This document shows positions 1-64,000 of a stretch of DNA of 64,000 bases, in pieces. The number at the start of each line of letters is the position of its first letter. The stretch's first letter is position 1. Origin of the DNA: a virus; the IMG/VR virus record IMGVR_UViG_3300032322_002570, positions 1-64,000 of that record. One strand, given 5' to 3'. A program made the position numbers and the translations under genes. Under the pieces are notes generated by a model that was given only the letters and a program-made list of their open reading frames with translations, did no database searches and had not been told where the DNA came from.

Positions 1-467
1 CGCTGAACCGTGACATGAGACACGCCATACCGGGCGGCCACAGCCCTGCTGCCATTTCCTGACCCCGGCCGCTCGCGTCCCTCCACTAAACCAAGCTTCC
101 TGATCTCGCGCACCTGCTCTTCGGTGAGTTTCGCGTTCCAGTGACCTTCTCCCGGTGCTATACGGGGCTGCGGGCGATCTCCCCACTCCAAATTCTCCAG
201 TGTGTTGTCCGCTCGGTCACCATTAAGGTGAATAGCAAACTCCCTGCCCATCGGCTTGCGCACGAAGGTACTGAGTGCAAGTCTTGCCAGCGACAGGGGA
301 GACCCTTTGCCGCGCACGGGGTCCACCATGTAGATAACAAGATGACCTCGCCCCGTTTTGTACGGCTTGAGGACCCTACCGCTGGAGACCTGTTTCACGC
401 GACCATGGTCACTAACGAGGTACAGACCTTCATAGCCAGGAATCGGAAGCCACCGCTCTTCAGCCAT
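1..467 (-). CDS. NUMOD4-HNH-like protein, degenerate, truncated by the window edge (not in the ORF track)
   Basis: Manual translation from ATG 467: MAEERWLPIPGYEGLYLVSDHGRVK (NUMOD4) ... LARLALSTF ... IHLNGDRADNTLENLEW ... GEGHWNAKLTEEQVREIR (HTH tail). Confidence 0.8.
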   Translation of the reverse strand, partial: MAEERWLPIPGYEGLYLVSDHGRVKQVSSGRVLKPYKTGRGHLVIYMVDPVRGKGSPLSLARLALSTFVRKPMGREFAIHLNGDRADNTLENLEWGDRPQPRIAPGEGHWNAKLTEEQVREIRKLGLVEGRERPGSGNGSRAVAARYGVSHVTVQ

Positions 468-683
468 GCTCACGGTCCGCTCCGTCGTCCGCTAGCGCCG
501 CCTTGATACGACCCTCAAGATCCATCCAGGCATCAAACGCCGCGTTGTCGCGGTCATAGGGCGACAGCCCGGAGAAGTTGTACTTCCCTTCACCGCGCCG
601 GTAGGCGAGCACCTCCTTGCAGAGCTCCTTGAACGTGTGCATTGCGTCGTCGACCAAAGCTCTCAAGATCCTCCACTATAGCA

Positions 684-1226
684 TCAATCCCGAACATGGA
701 TCCACGACCTGCGAGACCTGATCGCCAGGAACGTCGTCTTGCTGATGCCGTAGTCGACACAGGCCTTACTGCCTGGCCGTGTATCCCTCCGGATACGACG
801 CACATCAGCCTCCGTCATGACCGCCATCGGGTTGTCCTCTCCTAGCGCGATGCTGCCACGCTTCTTTCTGAGCTCCCACTGCTGATTCTTATCTAGCCAC
901 CTCAGGTTGCTGACGCAGACGTTCTCCTTGCGGCCATCGATGTAGTGCACGGTGTACCCCTTCTTGTGCCGAGGCGCAGGCAGAAACGCTTCTGTCACGA
1001 GCCTGGCAACAGAGCGCCAGTACCCACGCCCGCCCTTGCAGAGGCGCACGACAAGGTACGTCCCGTCCTCGCTGAGCCTGGGCTGCAGGAGCCGCCCTTC
1101 TATCGTCTGATGGGTTCGATCGCGCTTATGGACAACGCGCCCAACCGACCGCACGCGCCCTCTGTCGCTGACCTGATGGCTGTCCTCAAAGCCAACAACC
1201 GGCCTCCACTGCTCTGCCTGCTTCAT
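684..1226 (-). CDS. NUMOD4-HNH-like protein, degenerate active site
   Basis: WRPVVGFEDSHQVSDRGRVRS (NUMOD4); VARLV...VHYIDGRKENVCVSNLRW; GEDNPMAVMTEADVRRIR. Start moved to ATG 1226, which overlaps the upstream stop. Confidence 0.8.
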   Translation of the reverse strand: MKQAEQWRPVVGFEDSHQVSDRGRVRSVGRVVHKRDRTHQTIEGRLLQPRLSEDGTYLVVRLCKGGRGYWRSVARLVTEAFLPAPRHKKGYTVHYIDGRKENVCVSNLRWLDKNQQWELRKKRGSIALGEDNPMAVMTEADVRRIRRDTRPGSKACVDYGISKTTFLAIRSRRSWIHVRD

Positions 1227-1969
1227 TGGAGCCTCCCGATGGTCTTCTCTAGTACCGTGTCTGCAATCCCAACACGGTGCTCTTGTTGCTCTGCAGTGAA
1301 CGGCACCGTCTTCGCCGGCCGATCCATCAGGGCTGCCTTGATCCACCCGAGCGCGTGGGACCAATCCTCGGCATGGGGCTCTAGCCCCGCCCTGAAGGCC
1401 TCCAGGATCGCCTCACCCGGGTCACCGCGACCAAACACATCAGACGCCACGAACCGCGTCGGTACCTCATTGCGATCCCGGCAGTACAGTGCCCGCTCCG
1501 CGTACAGTAACGCCTTCAGCCGCTTACTGATCACCAGCGACTTGCTGATCGCCTTGTTGTAGTGCCCCACGGCAATCCCATGGTAGTGCCACGCCGCCAT
1601 GCTGGGCTCCCACAGTTTCAGAAGTGCCTCCCTGAGCGCATTGCAGAAGTAGTTATCATAGAAGTACACTGGACAGGTCATCATCCATTCCAGTGGCTGC
1701 ACGTTGCCCTTGAGCAGCGCAAGCCGCAGCACCTTTCTGATGTCCCAGCCGACCATATCGATCGGATGCTCCATCCGCTCAATCGTCTCCGGCCATCCCT
1801 TGAGCGACAGGTAGTCACGCGGCTCACCACAGTAGATGAACCGCACATCGTAGTCACTGTCTTCACGACTCATGCCCCACGCCCTGGAGCCCGACTCCCA
1901 GGCCCCGATCAACACGATGTTCTTTTCGCGCGTCAGGTCGCGCAGCTTTTGCCCGATCAGATCTTCCAT
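1223..1969 (-). CDS. Pol-beta superfamily nucleotidyltransferase (YcgL/NrdC.11-like)
   Basis: ESGSRAWG...DSDYDVRFIY motif; GWDIRK; KGN...EW. Confidence 0.85.
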   Translation of the reverse strand: MEDLIGQKLRDLTREKNIVLIGAWESGSRAWGMSREDSDYDVRFIYCGEPRDYLSLKGWPETIERMEHPIDMVGWDIRKVLRLALLKGNVQPLEWMMTCPVYFYDNYFCNALREALLKLWEPSMAAWHYHGIAVGHYNKAISKSLVISKRLKALLYAERALYCRDRNEVPTRFVASDVFGRGDPGEAILEAFRAGLEPHAEDWSHALGWIKAALMDRPAKTVPFTAEQQEHRVGIADTVLEKTIGRLQ

Positions 1970-2388
1970 TAAACCGTCTCCAAGATTGGACTGAAGTAGG
2001 GCCCCTTGACCCTTGCGCTCGCCTGGAAACAGGCATCAGCCTCCGCAAGTGTCAGGTCCTGCTCGATTGTAAGCGACGTGTCAATCCAGATCCTGATCAG
2101 ACTCCCAGGCGGCAGTGAACACACCCTCGGCCTGTAGTACCGCGTCAATAGAATGTCCATATCCGCAGGCAAGTCAAGCTTGTAACCAAGGCGGCCATCC
2201 CTGATCTTGCCATCCATCAAGTCCTGGAAGAGGTACTCACGACCCTCTTTTGAGAGTGAGAGCTCAAGCGCAATGTCACCCGCGTACACGTAACTCACGC
2301 GGCGCAGTCGTAGCGCATCAGCTAATCGCCTTCGTGTGCCAGGGTTAGGCATCGGATCACGTGGCTTCTGTCCGATCAGGCTTTCCAT
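1969..2388 (-). CDS. Hypothetical protein, paralog of 2388-2807
   Basis: 139 aa; C-terminus DILLTRYY...PGSLIRI...GPYFSPILETV matches the neighbour. Confidence 0.6.
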   Translation of the reverse strand: MESLIGQKPRDPMPNPGTRRRLADALRLRRVSYVYAGDIALELSLSKEGREYLFQDLMDGKIRDGRLGYKLDLPADMDILLTRYYRPRVCSLPPGSLIRIWIDTSLTIEQDLTLAEADACFQASARVKGPYFSPILETV

Positions 2389-2807
2389 CAGACAGTCCTC
2401 AGAAGTGGACTCTTGTAGGGCCCCTCGACAGTCAGATCGAGATGCACAGGAACCTCGTCGATGTAAAAGGCCTGGGCTACGGTAAAAGTCTCGCCCTCCT
2501 GGACGACTAGCCTGACGAGCCGTCCAGGGGCAACCACATTGACATGCACATCGTAGTAGTCCAGCAGCAGGTCATCCATGCTGACCACCTCCTGAAACTT
2601 CACAGTACGCTTCAGCATCTCCACGATTGCCTCGGCCAGTAGCGATCTGGCCCGCTTGTTCGGCTTGAGCTCGATCGATCGAGGACTGACTTCGAGCACA
2701 TCCCGATCAGGACACGCACCCTTCGGCCAACTGCCTCGCAGAAACTCATTGAATCCGTCACTGGTCTGCCTCCAGGATGATACTTCACTCATTGGCATGA
2801 CTGACAC
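2388..2807 (-). CDS. Hypothetical protein, paralog of 1969-2388
   Basis: 139 aa; DLLLDYY...PGRLVRL...GPYKSPLLRTV. Confidence 0.6.
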   Translation of the reverse strand: MSVMPMSEVSSWRQTSDGFNEFLRGSWPKGACPDRDVLEVSPRSIELKPNKRARSLLAEAIVEMLKRTVKFQEVVSMDDLLLDYYDVHVNVVAPGRLVRLVVQEGETFTVAQAFYIDEVPVHLDLTVEGPYKSPLLRTV

Positions 2808-5800
2808 CTGGTAGTAAGATCCGTGAGACCGACCACCAGTGCCAGGTAGCCCGTGGCCGCGAGTGAGAGTTGAAGCAGCACAACACTGGAATCGGGGGAC
2901 ACCCGTTTACGGTCAACGCAGTGCTGCAGGATAAAGTCGACGTACAGTGGGATGGGCAGTATCAGCAGGATGGCAAGGAACCCACCCGCAGCCTCCTGAA
3001 CCGCCGAAGGTTCACAGCCCATCACCACCTCCCACCCCGAGAGATGTCTGCGGCGGAGAACCTCATAGCGCAGCCGCAGGTCAGGCCGATCGCAAGCGAG
3101 AACGGAACCCGCCAGAGAGAATCGCCGGCCGGGATGGCGCTGGTGATCCAGGCAAGAAAGACCCAGGCTGCAGAAGAAAAGACGAGCAAGGACATAATGC
3201 GGATCACAGAAGTTCATCGCGAATGGACTCGACGGCGCTGTACAGGACATAGCCCGCAGCGCATCCGACCGACAGATACCATAGCACGTCCTGGGCGCTG
3301 AGAGGCCCGCATGTGGTCGGCGTGTAGATCACGAGGTAAAACGGCAGTCCGAGCATGGCCACCAGGCGGGCGGCAGTGAAGACGGGAGTCATGGATCTAT
3401 TGCATGTTGTGCGGTTCAACAATACACCTGGGACCTCCCATGAAGGGGTATTGTCCGCTACCGCAGACACTCAGAACACCTCCTCGATCACTTGCGCGAT
3501 CACGTCAAACGGCACACCATTGTCGTTCAACTGCGCCAGCGTGTATTGTCCAAACCAGGCCTCCTTGATTTCCTGATTCACGGGTTACACCACGGATACC
3601 CGGGAATCCTAGCACGGCAGCGGGTCCCCCGCCCTGCGCGTTTCAGCCGCCAGCCCTCTTCCTCGCCTTTGGGTTGGCCGACACGCCCTCAGGGAACTGG
3701 TGCCCGATCAGTCGCTGCTTCGCGCCCTCCTGGAGCTCCTCCCGCCTGATGCGCTCGGACTCATTCATGTTGCGGCGCATCGCCTGCTCCGCATCTTCGG
3801 GTGACATCTTGGCCGCGCGATTGATCACCGCCATCTTAGCAGACACCCTTCCCTCCTCGATCGGCCATTCCACCGTATAGGAGTTAACCTCTGGGAACGC
3901 CTCAATCCTGCTGTAGTTCGGGTTCTGGCCTACGGCGCGCAGGAAGACGCTGCGCCTGGTTGTCCATAGTTCCAGAATCCCCTGCGACTCGTCCCACGTC
4001 CACGATGTCTCATAGTAACGCTTCTCCGCCGGCATAAGATCACTGCATCTACCCCATACTACGCTGACGATAGCAGAAAACTTACACCAGGCCACTACTA
4101 CACCGCTAGACGCATCACCACATCCCCGACTCGCCCTAGAATGCGTTACTGGCCGCTCGGCCGTTGTTCCCTGAATCTTTCGATGAATGGCTCGTTTGGC
4201 ATATACCCTAGTCCCTTGCGCACCTCGTTCAAGTAGGACTCAATCGACTCCACATAGCCCAGCATGTAGGCCGGGTTTTCGCGGATCCAGTCGATCGCCT
4301 TCTGCGTGGCCTCATCCATGGCTACTGCACGGCAAGAGGCCGGGGTACTCGTGCTCATGCCCTGGGACATTCACCAGGACATGGTAGCGCCCGCCACCGC
4401 CAGACACCAGGCCCGGCAGCCTGCGCTCCCTGTCCATGAGTTTGACCATCTCGAAGATGCGCCAGATCGGCGTATGCGCCGGCACATGAAACTCGGCGCT
4501 GTCATAGTACTTGCCGCTGGGCTTGAAGTACTGGAGTTCAACCTTCTGCTCGCCATCAGTCATCACCACCCTCCAGGGCCTTGTCGGACTTCAGCCAGGA
4601 AAGGAACTTGGCGAGCTCCGGGTTGCGGCGAGCAAAGGTATTCCAGTAGCGATAGACATCTTGAGGCTCCGCCTTCCGGAAAGACGTTCCCTGCTCCGCC
4701 CAGTGCCGATCGAACTGATCAATCAGGGCCTGGTCAAACCGCGCCTTGATCCTGTCGAGCAGGGCCTCCTCGCGGTTGCGGTTGATGATGTCTCGAACGG
4801 TGGTGAACTCATCCATCGCGGGCCTCCCTCGGCGCCTGGCAGTCTTCATAGTACAGCCTCCCCAGCCAGTATGCAAGCAGCCTGGGATCCTCTTCGTTGG
4901 CACGGAAACGGTAGCGGTTTATTGCTTCACTCATCGGAAACACCGTCAATCGCTTCATGCAGGGCCCACGCCTTGTCAGCGAGCTTGATTGCCTCCTTGG
5001 CGCTGCTAGTAAGCTCCCCATGAAAGGCCAGGCCGCCAACCAGGAGGTAAACATGATCGCCCAGAGCCTTGAGCAGAGCCGAAGCCTCGGCGAGCCTTAG
5101 ATCCACCCCGGACTCCTCGAGAATCTCTTCCGGTTTCGTTGGTTTTGTCACGGAATCTCGTTGGCCATGCCGCTGACTGACCCCAATCCTATCACAACAC
5201 CAGCCTGGTAGCGAAACTGGCAGGAGCCCCTGGGGTTGTCGCAGTGACGCCGCAGCCAGGCCTTCGCCGCATCCGGCGGGAACTCCGCCCGGGTGTGCAG
5301 CATGCAGTTCCGCGACTTACCACAGGCCTCGCAGATCACAGTGGGGTTACTCCTCATGACAGATCCTCGGGGTGGCGGTGCGTCGCTCTGCGCCATGTTA
5401 GGAACGCCCGGGTAATCGGGGTTCTCGGCGCAGGCCTCCCCTAGGAGTTCCCATAGTGGTTTGCGTTGTTCATTCATTAGCTTCAGTCTCATCGTTGATT
5501 GGCGCCGCCCACTCAGGCCATACATCTGTCTCGCGTCCATCATCCAGCCGAACACGGATGCTGCCGTTCTGATGCAAGGCAATAACCGTAGATGCAAACT
5601 GCCCTGCAATTAACAGCCTGTCTCCTAGCTTGACTTTCGCTGATTGTTCAGTCATCGATGCCCCCTTCAGCCGCTCAGCGGCGGCACGGGACGTGGGGCG
5701 CCACTGCCCGCCCCTGCCAGTGGTGGCGATCCAGCAACTTTACGGGCTTGCATCTTCAGGGTAGCCACTCCACGAGTACAGCCATAGGCTCCACCCCCGC

Positions 5801-6734
5801 CGGCACCAGACATCTCACATGGCAGGCACCTGAGTATGGACTCAACCACGTCCTCACGGCCATCGGGGCTATGGTAACGGATCTCGTACTCGACCTCGAC
5901 AGTGATCTTCTCTTTAGTCATGTCGCCACCCCGGAATCACTTTTCTCCATATCATCAGCAGCGAGGTTCAGGGCTTTTGCCAGCGTCCTCAGCCCAAGTG
6001 GTGTCCCAAACGTCACTGCAAACTTGCCGAACCATCCCTCGCTATCTCCTCCTGGCTCCGTCCCGAGCTCGACCAAGGATGGATCATCCGGCAATGGACG
6101 CACGACGACATAACCCTCATTGATCCAGACCTTGTAGCTCGTCTCTAGCAGTGATTCGGACATCAGGAATCTTCCCCGTGGTTCAGCCACAATGGTAGCA
6201 GCCTCAGCCGGATACGGCAAGAGCTCCAGCCCATCGCCGTAGTACGTGCCACTGGCGGCAGCGCTGAGCGCGTCCAGCACCCGGGTGTCCGCATCCAGAG
6301 CCCCGCAGACCTGATACAGAGCCCCGCATAGACCACGAAGCCGCTCAAGTTCCTCCAAGGCTGACTGACACTCGCCGAGAGCGGTGATCTCCTGCAGCGT
6401 CTGCTCCCGCTCCTTCCATTTGGCGCCCTCGTGGAACGCGTACTCAAACTGCTCCACCGATGGGACCTCGCCATCAGGGTACCGCTCCATGGCGTCGCGT
6501 ATTACCCTCCAGTTTGCTTGCTGGCTCATGGCCTACCCTTCTCCTCGGCTAGTAGTACCTGGTGCATGTTAGGCAGCCACTTCCGGTCAGTACCACCTCC
6601 ATCATCGATCAGCACATTCTTACCCTGCACATCCAGCAGGGCAGCCCGCCTGACTGCATAGTTGCCACGGTGCGTGTCGTAGTCGTCGAGCCACTCGATC
6701 TCGCGACCGACGAGTTTCCTGAGTTCAGAGGCTT

Positions 6735-7148
6735 TCATGCGTCGTCCGGCAGGGCCTCGAGGGCGCGACGGATCTTTTCGATCGCTTCCTTGGTGAAACC
6801 CCAGACGATTGGCTGCCCGGCGTGCTTTAGCGCATTAGGGGTTTCCATCGCCTCCAGAGCCTGCTGCTTGAGGCTGGGCGATCTGGGGCGCATGGCCTCC
6901 TGCATGGCAATCGCCATCTCCTGACGTTGGCGAAGTGACACCTCTGGGTAGCAGGCCGAGTCAATCGACGTAACTCGATCAGAATTATCGAGCCACTCAA
7001 GGCAACGTAATAGTTGCTGATCAGCACCCCACGCCGCAGCGGCGCGAAAGCCATCGAAGTAAGAGCCATTAGACGAAGCAAGGAGTTTTTCAATGTCCTC
7101 GTCCGATGGAACAGGCACGCCCGAGGCGGGAACAGATAGTTCAGTCAT
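6735..7148 (-). CDS. Phage hypothetical protein (GADxQL...PSLKQxAL family), paralog of 7141-7455
   Basis: AAAWGADQQL...RPRSPSLKQQALE...IRRALEALPD; start moved to ATG 7148. Confidence 0.65.
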   Translation of the reverse strand: MTELSVPASGVPVPSDEDIEKLLASSNGSYFDGFRAAAAWGADQQLLRCLEWLDNSDRVTSIDSACYPEVSLRQRQEMAIAMQEAMRPRSPSLKQQALEAMETPNALKHAGQPIVWGFTKEAIEKIRRALEALPDDA

Positions 7149-7455
7149 TTGGAAGTGTCTCCAGGGCTTGAAGGATGGCTGACGCAGTGAAGCCTGAACC
7201 GGTCTCTGCATGCAACTCATCCATGATCATATCGAGTTCATCCAGCGCACGCTGCTTGAGGCTCGGCGGCCTGGGACACGCGGCAGTCTTGAGGTTGTCC
7301 GCGATCAGGGCGCCATCCGGGTGGGTAAACGTCAAATAGTCCACGGACCACTGCAATTGTGCGTCGGCTCCCGCCGCATAGGCAGATCTCATGGCATTAC
7401 CAACTCCACCGCTGGCGGCCCAATGTTTCAGTTCCTGGACGGTGGGCTCGAGCAC
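7141..7455 (-). CDS. Phage hypothetical protein, paralog of 6735-7148
   Basis: YAAGADAQL...CPRPPSLKQRALDE...ILQALETLPND. Confidence 0.65.
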   Translation of the reverse strand: MLEPTVQELKHWAASGGVGNAMRSAYAAGADAQLQWSVDYLTFTHPDGALIADNLKTAACPRPPSLKQRALDELDMIMDELHAETGSGFTASAILQALETLPND

Positions 7456-8082
7456 CGACTAGCCGGGCCCGCGATCAACCGAGCGAGCAACTAGCTCATC
7501 GCGCTCATCGATCCACGCCTGCGGCGCAGTCCTCCCGGCGCTGGTGTAGCGATCGATGGCCTCGTGGATCTCTTCAAGACGCTGCCTATCATGGACCGCG
7601 CGCGGCTTCAGGCCGAGGGGTGGTTTCTTCAGGTCAGTCATGCCAGTACCCCTGCGGATCAGCGATGGGAAGGTGGCCGTACCTCTTGAGGCAGTGAGCC
7701 CCATAGGCTTCGTAGATCATGGTCTTGTCGCCCAGAGCAAGGTAGTTGATCATATCATACATCTCCTCGATAGCCTCCAGGGCGTCCCAGAGATCGTCAA
7801 GGAGCGGTTCTTCGAGAAGGTTGTTGTCGGCGTCTACGCAGTGACGGTAGCTTCCTGCCATGTCAGGTTTTCGGTTGAACAGCCAACCTTAGCATCTCCC
7901 TGGCCGTCTGCGCAATCAGTTCGAGCTCTTCGGGGTCAACGCGGATCCGCTGCTCGCCATCGTTGCCGATCTCCCGGCACTGCTCGAGCACGATGAAAAA
8001 GCCGCCGGCCTCGTCGTCCAGACGAACCCTGGTGGCCGACTCTCCGTAGACCGGGTTTTCACCCACCCGGTGCACGGTGACT

Positions 8083-8775
8083 TCAGTCGTTGTTGTCGTG
8101 TAGTTCGCCATGAGGAAGCAGAGGCAGCGGCTTCCATGCTACCACATTTTCCATCGTATGGCCACCGCTATCGCTGATCACCCACAGTTCCTCGAACGGG
8201 TCGTCGTCAAAAGAATCCCACACGCGATAGACGCCAACACGGATACGCTTGCCATCACTGATCAGCACCTCTTCCGAGTCGGAGAACAGATACGGGTTTT
8301 CCTCGACCAGGCGAGGAGGGCGCGTTGCGGGGATCCATTCGCTGGCTGTCGTCACGGGTCGTACCGATGAAGTTCCTCGAGCATAGCACCAAACCGCTTC
8401 TCGATGTGGCACGGGATGGCAGCCTGGGCCATTGACGCAGCCTTCGTACCAGAAGTGGATCCTGCAACCGGTTCCAGCCTCACCCTCCCGGTAGAAAGCA
8501 ACCTGCCGAGAACCCGGGTACCTCTTAGCAGCCTTCCTCAGGGTTTTGCCGGTGTTCTGAGCAGTGTCAACCACCAGGATGTCCCCTGGCGGGCAGTCAG
8601 CGATCTCGCCAAACGGCAGGAACGCCGCACCCCAGAGATGCGAAGCATAGACGCTGGCAATGGCGCCACTGCGCCCGGGGCCGGTGACAAAGAGCGGCCC
8701 GTCTTCAGAGGATGGCCTGAAGGTCCCCCTGAGGCTCCGGACGTACTTACGAAATTCGGGTTCGGTGATAATCAT
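8083..8775 (-). CDS. Phosphoribosyltransferase-like domain fused to a DUF551-like domain
   Basis: VTGPGRSG...ILVVDTAQNTGKTL resembles the PRPP-binding loop; C-terminal EWIPATRPP...VLISDG...VVAWKPLP. Confidence 0.55.
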   Translation of the reverse strand: MIITEPEFRKYVRSLRGTFRPSSEDGPLFVTGPGRSGAIASVYASHLWGAAFLPFGEIADCPPGDILVVDTAQNTGKTLRKAAKRYPGSRQVAFYREGEAGTGCRIHFWYEGCVNGPGCHPVPHREAVWCYARGTSSVRPVTTASEWIPATRPPRLVEENPYLFSDSEEVLISDGKRIRVGVYRVWDSFDDDPFEELWVISDSGGHTMENVVAWKPLPLLPHGELHDNND

Positions 8776-11700
8776 GGGTGACGATAATGATCTTGTGTGA
8801 TGCCATGGTCGAAACTGTTTCGTTCAGCCTGAATCCTATCATAAGCCGCTGCGGCTTGCAACCGCGTCGTCTCGATTCCCTCCCGCGCCTGGATCGCGAT
8901 AATGGTTCTCACACTCAATTCGCGCCGCTGCACGAGATCCGCCAGGATGGCGCGAATGTCGACCCTGCGACTGGTGAGACTCGCGAGACCAGATTTGCGA
9001 TAATGACCTCTTTTCCCTTGAGCGGGCTTGGCAGTTTCGAGTATCGGGCGAACATCTCTTGCCTTTCCAGATCAGTCGGATCGGGCAGTATCGTGAGGCC
9101 AAGATGACCTGGATCGTGCTCGTCATCCCAGAAGCGCTGATCCAGCACCTTTTCCCTAAGCCAAGGCTCAACAGCGCGCATCACATTGGGCAGCATGTGC
9201 GTCATCAGCCCGGATTCACCGATAATGGTTTCCAAGTCTTCGTAGACGCACTCGATGCCTGTATAAAGGCGACCGGTGGTCAGATTTCTCAGTCTTTGGT
9301 TTTCGATCTGCATGTAGGCTTGAGTGGGAACAGGTTCACCCTATCACAGGAATCGACCAGTGCGGCAGCCAGTGGGTGCACTGCCTCCACCATGGGGCTC
9401 TCAGGGCAACGACCGGATGGAGTCGACGCCAGACATCCTCGTCCCCGAACCGGAACCAGCAACGCCCCTCTTCGTCAAGGGCGTAGTCATAAGGCCTCAT
9501 CTCGTCCAGCGGTACTGGAATCCACTCCCGCCCATGGGCCGGCGTGATCCTGCGCAACAGATCGATCTCGGCCTTGAGCCGCCTGTTCTCCTCCAGGACC
9601 TCGTCGATATCAGTCATGTCGGCAGAACCTCGCTGATGTCAGCGATGCCGGGTGTCTCCAACCTGGGGGACCGTGGCGCCACAGACAGGGCACTTGGTAG
9701 CCGGCACGAAGTCGAGTTCAGGGTACGCAAGCCAGACAGCCTTACCGGTGTCAACCGAGCCGTCTGCCTTGCGGATGTCATCATCGGTCGGGAAGTCCAT
9801 CACCGATCGATTCAGGACGACGCCGCAACGGCAGGAATACAGGTCCATCAGAATTTGCCTCCAAGAAGATGAAACAGGCCAATGCAGGTCACGGTAGCAC
9901 CAATGTACTCAATGGTGGTCGGCGCGTCGCCCTTGATCGCGAGGAGTGTCCCGTAGACGACCATAGCGCAGTAGAGATACTTCATGGCGGTCAGTCTACG
10001 CTACTGGGGCCAGGGAGGTCAACCCGCCTGCAGCGAGCCTCGCGGCGCTGCTTCTTCGCCCTTGCGATTAGCTCCTTGGCTTGCTCCAGCAGGGCGTTCA
10101 CCTTCCCTGGATCCCCAGCCGCTATAATGAGTCCGAGCCGCAACGTGTTCGCGGTCTTGCGGTAACCAAGTCGGTCAAGTTTTGCCGCCTTGTTGCAGAC
10201 GCGCTTTTCGAGTCTGGTCAACTTGACCATCAGAACCCCCTACGATCGCGCTCGATCTGCTCCTTACACTCAAGACAGGCGCCAAGAACGGCCATGCTCA
10301 CAAAGATTAAGAAAAGCAGAAGAAGCAGCCCCAGCAAAGGGCTGACCGCAACAGTTTCCAGCACCGCAACGGCACACAGCGCCAGCCCGAACATCGCGCC
10401 CACATAAACAACGGCCCAGGCGATTCCGGTCCTGACACCCCGAAGTGCTACGCGCACCAGGCGCCGTCTGCGCTCACTCGTCATCGGCCTCTGCCTCCTT
10501 CCGCTCGTGGAGCTCAGCCAGCACGGTGGACTCCATGCACAGGTCGAAGGCCGCCAGGACCAGCCCACCGATCATCCTGGCGTAGGTCTCGTTACCGGCG
10601 CCACGTACCTCGTCGATCAGCGCACCGAGTCGATCCGGGAAGTCGGAGTCGGGCGTGCTGTTCAGGATCGCCACGACCTGTTCGACCGGGACCGGGGTGC
10701 CGTCACACAGGATGACGGTCCCGTCGTCCATGATGCCTTCGCTCCATCGTCCTTCATTCGCCATTGTGCTCAGTGCTGCAACGAAAGGATCATAGCACAT
10801 CAGCATCGCGCATCGCCTTGATCTCTTCCCGGGTGGCGAGCCTGCGACGTCCCATCGCCTCACGGACCAGGACGGGCTCCTTTCCTCGCCACTTCTTCGC
10901 GGTCGATTCCGGGTAGACCCGTGGGGTGTTGCCATTCCACGAGGCAGTCACGCGTCGGCGCTCCAAGTCCACATCAATGATCTTCACCGGCCATACGGCG
11001 ACCGAAGTCATCGTCGTGTTGCCCATCTTGGTTTTCCCGACGTCATAGACGATCATACCAGGCTTCAGTTTTTCGAGCTTCATGGTAGCAATCTTTTGAC
11101 GTGATGAGCGAGTTCTTCAAACATGCCTAGAAGTGTTAGGAATTGCCTGCAGTGCTCAATAGCAACCAAACGCAGTTCTTTGATGTCGTCAATTTTTCAA
11201 GATCTCGCGTCCACCGTTCAAGGGTTAACTTCTTTTCTAGTGTCAGCTCGCGGACGTCCGGCATGCTTCAGTCCTGCAAAGACGACATCCTACCACGGAC
11301 CCTGGTCAACAGGTCCTCCAGGCGCGTGATCCTGGGGATTGTCCTGGCGCTACCCGGCAGCCCGTCGCGGCTCAGTGAGGCCCGGGTGACAGCAAGCTCT
11401 TCCTCGAGCTCGTCCTGCAGATCGCTCAGCAGAGTCAGTAATTGCTCGTCTGCGCACTGCATCACGAGGCTGTAATTGAGAAACGCATCTTTTGGATCGC
11501 CATCGTACAGACCTCGACTGGCTGCCTCAAGGACCCACTCAATGTCTGGACCAAGGCCCGATGCCACGCAGATCGGTTTCAGGACGCCACACAGGGCACG
11601 CAGGCGGGCGACCTCGGCCTGCTCGTGCCTCAGCGCATCCTCCGCCTGGGCCAGTGAGAAGCGAGCGCGATTCTGAGCCCACCGGGCAAAGTCTCCATCA

Positions 11701-12386
11701 CTGGAGAAGTACTCGGCGTCATACCGTCGCGCCTGGGCGATGTTTTTGAGCTCCTGGATTGCGATCCGGGCCGCTTCGTTGTCGGTGTTCATGGCGTCAG
11801 TGTTCATGGCGTCAGCCAGGGGCAGTCTAGGAATTCGTTGACACTGGCTTCCTGCGGCTCGCTGATGGTCTTGTTGCCGCGTAGCACAGGCAGCGCGGCG
11901 CGGACCCCCTCCAGCGCGCGATGGGCGTCAGCGGCTTCTGGCGCATTGGCCGGCACCCACTCCAGGGTCCCGTTCAGCGCGATGGCGCACTGGTTCAACA
12001 GCTTGATCACATCAGCATTTTCCATGATAGCCATTGCGAAGGGTGGGGGTGATCAAGAGTCAAGGCTTTCGAAATCATGTCTCGGGTCGAACCAGTCATC
12101 CCGAAGGAAATGGCCAATCGCTTTGACGCTGGCGTCATCTCCGAGAGCTCGAACCGGTTTCCCTGGTAACTGGTCCCAGTGGCTGGCACCCGACACTTCT
12201 AGCACCCGCCAAATGAAGTGCCCAGCGCGAATACCAGCCACGTCACTTCCGGGCCGGTAAAGAGAAAACCCGCCAAAGGACTGGACACAGGAACCGTAAT
12301 CGAGATCAATCCAGGCGGTTAGAACACCATGGTCCCCCATGGTCAACCTCGCCGAGCGGATGATTGTGTTTTTGATGTCGGCCACT

Positions 12387-12836
12387 CTAGGTCTCGGGCA
12401 CGTCGGACAGGTAGATCATAACATTGTCCGGCAGACAGCGCAAGAGGGGCTCGACATCGGCCCACTTCAGGCGCCCATTGCCGACTCCGGGCGCGTTCAG
12501 GTGGAACCGCGTCTCCGGATGGGTCTTGGCGATCTCGGCAAGGCACTCTGCAGAGGCCTTGATCAGGGCACGGTCCGCCGGCTCCCGCCAGTGGTGCTTG
12601 ACCTGGAACCAGCCGATGTACTGCAGGCGATTGTCGTCGATCCGCAGGAGCGTGACCGGCTGATCGGTGGTGATCTGCTTGGCGACAGTGGGATAGCAGT
12701 CGCGGACCTGCTTGGCGGCACCACGACCCATCACGACCTCTCCACGGGAGTTGCGGATGGGGTTGCCCGTGAAAAGAAACACGTCTGGCAGTGCCCAGGG
12801 GGTGGAGTAGTCCAGTAGAGCGTGGATGACTTTCAT
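12387..12836 (-). CDS. Macrodomain (Poa1p/TARG1/DarG-like) ADP-ribose-processing protein
   Basis: TGN...VVMGRGAAKQ...FQVKHHWR...PGVGNGRLKWADVEPLL. Confidence 0.75.
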   Translation of the reverse strand: MKVIHALLDYSTPWALPDVFLFTGNPIRNSRGEVVMGRGAAKQVRDCYPTVAKQITTDQPVTLLRIDDNRLQYIGWFQVKHHWREPADRALIKASAECLAEIAKTHPETRFHLNAPGVGNGRLKWADVEPLLRCLPDNVMIYLSDVPET

Positions 12837-13264
12837 AGCTCGACGACTGTTGTCACCTCGTAGGAGCGGCCCCCGCCAAATGACGGGAAGTCATCCATGT
12901 CAATGGATACCACCCTGAGCCCGGTTCGAGCAGCGAAGTCGGTGACCAGTTCGGAGATCGCGTGATCCAGTTCTTGCTTAGTGGCACGGGCGGCAGGGAT
13001 TGTCGGTGGCGTGGGTGCCATCTCCTGGGTGGTCGGCTCGGTTTTCAGGTGGGTGATTGCCGGCAATGGCGACCAGTGGGTCGGCCCGAAGGAATGAGGC
13101 CAGCGCGCGAGGTGGCCGTCGGGCTCGCGCCAGACGCAATAAGGATCTGACGTGTAAGGCGCGCTCGACGGGGACGGCCTGACGTTGATCGCGATGGCGA
13201 TAAACATCCGCCTGTCGTCCGCTGGGAGCGTCTCGATGGGCAGCCAGCCCTGCTGCTCGGTCAT
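12833..13264 (-). CDS. DUF551-like phage protein
   Basis: GWLPIETLP...PTHWSPLP; start at ATG 13264, downstream of the promoter motif at 13290. Confidence 0.55.
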   Translation of the reverse strand: MTEQQGWLPIETLPADDRRMFIAIAINVRPSPSSAPYTSDPYCVWREPDGHLARWPHSFGPTHWSPLPAITHLKTEPTTQEMAPTPPTIPAARATKQELDHAISELVTDFAARTGLRVVSIDMDDFPSFGGGRSYEVTTVVEL

Positions 13265-13405
13265 GGCCTTGGGTGTTTGGATCGCGTACATCATAGCACA
13301 AGCGCGACTCCTAGTGAACTCCTAATCTGCGCCAAATTGGGAGTTGGCCCAAACTGTATAGCGGCGAACATGAAACCGCTCTAACGCCAGTTTCCACGTT
13401 CCAAC

Positions 13406-13537
13406 CTGCACAAAATATGTGCTCCAGCACATTTGCTACCCCCTTTTAGGATGCTACCAAACCCCTTGCGCCGCAAGGGTTCTCATGCGCCAAAAGGGGG
13501 GTTTCAATGTGCAGCCGTTCTTAGTAGTATTCGGGAT
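13406..13537. repeat. Inverted repeat copy A (partner 61356-61486)
   Basis: 32/32 identity of CTGCACAAAATATGTGCTCCAGCACATTTGCT (13406-13437) to the reverse complement of 61455-61486; further matching blocks through GTTCTTAGTAGTATTC. Confidence 0.92.
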
Positions 13538-13835
13538 TGAAAGAATTGAGAAGAAGAAAGAAGTAACAGCCATAGATTGACTTAGATCTAAGAGTGTGTA
13601 GAAAGTGATCATTAGACCTACGTCTAATGATCACGTAAATACCCTTTCTCAATAACTAAAGAGTCATACTAGGGTAGATAGATAAGTCAACCTAATCAAT
13701 AATACCCTTAGGGTAGTACAGAGAATAATAGGTCTTCTTAAGAGTACCCTGAAGGTATTATATATATATCTACTATAGAGGGGCTGTTCCCTGGCTGTTG
13801 GGGCTGTTCCTTCCTTCTCTTTCAATTCCTACTAC
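13524..13835. other. AT-rich nested-palindrome tract, putative origin-like element
   Basis: ORF-free and AT-rich; perfect 13-bp arms GTGATCATTAGAC-CTAC-GTCTAATGATCAC (13605-13634); TACCCT/AGGGTA at 13640, 13671, 13703, 13710, 13745; outer imperfect arms 13524-13571 and 13802-13835. Confidence 0.55.
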
Positions 13836-14032
13836 ATAATCGACCCGCCGCCGAGCGGCGACGAGGCGCGTCTGATCGGTTGCTGCTGTGATGGACGCAG
13901 AAAACGAACCGGGAAGGTGCCTCGAGGGGGCGCGCTGTGGGATTCGATGTCCAAGGGCCTCCAGGGGCCTTCCAGGGGCTCCTGACAGCGTGCTTCCGAT
14001 GGTATGCTAAAAATGCCCCCTCGAGCGCCGCC

Positions 14033-14572
14033 ATGAAGGCCTACGCCGGGATTGGATCAAGGAAGACGCCGCCGGAGATCCTGGAGGTCATGACGCGGCT
14101 TGCGGCCAGGCTTGAGGCCGATGGTTGGGTGCTGCGCAGTGGTGGCGCCGAGGGCGCTGATGAGGCGTTTGAGCGAGGCGTGACGAACCCAAGCGCGAAG
14201 CAGATCTACTTGCCCTGGGATGGCTTCAGGGGCAGGAGGCTCGGCGGCTCATTCATGGCTGCACCACGGTGGGCTGATGCGACCGTAGATGTCTTCCACC
14301 CGGCGCCCGGCCGCCTGAGCCAGGTCGCTCGGCGGCTCATGGCCAGGAATGCGTGCCAGGTCCTTGGGCCGGACAGCCCACTGCTACCTGCAGGCAAAAG
14401 AGAGCCGTCTTCAAGCCTGGTTGTCTGCTGGACGACCCTTGACGGCAATGGTGCGCCAAATGGCGGCACTGGCCAAGCCATAAGAATAGCTAATCATTAC
14501 GACATCCCTGTCAGGAACCTCTTTTCCAAGGAGCACCTGGATGCCGCCCTTGACTTTATAGGCGACCGCTAA
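14033..14572 (+). CDS. SLOG/DprA-like nucleotide-binding protein
   Basis: YAGIGSRKTP...LRSGGAEGADEAFE...RNACQVLG...GGTGQAIRIA; ATG 14033. Confidence 0.8.
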   Translation: MKAYAGIGSRKTPPEILEVMTRLAARLEADGWVLRSGGAEGADEAFERGVTNPSAKQIYLPWDGFRGRRLGGSFMAAPRWADATVDVFHPAPGRLSQVARRLMARNACQVLGPDSPLLPAGKREPSSSLVVCWTTLDGNGAPNGGTGQAIRIANHYDIPVRNLFSKEHLDAALDFIGDR

Positions 14573-15246
14573 TTTTCAGTAAAACTTGCGTCCAGCGGAA
14601 ACCGCCAACATTGGTGCGCAGCGCTGCTCGTCATAATAGAGCTTGCCCCCAACGACAAGCCGGCCAACCCTGAAACCGAAGCCAAAACCGCCCCAGAACT
14701 CCTGGTCGGTGTTATCCCACCCAAGTGAAAATCCCAGGCGGTCGCTGGCTTCAGCCCTGAGATAGCCGCCACACTCATCGATCAGGCACAGGAACATCAG
14801 TCTTTCCGAATGAAAAACGCTTCAACTATAGCCTGCCCAGCGAAGTAGCCGGCGAACGTAAAGCAGACGATCGCTGGCGTCAGTCTGAACATCTCATCAA
14901 TGAGCCGTTCCACTCTTGCTCCGTTGATAGGTTTTTAGCGGCAGCCTGACTTGAGAGAAGCCCCGCTGCAGCCTCCCGGGGATTCCTTGGGCATGGCCAA
15001 CGATCACCTTGCCTTCGAACTCCTCCAGCACGATCCAGCCCGGAAGCCAGCCATAGCCCTCAAGGCTTGACAGGACCTCAACGATCGACCCAATCGGGAA
15101 TCGAGTCTCCCGCTCCAGGTCTCGATCCAGCGCCTCCAGTCGGTCGCCGCTGTACTCCTTGGTCTCCTTCCACGCCAGTGGATGTTCCGTTACCGTACGG
15201 TAGTAATCGAGCAGGCGCTGTCTTCTGTCCATGATTTCATCTGGGT

Positions 15247-15978
15247 TCATTGTTTTGCGGGTATCGCAGTAGGAGCGAAAGAGCGGAAAGATCCGCCCCA
15301 GGCTACTGTTGCGGCAATCGAGCGGCCTCTGCCGCCCTCGTCACCAAGGTTGCCCGCGTTGATACCAAAGGCCCACGAACTGCCTTTTGGGGAATAGCTT
15401 AAACCGGCGGTTACACCACGAGAATAGCCAATACTAACGCCAACCTCAGGCGTAATGCCTAGCCCGACGCCGCCGACCAATCCGCGCCCTCGGTCGCCAC
15501 CGTTCGCGTAACCAGCACTGATCTGTAGTGGCATGTTGCCCACTGCGCCAGCACCGGTGATGACACCATAGGCCGAGGCGTTATGATCTGCGGTGCCCCA
15601 TGCGACAGCGTTCAAGACGCCGCCCCCGGCTGCTAAGCGGAAGTCTGGCCGGCTGACCAGGTCACGTCCAAGCCTTACGTCAAGGCCACCGGACCCTTCG
15701 ACATCCACGCCAGCGCCGATCTCAAGTGCGACAAGGCGGCCCGCGTCGCCAAGACCGAAGCCACCGCCGACCGCTCCACCACTGTCAACGCCAGCGCGAT
15801 ACTTGCCACGCTCGAGGGACCAGTCGATCTCGTCGTAGCCCCACGCAGCGCTCCACGCGTAGAGGTCTCCATGCTGAGCAACGAAGGCGGAGGGGACCCT
15901 GGGTGCATTCAGATTTGGACCGCCGATCGCTGGCGTAGCAGCTAGAGCGACAATCGGCAATAAGAGTGAGCGTTTCAT
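15247..15978 (-). CDS. Secreted Gly-rich, probable outer-membrane beta-barrel protein
   Basis: True start ATG 15978, coupled to the GT2 stop; signal peptide MKRSLLLPIVALAATPAIG; amphipathic Gly-rich beta strands. Confidence 0.6.
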   Translation of the reverse strand: MKRSLLLPIVALAATPAIGGPNLNAPRVPSAFVAQHGDLYAWSAAWGYDEIDWSLERGKYRAGVDSGGAVGGGFGLGDAGRLVALEIGAGVDVEGSGGLDVRLGRDLVSRPDFRLAAGGGVLNAVAWGTADHNASAYGVITGAGAVGNMPLQISAGYANGGDRGRGLVGGVGLGITPEVGVSIGYSRGVTAGLSYSPKGSSWAFGINAGNLGDEGGRGRSIAATVAWGGSFRSFAPTAIPAKQ

Positions 15979-17684
15979 CACTTTTGGTACCTTGGAACGA
16001 TCGGCGGATTGCGCTGCTGGAAGCTCTGCTGCAAGGCCTCGAAGCCAGCGGGGGCTCGCAGACCGCCAGTGACCGCCAGTAACAGACTGGCTGCAACATA
16101 GGTCAACAATTGCACCGGCGAACGACGTGGGTGCAGTAGTGCCACGAGCAGACCAGTCAGGATGGCCCAGCCTGCGGCGACCAGTGCCAGCAGCCAGTAA
16201 GGCTGAGTCGCGACGGCACCCGGCGTCAGCAGTACCACCAGCGTCGTCAGCACACCAGCGACCCAGTAGGGAGCCAGCAGGCGAGATGGTAGGGCCTGTT
16301 GACGCGGATCGACGCCCTTTGGCGTGACGCGCCACATCGGTTCGCGACCACTAACCACTTGCAAGATCCCGGCAAGCAGACCGAGCACCACCCATGGCAG
16401 TCGAACCAGTTCGAACAGTGGTGCCTCCCAACTGACCAACGGGGCCCTGGGGCGAAGTACATCCCATCGACGCAAGAGCATCATGGGCAGCACTGCGGCT
16501 ACGGCATAGGCAGCAGCGAAAGCGAGGAACACGAGATAGTTGACGCGCATCATTGGCACATCAAGCAGCAGCGTGGCAGCAAGCAGCAGGTAACCGACCA
16601 CGGCGGTGCCGCCGAACAATGGGTACCACAACTCGCTGTAGATGAACTCAGGCCAGAGGCGCAGCGGCAGGTCTCGACGGCGAAGTTTTCCTGGCAGCAG
16701 GGTGAGAAAGATCACCATGATCGAGCGAGACCACTGGAACTCCTGCGTCAGACCATCGACTACTGTCGCTGGTCCTTCGCCATGGGCGATCGCGTTGATG
16801 GAGAACGAGCCACGCCAGCCCGCAGCATTCATCAAAAGACTGGTGCTGTGGTCCTCTGCTAGTTCGGGCCCGAGCCCTCCGATCTCCTTCAGGGCGGCGG
16901 TGCGGACAGCGTAATGGGAGCCTATCGCCAGCGGTGCAGCGCCATTGCTGTAGCCAGCCTGTTGGATGCCATGCAGGGGCGCTTCGGCGTAGAGGCGACC
17001 GCGAGCAAACCAGCTCCGTTCAGCACCCCGATCACAGATCGATGGCGCGGCCACGTAACCAACGCGTGGATCATTGAACGGCAGCAGCATTTGCTGAGCA
17101 TAGTTCAACGCAGGGACGTGGTCGGAATCTAACTGCAGCACGAAGTCGTAGCGACTGTATCCAACCCGATCATAAAAGAATGCAAGGTTTCCTTCCTTGC
17201 AGCGCGTGCGTCGTGGCCATGTTGGTCGATGGTAGTCATCTCTGCCACGGCGCGAGCAGACCTTAATACCAAGACTGCGACACCAGGCCAGGGCCTCAGC
17301 AGTAGGATCCTCGTCCGCGAGCCAGACGTCAACCGACACCCCTTCCCGCTGCACGCAGCCAAGCAGGGTTGGGACGACGTCTTCGAACCGCTCGGCCGGC
17401 GCCCTGGTCACCACCATGGCCACGCGCCAGTGATCCGGAACCGTCAGGCTGCTGGCCGGACGGACAGCCCGTGCCGCCCAAAAATAAAGCCAGAATGGTG
17501 CGAGTAGCTCGTAGACTACAATGTAAGTTGCGCCAATCGAGAACGGCAGCCAGACGTGGTGAGGCGGATACAACCACCAGATTAAATAAAGAGCCGCGAC
17601 AATCGCGGCGGGCATAACAGAAAGAAGTAGAGCAAATCGCTGGCGGGTATTTAGCAGTGGCCGCTGAAAGTGCGGGCTACTCAC
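15978..17684 (-). CDS. Processive GT2 glycosyltransferase, cellulose-synthase-like, multi-pass membrane protein
   Basis: ADED, KEGN, LDSD, GSHY, AED and QEFQW (QxxRW variant) motifs; N- and C-terminal hydrophobic helices; GTG 17684 preceded by GGAGGAG. Confidence 0.88.
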   Translation of the reverse strand: MSSPHFQRPLLNTRQRFALLLSVMPAAIVAALYLIWWLYPPHHVWLPFSIGATYIVVYELLAPFWLYFWAARAVRPASSLTVPDHWRVAMVVTRAPAERFEDVVPTLLGCVQREGVSVDVWLADEDPTAEALAWCRSLGIKVCSRRGRDDYHRPTWPRRTRCKEGNLAFFYDRVGYSRYDFVLQLDSDHVPALNYAQQMLLPFNDPRVGYVAAPSICDRGAERSWFARGRLYAEAPLHGIQQAGYSNGAAPLAIGSHYAVRTAALKEIGGLGPELAEDHSTSLLMNAAGWRGSFSINAIAHGEGPATVVDGLTQEFQWSRSIMVIFLTLLPGKLRRRDLPLRLWPEFIYSELWYPLFGGTAVVGYLLLAATLLLDVPMMRVNYLVFLAFAAAYAVAAVLPMMLLRRWDVLRPRAPLVSWEAPLFELVRLPWVVLGLLAGILQVVSGREPMWRVTPKGVDPRQQALPSRLLAPYWVAGVLTTLVVLLTPGAVATQPYWLLALVAAGWAILTGLLVALLHPRRSPVQLLTYVAASLLLAVTGGLRAPAGFEALQQSFQQRNPPIVPRYQK

Positions 17685-17865
17685 AACTCTCCTCCAGTGG
17701 ACTCCAGGCGCCACACCAATGAATCGGAAACACTTTGGGCCAAAACAAGGAGTCTTTTGGCGGCTTGGCTCGGCACTCGCCGACTGCTTGGCTAACGGGA
17801 ACGTAGTAGTAGCAGTTTTCGCACCGCTGTTTGGATCTCGGCGGATACGGTGAATGGTTAGCCAT
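17677..17865 (-). CDS. Small Cys-rich protein (CxxC...C...WC), possible metal/Fe-S binding
   Basis: CENCYYY...GECRAKPP...WPKVFPIHWCGAW. Confidence 0.5.
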   Translation of the reverse strand: MANHSPYPPRSKQRCENCYYYVPVSQAVGECRAKPPKDSLFWPKVFPIHWCGAWSPLEESCE

Positions 17866-18364
17866 GATTCTTTGTCTCGTCGGTATGTCCAAAACCACCA
17901 GCCCCGCGCTCGGTCTGCTCGAGGTTGTCGGTTTCCACTAGATTTACCTCTTCGGATCGCTCGAAGGCGAGTTGCGCGATTGCGCGATCATGACCGAAAG
18001 TAATTGTTAGCGGAGAAAAAATACCACTGTAGGACATCTCAAGAAGCAGTTCAACTTCTCCTATGTAGTCGCCATCGATGATGCCCGTGCAGTTGCCGAG
18101 GCGAACGCGGTACTTGTCCGCATTGCCGGACCTTGGGAAAGCCTTCCCGACCCAGCCCTCGGCGATACCGAAAGCGAGGCCGGTCTTGACCCGCACTTGT
18201 CTGCCGGGCCAGAGCACGACTGGAGGCTGAGCCGGGCTCAGGAAGAGGTCGTAACAGTGAGACCTTTTGGTGGCCTTCTTGGGGCGCGCCACGTCTGGGT
18301 GCAGCCTTTTGTAGAAGATGTCTGGAATGGAGTCAGAGGGCGGTGCGTCGTGCTTGTCGTACAT
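17858..18364 (-). CDS. dut: Trimeric dUTPase
   Basis: YDL, PRSG, GIIDGDYIGE, IAQL and RGAGGFGHT motifs I-V. Confidence 0.93.
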   Translation of the reverse strand: MYDKHDAPPSDSIPDIFYKRLHPDVARPKKATKRSHCYDLFLSPAQPPVVLWPGRQVRVKTGLAFGIAEGWVGKAFPRSGNADKYRVRLGNCTGIIDGDYIGEVELLLEMSYSGIFSPLTITFGHDRAIAQLAFERSEEVNLVETDNLEQTERGAGGFGHTDETKNHG

Positions 18365-18965
18365 CAGTAGCAGGAGGTGATGGAGCCGTAGCGGAGCTTG
18401 GTCGTGTTGCACACGTAGGCCTTGGCCGGCGTGTTGATCACGGTATTGGTCGTGGAGCCGAACGAGTACCTGGAGTAAGTTACTCGCTCCCCAGAGGGGG
18501 TGTAGACGGTTCCGGTGCCGGTGTCGCTACCGTCCGGTACCCCTTTGGCAAAGGCGGCAGAGGCAAGCATTCCAGCGATTGCCAGAGCTGCGCAGATTCG
18601 GGACATGACTCCTCTTGTTGACTGCCCTGATCATAGCACGTTGCACCCATGGAGTGCAATACCAGTTCGTGGACGCGGCGCAATCCGGCGACCATGAACT
18701 CGTACTCGCACGAGTCTGGAGTCAGGAAATACGGAAGCTCGCTGCAGCGATCGTTGACCTCGTCGACTCCTGCACGGAAAGCAGCGATAAGCTCCTCGTC
18801 GGTCGGCTCGGTATGCTGATGGCCGCAGTAGCAGCCGTTCGACCAGGCTAATCGCGTCTGACGATAGACGAACCGCTCGAGCTCCTCGTCTGGCTCCGGC
18901 GATGTGCTGCCTTCGTTGTACCACCAGCGTTCGAAGCGCTCCATTGCTTGATCCTGATTCATGGC

Positions 18966-19418
18966 TTAGAAATCTCCGTGGTCCTGTCCAACATCAAAGA
19001 CGAAAATACCTCGTTCGACCCACATCTCAACCACTCGCTTGCGGTCGTCGAAGGCCGCAACAATCTCGTACTCCCGTTCGATCTCGTCGGCGATCTCGCC
19101 CTTGACGATCCGATCGTCGCGGTGGTCCCCGGCCTGGCGCATCAGCAGTCCATCCGGGTGGATGCCGTGACGAGCCAGCCACTCCTCGGATTCACCCCGG
19201 TACTCTTCACTGCGGCCGGAGACGCAGAGCAGGGCGTAGTCCCGGTCCATGCGGTCCAGTGCCCTGAACATCGCCACCACGGGCTCATGCGGCTTGTCCA
19301 GCGGCAGGCCGGCATGCCAGGCATCCCAGTTCTTGGGCCTACGGGAGACGAAGTGACGCCGATGGGCGACGTCACACAGCGTCCCGTCCAGGTCGAAGAT
19401 GTAGCATTTAGTCTTCAT
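18966..19418 (-). CDS. HAD-family polynucleotide 3'-phosphatase (Pnkp phosphatase domain)
   Basis: IFDLDGTL, SGR, MR...DHRDD..VK, FDDR. Confidence 0.88.
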   Translation of the reverse strand: MKTKCYIFDLDGTLCDVAHRRHFVSRRPKNWDAWHAGLPLDKPHEPVVAMFRALDRMDRDYALLCVSGRSEEYRGESEEWLARHGIHPDGLLMRQAGDHRDDRIVKGEIADEIEREYEIVAAFDDRKRVVEMWVERGIFVFDVGQDHGDF

Positions 19419-19885
19419 CGAACCGGTGCGACGTGATCAAAGCCCTCAGTGAGGGAGGGGTGCTGCCACTTTGAAACCATGTCCTCGAGGACGCCTTCGG
19501 GGACCGCTCGATCACCCCTGGCCGCATTGCGCCCCCTCAGGGTGTCGATGTCAGCCTCGAAATAGAGGCAGATCTTGGTGTAATCGTCCGGGAAGCGGTT
19601 GGCCTTCTTGATACGCGTCTCCGGCGTGAGGTTGGTCTGGTCCCAGACCACGCTGCGGCGAGAGCGCAGCATGAGCTCGATGTCGCGCTTCAGGAACTGA
19701 GTGGCGCTCTTGATCTGGCCTGCGAAGATCTCATTGTACGGCCTGTCGGAGATCCTGGCCGCGAGTTCGATGTAGTGGTCTGTCGATAGCAGTCCTGCGT
19801 TTTTGAACGTAGGGTCAGCCAGGATTGCGGCGGCGTGGGTCGATTTTCCGGACCCCGGCGGCCCGGCCAGCATGATCAGGAACAT
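19415..19885 (-). CDS. P-loop polynucleotide 5'-kinase-like protein (AAA_33)
   Basis: GPPGSGKST, LSTD, WDQTN, RNAAR. Confidence 0.82.
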   Translation of the reverse strand: MFLIMLAGPPGSGKSTHAAAILADPTFKNAGLLSTDHYIELAARISDRPYNEIFAGQIKSATQFLKRDIELMLRSRRSVVWDQTNLTPETRIKKANRFPDDYTKICLYFEADIDTLRGRNAARGDRAVPEGVLEDMVSKWQHPSLTEGFDHVAPVR

Positions 19886-21078
19886 CCTTCTATGATCCAG
19901 TCGTACTTCCGCAGTGTAGCAGATCTGCCGCAGGCCTGCAGGAGCCGCTCACGCAGGTAGTCGCCGGCCTCGGCCCCGTCCAGCATCGCAAAGAGCAGCG
20001 GCTGGATGAGAGGGGCCTTCTTCTTGATGGCTTGAGCCAAGCTCTTGCGCCGCCGCGCCGGATCCCCCGACTGGTCGGTCTCGCACAGGATCTCGTTCAG
20101 GGCACGCAGCGCGTGCATCCGCCAGGAGGCCACACCGCGATCAAGCTTCGCCTGGTACTGCAGCAGATCGTCGCGGCGGACCTTCGGCAGAAGGGGTAGG
20201 ATGTCGTCGAGTTGATCCTCCAGGATCGCCTTCGTGTGGGCCCTGCGCGTATGAAAGCCCGCCAGCACGCTGTGCTTGAACACGTAGTCGTCGGCCTTAA
20301 CCTTAAGCATCTCACCATTGTCAAACCGAACAACGATGCCCTCTTCGCCTAGACGTGATCGCACCTCGTTCACGAGTGCGTCTTTACGCGACGGATCAGA
20401 AGAGCCGGTCGACCAGACGACAGGGATGCCCCAGCGGTCCGCGACAGACCGCAGTGTCTGAATCCCGACGTAGTGGCCCGTGGTCTTTTCGCGGATCGCG
20501 GTCAACACCATTCGATCAACTGGGTAGTCAATCACGATCGGATCCTGGCGAGAGCACCACTCGAAGATCGCCGTCCTGCCCTCGCGGTCGAGCTCGAGCA
20601 TGAACTCGACGTAGGTGGGCCGACGTGCCAGGAAGACCTCGGCCCGCAGCGCGGTCTCGCTGATCCCGGACTTTGTGTGCAGCCTGAGGGCCCCGTTGAT
20701 CACGACCGGGAAGACCATCGATCCGTCCAGTTTCTCCAGGATCGAGTGCCCCAGCCCCAGGTCCACCACGGAAAGGTCGGTCTCTTCGCGCTCGTTGACG
20801 TTGAAGAACTTGTGGTACGGACGGGCGATGAGGCGCCCGGAGTCATCGAAGACCAGCCCTCGACACTCGCGGCGGATCAGCATGTTGTGCAGCCCGAGAC
20901 CCTCGTCGTACCCGAAGGTCTCAGGGTGTGCCACCATGTAGCGGATGACCTTGCAGCCGTCTCGCTCGAAGACGCGGAACTCCTCGCGTCCCTCAATATG
21001 AGGCAGTACATCATTGATGTGTTCGATGACCGGGAACGCCTGTTCCGGCGCTGCGGCGCCAACAACGGGGACTGACAT
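19876..21078 (-). CDS. T4 Rnl1-like RNA ligase
   Basis: RECRGLVF, RPYHKFFNVNE, motif I EKLDGS, FEW, EGIVV, LKVK. Confidence 0.92.
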   Translation of the reverse strand: MSVPVVGAAAPEQAFPVIEHINDVLPHIEGREEFRVFERDGCKVIRYMVAHPETFGYDEGLGLHNMLIRRECRGLVFDDSGRLIARPYHKFFNVNEREETDLSVVDLGLGHSILEKLDGSMVFPVVINGALRLHTKSGISETALRAEVFLARRPTYVEFMLELDREGRTAIFEWCSRQDPIVIDYPVDRMVLTAIREKTTGHYVGIQTLRSVADRWGIPVVWSTGSSDPSRKDALVNEVRSRLGEEGIVVRFDNGEMLKVKADDYVFKHSVLAGFHTRRAHTKAILEDQLDDILPLLPKVRRDDLLQYQAKLDRGVASWRMHALRALNEILCETDQSGDPARRRKSLAQAIKKKAPLIQPLLFAMLDGAEAGDYLRERLLQACGRSATLRKYDWIIEGCS

Positions 21079-21519
21079 CAGGCTCCCTCCTCTTGCTCGA
21101 AGCGCTGGGAGGCCCAGTCTAAGGCTTTCTGGAGCAGTTCGTCTGTCGTTTCGGCGTACAGCCAGACGATCTGGCAGAACCCACAGTAACCCCTGCCATC
21201 TCGCTTGGTGGCGTACATAAACTGGCCCAGGAATCCGAATTTTTCGTAACTATTGATCACGTCGATCGCCTCGTCCGCGTCGTCGAACACGAACTCTTCA
21301 AGCCCTAGCGCATCGGGGATGCGGTCGCCGAAGTCCTCGAGATCCTCCTGGAGGTCGTCAGCGATGATACCATCAGGGGCGCATGTGCCAAGGTGGTAGA
21401 TCTTCTCCGTCCTCAGCCAGTGGTCTTCGAAGGACTGGCGAAGTTGCTGCTGCTCGGTCACGGGTGCTAAATAGGTGTCGGACTTCGGAACCTTAGCACG
21501 GGCCTAACGGGATGCCATT

Positions 21520-21669
21520 CACCACCCTGGAACTACCCGTGCTCCACGACGGGAACCCAGACACAGACCAGAGCAAGCGGTTTGCGCCATATCAGTGGCG
21601 CACCGTCTCCACCACCTAGCCCGGGTAGTGACATGCTCTGGTCAGGGCAGGAACCTGTCCGACCCCTGA
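21520..21669 (-). ncRNA. Candidate pseudoknotted structured RNA
   Basis: ORF-free; crossing helices 21566-21575/21634-21643 (10 bp) and 21532-21539/21622-21629 (8 bp); hairpin TGCGCCA-N6-TGGCGCA; strand inferred from flanking genes. Confidence 0.45.
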
Positions 21670-22164
21670 ATCATACCACGCGCGAGCGGTCAGCGAGCTT
21701 GCCGTAGAGCGCCTCCAGGAGGTCGTCGACGCTCACCTGGTCCAGGGTGTTGGCCTGGATGTGCTCCCTGGTGGTCTCCTGGCGCAGGAACTCGAATGAG
21801 CCACAGGAGCGCACCGTGAACTCGACCGTGGTGTGCAACGGGATCTGTCGAAAATTCCCTCGACCGTAGTCCTCGATGAGGCAGACGTCTTGCGTTACGG
21901 TCTGCATCGAGAGGCTGTCGATGAAGTAGTTAGAACGAGTTGGCGCTCAGCCTCTGCGAGCAGGACCCTCAGGCGACGAACCTCGCGGATCCGGCCCACC
22001 AGGAGCTCCCGGGCGGCCTCCTGCTCTTCGGACTCGACGATCGCCTCGGCAATTTCCCGCGTCGACGGCGGGGTGCCTGCCTGCACGCTTTCGGCGTCGG
22101 GCGCGTCGAAATCAACCTGGCATTCCATTCGGGGGACTGGTATCTGCTCCAGTCTACCAGGTGC

Positions 22165-22287
22165 TCAGCGAGCGCGGAACTTCGCCTTCATCGCCTTGGC
22201 GCGCCGACGGGAGTCCCGCATCGCCTGTGGCCTACGGGTCGGCTTCTGCGGCTTCTTCGAGTGCTTCTGCCAGTTCGGAACATTCAT
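22165..22287 (-). CDS. 40-aa basic small protein (below the ORF-track cutoff)
   Basis: MNVPNWQKHSKKPQKPTRRPQAMRDSRRRAKAMKAKFRAR; resembles small cyanobacterial/cyanophage proteins; TGCCACAAT upstream. Confidence 0.55.
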   Translation of the reverse strand: MNVPNWQKHSKKPQKPTRRPQAMRDSRRRAKAMKAKFRAR

Positions 22288-22895
22288 GGGTAGGGACCCT
22301 CTCGCTTCAGTCTTCCATTGTGGCACAGAAGACCGGCTACAAGGCGACCAGAAAGACGATCGCCGAGAAGCGTCTGGAACACCGGCGCAAGATCTGGAGA
22401 GAGTCGGACCCGCCGTACTACTGGGGCAAAGGCCAGGTCGCGGACCAGGCAGACCTAAAGGCTGCCCTGGAGCGGCACGCCGGCCTGATCAACCCGTTGG
22501 ATCGAGGAGACCTGGAAGTTCACGAACGAGTTCAGGACCATCTCGAAGACGATCCGCCAGGAAGCAGCCTTGATGTAGAACGAGGTCCGGGCGCCAGCGG
22601 AATGCCCTGAGACCTTATAGATGAACTCCGGAGTGGCCCCGGTCCCTGTCATGGCGTCGTTCAATGTTCGGTCCTGGTGACGTGAGCCGGTATCCTAAGG
22701 CCACCAGGCGCAAAAATGCGATACTCGTTTGCCGGAGTTGAAGATCCAACCCCCGTCCTCGAGATCTCGAGGCGTCTCGAGCACTGCGGCAGTGTCAGGA
22801 AGATCGCCCAGGAGGCCTCTCGCAAGGGGTTGCGGGTGATGTTCGCCAACGGCGCCTTCACCCAAGACGCGCGCATCGTGACCGCCGACGGGTCG

Positions 22896-23438
22896 TCAAA
22901 GAACTTCACCATCCGGGCCCTGGAAAGGGCCTTGCGGGCGGTCGAGCCCGGCGACCTGTAGGAGCTCTTCGATCGGCCTGAGAGCCGATTGCGGCACCGC
23001 ATAGCAGGGGCGGCCCCTCTGGTACGCCTTGATGTACTGCTCCTTCATCGCCTCGTGACCCGGCAGCCACCCGGGGATGACTGCCCTGCTGTGTTCAACG
23101 GTGGCGAGCACATATCGTTTCTCCGGCAGGTCGCGGCGCTGGATCAGCATGTCGTAGCCATGCTTTGGCCTGGTCTTGACATCGATCAGGCCGGGCAGGT
23201 CAGCGGAGCCAGCGACAGGCGACTCATCGATGAACAGCCACTCCTCAAGGCCCAATAGCTTTGCCACAGCCACCTCGCCGATGCAGCCGGTGATGTGCAT
23301 CGCGAGCGCCTTGTTGCCATGGGCAGGCGCGCCGTTGACACCCTTTAATCCCTTGTCGGTGTTGTAGCCCTGCCGCCTGAGCGCTTCCCTAGTGGCCACC
23401 TCCAGGTCCTCGGCGGACAGGAGCACCTCAACTGCCAA
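22896..23438 (-). CDS. Phage protein with PD-(D/E)XK-like motif
   Basis: GCIGEVAVAK...ADL...IDVKTR. Confidence 0.5.
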   Translation of the reverse strand: MAVEVLLSAEDLEVATREALRRQGYNTDKGLKGVNGAPAHGNKALAMHITGCIGEVAVAKLLGLEEWLFIDESPVAGSADLPGLIDVKTRPKHGYDMLIQRRDLPEKRYVLATVEHSRAVIPGWLPGHEAMKEQYIKAYQRGRPCYAVPQSALRPIEELLQVAGLDRPQGPFQGPDGEVL

Positions 23439-23503
23439 GACACAAGAAAGCGGCTATCCGATTGTACCGAGCAACCGGACGCCGCTGTTCGCCGCGAATG
23501 AAA

Positions 23504-23947
23504 TCAGCGCAGCACTTCGATCTTGACGGGAGCGACTCCGGTGGAAATCATCCCAATCCGCCCTGCGGCCCCCTTCGATAGATCAATAGCCCGACCCCCG
23601 ACGAAGGGGCCTCGGTCATTGACGCGGACGATGACGCTACGACCATTATTGCGATTGGTAACCCGCAGCCTGGTTCCGAATGGCAGGTACGGGTGCGCGG
23701 CAGTCATGGCGCTGGGGTTGAATCGCTCGCCATTTGCGGTCAGGTTGCCGGCAAAACCGGGTCCGTACCATGAGGCGATCGAGGCGATCCTGGGATGGCC
23801 TTTGCCGACTTCGGAGGGCAGCCTATCCAGCCAGCGGCCGGCATGAGGGGTGATGCCGTGGTCGACAAAAGACGACCCGCCCACGGTGGCAGCAACAGCA
23901 GGAGAAGATGTTGCGGCCAGTAAGGCGAGTGTAACTAGAGAAAGCAT
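23504..23947 (-). CDS. rlpA: RlpA-like double-psi beta-barrel lytic transglycosylase, secreted
   Basis: ASWYGPGFAGNLTANGERF...TAAHPYLPFGTRLRVTN...VNDRGPF...IDLS; signal peptide. Confidence 0.9.
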   Translation of the reverse strand: MLSLVTLALLAATSSPAVAATVGGSSFVDHGITPHAGRWLDRLPSEVGKGHPRIASIASWYGPGFAGNLTANGERFNPSAMTAAHPYLPFGTRLRVTNRNNGRSVIVRVNDRGPFVGGRAIDLSKGAAGRIGMISTGVAPVKIEVLR

Positions 23948-24764
23948 GAGCTCGTTTCAGGGGACTTTCACGAGGGCGGATGATGGGGATCGGGCTTTGC
24001 AGACCGAACCAGCAACAGGCTCTTGATTGGCGAACCAGGGTGCTTCCGCATGGCGAGGTCCCACACGCGACTGAGCCTAGAGATCGGCACAATCAGGTGC
24101 GAAATTACGCCATCCTCGTGGGTGATCTGGTAGTGGTAGCAAGACTCTTGGAGGCTTGACGCGGCCTCAATTGAGCAAACTGAACCTGCTGCAGTAGACA
24201 CCGCGTTACCAAAATCGATCACCTGTCTAGAGTACCACCTCAAGCCCACCCAGATCAACCTCGAGCGCAGATCCAGTGATCTGAAGCTCGTCCGGGTTCG
24301 GAGTGATGTAGACACACGAGGCGACACCTTCGCCCACCGGCACAGAGTTTTCGCCCAGGCCGATGCGGAACGATGGCGCATCCGGATCCGAGTCGCCGTC
24401 CTTGAATACACGCACACCGGGTGGGATTACGCGGTGCATCGCCAGCCTGTCGAGCAGGCCGTTCAGACGTTCACGGGTGGTGCGACTGGGGCCGCCATTG
24501 CCATCGTAGAACGAGGTGAACCCGACCCAGACTGCGCAGGGCTTCCAGTCATCACAGACCACTCGCAGGATCGGCTCGTCGAAGATGTCCACACGAAAGA
24601 TCTGAACGTCACGTGTGATCCGGTAGGTCACCAGGGTCGTTCCACTGGACCGCGAGCCGGAACCACGGAAGCGACGCAGCAAAAAGAAGTCAAGCAGTTC
24701 GCAGGCGAACTCGGTCAGGCGTCGGTTGGAGCGGGTGTTCATGGGGGATTGCCCTCTGAAAGGA

Positions 24765-25124
24765 TCATGGTAGCACGGAATCCGGCAGTTCAGGCCATTT
24801 ACCGCTCGGCTTGCGCGCCGAGACCCACCACCGCTTGACCGCCGGCTCGAGCCTGACGTGGTAGATCGTCATGACCTGAAACCACCGGACGCCCCACTGG
24901 TCCATCCCCTCCACTGAGTACGACGGCGACCGACTGGCCGCCAGGTCTGGCACAAAGCGGCGGCCTACGCGGTTCCAACTCGGCTCTTTGCCGCGCCACG
25001 AGAGCCGGCAACAGGGCCACGGCAGCTCTTCGCGGTCATAGAGTCGGCAGCAGGGACCTAGGACTCTGTAGGCAAAGCCGCCGCCTGGAGATCGGAGCCA
25101 CTGACCGTCATTGACTGGATGCAC
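24765..25124 (-). CDS. Conserved cyanobacterial-type hypothetical protein (start uncertain)
   Basis: GPCCRLYDREELPWPCCRLSWRGKEPSWNRVGRRFVPD. Confidence 0.5.
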   Translation of the reverse strand: MHPVNDGQWLRSPGGGFAYRVLGPCCRLYDREELPWPCCRLSWRGKEPSWNRVGRRFVPDLAASRSPSYSVEGMDQWGVRWFQVMTIYHVRLEPAVKRWWVSARKPSGKWPELPDSVLP

Positions 25125-25337
25125 CGTTTTTTGGCTTGGGCTTTTTCTTGCCCGGAGACCGGAGATGCACCATCTTACCATTCACGAACGCGAGGCAGTC
25201 GTAGATCGCCTCCTCGAACTCGTACAGGGTGTCCATCAGCGCCTCGGCGCTCTCGAACCGCATCTCCACGATGTCCTGTCCACAGGACTCGCAGAAGTCG
25301 ACGCCGCGACCCGGCTTGAACTCGATCCGCGCGATGA

Positions 25338-26813
25338 TCACGCCTGTTCCTCCTCGTCGCCGGCCTGAGGGTCGGCTTCAGCGCCGGGTGTAGCAGTTTC
25401 CGGCGGGGCCTGGACCTCCTCGTCTGCACGTTCCATCTCTTCGTCGACCTTCAGGTCGGGATCGAGCACACCGCCACGGATGAGTTCGTCGATCACGGTC
25501 CTGCGGCTCAAGACGCCAGACTTATGCAGATTCAGGAGTTGAGCCATGCCTGATGGGTCGAGCGGCCGGTTGATCAGTGACTCGTTGATGGCAATCCCTG
25601 ATTCCTGGACGATGGAGTTCATCTCACCGGCGTATTTAGCCCAAAGTACCATCACCCTTCGGAATGCAGCGGCCTTGTTCCGCGTCAGGCTCGAGACCTG
25701 ACTCGAGACCTGGCTTGAGCGGAGTGATGCTTCTGTGGCGGTCTTCGAGTTCGTGCCGTACAGGAAGTTCAGGCTGGAGCGATCCATCAGGTCCTCCAGG
25801 TGAGAGATCTCCTGCTGGTGGCGCTGCAGGCTGCTGCCGGTCGGCTCGGCAAACTTGAAATCCCCCGTCTCCGGCAGATCAACGCCAGTATTTGAGCCCA
25901 GCATCAGGCGGCTTGGCTTGCCAGTCGTCGCGTTGACAGGAGCGCCCTTGCGGACCGGCACAGGCATAGCGCACTTGTGCAGGAGCTCTACCAGGTCGGA
26001 GCGCATTTGGAAGTGCTGGATCGAGAGCTCCGCCAGGCCACCCATCGGGACACCGCCCTGCCCGAACCGCGACGTCGCGCTGCCATACCAGACGATCGGC
26101 ACCTCATCGATCGAGGTCTTGACGGACTGCCCCTTCTTGTTCCGCCAGGTGCCGTCAACGAACTCAAGACGGTACTCGGTCGTGATACCTGGTTTCATCA
26201 GGTAGTAGACCGGTTCGAGGTCCACGCCAAACTGGCCGGCCTTCGGGGGCTTGGCCTTGATCTGCCGGATCACAGCAAAATCAAGAATCTCTCGACCATC
26301 CTTGTACGTGGTCGACCAATTGATCAGGTCCCGGCGCTGGACCTGAATAAGGTAAGGCGAGCGTCCGTCACGCGACTCATCGCGGTAGTTGTTCGCGCCA
26401 CTACTGGGGAGCATGTCCACCACAGTGTAAACACCACCGTCGCGAAGGGCAAGTTCGTCGCCGTGGTTCCAGAAACTGTAGATGCTGGACCCTTGGCGAT
26501 CAACGTCGAATTCTGCCTGTACCAGACTGGGAGGTGGAAACGCTAACTGGAATCGCCCCAGAAGCCCCGCGTAACCCCTGATGGCATCTCTGAAGATGGG
26601 GGTGTAGGTTGCACGCTCAAGCCTCGGCAGGTACTCGTCCTGGTACTCGCCGGGGTCTTTCGGCAGGTACTTAGACTTCTCTTTTCCACGGCCGGAGGTG
26701 CTCAGTAGGTTCCAGCAGTCGAGGGTGAGCTCAAGCTCCGGCAGGATCTGCCTGAGTTCGGGTCTATGGTACGAGACTAACCCAGGGTCGTCCTGCGGGT
26801 GCTCGATTTTCAT
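25338..26813 (-). CDS. Portal protein (DUF4055-like)
   Basis: YLPK..E...Y..RLERA, DVDRQGSSI, LAELSIQHFQ..SD, KTATE; 491 aa. Confidence 0.85.
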   Translation of the reverse strand: MKIEHPQDDPGLVSYHRPELRQILPELELTLDCWNLLSTSGRGKEKSKYLPKDPGEYQDEYLPRLERATYTPIFRDAIRGYAGLLGRFQLAFPPPSLVQAEFDVDRQGSSIYSFWNHGDELALRDGGVYTVVDMLPSSGANNYRDESRDGRSPYLIQVQRRDLINWSTTYKDGREILDFAVIRQIKAKPPKAGQFGVDLEPVYYLMKPGITTEYRLEFVDGTWRNKKGQSVKTSIDEVPIVWYGSATSRFGQGGVPMGGLAELSIQHFQMRSDLVELLHKCAMPVPVRKGAPVNATTGKPSRLMLGSNTGVDLPETGDFKFAEPTGSSLQRHQQEISHLEDLMDRSSLNFLYGTNSKTATEASLRSSQVSSQVSSLTRNKAAAFRRVMVLWAKYAGEMNSIVQESGIAINESLINRPLDPSGMAQLLNLHKSGVLSRRTVIDELIRGGVLDPDLKVDEEMERADEEVQAPPETATPGAEADPQAGDEEEQA

Positions 26814-27275
26814 CGACTGGCTCTGCGGTCACCTAGTGTTCCGCCGCGCGTCATCACTGCGGCGTGCCGCCCTCGACCACCTCCCGATATTGATCTGGCG
26901 TCAAATACGCGCCAATGCCCGTCTCTAGTCGCCGAAGCCGAAGTATGTCGTACCATAGTTCGTGCTTCAAATCCAGTGCGCCATATCGCGGCAACGCGTT
27001 GAACCGCTCGATCGCGTCACGGACCTCCTGGCTGTAGTGATCATGCTTCCCGGGGCGCGGGGTATGCTTGATGTACTTTTTCATCGATCAGTACTCTCCA
27101 GGTTGTCTCCGTAATCGCATCATCCAGGACGTGAAAACGCCCGCCAGCAACGTAGACGTACTGGCCGACGACCTTTTCGACTGGCGCAAGAAAAGCGGGG
27201 ACCCCTTTTGAGGCCACCCGCATCATGGTTCCAGGTTGTGGACGCCTGTCTTCCAACTAGGCAGTGCAGCTACCT

Positions 27276-30200
27276 CTAGGATACCCCCCGCGCCTCGTCA
27301 AGATCAGCCTTGAAGACGCAGGCGCCGTTTGTGCACGCGCCATCTTGCTGGGTCACGTTGTAGGCTGGATCGTCGTGGATCGACAGCGCTAGGCCGATGT
27401 CGTCCGTGATCCGCCGATCCAGCACCTCCTGATGCAGGCGCTCGTAGGTCTCGAGGTCGATCGGCTCGAACGGCATCCGTGGGAATGTCTGGGAGTCGTC
27501 GAAGCGGGCCAGCAGTGCTGCGGACATGTAGCCGCCGTCCTGTTGAATGTCCTGGTGGATCAGTTTCGCCAGGGTCTCGATCTCCGACTCGCGGATCTCC
27601 AGCGTTGCACTGGTGGTGTGGGTCGAGTAGTGGCGCTGGACCTGCATGTATAGCCCCCACTGGGCCTCGATGGGCAGCCGGCTCAGATCGTGCCTATCGC
27701 AGCCCTCCAGACGGGCCCAGGGCACCTCCACGGGGATCTCGACCAGCACCTCATGGACCCTGGGGTCGTTCACGTCGTCCAGCAGGCGCCCCTCGTCGTC
27801 ACGAGCCGACTGGGCAGGGATCACGCTGTAGCCGTAGTCCTTCAGGGCACCAACGATTGGGTCGGTCTTACTGAAGGTGATGCGGCGGATGAAGCGCTGC
27901 GCCTTGGGCGGATGCCAGCCCGGGCTGGCGCCGGTGAGCAGGCTCTTGGAATTGTGACTCACAATGGCCCCCTGGAAGTACCAGGAGTCGTCATCGTCAA
28001 CACCGCTCACGCTGAAGTCGTAGGTATAATCCGGCTCAGGATCCCGCTCCACTGACGAAACAGTAAACGGCGCGTAGCTAGAGTGCGTCATCTTGGCTGA
28101 ACGAAGAGGTCTTGCGCGACATTTTTCGCTGAACTTATTCAGGAAGTCCCTTGACTCCGGCAAGGTTGCGGCCCTCGACATGACAAGTGACCACATATCC
28201 TTCTCTTCCTGAAGACTTTGCCCCTGTGTATTATGAGACACGGTACAGCCAATCCCAACCGCTTCGGCGATTTGTTGAAGGTTTCGGATAAACGCTTCAG
28301 AGGCCATGTCAATCGAGAAGTGCCCTTTGGTTCTCACGCACCCATCGGTGTCGATAAGGCCGGCGATGAAGCCAAGTACGGACTCCCGAGAGGACACGCG
28401 GATCGCGAGCGGGACTCTTTCCAGCTCTTTACTCTTTCCCTTTTCAAAGCCGTTCAAGTGCATCCAGTCCCATAGCTGTCGAGAGGCAAGGCAGAACTCG
28501 GTCGTCCTCTCCTCGTCTCGAATGGTGCCAGCAAGCCCGAAAAGCTTTGAAGCCACTTCCCTGAGCCGTATGGTCACAGCGCTTCCCGCCGGCATTGAGA
28601 ACCGGATTCGATGACATCTCTCACTCATGCTGCCGTTACCGAACAGCGCTCCCAGGAAATACGCGAGGTCGGGCGACATGGTGGCTGGTGTGCTAATCCC
28701 AACCGACAGCAGTCCAAGCGAGTGCCCGGCAGATTCCCTACGAGCTTCCCTCGTGTACGCAAAAGCCTCCACCGGGATCAAGGCAGCCTCTGACGTATTG
28801 CGGTACTCTCCGAGTGAGTGCTGGATCCTTGACCCAGGCGCCAGGTCCTCGGCTCGACACCATTCGCCGCTCTCCAGCAGCAACCTGTGATCCGGCGTCA
28901 GACGAAGCACTCTCTTGTTTTTGAGTGTGACCCTGATGAGTTCCATCGGCTGGTTGGCGATCCCGGTCTCGGCACTAATGCCGCCTCTGACGCTAAGCCC
29001 AGAGACCTCTGTTTCACCGCTCCCGGGCTCGAGCAGATCGTCGGCGTACAGCAAGCCTTGGTCGAAGACTCTAAGCGCTGTCCTGTCGAGACAGCCTGCC
29101 GGCTGCACCGTGGTATAGCGGTTCGGGATGCGAATGCCCTGGGATAGGCAGTACGACCTGACCTCATCGCCGACGATGTTTCGCCAGTGGGTCAGGTACT
29201 GGCGCTCCGCTTCGACGAAGGCTCTGCCCTGCTTTGCGGGGCGACCATCCATCATCCACTGCAGCCAGGATTCGCCAAAGGCTGTCACAAAGAAGTCGAA
29301 CAGGCCTGTGAAGCTGACGCCGACGATGGGGTCGTTCTCGCGGCTGTACTGGAGGCGTTCACTCGGGAAGTGGTGATGAAGCAGACCAGCGACCTGAAGC
29401 GCGGCGGCGCGGAATGCGCGATCTTGCGCCGGCTGGTCGGAGGGTTCGATGCGGTTCAGGTGCACGTCCCCGAGGTTGCAAACATTGTCGCAAAGAAGAA
29501 TTTCCGCGCATTGGCCACTAACAATTCCACCCGTAAGTGTAAACGAATTATTAGTTGGGACAGTGCAGCAGTAAACGGCAGGAGCGATTCCGGCGTCCGT
29601 GACTGCAGACACTTTTAAGCCTTTGTACCTCATGTTATAGGCACAACGTCTATCAGAAAGGTCCTTCAGTCTAGTAAACTCTACCAGCCCAGCAAGCTTG
29701 ATGGCACCAGCCTGGCCGATGCTAAGCCGATGAGACTCTTTGTTCAGGCAGACGCCGCCCCTGTGCCCCAAGTCGTGATACCGAGCTGGGCGAGGGGGTG
29801 AGATTCTGAAGCGAATCCCAATATCGTGGAGCAGCAAGCCCAGTCCCTCCAGGAACTCCCTCGAGATCGAGACGATCTGATAGCCGTAGCCATTCTTTGA
29901 ATCCAGGGTCGTGCCATCAGCGTCGAACAGTCCCGCGATGAAGTCAAGCTGACACTGTCGAGTCCAGTTGTAGACCTCCTTGGGAAATTCCTTCTTGTAG
30001 ACTGAAACCCAGGGTGACAGGTCTTCTTCTAGCGATTTGCCTAGGTTCAGCAGGTAGCCAGCATCGGATAAGCCAAACCGCTCTCCGGTCACTCGGCCGC
30101 TCCGCGCGACGTACTTTTTAACTCCGATCTCTCGCTGTGACTCGACCAGCCTATCTACGCAAACATGCTTGGGCTCGTACACCTTGCAGACCGGTGTGAA

Positions 30201-31778
30201 CTGACTCTTGTTATAGGTCCCGTCCCCAACAAGAAAACCTTTGAGGTAAGCGCCATTAGCATGGACCTTACCGTTGACACGCTTTTCCGTGGACTTGAGC
30301 TGCATGCCAGGCTGGAGGTCTCGCGCCTCGATCCGCGTCCCGTCTTCTAAGATGAACGCGTGATACGGAGTGACGGTGTAACTAATTCCGCAATGGAGTT
30401 CAACGCGGACAACTGGCTGATCGGTTCCGGTTACCCTGAAGTTGTCAATTTTTACCCACCGGACACCGTCGAACACTTCAACCTCCCTGCCAACTAATGA
30501 CTCGATCGGGAAATGCCCCTGCCTTGTCATAACCATGGTCCCCGGGATAAGGCAGGGGTTCAATCCGTACCGGTGCATCCTGTGGTGGATGATCCGGTCA
30601 TTCGTGGGTTCGCCGACCTCTTTCGCGAGCGTCCTGATGTAGTTCGTCGCCGCAGTCTTGTCAGATCTATTGTACAACTTCAGGAAATGCTTCTTCTTGC
30701 CTGGGTCATCGAGCAGGTCGGCGTTTGCGCGCGCAATCGCCTCCGGCACATACTGGATCGCGCCTTCGCCACTGCCATGCTGCAGCGTCACTGCATCCAG
30801 GATCTCCTGGTACGTCGGCTTGTGATGCCAAGTCCGCGTGTGGTTCGCCATGCGAAGCGCCTCACGCTCCGGGTCCACGCTCCAATTACCATCCTCGTCT
30901 TGCTTGTATAGACCAAGCTTCGCGATTGCGGCCTCTTCGTCGTGCTCGCTGAACTGCCTCATACCCGCTGCGCGTCTAATGCTGCCGGCAACGACGGCGC
31001 TCGCAGCCTCGTCAATCAGCAGGCACGCCTCGATCGGCGTCAGCTTCCGCCCGTGGGCCTTCCCGAGCAGCGTCGTGACCCGCTCCAGGGTGGACCGAAG
31101 CTTAATCGGGTTCGACACCCCGCCAAACCCCTTCAGGCGATTTCCAGCCCCCCGCACGTGCGTCAGATCAATGTTCACGAAGACGGGCTCATCCTCTTCG
31201 CCGCCGACCTCGAGCAGCCCCATCGCTATATTGATCAGTCCCTGATAGGCGTCGACCCACCCCTGCCGGGAGTCGCCAACCGTGATGTCGACCGAGGTCG
31301 GATGAGTAAACTCGATCCCGGTACTCTCCTGCCCGCCATCGCTGTCGGGATCCTCCTTGACGGTCCCCAGCACGAGCTTGTGCTTGATCGGCGGAAGCTT
31401 GCCCACTACGTCCTGCTGGAGCACGGCGCCGGTGCCGGTACCGCACATGGCGAGCTCCATCAGTAGGCCGAACTGGGCCGGCTCATCGATGAAGCTCGAC
31501 TGGCAGTTGTAGAAGCCGTAGAAGTTCTCGGGCTGCCGGCTCCAGTCGGTGCCGCTGACCCAAAGGGCCCGGCCACTGGGGAAGGCCTGCTGCTGTAGGG
31601 CAGCCTCCAGGCAGAGTTCGCGCTGCTCTTCGGTGAAGGAGCCGACCTCCGCGATGCCATTCACGGCACGCGTCACGGCCTCAGTGAAGCTCTCCCGGGT
31701 GCCATCGTCTTTGCGACGGCTGTAGCTCCGATAGAAGACAGCAGGAGCACAGGGAGCGGACTCCAGGAAATCTGACAT
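27276..31778 (-). CDS. nrdJ: Class II (B12-dependent) ribonucleoside-triphosphate reductase with two inteins
   Basis: RSYSR, PSGR, YNC, VVAGSIRR, RMAN, GEG, NP|CAEI, TTVQPAG|SKS; about 771 aa after splicing; start ATG 31778. Confidence 0.93.
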   Translation of the reverse strand: MSDFLESAPCAPAVFYRSYSRRKDDGTRESFTEAVTRAVNGIAEVGSFTEEQRELCLEAALQQQAFPSGRALWVSGTDWSRQPENFYGFYNCQSSFIDEPAQFGLLMELAMCGTGTGAVLQQDVVGKLPPIKHKLVLGTVKEDPDSDGGQESTGIEFTHPTSVDITVGDSRQGWVDAYQGLINIAMGLLEVGGEEDEPVFVNIDLTHVRGAGNRLKGFGGVSNPIKLRSTLERVTTLLGKAHGRKLTPIEACLLIDEAASAVVAGSIRRAAGMRQFSEHDEEAAIAKLGLYKQDEDGNWSVDPEREALRMANHTRTWHHKPTYQEILDAVTLQHGSGEGAIQYVPEAIARANADLLDDPGKKKHFLKLYNRSDKTAATNYIRTLAKEVGEPTNDRIIHHRMHRYGLNPCLIPGTMVMTRQGHFPIESLVGREVEVFDGVRWVKIDNFRVTGTDQPVVRVELHCGISYTVTPYHAFILEDGTRIEARDLQPGMQLKSTEKRVNGKVHANGAYLKGFLVGDGTYNKSQFTPVCKVYEPKHVCVDRLVESQREIGVKKYVARSGRVTGERFGLSDAGYLLNLGKSLEEDLSPWVSVYKKEFPKEVYNWTRQCQLDFIAGLFDADGTTLDSKNGYGYQIVSISREFLEGLGLLLHDIGIRFRISPPRPARYHDLGHRGGVCLNKESHRLSIGQAGAIKLAGLVEFTRLKDLSDRRCAYNMRYKGLKVSAVTDAGIAPAVYCCTVPTNNSFTLTGGIVSGQCAEILLCDNVCNLGDVHLNRIEPSDQPAQDRAFRAAALQVAGLLHHHFPSERLQYSRENDPIVGVSFTGLFDFFVTAFGESWLQWMMDGRPAKQGRAFVEAERQYLTHWRNIVGDEVRSYCLSQGIRIPNRYTTVQPAGCLDRTALRVFDQGLLYADDLLEPGSGETEVSGLSVRGGISAETGIANQPMELIRVTLKNKRVLRLTPDHRLLLESGEWCRAEDLAPGSRIQHSLGEYRNTSEAALIPVEAFAYTREARRESAGHSLGLLSVGISTPATMSPDLAYFLGALFGNGSMSERCHRIRFSMPAGSAVTIRLREVASKLFGLAGTIRDEERTTEFCLASRQLWDWMHLNGFEKGKSKELERVPLAIRVSSRESVLGFIAGLIDTDGCVRTKGHFSIDMASEAFIRNLQQIAEAVGIGCTVSHNTQGQSLQEEKDMWSLVMSRAATLPESRDFLNKFSEKCRARPLRSAKMTHSSYAPFTVSSVERDPEPDYTYDFSVSGVDDDDSWYFQGAIVSHNSKSLLTGASPGWHPPKAQRFIRRITFSKTDPIVGALKDYGYSVIPAQSARDDEGRLLDDVNDPRVHEVLVEIPVEVPWARLEGCDRHDLSRLPIEAQWGLYMQVQRHYSTHTTSATLEIRESEIETLAKLIHQDIQQDGGYMSAALLARFDDSQTFPRMPFEPIDLETYERLHQEVLDRRITDDIGLALSIHDDPAYNVTQQDGACTNGACVFKADLDEARGVS
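27951..29093 (-). mobile_element. Intein 2 of NrdJ (381 aa, LAGLIDADG type)
   Basis: QPAG|CLDRTAL ... YFLGALFGNG ... FIAGLIDTDG ... IVSHN|SKS. Confidence 0.9.
29511..30554 (-). mobile_element. Intein 1 of NrdJ (348 aa, LAGLIDADG type, C-terminal Gly-Gln)
   Basis: LNP|CLIPGTMV ... YLKGFLVGDG ... FIAGLFDADG ... IVSGQ|CAEI. Confidence 0.9.
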
Positions 31779-31825
31779 TGATAGGCAAAGCAAGAGTTAG
31801 TCTTCCGCTTTCGCGGGCGTCGATT

Positions 31826-32080
31826 CTACCCCAGATCGCGGGATTCTGCGACTTTCTGCCAGGGCTCGGGCAGGTTCTGGAACATGGTGCCGCGAAGTGC
31901 GGCGCGCGCTGTCACCCAGGCTCGCAACAGGTCAATCGCGTGGTTGCGAAGCGCGTCTGGATCGCGGCACTCCTGCAAAGCGCGAACCATGCTTTCCTGC
32001 TGAAAGCGCTCGGCCATGGTGAGCTCAAAGGCGGGATTCGGTTCCAATCTAAAATGTGCAAGGCCAGCGAACTCTAGCAT
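31826..32080 (-). CDS. nblA: NblA-like phycobilisome degradation adaptor
   Basis: ELTMAERFQQESMVRALQECRDPDALRNHAIDLLRAW follows the NblA helix-loop-helix pattern (LTxxxxF...). Confidence 0.55.
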   Translation of the reverse strand: MLEFAGLAHFRLEPNPAFELTMAERFQQESMVRALQECRDPDALRNHAIDLLRAWVTARAALRGTMFQNLPEPWQKVAESRDLG

Positions 32081-32082
32081 AC

Positions 32083-32259
32083 CTAGGTCCCGGGCTCCCG
32101 CAGCGGAACCCCCTTCAACCTGTCAACATGGGCCACGATTCCCTCGTAGACACGTTTCCACTCCGGATGCCTGTGGCTGTACAGGCGAAGCGTATCCAGC
32201 GCATCCAGGAACGCGTCTTCGGTCGGGTCCTCAACGAGGACGTCGCGGATGATAGCCAT
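32083..32259 (-). CDS. Small hypothetical protein
   Basis: MAIIRDVLVEDPTEDAFLDALDTLRLYS...; fills the gap between primase and the NblA-like gene. Confidence 0.5.
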   Translation of the reverse strand: MAIIRDVLVEDPTEDAFLDALDTLRLYSHRHPEWKRVYEGIVAHVDRLKGVPLREPGT

Positions 32260-32287
32260 GGCCGACAGGCGTGTCCGTAGGATGCCG

Positions 32288-33865
32288 CTACAGTAGCGCA
32301 CCACCCAGGTCAGCAAGCTTCGTCGTGACGTACTCCACAGCGGCCGGCTCGGCACTAAGCGAGATCGTCGGCCTGACCAGTGGCCTGACGACCCTGCTGT
32401 AGCGCTGTTCGGAGACCGCCAGGATCGCCATCGCTTCACGGGGGCCGAACTCCGGCGAGAACTGCTCAAGATCCGACAGGCGGCGCCAGAACCAGACGTG
32501 CGCCGCACCAGCCAGAAAGCCCATCAGCGGGCGCAGCGTCTGCCTGAGGTGCGGGTAGTGGACGTACAGCCGCAGTGCTCGGCGTTCCACCTGGAACCTG
32601 ACCCACTGCGGATCGGGCCTGGACCAGGCCGCATAGTGCGAGATCGTCGGCAGCCCAGAGATCCACCCCTTGGCCAGGGACGAGGCCGCCTCAGGCGTGG
32701 CCGCCAGCACCGCCGAGGCCTTGTCGACGTAGTGCTGCCTGAGGGCGGGCGACCTGATGGACTCTACCAGGTTGCGAATTGCCGTCTCTGCTGCAGAGAA
32801 CTTCTTGGTGTCGGTCCTGTCAAGTCCGGCCAGCCAGGAGTCGATCTGCCAGTCGAGCCACGGCACCGCCGCCTCGATGATGCCGCCGAAGTCCATGCCA
32901 GCGTCGACGCAGTCAGCCGGATCCATCCCATCCGGGAGTTTGGCGATGCTGATGTTCGCTTCGCCCTTGCACGCGAACGGGCCGATCGCTGACACCGCCC
33001 GAGCAGTGGCGCTGGCGCCACCCTTATCGGCGTCCATGCAGAGCACGAAGTTCGAACACTTCAGCATGAGCCTCTTGACGGCGGCCTCGCTTGGTATCGC
33101 CGTGCCCTGCAGTGCAACGACATTGCAGTGCCCAGCGCACCACAGCCGAATCACGTCAAGCTGCCCTTCGACTATCACCATGAAGCCAGCGTCCCTGGCA
33201 GCCTCCCAGGCCCTATGCTCATTGAAGAAAAGGCTTGACTTCTTGAAGATCTCACTGTCTTTCGAGTTGATGTACTTCTCCTTGCCGGAGTAAAGCGGAT
33301 CGATGACACGCTTCGAAAACCCAACAATCCTGCCGGCGTGATCGTGGATCGGAATCGTGATTCTGCCACCGTCTGGGGCCCCGGCGTCCCATCCAAGCTC
33401 GAAGAATCGGCTGGCCTCTGCTGTCAGGCCGCGACCGAGTATCCAATCACGGGCCGATTCTCCAGTCCTGGAGCGAATTGCCTTCCGGTAGCGCTCATGC
33501 GCCCTGGTCAGCGACGAACGCTCTGACTCGATCCTGGCGCGACGTTGCCTCTGCGCCTCCTGGTCCTCGTCGTCCCTCAGGATCTCGACCGAGTGCTTCT
33601 CGGCGATGCGCTCGACAGCCTCTGCAAACGACAGTGAGAACTTCTGCTTCACGAAGTCGATCCCGTCCTTGCCACCGCCGCAGGCAAAGCAGAAGCAGAT
33701 TCCCTTGGCGTCGTTGATCGTCAGCGACGGGTTGGTGTCGTTGTGCCACGGGCACAAGGCGACCGCTTCACGGCCAACCTTCTTGAACGCGATCCCCTCC
33801 GACTCCAGGATCGCCGTGATCGGGACTGCCCTTACGGCCTCGATGGTGCCCTGTGAGATGCTCAA
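32288..33865 (-). CDS. dnaG: DnaG-type DNA primase
   Basis: CPWH...CFAC zinc finger; KYINS; TOPRIM VEGQLD, MDAD, DPAD. Confidence 0.93.
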   Translation of the reverse strand: MSISQGTIEAVRAVPITAILESEGIAFKKVGREAVALCPWHNDTNPSLTINDAKGICFCFACGGGKDGIDFVKQKFSLSFAEAVERIAEKHSVEILRDDEDQEAQRQRRARIESERSSLTRAHERYRKAIRSRTGESARDWILGRGLTAEASRFFELGWDAGAPDGGRITIPIHDHAGRIVGFSKRVIDPLYSGKEKYINSKDSEIFKKSSLFFNEHRAWEAARDAGFMVIVEGQLDVIRLWCAGHCNVVALQGTAIPSEAAVKRLMLKCSNFVLCMDADKGGASATARAVSAIGPFACKGEANISIAKLPDGMDPADCVDAGMDFGGIIEAAVPWLDWQIDSWLAGLDRTDTKKFSAAETAIRNLVESIRSPALRQHYVDKASAVLAATPEAASSLAKGWISGLPTISHYAAWSRPDPQWVRFQVERRALRLYVHYPHLRQTLRPLMGFLAGAAHVWFWRRLSDLEQFSPEFGPREAMAILAVSEQRYSRVVRPLVRPTISLSAEPAAVEYVTTKLADLGGALL

Positions 33866-34506
33866 CGATTTTCGACGAACTTGCGGAAACGAACAGCGAG
33901 CGCCGACGGCGGGCGGCGCAGGCGACCCCGACTGTACTCCTCCAATTGCCGTCTGAGGACCGGTGGCATCGCCTCGATCAGCGCCTCAGCCTCTCGCTCG
34001 TAGGAGGATAGGTCAAAGGCCTCTTCGGCTTCTAGCGCCTTTCCTGGCAGCGAGTGGTCTTTCAGTTCCAGCGGTGGGCCAGAGCACGCAAGCATCACGT
34101 CCTGCCATTCTTCGGCGTCGATCTCGAGCTTAGCACAGATCTGCTCGTCCGTGGCACCCTCCAGGATCATTCTGCGCCCTTTGACCCAGAGCTCTCGCAT
34201 CCGGTGGGACAGGCGCATGGAGTAGGTGCGGTCCCTGATGTAGTGCAGGATCGCGCCGCGAATGTATGGAACAGCGAGCGACGAGAACCGCATCGTTCGG
34301 CCGGTGCGCACGCTGACCAGGCCGGCATCGTACTTGGCCGCCGCCTGGCATAGGCCCTCGAATGCAGCGCTCTGCAGGATCGAGAACTCGATGCCGGTCG
34401 ATCGCTGGTAGCGCCAGGCGATCTCCCGTGCCAGGTTGATGTTATCGGCAGCAAGCTTCTGCTGCTCGCGTGTCAGCCTGAAGTCTGGCTCTCTCTTTGC
34501 TGCCAA
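33862..34506 (-). CDS. Phage RNA polymerase sigma factor (SigF/SigB-like, regions 2-3)
   Basis: NINLAREIAWRY...GLCQAAAKYD...FSSLAVPYIRGAILHYIRD. Confidence 0.88.
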   Translation of the reverse strand: MAAKREPDFRLTREQQKLAADNINLAREIAWRYQRSTGIEFSILQSAAFEGLCQAAAKYDAGLVSVRTGRTMRFSSLAVPYIRGAILHYIRDRTYSMRLSHRMRELWVKGRRMILEGATDEQICAKLEIDAEEWQDVMLACSGPPLELKDHSLPGKALEAEEAFDLSSYEREAEALIEAMPPVLRRQLEEYSRGRLRRPPSALAVRFRKFVENR

Positions 34507-34507
34507 T

Positions 34508-36049
34508 TCACCAAAGCGATAGTTCCGGAGCGTCCTGGATAAGCCTGGAACCCCTCCCCCATCTTACCCCCATAATCTGCGCTGGGGTTCTTTGGTTCAT
34601 GTAGTTGATTGCCTGGGCCACGCTGTCGCAAATGTCGTCGTTCTTGACGGCCGGAAACAGGTTGAATTCATTCAAGAACTCATCAAGCCATGGCGCGTGC
34701 TTTGGCAGGTAGACGTTGCCGGCCTCGACGGTCGGCACGATACCCATCAGCCTGAACTCTTTCTTGACGTCTTTGGGCTTGTAGCCGATCAGGCCTGGGA
34801 TCCGAGACTGCAACGTCTGGAAGGCGGCGTGACCGTTAGCAGCCAATTCGATGATGGTACCGCTGACCTGGTACTCGCGTTCAGCGGCATTCCGTTGCGC
34901 TGTCAGGATCATGCCAAGCGTGTCCTGGAAGTCCGCACGCCTGCGCAGCATATCCAGGACGTAGTACTTCACGCCAGACTGGCCGATTGTCGTGACAACA
35001 ACAAAGTCAGAATCGTCGTTGTCGACGAAGGTGCAGTCGACGCTGATCATGATCCTATCCATCACCGGCAGCTCCTGGCGGTCTTTGTAGTACTGCCACC
35101 ACGAGGACTGGAACATGTTGCCCTCTTCCGGTGCCGGGCGCTGCTGGTACTGGGATGACCATTCCCTTGGGCCAATCGTCTGGCGGATCATCTCGAGGTC
35201 TTTCTCGTCGTAGCGCTGGGGGCACAGAGAAATGCCAGCCTTTTCGCGCCAGTCAGGCACGACCTCGCAGTTCGACGGCAGTGGTGGGCGTGACCCAGGC
35301 TCCTCCGACAGGGCGGGCCAGTCGATGATCGTCCAGTTTTGTCTCAGGTGCGCCGGCGCATTCCTCTCGGCTTCCAAGAGGCGGCCGGTCAGGTCGTTCT
35401 CGCTCCACCTGGTGGCAACGACAACGATGGTGCCGTACTCAGGCTCCAGTCGTTGATAGAGCGAGCCGGTGTAGAAGCCCCATAGCTTGCTCATCGATAG
35501 CTTGCTGTCGGCATCAAGCCTGCTTGCCACCGTGTCATCACAGATCAGCAGACCACCCGAGCGGCCCACGACGGTACCTCCGACACCTGTGGCCCAGCAG
35601 CCACCGCCAGACATGGTGTCCCACCTGGTGGCGGCCTTACTGTCGGGCTTCAGGATGCCGCCGGCCTGCGTGTAGTAGTCTCTGGCGTTCCTGCTGAAGC
35701 CCTCTGCGAGCTCTTTTGAGTAGCTCAGGATGCCAACATAGCGCTCAGGGTGAGCTAGTAGATAGGCAGCAGGCAGCAGTCTGGAAGACAGTTCGCTCTT
35801 GCCGAATCGTGGCGGTGCGCTGACAATCAGCCTCTTGCAGTCGCCATCGATCACACGCTGCAATTGCATGATCAACTCAGCGTGAAACCTATAGAACCTG
35901 TACCTCGGATTTACGTCCTTGATGACCTTGTGGAAGATGACATTCTTCCCGTCAGATATGGTCTTCGCCTTGGCCTGCTTGAGCTCGCGCGCGAGGCCAA
36001 TCGTTCCACCGGCCCGCTCAAGAAAGCGCGCGCCAACCTGATTAGGCAT
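34508..36049 (-). CDS. terL: Terminase large subunit
   Basis: Walker A APPRFGKS; Walker B LLICDD; ATRW; QYQQRP; nuclease domain SVD...FPAVKNDDICD. Confidence 0.93.
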   Translation of the reverse strand: MPNQVGARFLERAGGTIGLARELKQAKAKTISDGKNVIFHKVIKDVNPRYRFYRFHAELIMQLQRVIDGDCKRLIVSAPPRFGKSELSSRLLPAAYLLAHPERYVGILSYSKELAEGFSRNARDYYTQAGGILKPDSKAATRWDTMSGGGCWATGVGGTVVGRSGGLLICDDTVASRLDADSKLSMSKLWGFYTGSLYQRLEPEYGTIVVVATRWSENDLTGRLLEAERNAPAHLRQNWTIIDWPALSEEPGSRPPLPSNCEVVPDWREKAGISLCPQRYDEKDLEMIRQTIGPREWSSQYQQRPAPEEGNMFQSSWWQYYKDRQELPVMDRIMISVDCTFVDNDDSDFVVVTTIGQSGVKYYVLDMLRRRADFQDTLGMILTAQRNAAEREYQVSGTIIELAANGHAAFQTLQSRIPGLIGYKPKDVKKEFRLMGIVPTVEAGNVYLPKHAPWLDEFLNEFNLFPAVKNDDICDSVAQAINYMNQRTPAQIMGVRWGRGSRLIQDAPELSLW

Positions 36050-36669
36050 TACTCTTCAATTTCGAACTCGTATGGGTCTTCACTCTCGTTGAGCTCTTCG
36101 ATTCGGACCTTCTCAACCTCCTCTTCGACAACGCTCAGGAGCTCGTTGACTCCCAGGGCCGCGCCCCATGATTCCCTGGACTGTTCATTCAGGCCAGCAG
36201 CAGCCCGCAGCAGGCCGCCCACCAGGCTGATCGGGATCTCTTCGTCATTCTCCTCTGCCTTTGCAATCCGTTTCCCCAAGACGCGCACCAGGTCTTCGGA
36301 GACCCGGGACATCATCCTGGCCTGGCGTTCAGCGGCGTTTCTGAACTCGACAATCGATTGCTTGTGCTGATTGCGCTTGTCGTTCTCCGTCTCGCGCATG
36401 GCGAGGGCCATTTGTTGTTTATCCCAGGCAGCAGCCCGCCGCTCCCATTGGAACTTGTGAGCCCACTTGACAACAGTGGCCGGCGAGTGCCCACGTTCCT
36501 CCGCCACGCGCTGCAGGCTACGCTTGCCAGCAAGCTGCACATATAACTGAAAAGCCGCGTACTGATCAGCGGACTCATGCTGACCAGCACGCGCCACCTT
36601 GTAGCCGCGTCTGAAGTTGTAGATCGGACCGGGCGTTCGCGGCGGTGGCTTAGCCTCTCTGAACTCCAA
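36049..36669 (-). CDS. Putative terminase small subunit (HTH)
   Basis: Directly upstream of terL; RSLQRVAE...VVKWAHKFQWERRAAAWD. Confidence 0.65.
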   Translation of the reverse strand: MEFREAKPPPRTPGPIYNFRRGYKVARAGQHESADQYAAFQLYVQLAGKRSLQRVAEERGHSPATVVKWAHKFQWERRAAAWDKQQMALAMRETENDKRNQHKQSIVEFRNAAERQARMMSRVSEDLVRVLGKRIAKAEENDEEIPISLVGGLLRAAAGLNEQSRESWGAALGVNELLSVVEEEVEKVRIEELNESEDPYEFEIEE

Positions 36670-36713
36670 ACCTGACCATTGCCGGGGTCAGGCTATGGTT
36701 CCAAAACGCAGTT

Positions 36714-37316
36714 CTAGGCGAACCACTCGGATCCTTCCAGCCAGTTTACCGCTAACTGATGGATGTGCGCGTGGTACTCTTCGATGGTACCATTGTTTTC
36801 AACGTCAACCGAGATAATACGAGGTAGCGAGATGTAGCCACGACTGTCGCCAGCATACGTCTTGCCATCCCTGTGTACGCGCACCAGGAGGACATTGTCT
36901 GCGCCGAACTGGTCGATGATCGGCAGCGCTTCGGACGCGAAGCCACTGTCGCTGCAGACAACCAGACGCGACAGGAAGGAGCGCCTGCGCAGGCGTCGTG
37001 CCGAGAGTTTGCCGAAGATCGCCTCGTCTGCATGGAACCACTTGGCCCAGTCCTCGCTGAGCGAGATCTGCGCCTCGACGTAGCTCTTGCCGAACAGCAG
37101 GTCGCTCGGCTGCGTCTTGATCGACTCGAGGTGCGCGACCTCCTCATCGGTTAGGTCGTAGAAGACCTGCACGGCGGCCTTGAGTGGCTTGCTTTGCTTA
37201 AAATGCGATGCCCCCAGGGCTTTCTCGCAATAGAGAGCAGCGGTGTCCTTGCCGCTGTGACGCGGACCGTTGAAGAAGATGACGCGGTGGTCGGACAGTG
37301 ACTCAAGTGCGGTCAT
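36714..37316 (-). CDS. Deoxynucleoside monophosphate kinase
   Basis: True start ATG 37316; FNGPRHSGKDT, PLK, SDSGF..E, NNGT. Confidence 0.82.
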   Translation of the reverse strand: MTALESLSDHRVIFFNGPRHSGKDTAALYCEKALGASHFKQSKPLKAAVQVFYDLTDEEVAHLESIKTQPSDLLFGKSYVEAQISLSEDWAKWFHADEAIFGKLSARRLRRRSFLSRLVVCSDSGFASEALPIIDQFGADNVLLVRVHRDGKTYAGDSRGYISLPRIISVDVENNGTIEEYHAHIHQLAVNWLEGSEWFA

Positions 37317-37570
37317 AGTATGGGCGCATTCGGGTAAATGATAGCAGAAACGCCCCGGATGCGGGGCGAATTGCGCCGCTCGCGGAAGATAGGGTCGGTG
37401 CCCTCGGGGAAGGATGACAGGTAGACCTGGAACAGGTCTCCGGCGTCGGCCTTGAAGAAATACTGGTGCTGGGCGGTGAGCGTCGCCAGTTGCTGGTGGA
37501 CGGCGTCGGCGAATACCTTGAAGGTCATGGGCGTGATACTCGATGGGATGGGCCCCTCTGGGGTTGCCAT
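37313..37570 (-). pseudogene. Truncated N-terminal fragment of a larger conserved phage protein
   Basis: FKVFADAVHQQ...DLFQVYLSSFPEGTDPIFRER resembles the N-terminus of a long phage family that continues with a Cys motif; here the ORF ends about 20 aa later. Confidence 0.45.
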
Positions 37571-37590
37571 TTGAGAATCGTACCACAGAC

Positions 37591-37620
37591 ACAACAAAGC
37601 CGCCGGGTGGAACCGACGGC
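37591..37620 (-). terminator. Intrinsic terminator
   Basis: GCCGTCGG-TTCCAC-CCGGCGGC-TTTGTTGT on the minus strand. Confidence 0.6.
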
Positions 37621-37907
37621 CTTGCGTCCCTGTTTGCGCGGCCCACCGATCTGGTTCGGCGGGTTGTGCAGCAAGACGAGGTCGACTTCTCCCCTTACCG
37701 ATTTCGGCTTGCGCCCAGGGGAGGCCATCCCCCTGACCGGTCCCCCGACAAGGAGGCTCCGGATTTAGCCCCGCCCCTGCGGTAGGTGACGGGTACAGTG
37801 CACAGGCTGGCCGAATGCCTGGCTAGGGCTCTTCCGGGGCAGAGGTCAGAGGTACGGACTGGGGCTGATCCCCGCGTGTCTGACGTGAACTCCCCATCCG
37901 TGCTCTC
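37595..37907 (-). ncRNA. Candidate ~310-nt structured RNA downstream of the tRNA
   Basis: TACAAT at 37910-37915 (minus strand); several GC-rich hairpins; ends in a terminator; no credible ORF. Confidence 0.45.
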
Positions 37908-37974
37908 CTATTGTACCGATGGGTGGCCGATGCCGCTCGCCGGTGGACGGCTTCGGGACTGGCACGCCCTGGCA

Positions 37975-38047
37975 TGGGGGTCGCGGGGATCGAACCCGCC
38001 TTCGCGGCGTTATAAGCACCGAGCATTCTCCAGATTGCTAGACCCCC
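37975..38047 (-). tRNA. tRNA-Ile, anticodon UAU (CCA not encoded)
   Basis: GGGGGTC/GACCCCC acceptor; anticodon arm CGGTG-CTTATAA-CGCCG; T-arm GCGGG-TTCGATC-CCCGC. Confidence 0.9.
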
Positions 38048-38053
38048 TGGCTC

Positions 38054-39031
38054 CTAGTTGTCAACGCTATCCTCATTGCGACAACGGAAATAGTGCCGCA
38101 GCAGGTCGCGCAGTCTGACGCTTTTCTCGAAATCTTTGTCCTGTTTTCCGCGCATACTTAGTTCATAGACGCCTTGATAGTTTCGCACAAGGTCTACGCC
38201 GGGATCAAAGTCTGTGTCGTTCAGGATCTGCCAGCGATCCCAGTACTTGCGATCGGCTTTCTTTCCATGCCAGTAATGAATAATATGCCCTTTCATGTAG
38301 CCTACATCCATCCTGATTGCCGGCAACTGCCGCCGCTCCCACTCAAGTACTGCGCGACGGTAAGCCTTTGGCGCTTTTGGGTGATAGCTTCGCGATGCTT
38401 GTCCGATAAAGGCCAGCGCCATGTGGCGATCACCAGCTCCGGCGACGCCAACGTCGAAGAGTCCGCCCATGGCATCCCAGGCCTCTCGCGTACAGGCCCA
38501 GGCGTAGCCCGGGTGCCACTCGTGGTATGTTGTCTCTGGATGAATGGCGCCGCTCTCGATGTAGCGGCTCATGAAACTGTGATGCGTCTGAAGCGCTTCA
38601 CCATTCGGCCCGAGGTCGGTTGCCGTCTGCCAGAGTTGAATGACTTGATACACCTGCAGCATGTGCATGGCTTCCGTCACCCAGTCGCTCGGCTCTTTCC
38701 ACCCGACGAAGTCAACGTCGGCGTCGATCCAAGCGACATACTCCCAGTCTGACGGGAGACGACTGACAAGGATATTCAGGCAGTTTTCTTTTGCCCAAAG
38801 TTCGTCTCGACCACGAAGCCGAAGGTGGCGCGGGTTCTTTGGATCGGTGATTTCAAACGGGCGAGAACCGAGCTGAAGCTCTGCAGTCCAAAGGCTGACA
38901 CCCGCTCGGCGCATCCTTTCATTGAACTCATGCCACAGACGATAGCGGCTGCCGAAGCGCACCGGGTTGCTGATCATTGTGACAACATGCAGCCGGCTGT
39001 TGTCAAACGAGCCGTAGCGTGGGCAGGTCAC
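38054..39031 (-). CDS. GT-A fold glycosyltransferase-like protein
   Basis: WAKENCLN...YVAWIDADVDF (DxD)...HPGYAWACTREAWDAMGGL...GAGD. Confidence 0.65.
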   Translation of the reverse strand: MTCPRYGSFDNSRLHVVTMISNPVRFGSRYRLWHEFNERMRRAGVSLWTAELQLGSRPFEITDPKNPRHLRLRGRDELWAKENCLNILVSRLPSDWEYVAWIDADVDFVGWKEPSDWVTEAMHMLQVYQVIQLWQTATDLGPNGEALQTHHSFMSRYIESGAIHPETTYHEWHPGYAWACTREAWDAMGGLFDVGVAGAGDRHMALAFIGQASRSYHPKAPKAYRRAVLEWERRQLPAIRMDVGYMKGHIIHYWHGKKADRKYWDRWQILNDTDFDPGVDLVRNYQGVYELSMRGKQDKDFEKSVRLRDLLRHYFRCRNEDSVDN

Positions 39032-39062
39032 TGGAGTGGGGCGGCAAATGGCGGACCCTCGG

Positions 39063-39072
39063 ATTCTAGCAC
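39063..39072 (-). promoter_or_regulatory. Extended -10 promoter GTGCTAGAAT (representative of a recurring motif)
   Basis: GTGCTAnnnT also at 3606, 9891, 13290, 18630, 21490, 24767, 41116 and 61119 on the minus strand, mostly 20-40 nt before starts. Confidence 0.65.
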
Positions 39073-39091
39073 GCGCGGCCGCGTTTTGCGA

Positions 39092-39871
39092 CTACGGCGC
39101 CAGCCTGGCGCGGTGGAGACGGCTCTCCTTGTACCAAGCGGCTATCTCGGGCGCCCAAGCCTCGAGATGAGGCCACATTAGATCGCACAGGGCACGGATC
39201 TCGAGCTGCGCGTCGAGCTTGGCCCGCAGATCGAGGAAGTGCAGCAGCGCCCGCAGGCTGAAGCTCACCACGAAGTGCTGGCGGTAGTCGAACGCCAACA
39301 CACCACGAGCGTCTTCCTCAGTCACTCCGAGATTGATCTCGCGGGTGTACCGAATGGCGGTGTCGTAGCAATGAATCAGGCGCTCTTTGCGGCGCTCATT
39401 GGTGTAGTAGTACCTCTTGCCCTGTCGATCCACGTAGGAGCCGACGGGGCGGACGTAGAACAGGCGCTCGAGCGCTGTGAACCAAGGATGATCAAGGCTC
39501 AGGTCCTGGGGGCAGACTGCCTTGCTTTCCTGGATGAACCGATAGACCCTGTCGCCCGTATAGCGCATCGACTGCACATCGAAGCTCACCCCGACCCGGT
39601 GGGTGCGGGCCTGCTGCATCACCGAGTGGGGAAAGAACCCAGTGGCAAACGTGATCTGCGGGTGCTCAAGGGGGCCGTAGTGCCCCCGTTCCCCGGCCAG
39701 CAGGCGCTTCACGCAGATCTCGCCGGCCTTTGACTCCTCAGGACAGGGCTCGTCAGCGACGAAGTTCTCGCTGTAGTCCTGGTGCATCGCCTGCCAGCAG
39801 GCCTGCTGCGGGTTCGGGGTCGCCGCCAGGCGCTCGACCCGAAACAGGGGGTCGTAGATGGACTCGGGCAT
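39092..39871 (-). CDS. thyX: FAD-dependent thymidylate synthase
   Basis: GHYGPLEH, QARTHRVGVSFDVQSMRY, EDARGVL, RAKLDAQLEIR. Confidence 0.95.
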   Translation of the reverse strand: MPESIYDPLFRVERLAATPNPQQACWQAMHQDYSENFVADEPCPEESKAGEICVKRLLAGERGHYGPLEHPQITFATGFFPHSVMQQARTHRVGVSFDVQSMRYTGDRVYRFIQESKAVCPQDLSLDHPWFTALERLFYVRPVGSYVDRQGKRYYYTNERRKERLIHCYDTAIRYTREINLGVTEEDARGVLAFDYRQHFVVSFSLRALLHFLDLRAKLDAQLEIRALCDLMWPHLEAWAPEIAAWYKESRLHRARLAP

Positions 39872-40148
39872 TGGTGTCGCGGCTTACTTGCTGTCGACGA
39901 TAGCAGCAATCACCAGCAGGAGCAAGGCCACCGCTCCGACCGCCCCCAGGATGGCGAAGGGGATCCAGAAGGGCGCCAGCACCCAGACCCAGGGCAGGGA
40001 GATGTAGCCGAGCGCCTTCGGGACCACCAGGGTGGCGCCAAGCAGGCCCAGCACTGGGAAGGAGTTGTTGACCTGCACGGTCGGTTCGTTGGAGGACATC
40101 GCGGAACAAGGCGGCCGGGCGTCCCCAATGTGCCATACAATGGCCGCG

Positions 40149-41078
40149 CTACAGACCGAAGTCGATCGGAGCCGCCACGCCAGTGATGAAGTCGCGGTCC
40201 GCCTGGAGAGAGGTGACATTCCGGAGCACACTCCCCTCCAGGCCATCCATCAGCCATACCGGCTGCCCATTGCGGAACGCGCCGGTGATGCCGTCCACGT
40301 TGCTTCGCAGCGGCGAGGCGTGGTCCGTATCGGCCACGACCGGGCCATCCAGTCCACTGATGTTTGCACCCAGGCTGGCAGGAGCAAACCAGTCGGCGCC
40401 GGAGCGCTTCATCCATTCATCACTGGTGCGAGTCACGTAACTGACTCCAACCGGCTTGTCGGTCAACTTCTGAACGAATGAAACAAATTTACGCTGCCAG
40501 CCGGTAGTCACGCTACTGCGGTCCGGCTCGTTTGCGATCTCATAGATCACGTTGTCAAACGGCTCCAGTCGTCGCACCAACTCACGCACCACCCGCTTCT
40601 GGTATCGGTTCCACGGCCCCCTGGAGTGCACCAGATTCACGGCAGAGGGACCAACGCCTTGTGCATTGTTGCTGGGGTTCAGTGGGTGTCTGGCCCACTC
40701 GTCAGCCCCGAAAAATCGATTAAACGCTCCATCGAAAAGGACGACGCCAGCGACCTTCCCCTGCCGCCTTGTGGACTTGACGACCTGTTCCCAGCGGTCG
40801 AAGTATGCTGGGTTCAGCTTCTCCAGGTCAAACTTGCCATCGACCCTGCGCCAGGGCATGGGCGAAACGATGGCGTCCCTCCCGGTGCTCCATGGCTGGG
40901 GGCCGTCCAGGGTCACTCTTGGTACCTCGACGCTCCACAGACGGGTGAAGTTGCCGACAAGCTGACGCAGGGGGCGCAGCCTGCCGCCGAAGGACTGCAC
41001 GGTGTCCCACGTGTGGGACCCCGCCAGGCGAAGATTTTCGCCGCGATAGCGAAACTGATCGTTACGAATCTTGATCAT
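40149..41078 (-). CDS. Clan GH-A TIM-barrel glycoside hydrolase-like protein
   Basis: KFDLEKLNPAYFDR...WARHPLNPSNN...YEIANEP (acid/base NEP motif)...DTDH. Confidence 0.6.
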   Translation of the reverse strand: MIKIRNDQFRYRGENLRLAGSHTWDTVQSFGGRLRPLRQLVGNFTRLWSVEVPRVTLDGPQPWSTGRDAIVSPMPWRRVDGKFDLEKLNPAYFDRWEQVVKSTRRQGKVAGVVLFDGAFNRFFGADEWARHPLNPSNNAQGVGPSAVNLVHSRGPWNRYQKRVVRELVRRLEPFDNVIYEIANEPDRSSVTTGWQRKFVSFVQKLTDKPVGVSYVTRTSDEWMKRSGADWFAPASLGANISGLDGPVVADTDHASPLRSNVDGITGAFRNGQPVWLMDGLEGSVLRNVTSLQADRDFITGVAAPIDFGL

Positions 41079-41127
41079 TGCGCGGACGTTCGCGAAAGAC
41101 TTTGTAACCGGCTAGACAGTAGCACGC

Positions 41128-42045
41128 CTAGGAGGCTTCTGGGGTAGCGAAGATCGACTCCATGTCTTCGTCGTAATCGTCGCCAATGTACTCTTCAACG
41201 GGAGAGCGGTAGTAGCTTGGCAGTCCCAGCATGGTGGACTGGACCCCTGGTCCGTCCCAGCGATTCTCTTCCAGGCAGCGGCGCAGGCGCATCCTGGCTT
41301 CGCCCGTCTGCCGGTAGGACTCCTCGACGGCGGCGGCGTCTAATGATATAACGCTGCAGTTATACGGCGCCTCGCGCTCGATCGCAACGAAGACGAATTC
41401 GGTCGGCAGGTCATAGCAGGCAGCAACGCCCTCGCTGTACCAGCCCGATTGAAACAGGTAGTTAAGCCCACCAAAGATTTTTTTCTGGAAGACGTCAGGA
41501 TCGGCGCAGTCCGTCGTCTTCAGATCCAGCACCACGGCGCGATCGGGCAACAGCAGCAGGCGATCGACCCGCGCCTTGCACTCGATGTCCTGCTGCCGCC
41601 AGTAGATCGAGACCTCGTTGTACTTGTGGTAATCCGGCTGCGCGGGGTCGAACCACTCCAGCCGCCGAAGCGACTCCGTCATCCCGTGCACGGCATCCCA
41701 CGAGCGCAGCGCATCCGTCCGCGAGAGCGGCGTTCTGCCTTCCTGCTGCGCGCGCCACGCCTTGCCCTCTTTCGTCGTCAACGACAGCCCTTCGGGCTTC
41801 ATCACGTAGCGCTTCTCGAACTCCTCATCGCCCTCCAGGGCCTTGCAGTGGACGGCAGTACCAAGCTCCATCACGGGTGTGGGCGAGAACCTCCGCGTCT
41901 TGGCGCACTGGTAGTGCGCTGGTGACTGCAGGATGTGCTTCAGGACGCTCTGCGACTCACCGGTCGCCTTGCGATACTCGGGCTCAGGCTGGAAGTAGAC
42001 ATGCCTGCCCATCAGGTCCTCGGTGCTTGGTGCTGCCATAGGCAC
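41128..42045 (-). CDS. RecE/exonuclease VIII-like PD-(D/E)XK nuclease
   Basis: SQSVLK, GTAVHC, EVSIYW, CKARVD, DLKTT, YLFQSGWY. Confidence 0.88.
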   Translation of the reverse strand: MPMAAPSTEDLMGRHVYFQPEPEYRKATGESQSVLKHILQSPAHYQCAKTRRFSPTPVMELGTAVHCKALEGDEEFEKRYVMKPEGLSLTTKEGKAWRAQQEGRTPLSRTDALRSWDAVHGMTESLRRLEWFDPAQPDYHKYNEVSIYWRQQDIECKARVDRLLLLPDRAVVLDLKTTDCADPDVFQKKIFGGLNYLFQSGWYSEGVAACYDLPTEFVFVAIEREAPYNCSVISLDAAAVEESYRQTGEARMRLRRCLEENRWDGPGVQSTMLGLPSYYRSPVEEYIGDDYDEDMESIFATPEAS

Positions 42046-42173
42046 AATATATGCAGAGCCAGCCCGCCATGTTCCGGTACCGCTACCGCCATCCAGGGTC
42101 CAGCATGTGGCGCTACGACGTGGCCACCTCGCTGGAGTCGCTTGAGTACGCCAGGCGGGTCTTCAAGGCCTGG

Positions 42174-42629
42174 TCATTCCCGTTTGAAGCCATTTAGCTC
42201 CAGGATCCTGGCCTCCCATGCCGACTCCGCAAGAGAGGTTGGGACCCAGTCGACAACGAGAAGCGGAATGATGCCCAGGCGGTCGTCACCCCAAAGGATA
42301 CCCTCCTCTTTCTGCTTCTTCAGCGGAGCGGCGGCGTCCATAAAGAAACCGGCCAGGTTGTCCGCGTCGCCCCTTGCTTCTCCCTGGACCCTCAAGTAGA
42401 GCCCAACCGGGCCCTCGAGCATCGGCCTCGGCCATTGTGCCTTGAGGTGATCCCTGAACTCCTTGCGCGCATTCTTATACGCAGTGTCCATGTAGGCGTG
42501 GCCAGACTTGGTCAGCCTGGGTCTTTGCTTGAAAGCCATTGGAAGGGGGATCTGCAGCACGTAGTCCGGCTCGAGAATCAGCCGGCTGATCCGGCTCAGT
42601 TCAGCGCTCACGGATGTTCCTCGCGTCAT
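42174..42629 (-). CDS. RusA-like Holliday junction resolvase
   Basis: KQRPR, GDADNLAGFFMDA, WGDD. Confidence 0.75.
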   Translation of the reverse strand: MTRGTSVSAELSRISRLILEPDYVLQIPLPMAFKQRPRLTKSGHAYMDTAYKNARKEFRDHLKAQWPRPMLEGPVGLYLRVQGEARGDADNLAGFFMDAAAPLKKQKEEGILWGDDRLGIIPLLVVDWVPTSLAESAWEARILELNGFKRE

Positions 42630-42885
42630 AGCAGACGACCGTCCGGCGTTCGTTCACAAGTTCGATGATGCAGCGGTCTGGGTAGCAGGCGACGACGGCG
42701 CCAGGCTTCCAGCCGGTGCCCGTATAGACCGAGACGGAATGATGCTTAGTATAGGCACGAAATCGGCCTGGACTGTCTGACATGCGCTCGGATCCCTTTT
42801 GTTTCGGCACCTGCTCGACTGGCTCCTTAACACAGTATATCGTCCCTCCCATGCCGGTATACTAGAGTGTAGATCGACCCGTGCA

Positions 42886-43116
42886 ATGTCCGAAACCCTT
42901 GGTCAGATCGTTCGCGACATTCGCGATCAAATCAGTGGAACCGTCAGCAGCGGCGGAAACTCGATTCCCCCATGGGACTACCGCCAGTTCTCGTACTCCG
43001 GCGGCAACCTGACCACCGTGACCTACAAGAGCGGTGGCGCTGCGGGTGAGGTGGTTGCGGTGCAAACGCTTGCCTATGACGGAAGCGATAAGCTAATCAG
43101 CGAGACCTGGAGCTGA
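42886..43116 (+). CDS. Small virion-region protein
   Basis: ATG 42886; YSGGNLTTVTYKSGG...TLAYDGS. Confidence 0.55.
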   Translation: MSETLGQIVRDIRDQISGTVSSGGNSIPPWDYRQFSYSGGNLTTVTYKSGGAAGEVVAVQTLAYDGSDKLISETWS

Positions 43117-43120
43117 TCTG

Positions 43121-43681
43121 ATGGCCTATCGATTTAACCCTTTTTCCGGCACGCTGGATCTCGTTGGCGAGGGAACGATTGAGTCGGGACTGCAGCCCGG
43201 AGACGAGCTTACGGAACTTGGCAGTGGTGATGCGGCACAGGGACAGGTGCCGGCAGCAGATGGAGAAGGCGGAATCACATGGGAAGATCCGCAGTCGGGC
43301 GGCGTCGTGCAGCGCAGCACCGCCTCCGTGACCCTGACGGCTTTGGCTGGCGGCGCCACTGGCACCGGCACAATCACGCTGCCGAGGGCCTGCACGATCC
43401 TGAGCATCGAGACAAACCGCGCCGGATGGGTGAGGCTCTATGACAGCGCAGCCGCAAGTGCCGCCGACGCGTCACGACTACGAACGGCCGATCCCGGTCC
43501 TGATGATGGCGTGATCGCTGAGGTCATCACTACTGGAGCGGCAACAGCGGTGCCGTCTAACAAGCCTATTGCTGCAAACGCTGAGACGACACCGACTACC
43601 TCCTACCCTGTCAGGGTCACGAATGACGGGGCCACTGGGGATTTCACCGTGACCATTACCCACATCCAAATCCAACCCTGA
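43121..43681 (+). CDS. Cyanophage-type virion/fibre protein
   Basis: MAYRFNPFSG N-terminus; LSIETNRAGWVRLY...DGVIAEVITTG. Confidence 0.65.
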   Translation: MAYRFNPFSGTLDLVGEGTIESGLQPGDELTELGSGDAAQGQVPAADGEGGITWEDPQSGGVVQRSTASVTLTALAGGATGTGTITLPRACTILSIETNRAGWVRLYDSAAASAADASRLRTADPGPDDGVIAEVITTGAATAVPSNKPIAANAETTPTTSYPVRVTNDGATGDFTVTITHIQIQP

Positions 43682-43683
43682 TC

Positions 43684-44673
43684 ATGGCCGTCACCAAGCA
43701 GACCTACACCGCTACCGCCACCTGGACCGCATCAGGGCTGGCAGACATATTCCGCTCGGCATTTATTGATGCTGGCCTGATGACCGAATGGCACGACGCC
43801 TTCCTGTCGGGCTCCATTGAGAACCGTGTCCTTGCCGTTGCATACAACGCAGCCAAGACGTATGGCACAACCTATTACTGGTTCCAGTTCACTACTGGCG
43901 GTGTGTTCTACAGCAACGCAAGCGGGTGGAACGCTGCCAGCGACATCCCCAGCGGGACGCAGTATCTGGACTTCTATGCCACTACGACCAACGCCACGAC
44001 AAACCACGTGCAGCTTCTTGCACTGGCCACAAACACGACCGTAACGCTGACCCGTTACACGTCGAGCAACATGACCTTTTTCCTGTTGCGGAGCGGTTCC
44101 AATAGCTTGCCGTTTTGCATTGACAGTCCTGGCGTCACTTTTCAGTCGTGGGCTGACCTTGACAGGGGCTATCACAACGGTCTTCTAAGAGTGTCCACAG
44201 AGCTAGCAACCACGACAGCGGGCGTTCGATTTTCAACGCTTTTCAGATGCAGAAGGGCCTTCCTGGATGGATGCGTGAACTATGGTAGCACTCTTGTAAA
44301 CAACAACTACAACGACGAAATTCCAATCAGCAAATTTGCTTTCTTTGGCGCAGTTTCAAACAGCCCTAACAACGTTTTTGGCGCATCTTCTCCAGAATCG
44401 GGATTGGCGCTCCCATACGCGACAACCGCTGGGAACCCGGCATTTGCTGCCGGGTTCTCTCCTGTTTATACGGGACTCCAGCTTCAATCGGTTCTTTCTA
44501 GCACGATGCCAGACGACTTTGGGATCTTCGCTTCCAGGGCTGTCAACACCTGGTCGGTTCAGGACACACTGACCGTTACCGCTGGCGTCGAAGAGTATGA
44601 GGTTCTTTCCCGAGCCAACGGCGCTGGCGTTGCCGGGCAACCTTCTGCACTCGTGCTTGCGAGGACCGTCTGA
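43684..44673 (+). CDS. Putative tail fibre/virion protein
   Basis: MAVTKQTYTATATWTA...FIDAGLMTEW; Thr/Ser-rich beta-structured sequence. Confidence 0.6.
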   Translation: MAVTKQTYTATATWTASGLADIFRSAFIDAGLMTEWHDAFLSGSIENRVLAVAYNAAKTYGTTYYWFQFTTGGVFYSNASGWNAASDIPSGTQYLDFYATTTNATTNHVQLLALATNTTVTLTRYTSSNMTFFLLRSGSNSLPFCIDSPGVTFQSWADLDRGYHNGLLRVSTELATTTAGVRFSTLFRCRRAFLDGCVNYGSTLVNNNYNDEIPISKFAFFGAVSNSPNNVFGASSPESGLALPYATTAGNPAFAAGFSPVYTGLQLQSVLSSTMPDDFGIFASRAVNTWSVQDTLTVTAGVEEYEVLSRANGAGVAGQPSALVLARTV

Positions 44674-44901
44674 TGCCTGAATCCATTACACCAGCAGCAG
44701 GAATCAGCACCAGACCCGCTGCGACTGAAACCCTGTCAAGTTTTGCTCCCGACCTTGGTGGCACTGAGCAGCTTGACCGAGTTGCGTTCGATGCCCCATC
44801 CGGGCCCGGCCCCGAGCCGACTCGCCCTGCTGCAGGTTGGATATTCCCGAGAGGCTTATCTCTCTAGTTGCCGCACTCGTTCTGTTTCCTGACTCATTCC
44901 A

Positions 44902-47900
44902 ATGGCTTCCGATCTGATCCAGTTCATTCAGTCAAGCCTCTCTGAGGCGCAGGCAACAGAGGCTACGCTCGCCGCCCGCATTGCTGATCTCGACGCAGCA
45001 AACACCGAAATCGCGGAACTCGAGGCCGAGCTTGCGGCGGCCCAAGAACGCATCAGGGAGCTTGAAGCCCTCCAGAACAAAGTCCCCGTAGGCGGTGCTG
45101 ACACGCTGGCCGCTACTCAGGATACCCGGGTCACTTACTCAGCGGCTCAGCTACTCGCAAACGACAGTGACGCTGATCCCGGCGATGTGCTCAGGATCGC
45201 CAGCGTTGCCAGCGGCACTGGTGGAGCAGTGGTGCTCAATGCGGACGGTACCGTTACGTTTACGCCCGCTGCTGGCTTTAGTGGCGCCGCAAGTTTCGTC
45301 TACACCGTCACCGATGGGAAAGCGGCTTCCGCCTCTGTCAGCGTGACCGTGAACGTTGCCCCTGCTACCCCGCCAACTGCCAGACAGACCATTCTCACCA
45401 CCCAAGTTCCGGTTGACCTGAATCGCAGTGATAACCAACCGTGGGAGGTTGGTGTTCGATTCACAACTGCTGTTGATGGTCTGATTACCGCAATTCGTTT
45501 CTTCAAGAGCGCTGGTGAAACCGGCACTCGCACCGGCAAGTTGTGGACTGACAGTGCGCAGCTTGGATCTGTTGCATTTGCCAACGAAACTGCATCTGGC
45601 TGGCAGGAGCAGGCGTTTTCGACTCCAATCCAGGTTCGTGCAGGGACTGTCTACACGGCAAGCGTAAACATCAACCGTTTCTACACGGCGACCAACAACG
45701 GATTTGCTTCCGCAATCACAAACGGAAGCTTGACGGCTCCTGTCCAGGCCGGTCGTTACGGCGGCACTGTAAACGCTCGTCCGAACGCCATCTTTGCCAA
45801 TCAGAACTACTTTGTCGATGTGGTGTTCGTTGCGCAAGAGCAGCCAACAACAGCACTGGATTTTTCAATTCAGGGCGAAGCCGATGCGGCGCAGTTTCTG
45901 CGCACCGCCACCATGGGGCCAACGCTAAGCGAAATCACTACGCTGGCAGCGTCCAACAACGCAGAAAGCTGGTTCGATGCTCAGGTTGCAGCCAGTTATG
46001 ACGGCAGCCAATTTGCCGAATGGACACCGGGCGCCAGTGGCAAGTTCACCAGGAAACCGGGCTGGATCGCTCAGGTCAACTCATGGATGACGCTTCCCCG
46101 TGGCGAAGCGTTCTCAAACGAGGGCATCGACTCTGGCGAGGGTCACGCCGACAGACCGCAGCGGCAATGGTATAACTATCGAATGATTGACACGGGCTTA
46201 CTTTACAACAACCCGCCTGTTGGTGGATTGTGCAACCCAACAAGTGCTGCTGCTCCCAGGGCGCCGCAGAAATCGCTGATGCTGCGGCTGTCGTGGATTA
46301 TGTCGAAGTTCATTGTGACTTCAATTCCTGGCGGAGGTGTAGAGCGGACTAGGTATGACGGTCCAGCCTGGTACGAACTGATCTCCCGCCACGTATTCGG
46401 CAACTACGCCGACTTCCTGGAAGAAGTAACGTACTCTTTCCCAATGGCCAAAATGTTGACCCATTACGCAAATGCGCGTGGGCCGCAGGCCGATCAAAAC
46501 TTCGCGCGAGAAATCGTGCAACTAATGACCATGGGCATTTGGTCGCTCAACGACGGCGGTGTGCCGTTGCTCGATCAGAGCGGTCAGCGAGTGCCCAATT
46601 ATGTCAACCAGGATATTGTTGAGCTTTCCAAGGTCTACACCGGACTGGTGCATCCGTGGTTGCTGAATGAGCAGGTTTACTACCAGGATCCAGCTCCTGA
46701 GATTTTCCGTGCCGGCTTCTCGCTGACCACGGATCAAAGATGGATTAGGGATCATTTCGGTGCACACTTTAGAGGTGTTTCTGGCAACGACCGCGTTAGC
46801 CGCTCAAACGAGATTGACGTTCGATTCACTAACTACGGCTATCGCAAGCCCCTCAGCCGTGTTGAAGCGGGCAAACGGTATCGGATTGCCAGCGTCAGCA
46901 ATGGCGCTGCGTTCGCGTCCATAGGTGCCGACAGCACTCCGGCTGTCGGAGAGGTGTTTCTGGCAACGGCTGATGGCACGTCCGCCATGGTCAGCGCGGG
47001 GCTTGTCGAAGAGCAGCACATCAGCTTCGCCGGCTCCTATCCGCGCCTTAAAATCTCTGCAGGACTGCATGATTTTGGTGCGGTTTCAATCCCGCGATTC
47101 AACATCAACATCCCTGCTGGCACTGATCCAGAGACTGAAATCCGCCTGGTCACGAAAGCGCTGGTCAACCATCCCAGCACTGCACCCTATGTCTGCACAC
47201 GGCTGATTCGTTTCGCTACTACAGCCAATCCATCACCGGGCTACGTGTCTCGGGTTGTTCGGGTGTTCCGCGACAACGTAGACAACCCGCAGCAAATGGC
47301 CGCTGTGTGGAAAGCAATTCTGTTTGATCCAGAAGTGAGAACAGGCACCCGCACCAATGCTGCCAATTTTGGCAGGCTGCGTGATCCGTATGAACTGTTT
47401 ACCGGCCTGATTCGCCCGCTCGGATTTACGTCTCATCATACCAGCGACCGAAACGAAGTTGCCTGCTTCTACCGTGGGCCCGGAAATCAAAATGGGATGG
47501 CCCCTGCTGTTGCTCCTAGTAACAAGCAGGCTGGATTCCTATTTGTTACGGAGCGGGATGATGATGACTGGGACGCTCAGGTGTTGCTCGGTGTTTATCC
47601 CACCAGGGCGCCATCAATTTTTGGACACTACCCGCCTGACGGGACAATGCCAGGGGACACTGAAATCCTGTCTCCAGAATCAATCCTTTATACGCCTGGC
47701 CGCCTAAGTAGCGTCAGCAGAGTGCTGGAGCGGCTGATCAGCTTCGGGCCAAACGCATACCGCACGATTAACCGATCTGCGGTTGACCAGCCGATTTTGG
47801 TTGGCAGCTTGGCTCCAATCACGTATGACTGGTTGCCGACCAGTACACCGGCGGCTCTGGTAAACAGGCTTGATCTGCTGCTGACCGGCGGGCGTACACC

Positions 47901-48012
47901 CGCTAATCGGCAACAGGAAATTATCACGGCAATCACGCCTTTAAGCGGTGAAAACCGTGTCGGCTTGGTCGCACAGACCCTGATCAATTCCCCAGACTTC
48001 TATCGCCAGTGA
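44902..48012 (+). CDS. Fusion protein: coiled coil + cadherin-like Ig + DUF4082 + DUF1800
   Basis: LLANDSDAD...TFTPAAGFSGAASFVYTVTDG (Ig); EVGVRF...SGWQ...NYFVDVVF (DUF4082); AAQFLRTATMGPT, NFAREIVQLMTMG, HPSTAPYV, AILFDPE, GRLRDP (DUF1800). Confidence 0.85.
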   Translation: MASDLIQFIQSSLSEAQATEATLAARIADLDAANTEIAELEAELAAAQERIRELEALQNKVPVGGADTLAATQDTRVTYSAAQLLANDSDADPGDVLRIASVASGTGGAVVLNADGTVTFTPAAGFSGAASFVYTVTDGKAASASVSVTVNVAPATPPTARQTILTTQVPVDLNRSDNQPWEVGVRFTTAVDGLITAIRFFKSAGETGTRTGKLWTDSAQLGSVAFANETASGWQEQAFSTPIQVRAGTVYTASVNINRFYTATNNGFASAITNGSLTAPVQAGRYGGTVNARPNAIFANQNYFVDVVFVAQEQPTTALDFSIQGEADAAQFLRTATMGPTLSEITTLAASNNAESWFDAQVAASYDGSQFAEWTPGASGKFTRKPGWIAQVNSWMTLPRGEAFSNEGIDSGEGHADRPQRQWYNYRMIDTGLLYNNPPVGGLCNPTSAAAPRAPQKSLMLRLSWIMSKFIVTSIPGGGVERTRYDGPAWYELISRHVFGNYADFLEEVTYSFPMAKMLTHYANARGPQADQNFAREIVQLMTMGIWSLNDGGVPLLDQSGQRVPNYVNQDIVELSKVYTGLVHPWLLNEQVYYQDPAPEIFRAGFSLTTDQRWIRDHFGAHFRGVSGNDRVSRSNEIDVRFTNYGYRKPLSRVEAGKRYRIASVSNGAAFASIGADSTPAVGEVFLATADGTSAMVSAGLVEEQHISFAGSYPRLKISAGLHDFGAVSIPRFNINIPAGTDPETEIRLVTKALVNHPSTAPYVCTRLIRFATTANPSPGYVSRVVRVFRDNVDNPQQMAAVWKAILFDPEVRTGTRTNAANFGRLRDPYELFTGLIRPLGFTSHHTSDRNEVACFYRGPGNQNGMAPAVAPSNKQAGFLFVTERDDDDWDAQVLLGVYPTRAPSIFGHYPPDGTMPGDTEILSPESILYTPGRLSSVSRVLERLISFGPNAYRTINRSAVDQPILVGSLAPITYDWLPTSTPAALVNRLDLLLTGGRTPANRQQEIITAITPLSGENRVGLVAQTLINSPDFYRQ

Positions 48013-49349
48013 TTGCCATGACTTTCTCACCTGAACTCAAGGCGTCTCTGGCGCCACTCCGCCCAAGTGACTTTAAGGTTATCATCTGCTTCTTTGCCTT
48101 TGGTGGCCGCGATTCGCACAATGAGTTAGTCCCACGTAGCGGGAACAATCTGAGCCGGTACAATGAAGCCCGCCCCGGTGGCTTGCGCATTGAGCAATCG
48201 GAACTGCTTTCTCTGAATGGAAATAGCGCATGGGGATTGCACCCAAATATGGGCTATTTCCGAGATCAGTGGAACGCAAACAGATTGGCTGTGCTGCGTC
48301 ATGTAGGCATCCTGAACGAACCCGCCACCAGGACGCAACTACGTGAACAGCCGAGCCGGTACGAACCGCAGTTTCTTGGAGCGCATGACGCGCAGTGGGA
48401 GCAGTGGCAGGACGGCCTGGAGTTTCGCTCAGTAGCTCGGACTACTGGCTGGATGGGGCGACTCGCTTCGCTCCTTGAGGGAGTCTGGAACGTGCCAACT
48501 GCAGCAGCAGACAACGATCTGATGCTGAGCTGTGTATCCATCGGTGGCCTCAGTCGGCAACAAAGGGCATTTCCGCCTGACGGCTCTGTAGCGCTGCCAG
48601 TGGAAGCCAGGCCCGGAGCATTTGGGTATGGCTCCAGCCAGGCAACTCGCCTGCGAGAGCTTTTCACCGAGGCCGAAGGTGCTGGGCTGCCTGCTGCTGT
48701 TGACGCCAACCGCATTAGGCAGGGCTGGAAGCGTCAGGCACAAAAAAACCTAGCGGCTCCTGGGTTTATTCAAGGCCAGCTTCGCGCATTGCCCCAAGCT
48801 GTATCTGATGCTCTGGCCCCTGCGCCGCAGCTCCGCCCGATAGCCCAGGCGATCTACACAGCCCAACAGAATCAGGCACTTGGCATCAGGCGACTAGTCG
48901 CTTTTGTGCCAATCGGCGGCTGGGATCACCATGCAAACCTGCGGCCTCAGCATGATCCGCTGATTCTCGGCCTCAACAATTCTATGGCAGCGATGGCAGC
49001 GGCCATCAACGCCATGGGGCTTACGAACAGCGCGGTGCTTTGCACACAGAGCGAATTTGGCCGCACATTCCGTGGCAACAGCAACGCAGGTACAGACCAC
49101 GCATGGGCGGGCCATCAGTTTGTGATGGGCGGGCCAGTCATTGGAGGCATGTATGGCCCTGAGCCGAATTACGCCCCTACCGGCGAACACGTTGCTGACG
49201 ACAGCGGCAACATTTTTATTCCGCAGATCAGCACGGATCAGTATTACGCTACGCTGCTGCGGTGGTTCGGCTTACCAGTGGATGCCATCAACGCTGTGCT
49301 GCCAGGGGCTTCGCGGTTTACACCCCAAACCCTGAACTTTGTGCCTTAG
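48009..49349 (+). CDS. DUF1501 family protein, no Tat signal
   Basis: FGGRDSHN, GLHP, GWMGR, GGWDHH, SEFGRT, GTDHAW, GGPVIGG, STDQYYATLLRWFG. Confidence 0.88.
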   Translation: MIAMTFSPELKASLAPLRPSDFKVIICFFAFGGRDSHNELVPRSGNNLSRYNEARPGGLRIEQSELLSLNGNSAWGLHPNMGYFRDQWNANRLAVLRHVGILNEPATRTQLREQPSRYEPQFLGAHDAQWEQWQDGLEFRSVARTTGWMGRLASLLEGVWNVPTAAADNDLMLSCVSIGGLSRQQRAFPPDGSVALPVEARPGAFGYGSSQATRLRELFTEAEGAGLPAAVDANRIRQGWKRQAQKNLAAPGFIQGQLRALPQAVSDALAPAPQLRPIAQAIYTAQQNQALGIRRLVAFVPIGGWDHHANLRPQHDPLILGLNNSMAAMAAAINAMGLTNSAVLCTQSEFGRTFRGNSNAGTDHAWAGHQFVMGGPVIGGMYGPEPNYAPTGEHVADDSGNIFIPQISTDQYYATLLRWFGLPVDAINAVLPGASRFTPQTLNFVP

Positions 49350-49503
49350 CGAACCGACGACCTGACCTGTCATGGTACGGCTGCGTCCGAGCCGCCTGCC
49401 AGCGGCTCCCAATAAAAGACCGGCACGCGCCCGTGACTCGGAATAATATAGTGATGGGGCCTAACCTCTACGAGGCACATCGTCGTTCTCCGCTACTACT
49501 CCA

Positions 49504-49896
49504 ATGACTGCTCGCTCTACTTATCCGATTCGCGAGGGCTTTCATCTCGACGCGAACTCCCAGATCACCACTCAAGCCAAGGACCTGGGCTACGACCTGG
49601 GCACCGTTGGCACCATCCGCCTGATCGTGCTCGACGCCACTGTGGTGGCCCCTACCGGCAATGGCACCGGAGCCAGTATCCAACTGCAGGATGCCGATGA
49701 TTCCAACGCGGTGTTCTTCACCATCACGCAGGCCGACCTGGCCAATGCTGATGCCAACGGCGTCTACATCGACCACCTCCGTGGCGCCAAATTTGATGGC
49801 ATCCGGAATGTGAGGATGGCCTATGTCGCTGGGTCCGCCGGTACCGGCACTGCTGGCGCCATCACCGGCTTCAGCGTCTACCTTGATCGCGTCTGA
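49504..49896 (+). CDS. Putative capsid decoration/virion protein
   Basis: 130-aa beta-rich protein with strongly biased codons, followed by a terminator. Confidence 0.45.
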   Translation: MTARSTYPIREGFHLDANSQITTQAKDLGYDLGTVGTIRLIVLDATVVAPTGNGTGASIQLQDADDSNAVFFTITQADLANADANGVYIDHLRGAKFDGIRNVRMAYVAGSAGTGTAGAITGFSVYLDRV

Positions 49897-49914
49897 TCGC
49901 TAAAGGCGCACACT

Positions 49915-49940
49915 GGCCCGCCTAAACAGCGGGCTTCTGT
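49915..49940 (+). terminator. Probable intrinsic terminator
   Basis: GGCCCGC-CTAAACA-GCGGGCT-TCTGT. Confidence 0.5.
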
Positions 49941-49974
49941 GTAGGTATACTACCCCAGAACATATCCAGTCGAC

Positions 49975-50583
49975 ATGCACATCTACGGCGCACCGGTCTA
50001 CTACCGTAAAGAACTCGAAGACGGCAGAGTCCTTCGCCGTCGGGTGTTCTACCTGCAGGAAGCATCAGAGCTGGAAGGCCTCGGTTGGGAGCGTGGGAAC
50101 AAGCCCAAAGAGGAAGAGAGCGATACCCAGACCGAGCCCCAAGAGCAGGAAGAGCCCGATCCCGCGCCCAGCCCCGAACCAGCCGCCGAAGAGGTACTGG
50201 TGCCAGGGGTTGAAGACGACACCTTTGAAGCCGACGAGCAGATCGAAGAAAAGCAGCCGACCGAACTCGAGTTCATGAGCAAGGCTGAGCTGATTGAATA
50301 CGGCCGGAAGATCGGTGCTCCGGTCAGCGCATCGATGAACAAGCAGGCAATCGTGGATACGCTGAAGAAAGCCGAACCGCGCTTCCTGTATCCCGATAAA
50401 TGGGCGCCGCCCAAGAAGGCAAAGCGCTTTGACCGCATCACCGCCCCAGACGGCTCCGAATGGATCTTCGATCAGCCGCGCCTCGAGGATGGTCGCTACG
50501 AGCACGACGATCCGACGACCCCTGAGTTCGAGTCTGCGCTGACCTGGATGCCGTTCGAGGAAGTCGATGGAAGTGACGTATAG
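49975..50583 (+). CDS. Acidic head-region protein with a Rho-N/HeH-like helix pair
   Basis: MSKAELIEYG...MNKQAIV; RLEDGRYEHDDPTTP motif. Confidence 0.5.
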   Translation: MHIYGAPVYYRKELEDGRVLRRRVFYLQEASELEGLGWERGNKPKEEESDTQTEPQEQEEPDPAPSPEPAAEEVLVPGVEDDTFEADEQIEEKQPTELEFMSKAELIEYGRKIGAPVSASMNKQAIVDTLKKAEPRFLYPDKWAPPKKAKRFDRITAPDGSEWIFDQPRLEDGRYEHDDPTTPEFESALTWMPFEEVDGSDV

Positions 50584-50778
50584 CCAAGGGCCCCGGATCC
50601 TGGATGACGGAACAAACCTGGACCGGGACATTCTGGCAAGCCACCCAAGGACCAGCAGACGTCAGATCTCTGATCCTGTCTCCGACGGGTCGCTTGGAGA
50701 GCCCGGCTACGAACCTGGGCAGAAGAATCTCGATGGTTCCCTTCTCTAGGGAACACTAAACGGTAAAGAGGACGCGCA

Positions 50779-51117
50779 GTGGCTGCCACCATTTCACACA
50801 AACGAGGTGATACGTTCGAGTGGTATCTTGAGCTACCAGCCGACGAGTACGAGGATGGGTACTTTGTGGGCTGGACAGTCGCATCGCAGATCCGCAACAC
50901 GAAAGGAAGGCTTGTAGCGGAACTTAGCACGTCCTGGGGTACCCCAGCGGAGAATACTCGAGTGCTTAGGCTGTTCGCCGCCGATACGGCCGGATGGCCG
51001 CTTGGTGACCACGAGGCAGATGTCCAGTTCACACGTGAATCCGACGGATTTATTAAGTCGACTGAAACGTTCATAGTCTCCGTCGGGAAGGACGTAACCA
51101 TTACCGAAAATGGCTGA
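50779..51117 (+). CDS. BppU-N-like baseplate/tail adaptor
   Basis: KRGDTF...GWTVASQIR...DVQFT...STETF. Confidence 0.6.
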   Translation: MAATISHKRGDTFEWYLELPADEYEDGYFVGWTVASQIRNTKGRLVAELSTSWGTPAENTRVLRLFAADTAGWPLGDHEADVQFTRESDGFIKSTETFIVSVGKDVTITENG

Positions 51118-51341
51118 CAATCCAATACCGATTCGATTTGTCTCGTCAGGGCAGCCGATTCCGATCGAGATAAGCCCGTCAAGTGGAACCATCGAGCCAA
51201 CTGCGGCGATGACAAGCGCGGTTAAAGGGGAGAGAGGGGACCCTGGCATACATATCGGGCCAGAGCCACCCGAGAACACCTCCATCCTGTGGCTTGATAC
51301 TGGATCAACATAGACAAGTTGCCTCTGTAGCCAGGGTGAGC

Positions 51342-51351
51342 GGAATACTAA
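51342..51351 (+). promoter_or_regulatory. Putative phage-sigma late promoter GGAATACTAA (representative)
   Basis: GGWANACTA also at 42856, 49944, 50750, 54744 and 55643 (+) and at 26833 and 31797 (-). Confidence 0.6.
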
Positions 51352-51382
51352 GAAGGCACCCGGCTTTGCTGCATCCTGACAC

Positions 51383-51802
51383 ATGGCTTCCCATCTACAG
51401 AACAACTTCATCGCTGACCTGGCGGCCGGCAACCTGATTCCCGGAACTCACGAGTTCAGGATGACACTGCACACGTCGGCATACACGCCAAACAAGGACC
51501 ATAATCGGTTCGACGATGTGACCAACCAGGTAGCCAATGGCAACGGTTACACCACTGGCGGTGAAATTGTCACAATGACAATCACCACTGATAACGCCAA
51601 CGACCGAACCAGTATCAGCTTCTCTGAGCCTAGCTGGGCTTCGGCAAGCTTTACTGCTCGCTACGGCGTGGTGCGCAGGGCCAGGGGTGGCGCCGCGTCT
51701 GCCGACGAATTGATTGCGACGCTGGACTTCGGTCAAGATGTTACCGCAACCAATGGAACTTTTGCTACGGATGAGACTGCGCCATTCTACATCAATAACT
51801 GA
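51383..51802 (+). CDS. Phage tail/virion protein
   Basis: LHTSAYTP...NGNGYTTGG...LDFGQD. Confidence 0.65.
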   Translation: MASHLQNNFIADLAAGNLIPGTHEFRMTLHTSAYTPNKDHNRFDDVTNQVANGNGYTTGGEIVTMTITTDNANDRTSISFSEPSWASASFTARYGVVRRARGGAASADELIATLDFGQDVTATNGTFATDETAPFYINN

Positions 51803-51804
51803 TA

Positions 51805-52632
51805 ATGGCGATCACAACCTTTGATCAGTACATCGGGGCCTACAAACAGCACATCCAGCTCGCCAAAACCAACACCGTGACGACGGTTGCGGGCCGGGAG
51901 TCTACACTGATTGACCGTGCCGGCTTTCCGGCTGCCGGGTCGTTGTCGCCGTCGCAGACAACCAACGGCGTTGTGCCAACTGATGCAACGACCGGGTTCC
52001 CCGCGATCCAGACGTTCCAGGGCAGCAACAAAGGTTATCTGAGCCGGGTGGAGGCTTACAGCAATGTGGCCTGCACACTGTTCCTGTTTGATCTGCTGTT
52101 CTGGGCTGGCGGCACGGTGATTCCCACGACGGGAACCACGACTGTCACCCTGTCGTCGCAGCCAGACTTTTCGGGCAGGCTGCCGCTTGATGGCGGTGGT
52201 GTCAACCCAGCATGGAATGAAACGGAGCTGTGGCTGCAGTCCAACGTTGCCTGGTCCAACCATGCTCACACGGCATCAGTTGACTACACCGATCAGGACA
52301 ACAATGCTGGAGCCAATACGGGCAACATCAGCACGCAGAACCGCGTTATCAACTCCATGATGCGGATGCCGTGGGCTTCTGGTGACTACGGCACCCGCAT
52401 GCTGGAAGGCTACAAGCTGAACGGCATTTCTTCTGCAGCGGGTCAAGTCACGGCAATGGTGCTGCGCCGGATTTGGGCAGGAAGGCTGCAGGCGAACCAG
52501 TACATGGTATTTGGCCCTGATCTGACCGGGATGCCGCAGGTATTCGATACCTCTGCATTGTTTGTCGCCTGCAACACTGATTCAACCACGTCACCTACAC
52601 CGACCCTGATCCTGGAGATCGCGGAGGGGTAA
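51805..52632 (+). CDS. Virion structural protein
   Basis: MAITT N-terminus; LFDLL...; located in the tail gene block. Confidence 0.55.
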   Translation: MAITTFDQYIGAYKQHIQLAKTNTVTTVAGRESTLIDRAGFPAAGSLSPSQTTNGVVPTDATTGFPAIQTFQGSNKGYLSRVEAYSNVACTLFLFDLLFWAGGTVIPTTGTTTVTLSSQPDFSGRLPLDGGGVNPAWNETELWLQSNVAWSNHAHTASVDYTDQDNNAGANTGNISTQNRVINSMMRMPWASGDYGTRMLEGYKLNGISSAAGQVTAMVLRRIWAGRLQANQYMVFGPDLTGMPQVFDTSALFVACNTDSTTSPTPTLILEIAEG

Positions 52633-52635
52633 GCC

Positions 52636-54732
52636 ATGGCCCTACGGGCGCGGCGTGGCATCCTCACCCGATCCAATCGGCGCAACTTTGCTGCGACCAC
52701 TGCGCCGGTTCGCCCTGGCGCCTGGAGTGATGTAGCTGAATCGCTGTTTGGGCGCATTGATGCGCTTGACGGCAGCGTAGTTGCGCAGTATTCCGGTGCT
52801 ACGGCCTCCACGACCGTCGGAAGCGTGAGTGCGGCCGGGGCCGGTACGGCGGGGTATTCAGTCGCATCCTCATCGACAACGCAAGGCCAATGGACAGCCA
52901 GTAGTGCTGTCAATGCCACTGGAGATTATGTCGGTGGCACCGCAGCAACGACGGCGTCCTCTTGGGCGGCCTTGGCCAGCGCAACAGCAGCCCACGCCGG
53001 GCCAGGCACTAGCGTTGCTGCGGCCATCAACGCGGCGACTGGCACCGCATCCGCGAGCTGGACTAGCGCGGCGACGGCAACAACGGCGGCAGGATGGACC
53101 GGATCGGCATCGGCCTCCGGCGACTATCTGGGCCCTGGTACAACGACGGCGCATGGTACTCACGCCGCTACGGGCGCGGCGACGGCAGGCCACATAGGTT
53201 CCGTCAACACCACGACGGCCGGCTCTTACTTGGGAGACGGAGCGGCCACTGCTCGGTACGACGGCTCCCAGGGCGAAGCGGTCGGCGGAACGTGGTCCGT
53301 CATCTTAAGCGGTACTGGCGGATACGAGGGCGCGAGCAATGCGGCAACCGCTGCATCTAACACAGCTACTGGCACTGCGGGTTCGCAACATACTGGCTCG
53401 ACATGCGAAACCGCACCAGGGACTAACACAGCAAGCGGCGGCGCTATCGCTGACTACACTGGCGCGGTTGTCGAAACGACGACAGGAACATACGCAGCCG
53501 CTGGTGGAACAGGGAACACTGGCGTCTATTCAGGCGGGGACACGGCGGCTCAGGATGCAGTATGGGAAGCCAGCGCTACTGCCGTCGGAAGCCACGGGGG
53601 TACATCAAGCAATACATCGAGCTGCGAATACGAGGCCAACGGCTCTGCGCTGGCAGTCTGCACAGGAGTAGCAGGTGGAACAGAGCAGGCCGAGTGGGTC
53701 ACGCGTGGCGATTGCCTGTCGGCGTGGGGCGGGGAGTCGGGTGCAATCACCGTCGGCGAATGGGTCGCCAATGGTGGTACTGGCTCCACGGGTGAATACG
53801 GAGGCACTGCTGGCACGGTAGTCGCCGGCTCCACGCAGGCATCCGGATCCGCATTGGCGCCGAGCCCTGGCAGCGAAGCCGACACTGGCAGTGGCGCATG
53901 GCAGGCCTCTGTATCGGTCTCAGCGGCATACCTGCCAATCGATTTGAACGTCAATGCCGCAGAGTGGAATAGCGCAGGGGCTGGGATAGCTGAGTACAGC
54001 GCTACTGGAGATGCCAGTGTCGCCCAAGCGAGTTGGACTGCTGGCGTGTCCTCCAACGCTGGATACGCGGGCGGGAGTACCACAACTTCGAGCGGCACGT
54101 GGAGCGTTGCCGGCGGCGCGTCGTCGTCCTTCAGTGGCACAGAGGCAGATACCACTCAGGCTAATTGGACGGCCGTGTCCACGAGTAACGGTCTTGGCGA
54201 ATACGTCGGCCCAGGAACTGCTGCATCAGCAGGGCAATGGTCGGCCATAGGAGGGGCGACGTCTAGTTCTGCCGGCTCGGAGACGACACCGATCGCGGCG
54301 GTATGGGGAGGGGCCGGAAGCGCTGCGCCGTCGTGGGCAGGGGATCAGGCTGCAATAGTCGGCGGCCAATACGCGGGACGGGTGCATCAACTAGCGATAT
54401 GGACTGGCTACCAGTCTTCGCCGGGAAGCGCCGCGTGGGCGGCTCACGGCAGTGCAGTCGCTACTCACAGTGGTGCAAACAGGTCGACCGAGTATGCCGT
54501 ATGGATTGCGGAATGCGATGCCATCGCAGCATTCGGTGGTGATACAGCCCTCGTGTGGCCGGCAGAATGGGTCTCGACGGCGACAGGTAGCACAATACTG
54601 TACTGGTACGACAGTAATCTGGACGAATGGAGGCCGGGATCTCTGATGAGATGGAGTACGGCGAGGGGCGCGTGGGAGAACGCCGAATGTCGCGCATTCT
54701 CTGGTGGTGAGTGGCGTTCTGTTAGCGGCTGA
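52636..54732 (+). CDS. Ala/Gly/Thr/Ser-rich fibre protein with ~22-aa repeats
   Basis: Units such as YLGPGTTTAHGTHAATGAATAG / HIGSVNTTTAGSYLGDGAATAR / YDGSQGEAVGGTWSVILSGTGG. Confidence 0.7.
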   Translation: MALRARRGILTRSNRRNFAATTAPVRPGAWSDVAESLFGRIDALDGSVVAQYSGATASTTVGSVSAAGAGTAGYSVASSSTTQGQWTASSAVNATGDYVGGTAATTASSWAALASATAAHAGPGTSVAAAINAATGTASASWTSAATATTAAGWTGSASASGDYLGPGTTTAHGTHAATGAATAGHIGSVNTTTAGSYLGDGAATARYDGSQGEAVGGTWSVILSGTGGYEGASNAATAASNTATGTAGSQHTGSTCETAPGTNTASGGAIADYTGAVVETTTGTYAAAGGTGNTGVYSGGDTAAQDAVWEASATAVGSHGGTSSNTSSCEYEANGSALAVCTGVAGGTEQAEWVTRGDCLSAWGGESGAITVGEWVANGGTGSTGEYGGTAGTVVAGSTQASGSALAPSPGSEADTGSGAWQASVSVSAAYLPIDLNVNAAEWNSAGAGIAEYSATGDASVAQASWTAGVSSNAGYAGGSTTTSSGTWSVAGGASSSFSGTEADTTQANWTAVSTSNGLGEYVGPGTAASAGQWSAIGGATSSSAGSETTPIAAVWGGAGSAAPSWAGDQAAIVGGQYAGRVHQLAIWTGYQSSPGSAAWAAHGSAVATHSGANRSTEYAVWIAECDAIAAFGGDTALVWPAEWVSTATGSTILYWYDSNLDEWRPGSLMRWSTARGAWENAECRAFSGGEWRSVSG

Positions 54733-54769
54733 ACTCGGTAAAAGGAATACTATGTAAAACACTCCGTCA

Positions 54770-55075
54770 ATGCCACAGAAAAAGAAGCGCTCCACCGCAA
54801 GCTTCTACGCCAACAACCCTGAGGCGTACAAGAAGAAGCTCGCCTACGACAAGAAGCGCAACGCCAGGCCGGATCGCAAGGAGTATCGGGCGGAACTTGC
54901 TGCTGAAAGGCGGGCGCGTGGGTTGATGGGCAAGTCGGGCCCCGATGTCAGCCACACCAAAGGCGGTGGCTTCAAACTCGAGGATCCATCAAAGAACAGG
55001 GCTCGAAACGGGCATGGCGACAACGGCCGGCTGGCGTCAGGTAAAGGCACCCGCAAGTCCAAGCCCAGGAAGTAA
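54770..55075 (+). CDS. Small basic protein with minimal HNH-like motif
   Basis: DVSHTKGG...EDPSKNRARNG. Confidence 0.55.
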   Translation: MPQKKKRSTASFYANNPEAYKKKLAYDKKRNARPDRKEYRAELAAERRARGLMGKSGPDVSHTKGGGFKLEDPSKNRARNGHGDNGRLASGKGTRKSKPRK

Positions 55076-55597
55076 TCAGCACTCCCTGACTGGCGCGAAC
55101 TCGCCGAAGAAGCGTAGCTCCGCGCAGCGCCTCGCGGCGATGGCTTCGTCGACGGAGGAGAAACTGCCAATATATTCCTCCCTGCCATTCTTCTTGATTC
55201 TCACCCGCCACTTTCCGTGGTACAGCCTGATACCAGTGAAGCCGGAGGAGTTATTGCTCTGCAAGTTTACCCTGTTCCTATTGTTCTCCGCGTGACTAGC
55301 CAGTCTAAGGTTCTCCGGCCTATTGTCCCATGGCTTGCCATTGACGTGATCGATCTCTAGACTGCCAGGGTTCCCGCCGTTGTATAGCGCCCAGACGATA
55401 CGATGGTTTTGATATAGCCTGAATTGAAAGCGGACCTGCCAATAGCCATCCTTTCGAAGGGTCCCGGCAGGGTCGCCCGGCCTCATCTTACCCCTCGCTA
55501 CCGCATAGACCAGGCCGCTCGGGCCCTCGCTGTCCACGCGAAAGGTCTCGCCGAGGATTCTTAGTAGCTCTCCCTCCAGTGGCATCGCGTCTCTCAT
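55076..55597 (-). CDS. HNH-AP2 homing endonuclease
   Basis: HRIVW...IDHVNG..DNRPENLRLASHAENNRN; AP2 domain NSSGFTG...YIGSFSSVDEAIAAR. Confidence 0.88.
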   Translation of the reverse strand: MRDAMPLEGELLRILGETFRVDSEGPSGLVYAVARGKMRPGDPAGTLRKDGYWQVRFQFRLYQNHRIVWALYNGGNPGSLEIDHVNGKPWDNRPENLRLASHAENNRNRVNLQSNNSSGFTGIRLYHGKWRVRIKKNGREEYIGSFSSVDEAIAARRCAELRFFGEFAPVREC

Positions 55598-55673
55598 CCT
55601 GTTCGCGCCAAGGGGTACAAGCCTATCTTACCACACTGATGCGGAAGACTAAGGAGTCCCCGCCAGGCCAGGC

Positions 55674-55973
55674 ATGGAGCATCCGTTCGCCGGGATGGTC
55701 ATCAGGTTTGTCTTGGTGGTCTATACCGTGACTATCGCAACCTCGGTGTACGACGTAGTGCGTTGTAGCGCAACTGCATCTAACGCATGTATTGCAGAAC
55801 GTGCTGCGCTGATTGAGGTGTCGAACCAGGTGCCGATGGTGCTATTCGCCTGGCTGGCTGATTCGCCGCTGAGCGGTAGAGGATCAGAAAAGAAACCGAC
55901 CGAGAGGAAGGTGCCGGTACCCAGAAAAAAGCAGGACGACGACCCCCGAAACAATCCGGAGCCGATGGGATGA
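55674..55973 (+). CDS. Membrane protein, possible holin
   Basis: Two hydrophobic segments and a charged C-tail; upstream of the endolysin. Confidence 0.4.
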   Translation: MEHPFAGMVIRFVLVVYTVTIATSVYDVVRCSATASNACIAERAALIEVSNQVPMVLFAWLADSPLSGRGSEKKPTERKVPVPRKKQDDDPRNNPEPMG

Positions 55974-56277
55974 TGATCATGCCTTCCAAGTTTTTCAGGC
56001 TTACGACTTTTTCGCGTCCGGCGAAAAAGCTTGTGCGGAAAATCAGCGGACTGCTTCAGTCGGAGGAAGCAGCACTTAGACCATACCTGCCTGGCATCTT
56101 TCAGTACATCGATCGCTCGATGCCAGGCATGCTGACTAATGCCGACGGCTATGAAGTCTACGAGCTCATTGCTCGCGGCATTCAGCGCGAAACCGGTCGC
56201 CGCGCAAAAGCGTCAGAGGTGCGAATCGTCACAAGACTGTACGACCCAATCGTCGCCGCCGCAAAGGTGTTCATCCA

Positions 56278-56694
56278 ATGAGCGAGGGACTGACCAGGGA
56301 AGAGGTATCCAGGATTGACGCGGCCGACCTGTACCACAGATTGGGCAAGCTCGAGGGCCTGATTGAGCTCAACAGCAAGACTCACCTGGCAACGCAGGAG
56401 CAGCTCCAGGTGCTCGCGAGCGCACTGTCGACCCTGCAGGCAAAGCAATCAAGCCTAGAGGCAGCAATGGACTCCAACCGCGCGGTATCGAGCGCCGGCT
56501 ACGAAGGCCTGAAATCGATAGTCATTCCAATCGCGGCGATCATCGTCACATACATCGTCGCTCGCGGCACAACGCCGCCATGCCAAAACCACAGCAATCC
56601 AAGGATTGCTCCCACACTACCCAGGGTGACTCCAATTGTTGACTGGAGACCAAGTAGCGGAACTTGCCCTGAAGTACGGCGCAAGATGGCCTGA
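56278..56694 (+). CDS. Coiled-coil plus TM protein, possible lysis accessory
   Basis: Coiled coil followed by IVIPIAAIIVTYIV; adjacent to the endolysin. Confidence 0.45.
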   Translation: MSEGLTREEVSRIDAADLYHRLGKLEGLIELNSKTHLATQEQLQVLASALSTLQAKQSSLEAAMDSNRAVSSAGYEGLKSIVIPIAAIIVTYIVARGTTPPCQNHSNPRIAPTLPRVTPIVDWRPSSGTCPEVRRKMA

Positions 56695-57709
56695 GCTCGT
56701 AAGGGCCCAGTGGCAGGTCGAGTCCGGTGGGGGCAAGTATCTTGCTGCGCGAAACAATCTGTTTGGGCTCAAGAGTTCAACAGGAACTCCTGCGGAAACA
56801 ACCGAGTACGAGAACGGCGTTCCGATTACAATCACAGACAATTTCAAGGAATTCGAGTCGCAGGAAGAGTGCATACGCTACCTGGTTGAAAAGTGGTATA
56901 AGGACTACAAGGGGTATAAGGGCGTTAATAATGCGGCAAGTGCAGAAGATGCAGCGAGGATGCTCCAGTCGGAAGGATATGCTACGGACCCAGACTATGC
57001 CAGCAAGCTGATCAAGGCAATGCCCGCTGCACAAACTCGCGCAAGCCTATACAATGCCGTCCTGCACTTTGAAGGACTGCCGCATCAGATTGACGCGCTC
57101 AAAAAGCTTGACGCTTCGCTGACACCGCAACAAGCCGAGGAATTCACCAGGAATTGGCGCAAGCAGGTCAGACCAAAGTTTCCGCTGGCGGTGCCTTACT
57201 TCTACCAGTCAGACAGCAAGACGGGACAGGGCCAGCGGATGTGTCAGGCCAGCGCTATTGCATCCAGGGTGAAACGCATTGCTCCGGATATAATCAAGGA
57301 CGACGACGACTATCTCAAGGTTGTCAATCGCTTCGGCGACACCGTGTCTCAGCAGGCGCACCAGGCGGCGCTTGCACATCTTGGGCTGAAGGCTGAATTC
57401 AGGACCAATGGCAGTGAAAAGCTTCTACTGAGCCTGCTGGACGATCTTGTAGACGTGCCCATCGGCGTACTGCACAAGGGGCATGTTTCCAATCCTGTCG
57501 GCGGCGGGCATTGGATCGACGTGATTGGCTACGACTCTAAGTACTTCCACGTGCATGATCCATTCGGCGAGATGGACGTCGTGAATGGCGGTTATGTGAA
57601 GACAGGGCCAACTGACGGGAAGAACCAGCGCTACACGCGCAAGAACCTGTTGAAGCGCTGGTTGATCAGTTCAAATTCGGATGGCTGGTTGTGGATCATT
57701 CGCAAGTAA
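56636..57709 (+). CDS. Endolysin: GH73 glucosaminidase + C39-like peptidase
   Basis: AQWQVESG..NNLFGLK..GYATDPDY; VPYFYQ..RMC..GGGHW...VHDPFG. Confidence 0.88.
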   Translation: MLTGDQVAELALKYGARWPELVRAQWQVESGGGKYLAARNNLFGLKSSTGTPAETTEYENGVPITITDNFKEFESQEECIRYLVEKWYKDYKGYKGVNNAASAEDAARMLQSEGYATDPDYASKLIKAMPAAQTRASLYNAVLHFEGLPHQIDALKKLDASLTPQQAEEFTRNWRKQVRPKFPLAVPYFYQSDSKTGQGQRMCQASAIASRVKRIAPDIIKDDDDYLKVVNRFGDTVSQQAHQAALAHLGLKAEFRTNGSEKLLLSLLDDLVDVPIGVLHKGHVSNPVGGGHWIDVIGYDSKYFHVHDPFGEMDVVNGGYVKTGPTDGKNQRYTRKNLLKRWLISSNSDGWLWIIRK

Positions 57710-58348
57710 TCCTGTGGTTTCTGCCTGGGTACATGTTTGACGGCCATAGGATCGTCAGCACTGGCGTAGCGCTGCCCGCGACTCAGCATATCAATCCCAA
57801 GACTGGACGCCTCATGTACTACGTCCGCCCTTTGTTCGAAGGTGGCGCCGGAGTCGGACTCTACGTCAGCCACGACGGTCTGGTGAAGGCCCTGGGCGGC
57901 TATACGGACGCCTCTTCGCCGCCGGACTCCTCATCCTCACCAGCGTCATAGGACAGACCTGGGATGCTCTCCACGACGCCGCGTAGGTAGGCGTGCACCC
58001 GGGCCGGCTCCCAGCCGTGCTGGTTTACCAGGACCATCCCGATCTGGTTCAGGGCCACCGTGTGGCCGACCGTCCAGAGGCGACGCTGGATGGCGTCGTC
58101 CCTGATAACGGAGGCCTGCTGGATCACGCCGAGTTCCGACAGGTCTTGGCTCTGCTCGGCAAGCAATCGCGAGTGTTCAGCCCTCTCTCGATCCAGGGCG
58201 AACATCAGCCACTTGGCAAACGCCTGGATGCCAGCAATTAGCGCACCGAAGAAGAGTGACGTGACTGCAGAGACCGCGCGATGCAGCATGATCAGCAGCA
58301 GGATCAACGACCCAAAGATCGATCCGACGGCCCTGAACAGAAAAGCTC

Positions 58349-60133
58349 TCAATTCAACAGCCTCCTGGCCTTCACAACGGCGGGATGATTGATGGTATCG
58401 TCGCCCTTGAGGGTGCACGTGTTGTAGTCGATCTGGATGATCGAACGGTCCACGCTTCCGCCTCTGACGGGTCTCATGGTAGGGTTCCCGCTGGCGTCGC
58501 TACCCCAGATTATCTGGCCCTCCCTGACCTTATCGTGCCAGATTTCTATCATGTTTTCGGACGGTTCTCCGCCCTGTACTGGGCGCTTCCTGCACAGCCA
58601 GACGCAGTGCGCATTATGCGCAAGCACGTCGGTGCCTCTGATCTGTGACTGCGTTGGTGGCGGTGGCTCTTGTCCTTTTGCCCAGTACGTGGCATCATCC
58701 AGCTTTTCCCTATTCATTTGGCAGGTCAGGATCAGGTCGACGGCTAATTCTTTGCAGACAGCGTCCAGGATCTCGGCGCGCTCTGACAGCATCGCCGTCT
58801 CGTCCCTCGGGGCGCCCTTGTGTCGCTTGATCGCATGGAAGTGGTCGATGACGACCACACGCAGCTCTGGACGACGTGCCTTGATCACCCTGATCGACTG
58901 TGCTATGGCATGTGCGCACGGCTTCTGAGGCGCCTCCGTCAGAAGCCGGCCACCGGACGCCTTCATCTCTTCAGCCATCGCCATGAGTACCCTCTCGAGG
59001 CCGGGCTTCGGCAGCAGCCTGTGGTAGATCAGTTCGGTTGCATCCACGTAGCCAATACCGTCAGAAGCGTTGGACCAGTGGACGCCGGAAACTCCAACCG
59101 TCTTCCTGACCAGCGATGCAAACAGGCGTGCCTCCGTCGCCTCTCTTTCGAGCTCGGCGGAGATGAAGGCGACCGTCGCGCCACCAAGGACGATCGATGT
59201 GGCAGCGTGCGAGGCCAGGGCCGTCTTGCCGACTGCGGGCCTAGCAGCCAGCAGCAGCATGCGATACTTGTGCTGCGCAGGGCCGTGCGGCATGACGCCT
59301 CCACCGCAGTCCAGGTCCATCGCGTAGACGCCAGTAGAGATGGGGCGCTGGGGTTTACGTTCTTTCATAATCGAATCGATCCAGTTATCGGCACCGTCGA
59401 CCGGTTGGCCGACGATGGAGTCGATCGCGTCAACGAAGCGACCTTGGGAGCCGATCGTGCCGCGAACAATCCCAAGGCACTCGGTTGAACGGTGCTGTAG
59501 AAACTCCAGCGCGTCCTCAAGTTTGGACTCGGCGCGAATGTTTTGCTTGGCGACGTGCAGCGTATCCAGGTACAGGGCCCTGACGCGAAAGCGCTTCAGC
59601 ACGTCGAGCGCGGTGTCCCACTCGGTGTCCGGGTCGCCATAGGACTCCATCAGGGATGGGTCTGCCAGTTCGTGGATGGCCTGGCTGAAGTCCGTGACAG
59701 GGACGATCCTGGAGGCCTCCTGGCGCATCGTGTACGCCACCGCCAGGGAGTCTCTGGAGATCACGCTGGTGTCCGACTGGCCGATGAAGACCATGTCTAT
59801 CTCGTGGGCGATGGCTCTAAATCTTGCGTCGCTCCACAGGACGGGCGGTACTGACTGGTCGAGCATCACGCCGAAGGCGGATCTAAGGGCAGCCCAGAGC
59901 TCACGGGCACGCGCCGAGGAGGACGCCAAGACGCGGGACAGGACGATCGCCTCCTGCGGCGTCGTGTCTTCGCGCTCCTGGACGCTGCTGGGTTGTAGCT
60001 TGTCGACAATCCTGGCAACCTCCATCGCCGACAGGTGGCCGCCGTCGGAGGTTGATCTCAGGCCGTGTTCCGTCTGCTCCAGCAGCCCAAGCTCGATAGC
60101 CTTCTGGATGTAGTACGGAAGTTCTTCACTCAT
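58349..60133 (-). CDS. DnaB-like replicative helicase
   Basis: ARPAVGKT, FISAE, VVVIDH, CQMNR, IRGT. Confidence 0.88.
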   Translation of the reverse strand: MSEELPYYIQKAIELGLLEQTEHGLRSTSDGGHLSAMEVARIVDKLQPSSVQEREDTTPQEAIVLSRVLASSSARARELWAALRSAFGVMLDQSVPPVLWSDARFRAIAHEIDMVFIGQSDTSVISRDSLAVAYTMRQEASRIVPVTDFSQAIHELADPSLMESYGDPDTEWDTALDVLKRFRVRALYLDTLHVAKQNIRAESKLEDALEFLQHRSTECLGIVRGTIGSQGRFVDAIDSIVGQPVDGADNWIDSIMKERKPQRPISTGVYAMDLDCGGGVMPHGPAQHKYRMLLLAARPAVGKTALASHAATSIVLGGATVAFISAELEREATEARLFASLVRKTVGVSGVHWSNASDGIGYVDATELIYHRLLPKPGLERVLMAMAEEMKASGGRLLTEAPQKPCAHAIAQSIRVIKARRPELRVVVIDHFHAIKRHKGAPRDETAMLSERAEILDAVCKELAVDLILTCQMNREKLDDATYWAKGQEPPPPTQSQIRGTDVLAHNAHCVWLCRKRPVQGGEPSENMIEIWHDKVREGQIIWGSDASGNPTMRPVRGGSVDRSIIQIDYNTCTLKGDDTINHPAVVKARRLLN

Positions 60134-61098
60134 CGCGCTCGTCCTCTTGCGTTGTCGTCGTCGTAGGCGGGAGCCGGAGGGTCAACTTCCGGGTTCAGCG
60201 TCGGGTCGGGCCAGGCACAGTTGGGGACCTGTGGGAAGCGGCGCCGGAGGCGTTGGGGGTCGAACCCGGCGTCCAGCACGGCCTGGCAAGCGTTGACGAC
60301 GCGAAGCTTGTGGCCCTGTCTCACGGCACCGAGGTCGAACGCCTGAGCATAGGCGAACTGGGCTGCGATGTACTCACTGATCACGGGGCGCAGGTGGCCA
60401 GGGTAGACCGTGTGCTTCAGCCTTGGGGCGGCACGCTCTGGCTTCGAGCCCGAGGCGGCGCCCTTCTCGTACAGGCTCAAGACGTTGGCCCGCTTGCGGT
60501 CGGTCGGACGGTTCAGGCCTGTGATCGACGCCAGGGTCTTGTTGCTGTTCTGCTCAAGCCAGAACTCGGACGACTCGACGCCAACCGCTATCCCCTGGAA
60601 GAAACGCTCGTAGTCGTAGGGCTCCAGCCCAAGGTCGCTCATGTGACTGTTCACCGCTTTCGCCAGGCTATCCGGCACGACCCGGAGGCTCGAGTAGCCC
60701 AGGGGCTTCAGGCGGTTCCAGGCATCAGCAAGCTCCGCCTTCGGGTCCCTTCCGGAGGTCAGCAGTGGCGCCGACACAGCCAGGCTGCTCTCGAGGTTGA
60801 ACCGCAGGAACTTAGCGGCCCTGGTGAGCGGCTGGAGCTCGATCCTGGTGGCGGAGATCATCCTGACCAGCCCCAGGTCTCTCAGGTCGCGCATGGCGGC
60901 CTGGCGTGAGTTCCGGTGCAGCCCAACCAGGGCGTCAAGCTCGGCGCCGCCATGAAGCTCGTCGGTCCCCAGCAGGATCAGCGAGATCAGTAGGAGCTTC
61001 GGGACAGGCCTGAGGTCCGGGCAGTAGGCGACCAGGCGCATGATCGCGTTGTCCGGTTCGTGGTGCCAGTCGACGGCGCGACAGACGCTGAAGGGCAT
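60130..61098 (-). CDS. Putative replication initiator (N-terminal winged HTH)
   Basis: KLLLISL...ELDALVGLHRNSRQAAMRDLRDLGLV; coupled to the helicase; next to the AT-rich tract; start ATG 61098 lies downstream of the promoter motif at 61119. Confidence 0.55.
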   Translation of the reverse strand: MPFSVCRAVDWHHEPDNAIMRLVAYCPDLRPVPKLLLISLILLGTDELHGGAELDALVGLHRNSRQAAMRDLRDLGLVRMISATRIELQPLTRAAKFLRFNLESSLAVSAPLLTSGRDPKAELADAWNRLKPLGYSSLRVVPDSLAKAVNSHMSDLGLEPYDYERFFQGIAVGVESSEFWLEQNSNKTLASITGLNRPTDRKRANVLSLYEKGAASGSKPERAAPRLKHTVYPGHLRPVISEYIAAQFAYAQAFDLGAVRQGHKLRVVNACQAVLDAGFDPQRLRRRFPQVPNCAWPDPTLNPEVDPPAPAYDDDNARGRAR

Positions 61099-61217
61099 GG
61101 GGGCTCGGCGAGGACTGAACCATAGCACCTAAACGCACCCTGGCGGTCGGCGGGTCGTCAGTGGGACGGTTTACAGGGTGTCTGCCGGGTCGTCAGAAAG
61201 AGGGGTGTGTCTTGGGA

Positions 61218-61370
61218 CATTAAGAATGTATTCGGGAGAACTACTACCTAGAAGAACTACTACCCTTAGATAACCTATAAGGGAACTATACACTTTTAGA
61301 CAATAATACCCTATAACGCAGTAATATACTCTTCTTATCTTCTAATGTTTCTTATATCCTGAATACTACT
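61218..61370. other. AT-rich putative replication origin
   Basis: AGAACTACTACC twice; TACCCT; CAATAATACCCT (61301) shared with 13697; flanked by GTATTCGGGA/TCCTGAATAC; upstream of initiator-helicase. Confidence 0.55.
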
Positions 61371-61486
61371 AAGAACAACTGCACTTATGAAACCCTCGAA
61401 AAACGCATCAGAACCATTGCGCCGCAATGGGTTTACCCAGGTCGAAAAAGGGTCAGCAAATGTGCTGGAGCACATATTTTGTGCAG
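61356..61486. repeat. Inverted repeat copy B (partner 13406-13537)
   Basis: Reverse complement aligns end to end with 13406-13537. Confidence 0.92.
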
Positions 61487-61834
61487 TTTTCACCTGGCTG
61501 CAATGGCTTTCTGGTGGCCAGTGTTCATCGCTATACCGTTTGGAGCCCGAAGCCCATGATTGGTGAAGAGCAGTTCCGCGAGGACTACGAGGAGATTGGC
61601 CGCAGCCTGTGCGGCGCTTTCGAGGACAAGGCCATGACCTGGACTCAGATCTGCGACATCACTGCCGCACTGGGACACCAGCCCGGGGACACTCAGCTCT
61701 GGCTGCGCTACTACCGCGCCGAGCAGAAGGGTGAGCCATTGCCATCGCTGAGCCGCAATCCGGAGAGGCGTCGGCGCCGCGCGCGCAAGAAAGCCGCCGG
61801 GTCGTGATACATTGGGCGGGAGTGCGCTGCTGCC

Positions 61835-62560
61835 TTGGACCTGAAAACCGTCCTGATCCTGGACACGGAAACGACTGGCCTGTCGCCGGAGGACTCACAG
61901 GTCATCGAGGTCGGCGCCATCCTGTTCGAGGTGCAGGACCATCGCTCCACGTTGGCTCAGGTCTCGTTCCTGCTGCCGTGCCTGAGCAACCCGGTCGAGA
62001 GCATCAACAAGATTCCGCAGGGCCTGACCCAGAAGGGGCTCATGGTCCAGGACAAGGCCCAGGCGCTGTTCCTCGAGATGGCTGAGCGCTGCGACGCCTA
62101 CGTTGCGCACAACGCGGCCTTCGACCGGAAGTGGTTCGACATCGTCGGGGAGAACAAGCAGCCTGACATCTACGCGCAAGTGTCGCTGCCAGACAGGCCC
62201 TGGATCTGTTCGATGGAGGACATCCCATGGCCGAAAGAACTCGGCTTGAAGCCCAGGCCCGGGCTGAAGGATGTCGCCCTGGCACACGAGGTCCCGGTAT
62301 GGGCAGCACACCGGGCGCTGACCGACTGCATCTACCTGGCCCAGGTCTTCGAACGACGCGGCGACGTCCGGGAGCTCCTCACACGGGCACTCGAGCCGAG
62401 GTTCCTGTACAAGGCCCTGGTGTCCTATGACGACCGTCAACTCGCCAAGGATGCTGGCTTCCAGTGGAACGAACCGGTGCCCAAGGCGTGGACGCGACGC
62501 TTGACAGAAGCCGAAGCCGCTGTGCTACCATTCCGTGTGCAACAGGTGGGGCGCACCTGA
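61835..62560 (+). CDS. DEDDh 3'-5' exonuclease (DnaQ-like)
   Basis: LDTETTG, AHNAAFD, HRALTDC; C-terminal VSYDDRQLAKDAGFQW. Confidence 0.9.
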   Translation: MDLKTVLILDTETTGLSPEDSQVIEVGAILFEVQDHRSTLAQVSFLLPCLSNPVESINKIPQGLTQKGLMVQDKAQALFLEMAERCDAYVAHNAAFDRKWFDIVGENKQPDIYAQVSLPDRPWICSMEDIPWPKELGLKPRPGLKDVALAHEVPVWAAHRALTDCIYLAQVFERRGDVRELLTRALEPRFLYKALVSYDDRQLAKDAGFQWNEPVPKAWTRRLTEAEAAVLPFRVQQVGRT

Positions 62561-62579
62561 TCCAGCCGCGAAAAATTCA

Positions 62580-63395
62580 ATGACGCTTTTCTCCCACGAA
62601 CATGAAGACCCAGAGCCGCAGTACCTGGTAAAAGGCGTCGAGCGGCGACAGGGGGCTGACCCAGTCGCCACTAGTGCGCCCGTGCCGCCAGACGAACCTT
62701 ATGGACGAGAGGCTTCCATGATATTTATGCAAAAGATAAAAATCAATGCCGCCACCCCCAGCGCACCCGTGCCGCCGGATGAGTTGATTGACCAGTGGGA
62801 ACAAGAATACGCATGCCTGCCGTATTCACCAGATTTCCCATGCAGTACTTCCCATAAATACATCGCCAAGAAAACTGCCGACTGGGGCTATCAACAAGCC
62901 CTACCCGAGCGGCAGGAGTTGACGGAACTGCTGACAAACCTTGTGCAATCACTGGATGATCTGATCACCAGCTCGGACGGTGTAGCCGGACTGCACTTAA
63001 ACGGCAACATCGCTCACTGGGAAAGCCTGCTTGAAGGTGGCAGGTTTGAGGGCTGGTTACTCGCCTTGTACCAAGCCCGCGCTTGGGCCGAGCGACTCGT
63101 GGAAAGTCAAGAAACCCTGCCCACGCGGGAGAATTTGAATTGGGACAAGCTCAACGATCCTGATGCGTTTAATAAGCTGCCCGCAAAGCAACTTGGGCCA
63201 CATAACTCAGTTGTTAGAGATCCGCTTGAGATTGAAGTTTACTGCGGAAAGGCTCATGTGTTTTTCGAAGATCACACAATCGAGGACATTGTGAGATACG
63301 CAATTAAATGTGGTGGAATTGATGATGTTGAGTATATGGTTCGTGAAGCCCGCGCTTGGGTTGAGCGGCTCAGTGGAGGTGGTAGCGATGGCTGA
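62580..63395 (+). CDS. Mosaic hypothetical protein with internal repeats
   Basis: SAPVPPDE twice; ARAWxERL twice. Confidence 0.55.
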   Translation: MTLFSHEHEDPEPQYLVKGVERRQGADPVATSAPVPPDEPYGREASMIFMQKIKINAATPSAPVPPDELIDQWEQEYACLPYSPDFPCSTSHKYIAKKTADWGYQQALPERQELTELLTNLVQSLDDLITSSDGVAGLHLNGNIAHWESLLEGGRFEGWLLALYQARAWAERLVESQETLPTRENLNWDKLNDPDAFNKLPAKQLGPHNSVVRDPLEIEVYCGKAHVFFEDHTIEDIVRYAIKCGGIDDVEYMVREARAWVERLSGGGSDG

Positions 63396-64000
63396 CCGCA
63401 AACCTTTGTGGGAGGTGATGCACGACGCTTTTTTAAGCGTAGGCCTAACTGGCGAGAAGGGACGCAAGGGATTTGCCGCCGAACTCCGCGCCATTGCGGA
63501 CGAGGCGGTGCCGGAACATCTCTGTCAGGCAGACGACTCATGGGACGCGGCTGCCATTGCATACGGTGTAGTCCGTGATCGCCTGTTGGCTGCTGCTGAT
63601 GAAGCGGAGTGGCGACCTTGAACGCCTGCCGCAATCTGCTACAATAAAGCCCATACCAAGGACAAACCCCACCAATGGACGTTGCTAAAGGATGGATCGG
63701 GAAGAAGGTGCGGTCAAGCGATGGCCGCACTGGGAGCATCACGAAGGCGGTGCAGGTAATGTGGACGCTGGACCTGTACATCACAGCGGACGACGGATCC
63801 ACCGCTAAGACGACACTGAATGCCAGGGGCGGCGACTTTGGCGATCATTCTTGGCAGTGGTACTGCCCTGAGTTCTCTCATGGCCCTGCGTGGTTGCCAT
63901 TGACGGATCAGTCACCAGACGTGGAGTACGAGTGATGCAGCACGCAATCGTTCGAGCCCACAAGGGCTCATCCGCCGGCAGGCTTGCCGCCCCGCCAGGA

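Follow-up and report, generated by a model that had tools for sequence, protein, structure and literature searches.

Two inverted copies of a compact intergenic element of ~200 bp, found in the genome of a Synechococcus-type siphophage (a 74-kb cyanophage, IMG/VR record IMGVR_UViG_3300032322_002570), appear to be a duplicated divergent early promoter-operator cassette that acts at the DNA level and possibly also forms a pair of origins resembling oriL and oriR of phage SPP1. This is the explanation towards which we lean, and its parts carry different weights: we are confident that the cassette is a DNA-level cis-acting platform, its promoters probably fire in both directions, and origin function at one or more copies is a possibility of not quite even chance. 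The record comprises 73,855 bp (59% GC, ~92% complete), and its positions 1 to 64,000 constitute the window, that is, the whole 64,000-nucleotide stretch analysed. A first-pass annotation of the window had proposed a selected, duplicated protein-binding platform; this reading is partly supported, namely by the conserved blocks, the retained dyad symmetry, the position of iteron arrays in relatives and a DnaD-like neighbour, which together suggest a DNA-level platform, but it missed the promoter aspect.

A BLAST search within the whole 73,855-bp record aligned 13403-13537 (plus strand) with 61356-61489 (minus strand) at 78% identity (E 1.1e-23), in agreement with the annotation of 13406-13537 and 61356-61486 as diverged reverse complements. 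These two copies, A and B, are the only ones, and the pair is the sole dispersed repeat of the genome. A repeat search resolved it into two inverted segments, 13459-13537/61356-61434 (79 nt, 76%) and 13403-13447/61445-61489 (45 nt, 91%). The match of ~131 bp described initially is real, but the similarity is longer, running from about 13349 to 13567 in A and from 61543 to 61325 in B: it extends outward through CCAAAC.GTATAGCG..GAACA (13349-13371/61523-61543) and inward ~40 bp beyond GTTCTTAGTAGTATTC. Every conserved block is found only at A and B within the genome. The copies are 48 kb apart, or ~25.9 kb across the record ends.

Each cassette is laid out as an outward -10-like box TATAC[A/C], a 30-bp spacer of fixed length, a 32-bp block, a palindrome (pal2) and an inward TTTCA[A/T]-17 bp-TAGTAT. 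The outward edge block of copy A (CGCTATACAGTTTGG core, 13349-13371, minus strand) is kept in both copies and occurs nowhere else in the genome; its TATACA (13355-13360) would belong to an outward promoter directed towards the gene at 12833-13294. The perfect 32-bp block (13406-13437, identical to 61455-61486 in copy B) contains, besides the dyad that had been annotated there (pal1, ATGTGCT-CC-AGCACAT, 16 bp, 13417-13432), an overlapping 15-bp 5-N5-5 palindrome, GCACA-AAATA-TGTGC (13408-13422). Then come pal2, CCCTTGCG-C-CGCAAGGG (13463-13479, 17 bp, with a TTGC...GCAA core), and the inward edge (13502-13537, plus strand), where the -35-like TTTCAA, the half-site TGTGCAG (13508-13514) and the perfect 16-mer GTTCTTAGTAGTATTC (13517-13532), with a -10-like TAGTAT (13525-13530), mark a presumed inward promoter. 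Copy B repeats this arrangement on the opposite strand, with an outward edge block (CGCTATACCGTTTGG core, 61523-61543, plus strand) whose TATACC (61532-61537) precedes the ATG at 61556 by 19 nt, the 32-bp block (5-N5-5 palindrome 61470-61484, dyad 61460-61475), pal2 as CCATTGCG-C-CGCAATGG (61414-61430), and an inward edge (61356-61391, minus strand) with TTTCAT, GTGCAG (61379-61384) and the same 16-mer (61361-61376, TAGTAT 61363-61368). Both copies carry palindromic operator-like sites between promoter-like boxes, with sequence and spacing retained. Each has a single GCACA-AAATA-TGTGC, a single pal2 and two or three half-sites, and pal1 is centred 76.5 bp from the presumed outward start in A and B alike. 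Both perfect 5-N5-5 palindromes of each copy fall within the element. The proposed boxes lie below the thresholds of a consensus scan, which called none in copy B and other sites in copy A; TATAC-type boxes are also found 5' of the initiator gene in the cyanophages S-CRES3 and S-CBS2.

Conservation between the copies is strongly non-uniform. Outside the perfect blocks they differ at 34% of positions, while the 32-mer and the 16-mer are retained and the diverged spacer keeps its length; the earlier description of diverged spacers and conserved blocks holds, and chance is a poor explanation for 32 consecutive identities (p = 0.003 for the core, 5e-5 for all 253 alignment columns). The 5-N5-5 palindrome, pal1 and pal2 are perfect in both copies. 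In pal2 this symmetry has survived a two-sided change (C/G in A, A/T in B), as had been noted, and at 34% divergence only ~0.24% of neutral simulations leave a 17-bp palindrome intact. Alternatively, the element could lack any function and be either the decaying remains of an accidental duplication or a sequence homogenised through gene conversion. The existence of two copies only would agree with this, and recent conversion could in principle have produced the identical tracts; the uneven conservation, the dyad symmetry kept against such a background, the spacing kept in the diverged part and the placement of both copies precisely between divergent operons make this very improbable.

The two-sided change had been called compensatory. 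The change itself is there, but it says little about base pairing, because templated quasipalindrome correction, a known mutational mechanism, yields the same pattern, and it is the only such change between the copies. The two copies might nevertheless encode a structured small RNA or leader with nested hairpins (P1-P4): shuffled sequences fold less well than copy A on both strands (z about -3.5), the pairing of pal2 survives, and ATTTTG follows pal1 on the outward strand in the manner of a terminator. Against this, copy B folds no better than shuffles (z -1.2 and -1.7, not significant); the 9-bp stem CCCCCTTTT/AAAAGGGGG of copy A keeps 2 of its 9 pairs in B; the retained dyads are all perfect Watson-Crick palindromes, with no G-U pairs and no strand asymmetry; a search of the element against Rfam gave no match even at E <= 1; and transcription presumably starts outside the element. 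We regard an RNA as quite improbable, and the pattern of substitution makes us confident that the block-wise constraint acts on the DNA.

Both copies lie at strand-divergence points, as first annotated, and each fills the gap between two divergent operons, the conserved unit spanning exactly this gap, from one presumed transcription start to the other, with -10-like boxes at both edges. Copy B stands directly upstream of the initiator and helicase genes, again as annotated. The nearer of these (60130-61098, minus strand) encodes a 322-aa winged-helix protein and overlaps the start of the gene for a DnaB-like replicative helicase (58349-60133, minus strand; phrog_19, E 4.7e-22; DnaB_C, E 1.4e-16), which is 43-55% identical to the helicases of S-CRES3 and of the IMG/VR relatives G001 and G002. 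The 322-aa protein belongs to a small family (37 representatives), 10-11 of 27 members of which match HTH_Crp_2 or HTH_36. Its AlphaFold2 model (mean pLDDT 89) has an N-terminal domain that superposes on primosomal DnaB 5wtn_A (Z 10.5, rmsd 2.2 A over 90 residues), and its syntenic counterpart in S-CRES3 is annotated 'DNA replication protein'; the model suggests a DnaD-like winged-helix replication organiser and candidate initiator. Outward of copy B run a poorly conserved small gene (61556-61807, plus strand, 83 aa) and the genes for an exonuclease (61835-62560), for an annealing protein of Sak-like type (64757-65473) and for a sigma-70 family protein (65601-66467). The inward unit of copy A is a single gene for a DprA-like recombination mediator (13937-14572, plus strand; phrog_768, E 2.6e-50), and its outward unit is a minus-strand run of mostly small genes that begins with 12833-13294 and extends to position 1 and past the record end.

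We propose that each cassette would be a start point from which host RNA polymerase transcribes early genes both inward and outward. Copy B would serve the initiator and helicase on its inward side and the exonuclease, annealing protein and sigma factor on its outward side; copy A would serve the DprA-like gene on its inward side and, outward, about 15-17 kb of genes that are mostly small. The palindromes would then be occupied by dimeric DNA-binding proteins of the phage, which would co-regulate all four units; the candidate regulators are the winged-helix initiator or early gene products, the prime one being the DnaD-like protein encoded beside copy B. A similar design is known from phage lambda, in which two inverted promoter-operator copies (OL/PL and OR/PR) drive early operons of opposite direction, dimeric regulators bind to palindromic operators, and transcription from one module activates the nearby origin. 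The likeness lies in the twin inverted modules with (here predicted) palindromic operators. Lambda, however, has triplicated 17-bp operators flanking the repressor gene, 2.4 kb apart, whereas the present copies are separated by 48 kb (or 26 kb), each cassette would work in both directions and no repressor was identified.

The same syntenic position, where an early outward operon diverges from initiator and helicase genes, exists in S-CBS2, S-CRES1, S-CRES3 and the IMG/VR relatives G001-G003, L007 and L009. In L007 the outward genes are an exonuclease and a small gene; elsewhere they comprise small genes, an annealing protein and sigma. Where the array could be read, in six related phages, this position holds 3-8 palindromic iterons, and two further relatives have similar word repeats there. 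The iterons read TACCCA-N5-TGGGTA in S-CRES3, TGYCCA-N5-TGGRCA in S-CBS2, GTGGACA-CCT-TGTCCAC in S-CRES1 and GTTGC-AAAAT-GCAAC in G001 (seven copies, mostly at 22-bp spacing; likewise in G002 and G003). As in these phages, the sites described here are 15-17 bp long, with 5-6-bp arms and a 3-5-bp spacer, and adjoin an AT-rich run. The palindrome of the 32-bp block has the arm and spacer geometry of the iterons of G001, G003 and L049, with GCACA arms in place of the clade's GTTGC, and pal2 has a TTGC core and a spacer 2 bp shorter. Further, the TCTTAGTAGT block of the inward edge has a counterpart at the corresponding place in G001 and G002; the G002 version, TCTTAGTAT, directly precedes the first iteron. 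The relatives, however, have several copies of one iteron, mostly with ~22-bp phasing, and each copy described here has two palindromes that differ in kind. The array is apparently replaced by a compact two-palindrome cassette in this lineage.

G001-G003, the closest complete relatives, carry one such site each, as does S-CBS2, so the duplication is lineage-specific. Their genes are co-directional from the single control region; relative to them, a ~46-kb block is inverted here, with end points at about 70 kb and 42.85 kb, and the DprA-like gene is flipped relative to its neighbours in comparison with G001. Copy A has the inverted small-gene block on one side and the re-flipped DprA gene on the other, which by synteny is the place where the inverted early genes would need a promoter, and the cassette appears to have been copied to this second locus after the large inversion. 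A second iteron-plus-AT-run site is also present in S-CRES3 (29.7 kb) and S-CRES1 (31.5 kb), 26-28 kb from the first, the same scale as the A-B distance across the record ends. These second sites are direct repeats in non-coding gaps of ~800-900 bp after a terminator, whereas the copy described here has the inverse orientation and would form a divergent promoter region of its own; they appear to be independent of the A/B duplication.

The inverted repeats had also been proposed as recombination sites that flip the 48-kb segment and generate genome isomers. Their orientation and 32-45 bp of near-perfect identity (with the identical 32-bp core) would suit this, the phage encodes a RecE-like exonuclease, a Sak-like annealing protein and a RusA-like resolvase, the genome differs from its relatives by a large inversion, and a flip within the block would keep all four operons linked to promoters. 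We consider it extremely unlikely: no serine or tyrosine recombinase gene (PF00239 and PF00589) was matched in the 73,855-bp, ~92%-complete record, with control profiles matching in 12/14 and 14/14 genomes; the end points of the inversion are not at A or B; and a divergence of 22% between the copies argues against frequent exchange. Nor did the proposal of packaging sites find support, because TerL is 21 kb away.

Both copies adjoin AT-rich tracts, the genome's two lowest-GC spots. Tract A (13538-13835, 37% GC), a candidate DNA-unwinding element or long leader, is enriched in TACCCT/AGGGTA words and contains a palindrome with 13-bp arms (13605-13634) and a TATATATATAT run. Tract B (61200-61355, 35% GC) contains GGTAGTAGTTCT twice (61237-61264), is followed by the GC-rich direct repeats CTGACGACCCGSC (61149-61161 and 61184-61196), and lies where relatives carry iteron arrays. 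Their annotated adjacency to the copies holds, but the sequence said to be shared, CAATAATACCCT (13697-13708 and 61301-61312, both plus strand), is marginal (27/500 shuffles), and the tracts as a whole are not significantly alike (80/500 shuffles score as well). Inward transcription would enter these tracts, and an initiator bound beside them could open the DNA for helicase loading, in which case one or both cassettes would be origins of the SPP1 type and the second possibly a fork barrier formed by bound initiator.

In SPP1, two origins are bound by one protein, gp38, with resolvase, exonuclease and annealing protein as helpers that switch the mode of replication at the second site (PMC6316719), and oriR is proposed to be a programmed fork barrier leading to recombination-dependent synthesis of concatemers. 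As in SPP1, two separated sites share a repeat module, each with a candidate AT-rich unwinding region, one site adjoins the candidate initiator gene, with the gene for a DnaB-family helicase beside it, and the three helper functions are encoded. The SPP1 sites, however, are direct repeats, one of them inside gene 38, whereas here each site has two different single palindromes, recognised from sequence, within a divergent promoter region, and no helicase loader was identified.

The cassettes might be nothing but such an origin pair, the palindromes being initiator sites, the AT tracts unwinding elements and the promoter-like boxes incidental or needed for origin activation only. Besides the SPP1 precedent, the adjoining initiator and helicase genes, the position of the relatives' arrays, the two sites of S-CRES1 and S-CRES3 and the low GC of the tracts speak for this. 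We nonetheless find it unlikely. Although an AT-rich stretch adjoins each copy, as expected of an iteron-type origin, neither copy contains several phased copies of one repeat, since each has a single full 15-bp palindrome of the family geometry compared with 3-8 iterons in relatives. Moreover, a single site suffices in G001-G003, the conserved unit goes no further than the borders of the divergent genes, copy A stands exactly where the inverted early block would require a promoter, and conservation between copies does not include the AT tracts. GC skew showed no origin signal in the genome. Of the two opposed origins first suggested, two origins could exist, given S-CRES1, S-CRES3 and SPP1, but their opposition is not conserved, the S-CRES sites being direct repeats. 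A bolder version, in our opinion improbable, would fuse promoter, operator and origin in a portable module of ~200 bp, one copy starting theta replication and the other acting as a programmed fork barrier that switches to recombination-dependent concatemers; because the copies are inverted, the RecE/Sak/RusA-type machinery would flip the 48-kb segment and give two genome isomers in virions.

The promoter-operator cassette is most likely a lineage-specific twist on known phage designs and not a new kind of element. Our literature search found no paper on how transcription or replication is started in S-CBS2-like cyanosiphophages. The comparison locates the likely control region for this whole group, the iteron array upstream of the DnaD-like initiator gene, and a second such site in some lineages. 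Its value is that of a useful annotation and a neat evolutionary case, with no new principle. The sites that it supplies can be tested: two palindromes of 15-17 bp, the four presumed starts of transcription and the two AT tracts. They offer a way into early gene control, the choice of origin and genome rearrangement in a group of phages that is abundant in the environment but poorly studied.

We compared the two copies of the inverted non-coding element, copy A (13.4 kb, plus strand) and copy B (61.4 kb, minus strand), within the whole 73,855-bp IMG/VR contig, which is rated ~92% complete and of which the window covers bases 1-64000. A repeat search recovered two inverted pairs, I1 (13459-13537 / 61356-61434, 79 nt, 76%) and I2 (13403-13447 / 61445-61489, 45 nt, 91%), and whole-record BLAST aligned the copies at 78% identity (E 1.1e-23), confirming that they are diverged reverse complements. 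The perfect 32-mer, its dyad ATGTGCT-CC-AGCACAT (pal1) and the two versions of a second, 17-bp palindrome (pal2, 13463-13479 / 61414-61430) match the first-pass annotation exactly. The pair is the sole dispersed repeat found by self-BLAST of the genome, with no third copy in the whole record and neither a third copy nor an iteron array in its last 10 kb. In pairwise alignment the similarity runs outward to a block CCAAAC.GTATAGCG..GAACA and inward for ~40 bp past the perfect 16-mer GTTCTTAGTAGTATTC, so the duplicated unit is larger than originally drawn, at about 13349-13567 and 61543-61325. Conservation along it is strongly uneven: 32 consecutive identities have p = 0.003 for the core and 5e-5 for the whole alignment, a 17-bp palindrome like pal2 stayed perfect in only ~0.24% of simulations at the non-block divergence of 34%, and the 30-bp spacer that separates the 32-mer from the outward block is constant in length and diverged in sequence. 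A neutral remnant is therefore disfavoured, since constraint is block-wise; together with the retained dyad symmetry, this sustains the earlier idea of a selected, duplicated platform. The conserved blocks are all unique to the two sites within the genome and therefore do not represent a generic recurring promoter motif. A small ORF spanning the element was ruled out, because its length is not conserved (10 aa in A, 50 aa in B). These comparisons indicate that the twin element is a real, selected and duplicated cis-acting DNA platform.

The covariation evidence comes from two sequences, copies A and B. Dyads in register in both are an outer CTGCAC/GTGCAG pair (6/7), GCACA-AAATA-TGTGC (5/5), the overlapping ATGTGC/GCACAT (6/6) and pal2 (7/7, including one two-sided change). 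A structured RNA could explain why both strands of copy A fold better than shuffled versions (z about -3.5), but the longest stem of copy A (CCCCCTTTT/AAAAGGGGG) is lost in copy B, which retains 2 of the 9 pairs and folds no better than shuffles (z -1.2 and -1.7), and the element has no match in Rfam, whether gathering thresholds are applied or hits are admitted up to E = 1; this explanation is disfavoured. The retained dyads suit DNA-level sites better than a single conserved RNA fold, because every one of them is a perfect Watson-Crick palindrome without strand asymmetry. The single symmetric change in pal2 is real but is weak proof of base pairing, because quasipalindromes are known to mutate by templated correction, which yields an identical change.

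Genes at 1-13294 (minus strand) run outward from copy A, whose sole inward gene is DprA-like (13937-14572, plus strand). Beyond it, 14897-42852 is mostly on the minus strand and includes the portal, primase and TerL genes, and 42887-57951 is on the plus strand. Inward from copy B lie the genes for a 322-aa candidate initiator, below called the initiator (60130-61098), and a DnaB-like helicase (58349-60133); outward lie a small gene (61556-61807), an exonuclease gene, and genes for a Sak-like annealing protein (64757-65473) and a sigma-70 family protein (65601-66467). Between the primase and TerL genes, a 214-aa ORF (33862-34506) gave a weak second match to sigma-70 region 2 (17 bits, below cut-off). 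Beyond the window, a 573-aa ORF (genome 67586-69307; 3586-5307 of locus L041) matches dCTP deaminase along its entire length and has an HNH-endonuclease-like insert (residues ~274-405), perhaps an intein-like element or a homing endonuclease that has inserted into a gene of nucleotide metabolism.

At its limits the conserved unit has an outward-facing -10-like box, TATAC[A/C] (13355-13360, minus strand, in A; 61532-61537, plus strand, 19 nt 5' of the start codon at 61556, in B), and an inward-facing TTTCA[A/T]-17-TAGTAT pair (TAGTAT at 13525-13530, plus strand, and 61363-61368, minus strand), with the palindromes between them; thus it would span from presumed start to presumed start. The proposed boxes are weak, and none was called by a consensus scan. 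Each copy is probably a bidirectional early promoter-operator cassette, present twice, which would place four early units under one shared control logic. A reading as transposon ends was dropped, since the repeats sit in putative promoter regions and not at segment ends, as was a packaging site, since no link from the element to the terminase genes emerged (TerL at 34508-36049).

The AT-rich non-coding tracts inward of the copies (tract A, 13538-13835; tract B, 61200-61355), already described as conspicuous, are the two lowest-GC spots of the genome. The 12-mer CAATAATACCCT that they were said to share is present in both, but its statistics are marginal and the similarity between the tracts is not significant; CAATAATACCCT and TACCCT words were for these reasons dropped as iterons. 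Tract A has a near-perfect 30-bp palindrome (13605-13634, 13-bp arms GTGATCATTAGAC...GTCTAATGATCAC) with no counterpart in tract B. Beside the inward genes are GC-rich direct repeats, CTGACGACCCGSC twice, 35 bp apart, at copy B (61149-61196) and GGGGCTGTTCC twice (GGCTGTT three times) at copy A (13780-13815); they are mutually unrelated and could be candidate sites for a site-specific regulator or initiator. GC skew across the genome tracks gene strand only, and was dropped as an indicator of the origin. The cassette could plausibly double as an origin, given that inward transcription would run into the AT tracts and that copy B lies next to the initiator gene. We infer both roles; the sites per copy are too few for a classical iteron origin.

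By its helicase, the phage falls among the S-CBS2-like cyanosiphophages (identity 43% to S-CRES3, 41% to S-CRES1 and S-CRES2, 37% to S-CBS2), and a family-alignment search found closer IMG/VR relatives, G001 (55%), G002 (54%) and G003 (49%). An exact 25-mer of the element core was absent from the viral contigs searched, and scans of viral contigs with single proteins (the 332-aa protein, the initiator homologue P0002 and the helicase) returned no relatives, near-identical records apparently having been left out of these scans. Neither blastn of the region against GenBank phages nor tblastn of the 332-aa protein against phages gave a match, and a metagenome scan found relatives at 32% identity only. 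DprA-like relatives among viral contigs were unrelated AT-rich phages without the element, and were set aside.

In all relatives a 160-450-bp gap lies between the initiator and helicase genes and a divergent early operon, whose first genes in the related locus L007 are a small one and one for an exonuclease, and which comprises small genes, an annealing protein and a sigma factor in the S-CRES phages, S-CBS2 and G001. Within this gap lies an array of palindromic iterons: TACCCA-N5-TGGGTA in S-CRES3 (3 copies), TGYCCA-N5-TGGRCA in S-CBS2 (4 copies), GTGGACA-CCT-TGTCCAC in S-CRES1 (6 copies) and GTTGC-AAAAT-GCAAC in G001 (7 perfect copies, mostly at 22-bp spacing), with variants of the last in G002 and G003, and TGCAGC and TGCAAC words in L007 and the related L009. 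Here, both perfect 5-N5-5 palindromes of each copy sit within the twin element. GCACA-AAATA-TGTGC has the family geometry, with a spacer identical to that of the iteron of another related locus, L049; pal2 shares the family TTGC...GCAA core, with a spacer shorter by 2 bp. The block TCTTAGTAGT within the 16-mer is also present in G001 and, as TCTTAGTAT, lies immediately 5' of the first iteron in G002, as would be expected of an autoregulated initiator promoter. An AT-rich island of G001 (17.5-18 kb) was rejected as an origin, being low-GC coding sequence. A ~40-nt hairpin, GATCGTGAGC...GTTCACGATC, recurs between small genes at ~300-bp intervals in G002 (17 copies, ~48.8-53.9 kb, L062) and G003 (10 copies, ~0.28-4.7 kb, L055), each with a -10-like box upstream. 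This genome lacks these hairpins, which are unrelated to the twin cassette and are candidates for processing sites or for leader hairpins close to promoters.

A single iteron cluster was found in G001 and G003 (both rated complete), G002 and S-CBS2. S-CRES3 has a second one of four iterons and an AT run (~29.7 kb) and S-CRES1 one of eight and an AT run (~31.5 kb), both following a terminator in ~800-900-bp non-coding gaps, 26-28 kb from the first site and in the same orientation. Copies A and B would be ~25.9 kb apart across the record ends, provided that the genome is circular or permuted. Under the first-pass criterion for refutation, that relatives carry one copy only, the closest relatives available argue against an ancient twin design. 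Second sites in S-CRES1, S-CRES3 and this genome show that a second initiator-type platform arose more than once in the group, and the inverted orientation is not common to it. The second site of S-CRES1, with its eight iterons and AT run (OQ587939.1, 31417-31787; 1118-1488 of L040), is overlapped by two small ORFs annotated as gp59 and gp60, which are probably not real genes.

The family of the initiator is small, with 37 representatives among 1.8 billion proteins. Its N-terminus matches Crp-like HTH or HTH_36 domains in 10-11 of 27 members, and weakly matches the CAP DNA-binding domain. Confidence in the AlphaFold2 model is high (mean pLDDT 89). Foldseek by itself gave a weak match (E 0.02), and the N-terminal domain superposes on a winged-helix domain, that of primosomal protein DnaB (5wtn_A), with Z 10.5 and rmsd 2.2 A over 90 residues; the next match has Z 7.5, and DnaD, RctB and a plasmid initiator come lower in the list. 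This winged-helix match points to a DnaD-like replication organiser, which would be translationally coupled to the helicase. Its close homologues include P0002 (67%) and P0003 (52%). Across the clade, the helix presumed to read DNA is conserved (HR-x-[ST]-R ... EL[RK]xLG). As the three positions following this motif differ in the subgroup of this genome, a changed DNA specificity is plausible.

Protein mapping showed that in G001-G003 the head genes, DprA-like gene and small genes are co-directional after the sigma operon, from a single control region. Relative to them, a ~46-kb block holding head and packaging genes, primase and small early-type genes is inverted here; it takes in window 1-42852 and genome 70400-73855, continuing across the record ends from ~70.4 kb to 42.85 kb. 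The DprA-like gene, flipped back, alone retains the relatives' orientation, and copy A sits exactly between it and the inverted small genes; copy A would thus provide upstream control DNA to genes deprived of theirs. The inversion end points, ~70 kb and a 35-bp divergence point that the inversion created at 42.85 kb (42853-42886) and that bears the palindromic box GGTATACTAG, coincide with neither copy, and the repeats therefore did not mediate the rearrangement. The first-pass annotation had also proposed recombination sites inverting the 48-kb segment. Such site-specific inversion is disfavoured, since no serine or tyrosine recombinase gene was found in the ~92%-complete record; the phage's own recombination proteins might occasionally flip the segment by homologous exchange.

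Genes for a RecE-like exonuclease, a RusA-like resolvase and a Sak-like annealing protein are present (window 41128-42629, genome 64757-65473), which together make up a complete set of recombination tools, as would suit recombination-dependent replication. This recalls SPP1, whose oriL and oriR have common repeats and an AT-rich unwinding element and are both bound by gp38; gp38 at oriR is proposed to stall forks and switch replication to the concatemeric mode, employing a resolvase, an exonuclease, an annealing protein and SSB (PMC6316719). Judged from sequence, the description that fits the twin element best is a lineage-specific variant of the control/origin region beside the initiator gene in S-CBS2-like cyanosiphophages, apparently copied to a second locus following genome inversion.

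Follow-up and report, generated by a model that had tools for sequence, protein, structure and literature searches.

In Proteobacteria, Planctomycetota, Verrucomicrobiota and other groups, genes of two very large orphan families, DUF1800 and DUF1501, form classical pairs. The products are exported, DUF1501 with a Tat leader and DUF1800 mostly with a Sec-like signal, and cellular pairs are co-located with bacterial chitin-synthase genes (PMC5122149). Among phage proteins, modular tail fibres end in a beta-helix, knob or lectin tip. In phage P2, gene H (large fibre) is followed by gene G (smaller partner), and the two occupy the slot after the baseplate genes gpJ and gpI. Here we describe a DUF1800-DUF1501 pair from an S-CBS2-like cyanosiphovirus contig of 73,855 bp, the first 64,000 nucleotides of which form the window analysed. 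Families, gene order, coupling and core motifs are as in classical pairs, and an alkaline-phosphatase-superfamily fold of DUF1501 is common to both. Unlike those pairs, the phage pair is leaderless, and its DUF1800 protein carries an extra helical N-terminus, an Ig domain, a DUF4082 domain and a 133-residue insert. Where a modular tail fibre has its tip, the phage pair has DUF1800 and a separate partner with the alkaline-phosphatase fold. Similar pairs recur beside particle-building genes in at least 12 unrelated uncultured phages and, judged from sequence, probably represent an appendage of a new type, borne on the particle. The features of the locus are as follows, in window coordinates:

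43121–43681, plus strand: 186-aa ORF resembling the C-terminus of gp31; opens a four-gene block of low GC3
43684–44673, plus strand: 329-aa conserved viral hypothetical protein, from its nearest ESM Atlas clusters
44902–45075, plus strand: helical N-terminus of the DUF1800 protein (P0001 residues 1–58), Ala/Glu/Leu-rich and coiled-coil-like, from the translation
45076–45816, plus strand: cadherin-like Ig domain, then DUF4082 (residues 59–305), from Pfam
45895–46656, plus strand: N-terminal half of DUF1800 (residues 332–585), Pfam profile positions 2–192
46657–47055, plus strand: insert within DUF1800 (residues 586–718, 133 residues), from insert lengths in alignment A3
47056–48012, plus strand: C-terminal half of DUF1800 (residues 719–1036 and stop), Pfam profile positions 204–418
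48009–49349, plus strand: leaderless DUF1501 (446 aa), Pfam E 3.6e-23; alternative start ATG at 48018

The DUF1800 gene (P0001, ORF 44902–48012, plus strand, 1036 aa) ends in a TGA at 48010–48012 that overlaps a GTG start of DUF1501 at 48009 (GTGA), while the recorded gene calls start DUF1501 at ATG 48018 (443 aa, P0003), 6 nt past the DUF1800 stop. The two genes are tightly coupled under either start, as a preliminary description of this DNA had it, and Pfam bore out both family identities, with 136.7 bits for DUF1800 (PF08811, gathering cut-off 26.1) and 82.8 bits for DUF1501 (PF07394, cut-off 27). Pfam also recovered the cadherin-like Ig domain (Cadherin_5, E 1.4e-24; Cadherin_5/Big_9 at residues 59–152) and the DUF4082 domain (120 bits, E 8.4e-35, residues 168–305) that had been reported between the helical N-terminus and DUF1800. 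Rhizobial surface proteins ~1700 aa long have the same Ig-DUF4082 unit, and residues 1–320 match proteins annotated as ‘DUF4082 domain-containing’ at 45% identity over 79%. P0001 has neither a signal peptide nor a twin-arginine motif.

The N-terminal 58 residues are a candidate oligomerisation or anchor element. The earlier claim of a coiled coil stands as to helicity, and a heptad heuristic of 73% vs 40% makes the segment compatible with a coiled coil and goes no further. Its match to PHROG 4341 is weak (E 1e-4). It matched no other window protein, no S-CBS2 protein and no known virion anchor; in this it differs from modular tail fibres, since no anchor homology was found for it. Within DUF1800, the N-terminal half was modelled by AlphaFold with pLDDT 84.5 and pTM 0.90, and the C-terminal Pfam match spans residues ~719–1034. 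The conserved core block has the consensus PDENYAREIMQLFTIGL, and the corresponding local sequence in P0001 is ADQNFAREIVQLMTMG. Columns invariant in A3, a 43-sequence DUF1800 alignment (N214, R217, E218, Q221, G226, T261, G262, P443, D490 and others), are kept in P0001. Structure comparison matched the DUF1800 core to no solved structure, so that any role given to DUF1800 is a guess.

The insert measures 133 residues in P0001 vs 10–30 in classical DUF1800 proteins (alignment A3). Its residues ~644–712 form a small SH3-like barrel bearing the GKRYRI...FASIGA...GEVFLATADG module, with weak similarity to FeoA/DtxR SH3-like domains (VIA Z 4.2). The resemblance to a phage fibre module noted previously was borne out: the insert contains one copy of a repeat found in a relative, P0154, whose repeat matches phrog_6002 ‘virion structural protein’ (E 4e-23).

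The DUF1501 protein aligns over its full length with 120 homologues (E down to 1e-134). It has no signal peptide and no RRxFL/twin-arginine motif, in agreement with the preliminary description; about 20 residues precede its first core strand, vs 40–55 in Tat-bearing relatives, and 92 of the 121 homologues listed carry a twin-arginine motif. Its structure model (pLDDT 79, pTM 0.84) adopts an alkaline-phosphatase-superfamily fold. Superposition by VIA gave Z 16–17 with NPP/ENPP (Xac NPP 7mw8, ENPP1/3), choline sulfatase, PafA and EptC, at rmsd 3.4–3.7 Å over ~246 residues, and Foldseek matched the model to choline sulfatase with E 8e-5. D35, N38, H126, Q129, D306, H308, R352, N357, D363 and H364 are conserved in the window protein. 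In the sequence alignment, the putative metal-site residues are conserved equally in viral and cellular copies, D35, D306, H308, D363 and H364 being invariant. Position 125, a helix N-cap, is Ala in the window vs Ser in 100 of 103 classical members. Ser125 is the best candidate nucleophile, with T146 as an alternative; if Ser125 is the nucleophile, the window DUF1501 subclade would be no conventional hydrolase.

The nearest relatives of the pair are tandem pairs on a Wenzhouxiangella MAG contig, RECK01000309.1 (P0123/P0005, and P0124 with a 458-aa ORF). They are 42–52% identical to the phage proteins and likewise have a long insert, a DUF1501 without leader, and Ala125. At its N-terminus the Wenzhouxiangella DUF1800 bears a twin-arginine leader (MKRRTF...), whereas the phage DUF1800 has the helical, Ig and DUF4082 domains instead. 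Tat hitchhiking is the presumed export route of the bacterial complex, and the restriction of the Tat leader to DUF1800 predicts independently that the complex forms before export. Natural single-chain DUF1501-DUF1800 fusions also exist (P0138, P0148, L026). Both lines back the earlier proposal of a two-subunit complex, which we infer for the DUF1800 fusion protein and DUF1501 of the phage. The companion proposal, that the phage replaced export with a virion anchor, holds as to the absent leaders; it does not hold as a phage-specific step for DUF1501, since leaders are also missing from the nearest bacterial DUF1501s, and the window N-terminus matches no known anchor.

Phylogeny places the pair in a signal-less clade whose members with known context are mostly phage-borne. 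In the DUF1501 tree, one leaderless clade (SH-aLRT 100) unites the window protein with three other viral proteins (L005, L009 and P0023, the last being L004) and 11 metagenome proteins. In the DUF1800 tree, the corresponding clade has 24 members (SH-aLRT 99), 20 of them without any signal, and the two trees group partners alike. Sequences related to the DUF1800 part fall into 4,311 clusters at 50% identity. The pair is absent from all 50,697 GenBank phages, where neither protein has a homologue, and no account of it was found in the literature searched; the claim that no example had been described needs one amendment, as UniProt/BFVD already holds one DUF1800 protein from an uncultured phage.

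A search of IMG/VR for the pair and its synteny, as had been suggested, yielded at least 12 further contigs in which a DUF1800 gene precedes one for leaderless DUF1501, within or adjoining morphogenesis genes. In L009/L003, the order is Baseplate_J, a Tail_P2_I-like gene, DUF1800, DUF1501, a 977-aa ORF and TerL; in L005, portal, major capsid, an Ig-repeat protein and the pair; in L010, TerL, a fibre-like ORF, the pair, portal and major capsid. The pair adjoins TerL, portal or major capsid in L027, L028, L019 and L022. L009 is an S-TIM54-like myovirus, syntenic with cyanophage S-TIM54, and its DUF1800 protein takes the slot held in P2 by gpH/gpG. The orthologue of the L009 gpI-like gene in S-TIM54 is annotated as a ‘virion structural protein’ (E 8e-79), and ~90 N-terminal residues of the L009 DUF1800 protein are common to the next S-TIM54 ‘virion structural protein’ (659 aa; E 7e-5 and 2e-4), which suggests the same anchor with the distal part swapped. 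The slot behind gpJ and gpI in S-TIM5-like cyanophages offers a clear example of anchor swapping. Other clade members bear N-termini of the phrog_356 minor tail protein (E 6e-14; P0151 and P0156 match phrog_356) or of collagen tail-fibre PHROGs (E 1e-45), and the C-terminal extension of the L019 DUF1501 resembles a ‘tail protein’ of Azospirillum phage Cd (E 6e-15). N-terminal fusion and absent leaders are common to many independent viral contigs. One phage-borne pair, in L006, is of the fully exported Tat/Sec version. Several podovirus-like contigs have the pair beside TerL, an arrangement compatible with the tail-fibre end of an operon but no proof of it.

The contig of the window carries portal, TerL, TerS, primase and endolysin genes; the portal is 59% identical to that of S-CBS2, and S-CBS2-like phage genes lie on both sides of the pair. 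Identical pair proteins are on record from two contigs of ~73.9 kb each. The neighbours of the pair are the 186-aa and 329-aa ORFs, then genes resembling gp41 and endonuclease VII, low-complexity genes and the endolysin gene. Residues 43–183 of the 186-aa ORF are similar to the C-terminal part of gp31, an S-CBS2 ‘structural protein’; the ORF matches phrog_9627 (E 2.6e-23), and tblastn aligned it to S-CBS2 24569–25048 at 32% identity over 162 aa. It is the only trace of the tail genes gp13–gp33 of S-CBS2 across the 73,855-bp contig, in which neither a tape-measure-sized ORF (S-CBS2 gp21 has 956 aa) nor a tail-tube gene was found. The pair had been placed between tail and fibre genes of a virion block. 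Upstream, this is partly borne out by the gp31-like ORF; phage origin and recurrence in the morphogenesis modules of other phages are upheld, while adjacency to tail genes in the window is not. GC3 of the four-gene block that starts at 43121 is 0.63 vs 0.73–0.80 in core genes, and this low value is comparable to that of accessory genes of the same phage (GT2 and endolysin).

We give an even chance to the reading that these are real phage genes of the signal-less clade whose products make a heterocomplex that the virion carries as an accessory appendage, with the tail as its most plausible site. The DUF1800 fusion protein would join DUF1501 in a stable cytoplasmic heterocomplex late in infection. 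Attachment or oligomerisation would fall to the DUF1800 protein, in this phage through its helical N-terminus, with the Ig, DUF4082 and SH3-like insert domains as putative accessory binding domains. DUF1501 would be carried by DUF1800, as it would be on the Tat-leader-bearing DUF1800 of the nearest bacterial relatives, and the complex would join the virion, where it may bind, and possibly modify, a host envelope polymer with phosphate- or sulphate-esters. Somewhat more tentatively, the module may define an undescribed class of phage tail appendage, its N-terminal anchors swapped among sipho-, myo- and podovirus-like phages of marine and fresh waters and its enzyme subunit loaded via the partner as in bacterial Tat hitchhiker export.

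The pair could instead be a non-structural auxiliary cassette, with a complex that stays soluble in the cytoplasm or is released at lysis and targets a host metabolite or the envelope polymers of neighbouring cells. We consider this unlikely, if worth serious attention: no identified tail gene adjoins the pair in the window, the low, accessory-like GC3 of the block could mark a mobile auxiliary cassette, and the exported version in L006 must act in the host periplasm. However, fusions to tail or fibre N-termini and to a tail-protein domain recur in the clade, the L009 pair sits behind baseplate J and gpI, and the loss of all export signals would leave the proteins without access to the compartment in which their cellular homologues act. 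It is distinctly improbable that the pair is particle-borne yet non-catalytic, as a receptor-binding tip or with DUF1501 as an assembly partner like P2 gpG, the fold being kept as a binding scaffold. The Ala that replaces the near-invariant classical Ser125 in the window subclade would fit, as would the L009 gene order, a large fibre-like gene and then a smaller partner, which mirrors the P2 H-G order; the ten conserved DUF1501 residues from D35 to H364 are, however, essentially invariant in viral copies, Ala125 also occurs in Tat-exported bacterial kin, so that it marks no phage-specific decay, and seven viral copies retain the Ser. Slimmer still is the chance that the two are internal virion proteins, packaged in the head and ejected into the host periplasm, where the cellular homologues work. 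The L005 pair does follow capsid and tail-adaptor-sized genes and precede four large unknown ORFs, like T7 internal core genes, and an internal virion protein lies in the same L010 block; but no similarity to known ejection proteins was seen, fibre N-termini, collagen repeats and Ig/lectin-like domains fit external display better, and a folded complex of 1036 and 446 residues would be hard to thread through the tail channel. A chimeric assembly or host contamination that put a bacterial operon into a phage contig would account for GC and GC3 below those of core genes and for nearest homologues on a bacterial MAG contig, but is barely credible given S-CBS2 homologues on both flanks, identical proteins on two contigs, bacterial kin of merely 42–52% identity, and N-terminal fusions and missing leaders recurring in independent viral contigs.

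If the appendage reading is true, a two-subunit module with an alkaline-phosphatase fold would join the tail-borne devices for host recognition or depolymerisation, and it is in phages that the substrate of the pair, among the largest orphan exported pairs of bacteria, would first become open to experiment. A role directed at surface polymers is suggested by the fibre-fused phage clade without signals, which also offers small, expressible complexes for biochemistry.

Immediately upstream of the pair, the 329-aa ORF had no match in Pfam, PHROG or GenBank phages, and its nearest ESM Atlas clusters are mostly viral hypotheticals of ~325 aa. A hairpin with a 12-bp stem lies at 44431–44459, within the 3′ part of this ORF.

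In the IMG/VR record that contains the window (73,855 bp in total), the two families named in the preliminary description, DUF1800 and DUF1501, are both recognized by Pfam, with scores for the two proteins all far over the curated cut-offs.

Genes and Pfam domains of the pair
44902-48012, plus strand, DUF1800 fusion ORF (P0001), 1036 residues
P0001 residues 59-152, Cadherin_5/Big_9
P0001 residues 168-305, DUF4082
P0001 residues 332-585 and about 719-1034, DUF1800, in two stretches
48009-49349, plus strand, DUF1501 ORF (P0002), 446 residues

The tight coupling described for these genes also holds: the DUF1800 stop (TGA, 48010-48012) shares bases with a GTG at 48009, or, with the DUF1501 start in the recorded sequence (ATG at 48018), the gap is at most 6 nt. 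Residues 1-58 of P0001 are helical and rich in Ala, Glu, and Leu, with a weak heptad signal; this N-terminus has neither a hydrophobic nor a twin-arginine (Tat) leader, and no significant match within its own genome or S-CBS2. The Ig and DUF4082 unit that follows is 45% identical to repeats in surface proteins of rhizobia, which are about 1700 aa long. GC3 of the four genes at 43121-49349 is 0.58-0.63, compared with 0.73-0.80 for core genes. No upstream promoter motif common to the pair and structural genes emerged from 8-mer enrichment based on crude ORF calls, and sigma-70 and terminator scans gave background level only. Within the 3′ portion of the preceding 329-aa ORF is a strong terminator-like hairpin (44431-44459, plus strand; 12-bp stem with 8 GC pairs and a T-rich tail), about 440 nt before the DUF1800 start; the called length of this ORF may be too great, or the pair may be transcribed separately.

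On the minus strand, PHROGs and tblastn searches placed the portal (59% identity to its counterpart in Synechococcus siphovirus S-CBS2), TerS/TerL, a sigma factor, primase, an intein-bearing ribonucleotide reductase (RNR), thyX, an exonuclease, and RusA; an endolysin was assigned to the plus strand. By synteny, the plus-strand block 43121-57951 is the counterpart of S-CBS2 gp41-gp54; ahead of these counterpart genes come a 186-aa ORF resembling the C-terminus of structural protein gp31, the 329-aa viral hypothetical protein, and the pair. The capsid region occupies 70.4-72.2 kb on the minus strand.

Capsid region of the contig
71479-72237 of the contig (7479-8237 of L013, its part beyond the window), minus strand, PHROG 206 head scaffolding protein, E 6e-25
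about 70362-71456 of the contig, minus strand, major capsid, immediately downstream of the scaffold

The proposed location of the pair between tail and fibre genes was not borne out for the window, as the whole 73,855-bp contig has no tape-measure-sized ORF or tail-tube gene, and no homologue of S-CBS2 tail genes gp13-gp33 except the gp31 C-terminus. The tail module of this phage probably lies past a contig end, and the CheckV figure of 92% completeness may be too generous because that module is seemingly missing. None of the pair's neighbours in the window (186, 329, 130, 202, 139, 275, and 698 aa) accompanies it at other loci, and at the DNA level the region had no match among GenBank phages.

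Synteny elsewhere in IMG/VR sided with the preliminary description, in that leaderless pairs recur near portal, capsid, TerL, or baseplate genes. Two alignment-based scans of IMG/VR yielded 8 and 17 loci, and a pattern scan with the single protein P0002 gave no match; locus contexts were taken from IMG/VR and GTDB scans. Local hmmsearch identified DUF1800 followed by leaderless DUF1501 in L016, L018, L019, L022, L023, L025, L027, and L028 (in L016, L023, and L027, several neighbouring genes were assigned by eye). Further leaderless pairs occur in L003/L009, L005, and L010, and also in L004 and L008, where the upstream part is lost at contig ends.

Gene order at viral loci carrying the pair
L009: Baseplate_J, Tail_P2_I-like, DUF1800, DUF1501, 977-aa ORF, TerL, sigma factor
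L005: portal, major capsid, Ig-repeat protein, pair
L010: TerL, fibre-like ORF, pair, portal, major capsid, internal virion protein
L027: fibre-like ORF, pair, TerL (PF17289), portal
L028: TerL, portal, major capsid (39% identity to a Rhizobium phage capsid), fibre-like ORF, pair
L019: pair, TerL, portal
L022 (76.9 kb, CheckV 100%): TerL, then pair

Both types of pair occur in one 322-kb record (IMGVR_UViG_3300037882_003354), about 27 kb apart: a classical pair with Sec and Tat leaders (L006/L021), and a leaderless DUF1501 with a 1110-aa DUF1800 protein (L025).

Fusions to tail and fibre parts are most informative in L009, which is an S-TIM5/S-TIM54-like cyanomyovirus. Its gpI-like protein is orthologous to a ‘virion structural protein’ of S-TIM54 (E 8e-79), and the next S-TIM54 gene, deposited as a 659-aa ‘virion structural protein’, has N-terminal segments in common with the N-terminus of the L009 DUF1800 protein (40% across 47 residues, E 7e-5, and 44% across 36, E 2e-4), beyond which the two proteins differ. 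Exchange of tail-fibre modules typically leaves a common N-terminus with a divergent remainder, and this comparison is the strongest single piece of evidence suggesting a tail-borne pair. Other members of the DUF1800 clade open with a minor-tail N-terminus of PHROG 356 (E 3e-12 and 6e-14) or with tail-fibre repeats of the collagen type (E 1e-45), and the 1084-aa DUF1501 protein of L019 has a C-terminal domain resembling a ‘tail protein’ of Azospirillum phage Cd (E 6e-15). For the phage in the window, the best-supported reading is that the DUF1800 fusion and bound DUF1501 make up an appendage displayed on the virion, probably on its tail, a reading that we hold with about even confidence; for the S-TIM54-like relative L009 our confidence is higher. 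The main rival is that the pair forms a non-structural auxiliary cassette.

An exhaustive search for DUF1800 relatives gave 4,311 clusters at E ≤1e-3, with alignment through the P0001 insert in the top tier only. This insert spans 105-146 residues in the window protein, in its homologues P0123, P0125, and P0149-P0153, and in L009; a second tier has 40-65 residues there, and classical proteins have 10-30. Its description as a module resembling phage fibre proteins gained support, since its motif aligns to a repeat of P0154 that matches the ‘virion structural protein’ family PHROG 6002 (E 4e-23). In the model of residues 320-1036 (pLDDT 84.5, pTM 0.90), the small barrel predicted for the insert bears a weak likeness to SH3-like FeoA/DtxR domains (Z 4.2). 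Against solved structures, Foldseek gave the DUF1800 core a best E of 1.0, and a VIA-wide comparison gave nothing at Z ≥5, which is not proof of a new fold. The window protein falls in a clade of 24 members (SH-aLRT 99), 20 of them without any signal; nested within it as the closest kin of the window protein are P0123, P0124, and P0149, which start with Tat leaders. This tree and that of DUF1501 are quick-search trees supported by SH-aLRT only.

Two of these kin, P0123 and P0124, belong to two tandem pairs on a contig of a Wenzhouxiangella MAG (RECK01000309.1, 295-8510), in each of which DUF1800 with a Tat leader precedes DUF1501 without one, whereas usual cellular pairs have the reverse leader placement. 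In Tat hitchhiking, a partner without a leader is exported in a pre-formed complex with its leader-bearing partner. The RECK01000309.1 pairs look like candidates for such export, and with the Tat leader on DUF1800 alone, their complex would form before export. The single-chain DUF1501-DUF1800 fusions P0138, P0148, and a 1991-aa ORF in L026 point the same way, toward a putative DUF1800-DUF1501 complex. The L026 ORF (126-6101 of IMG/VR GVMAG-S-ERX556063-31, a contig labelled as a giant-virus MAG) matches both profiles and has a hydrophobic N-terminal segment.

Among DUF1501 proteins, a Tat leader is present in 92 of the 121 homologues listed and absent from all of the nearest ones (34-52% identity). 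A maximum-likelihood tree groups the window protein with 3 viral-contig proteins and 11 from metagenomes in a leaderless clade (n = 15, SH-aLRT 100). The AlphaFold model of P0002 (pLDDT 79, pTM 0.84) has a predicted alkaline-phosphatase-superfamily fold, with VIA Z scores of 16-17 against NPP/ENPP, choline sulfatase, PafA, and EptC; PDB sequence searches with P0001 and P0002 returned nothing relevant. Ten residues (D35, N38, H126, Q129, D306, H308, R352, N357, D363, and H364) are equally conserved in 12 viral and 103 classical DUF1501 proteins. Position 125, at a helix N-cap, is Ser in 100 of the 103 classical proteins and Ala in the window, L004, L009, L022, and 10 of the 11 nearest metagenome proteins. 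Catalysis is therefore plausible from the conserved residues but not assured given the change of Ser125 to Ala, a change that leaves room for a rival in which the pair would serve for binding only.

A role as ejected proteins is unlikely. So is an assembly artefact: S-CBS2-like genes lie on both sides of the pair, and the same two proteins are on record from two contigs of about 73.9 kb, which argues against a chimera.

The cellular DUF1800-DUF1501 pair and modular phage fibres are already known, and the window pair is a variant of both. The statement that there is no described example in phages stands for the literature searched, which holds no description of phage-borne pairs, and for 50,697 GenBank phage records, where the sole match was to the Ig domain of P0001. 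BFVD has one uncharacterised ‘DUF1800 family protein’ from an uncultured Caudovirales phage (E 3e-17). Neither domain is covered by any PHROG.

Bacterial operons of the order chs-DUF1800-DUF1501 have been described (PMC5122149). The window has a polysaccharide-synthase module of its own within a cyanosiphovirus, a BcsA-like processive GT2 (15247-17714, minus strand; phmmer E about 4e-12 to cellulose synthase 4hg6/4p00 over residues 165-526) whose 3′ end is overlapped by a 362-aa ORF without a PHROG match. A functional link of the pair to this GT2, which those operons suggested, gained no support and is not general, since a GT2 is absent from five further viral records with the pair, including one of 97% completeness.

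Other genes of this phage merit mention. The 698-aa low-complexity protein (52636-54732, plus strand), without a Pfam or PHROG match, precedes the endolysin at the position of the S-CBS2 ‘collagen like minor tail’ and ‘PE_PGRS’ genes, and is a more conventional fibre candidate. S-CBS2 gp36 (29477-30208 of L011, the S-CBS2 record), deposited as ‘host specific protein J’, is 56% identical to the contig’s scaffold homologue; as that homologue matches a head scaffolding protein, the deposited name is probably wrong. An RNA ligase (PHROG 562) adjoins a split polynucleotide kinase/phosphatase (PHROGs 415, 505, and 2071) at 18966-21078 on the minus strand, a tRNA-repair-type set between dUTPase and the portal region. 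The dCTP deaminase (L013 3586-5307, plus strand) has an HNH-type insertion (PHROG 1663 over residues 19-571, HNH matches at 273-405), and the 1505-aa RNR ORF (27276-31793, minus strand) contains helicase-like and endonuclease-like inserts.
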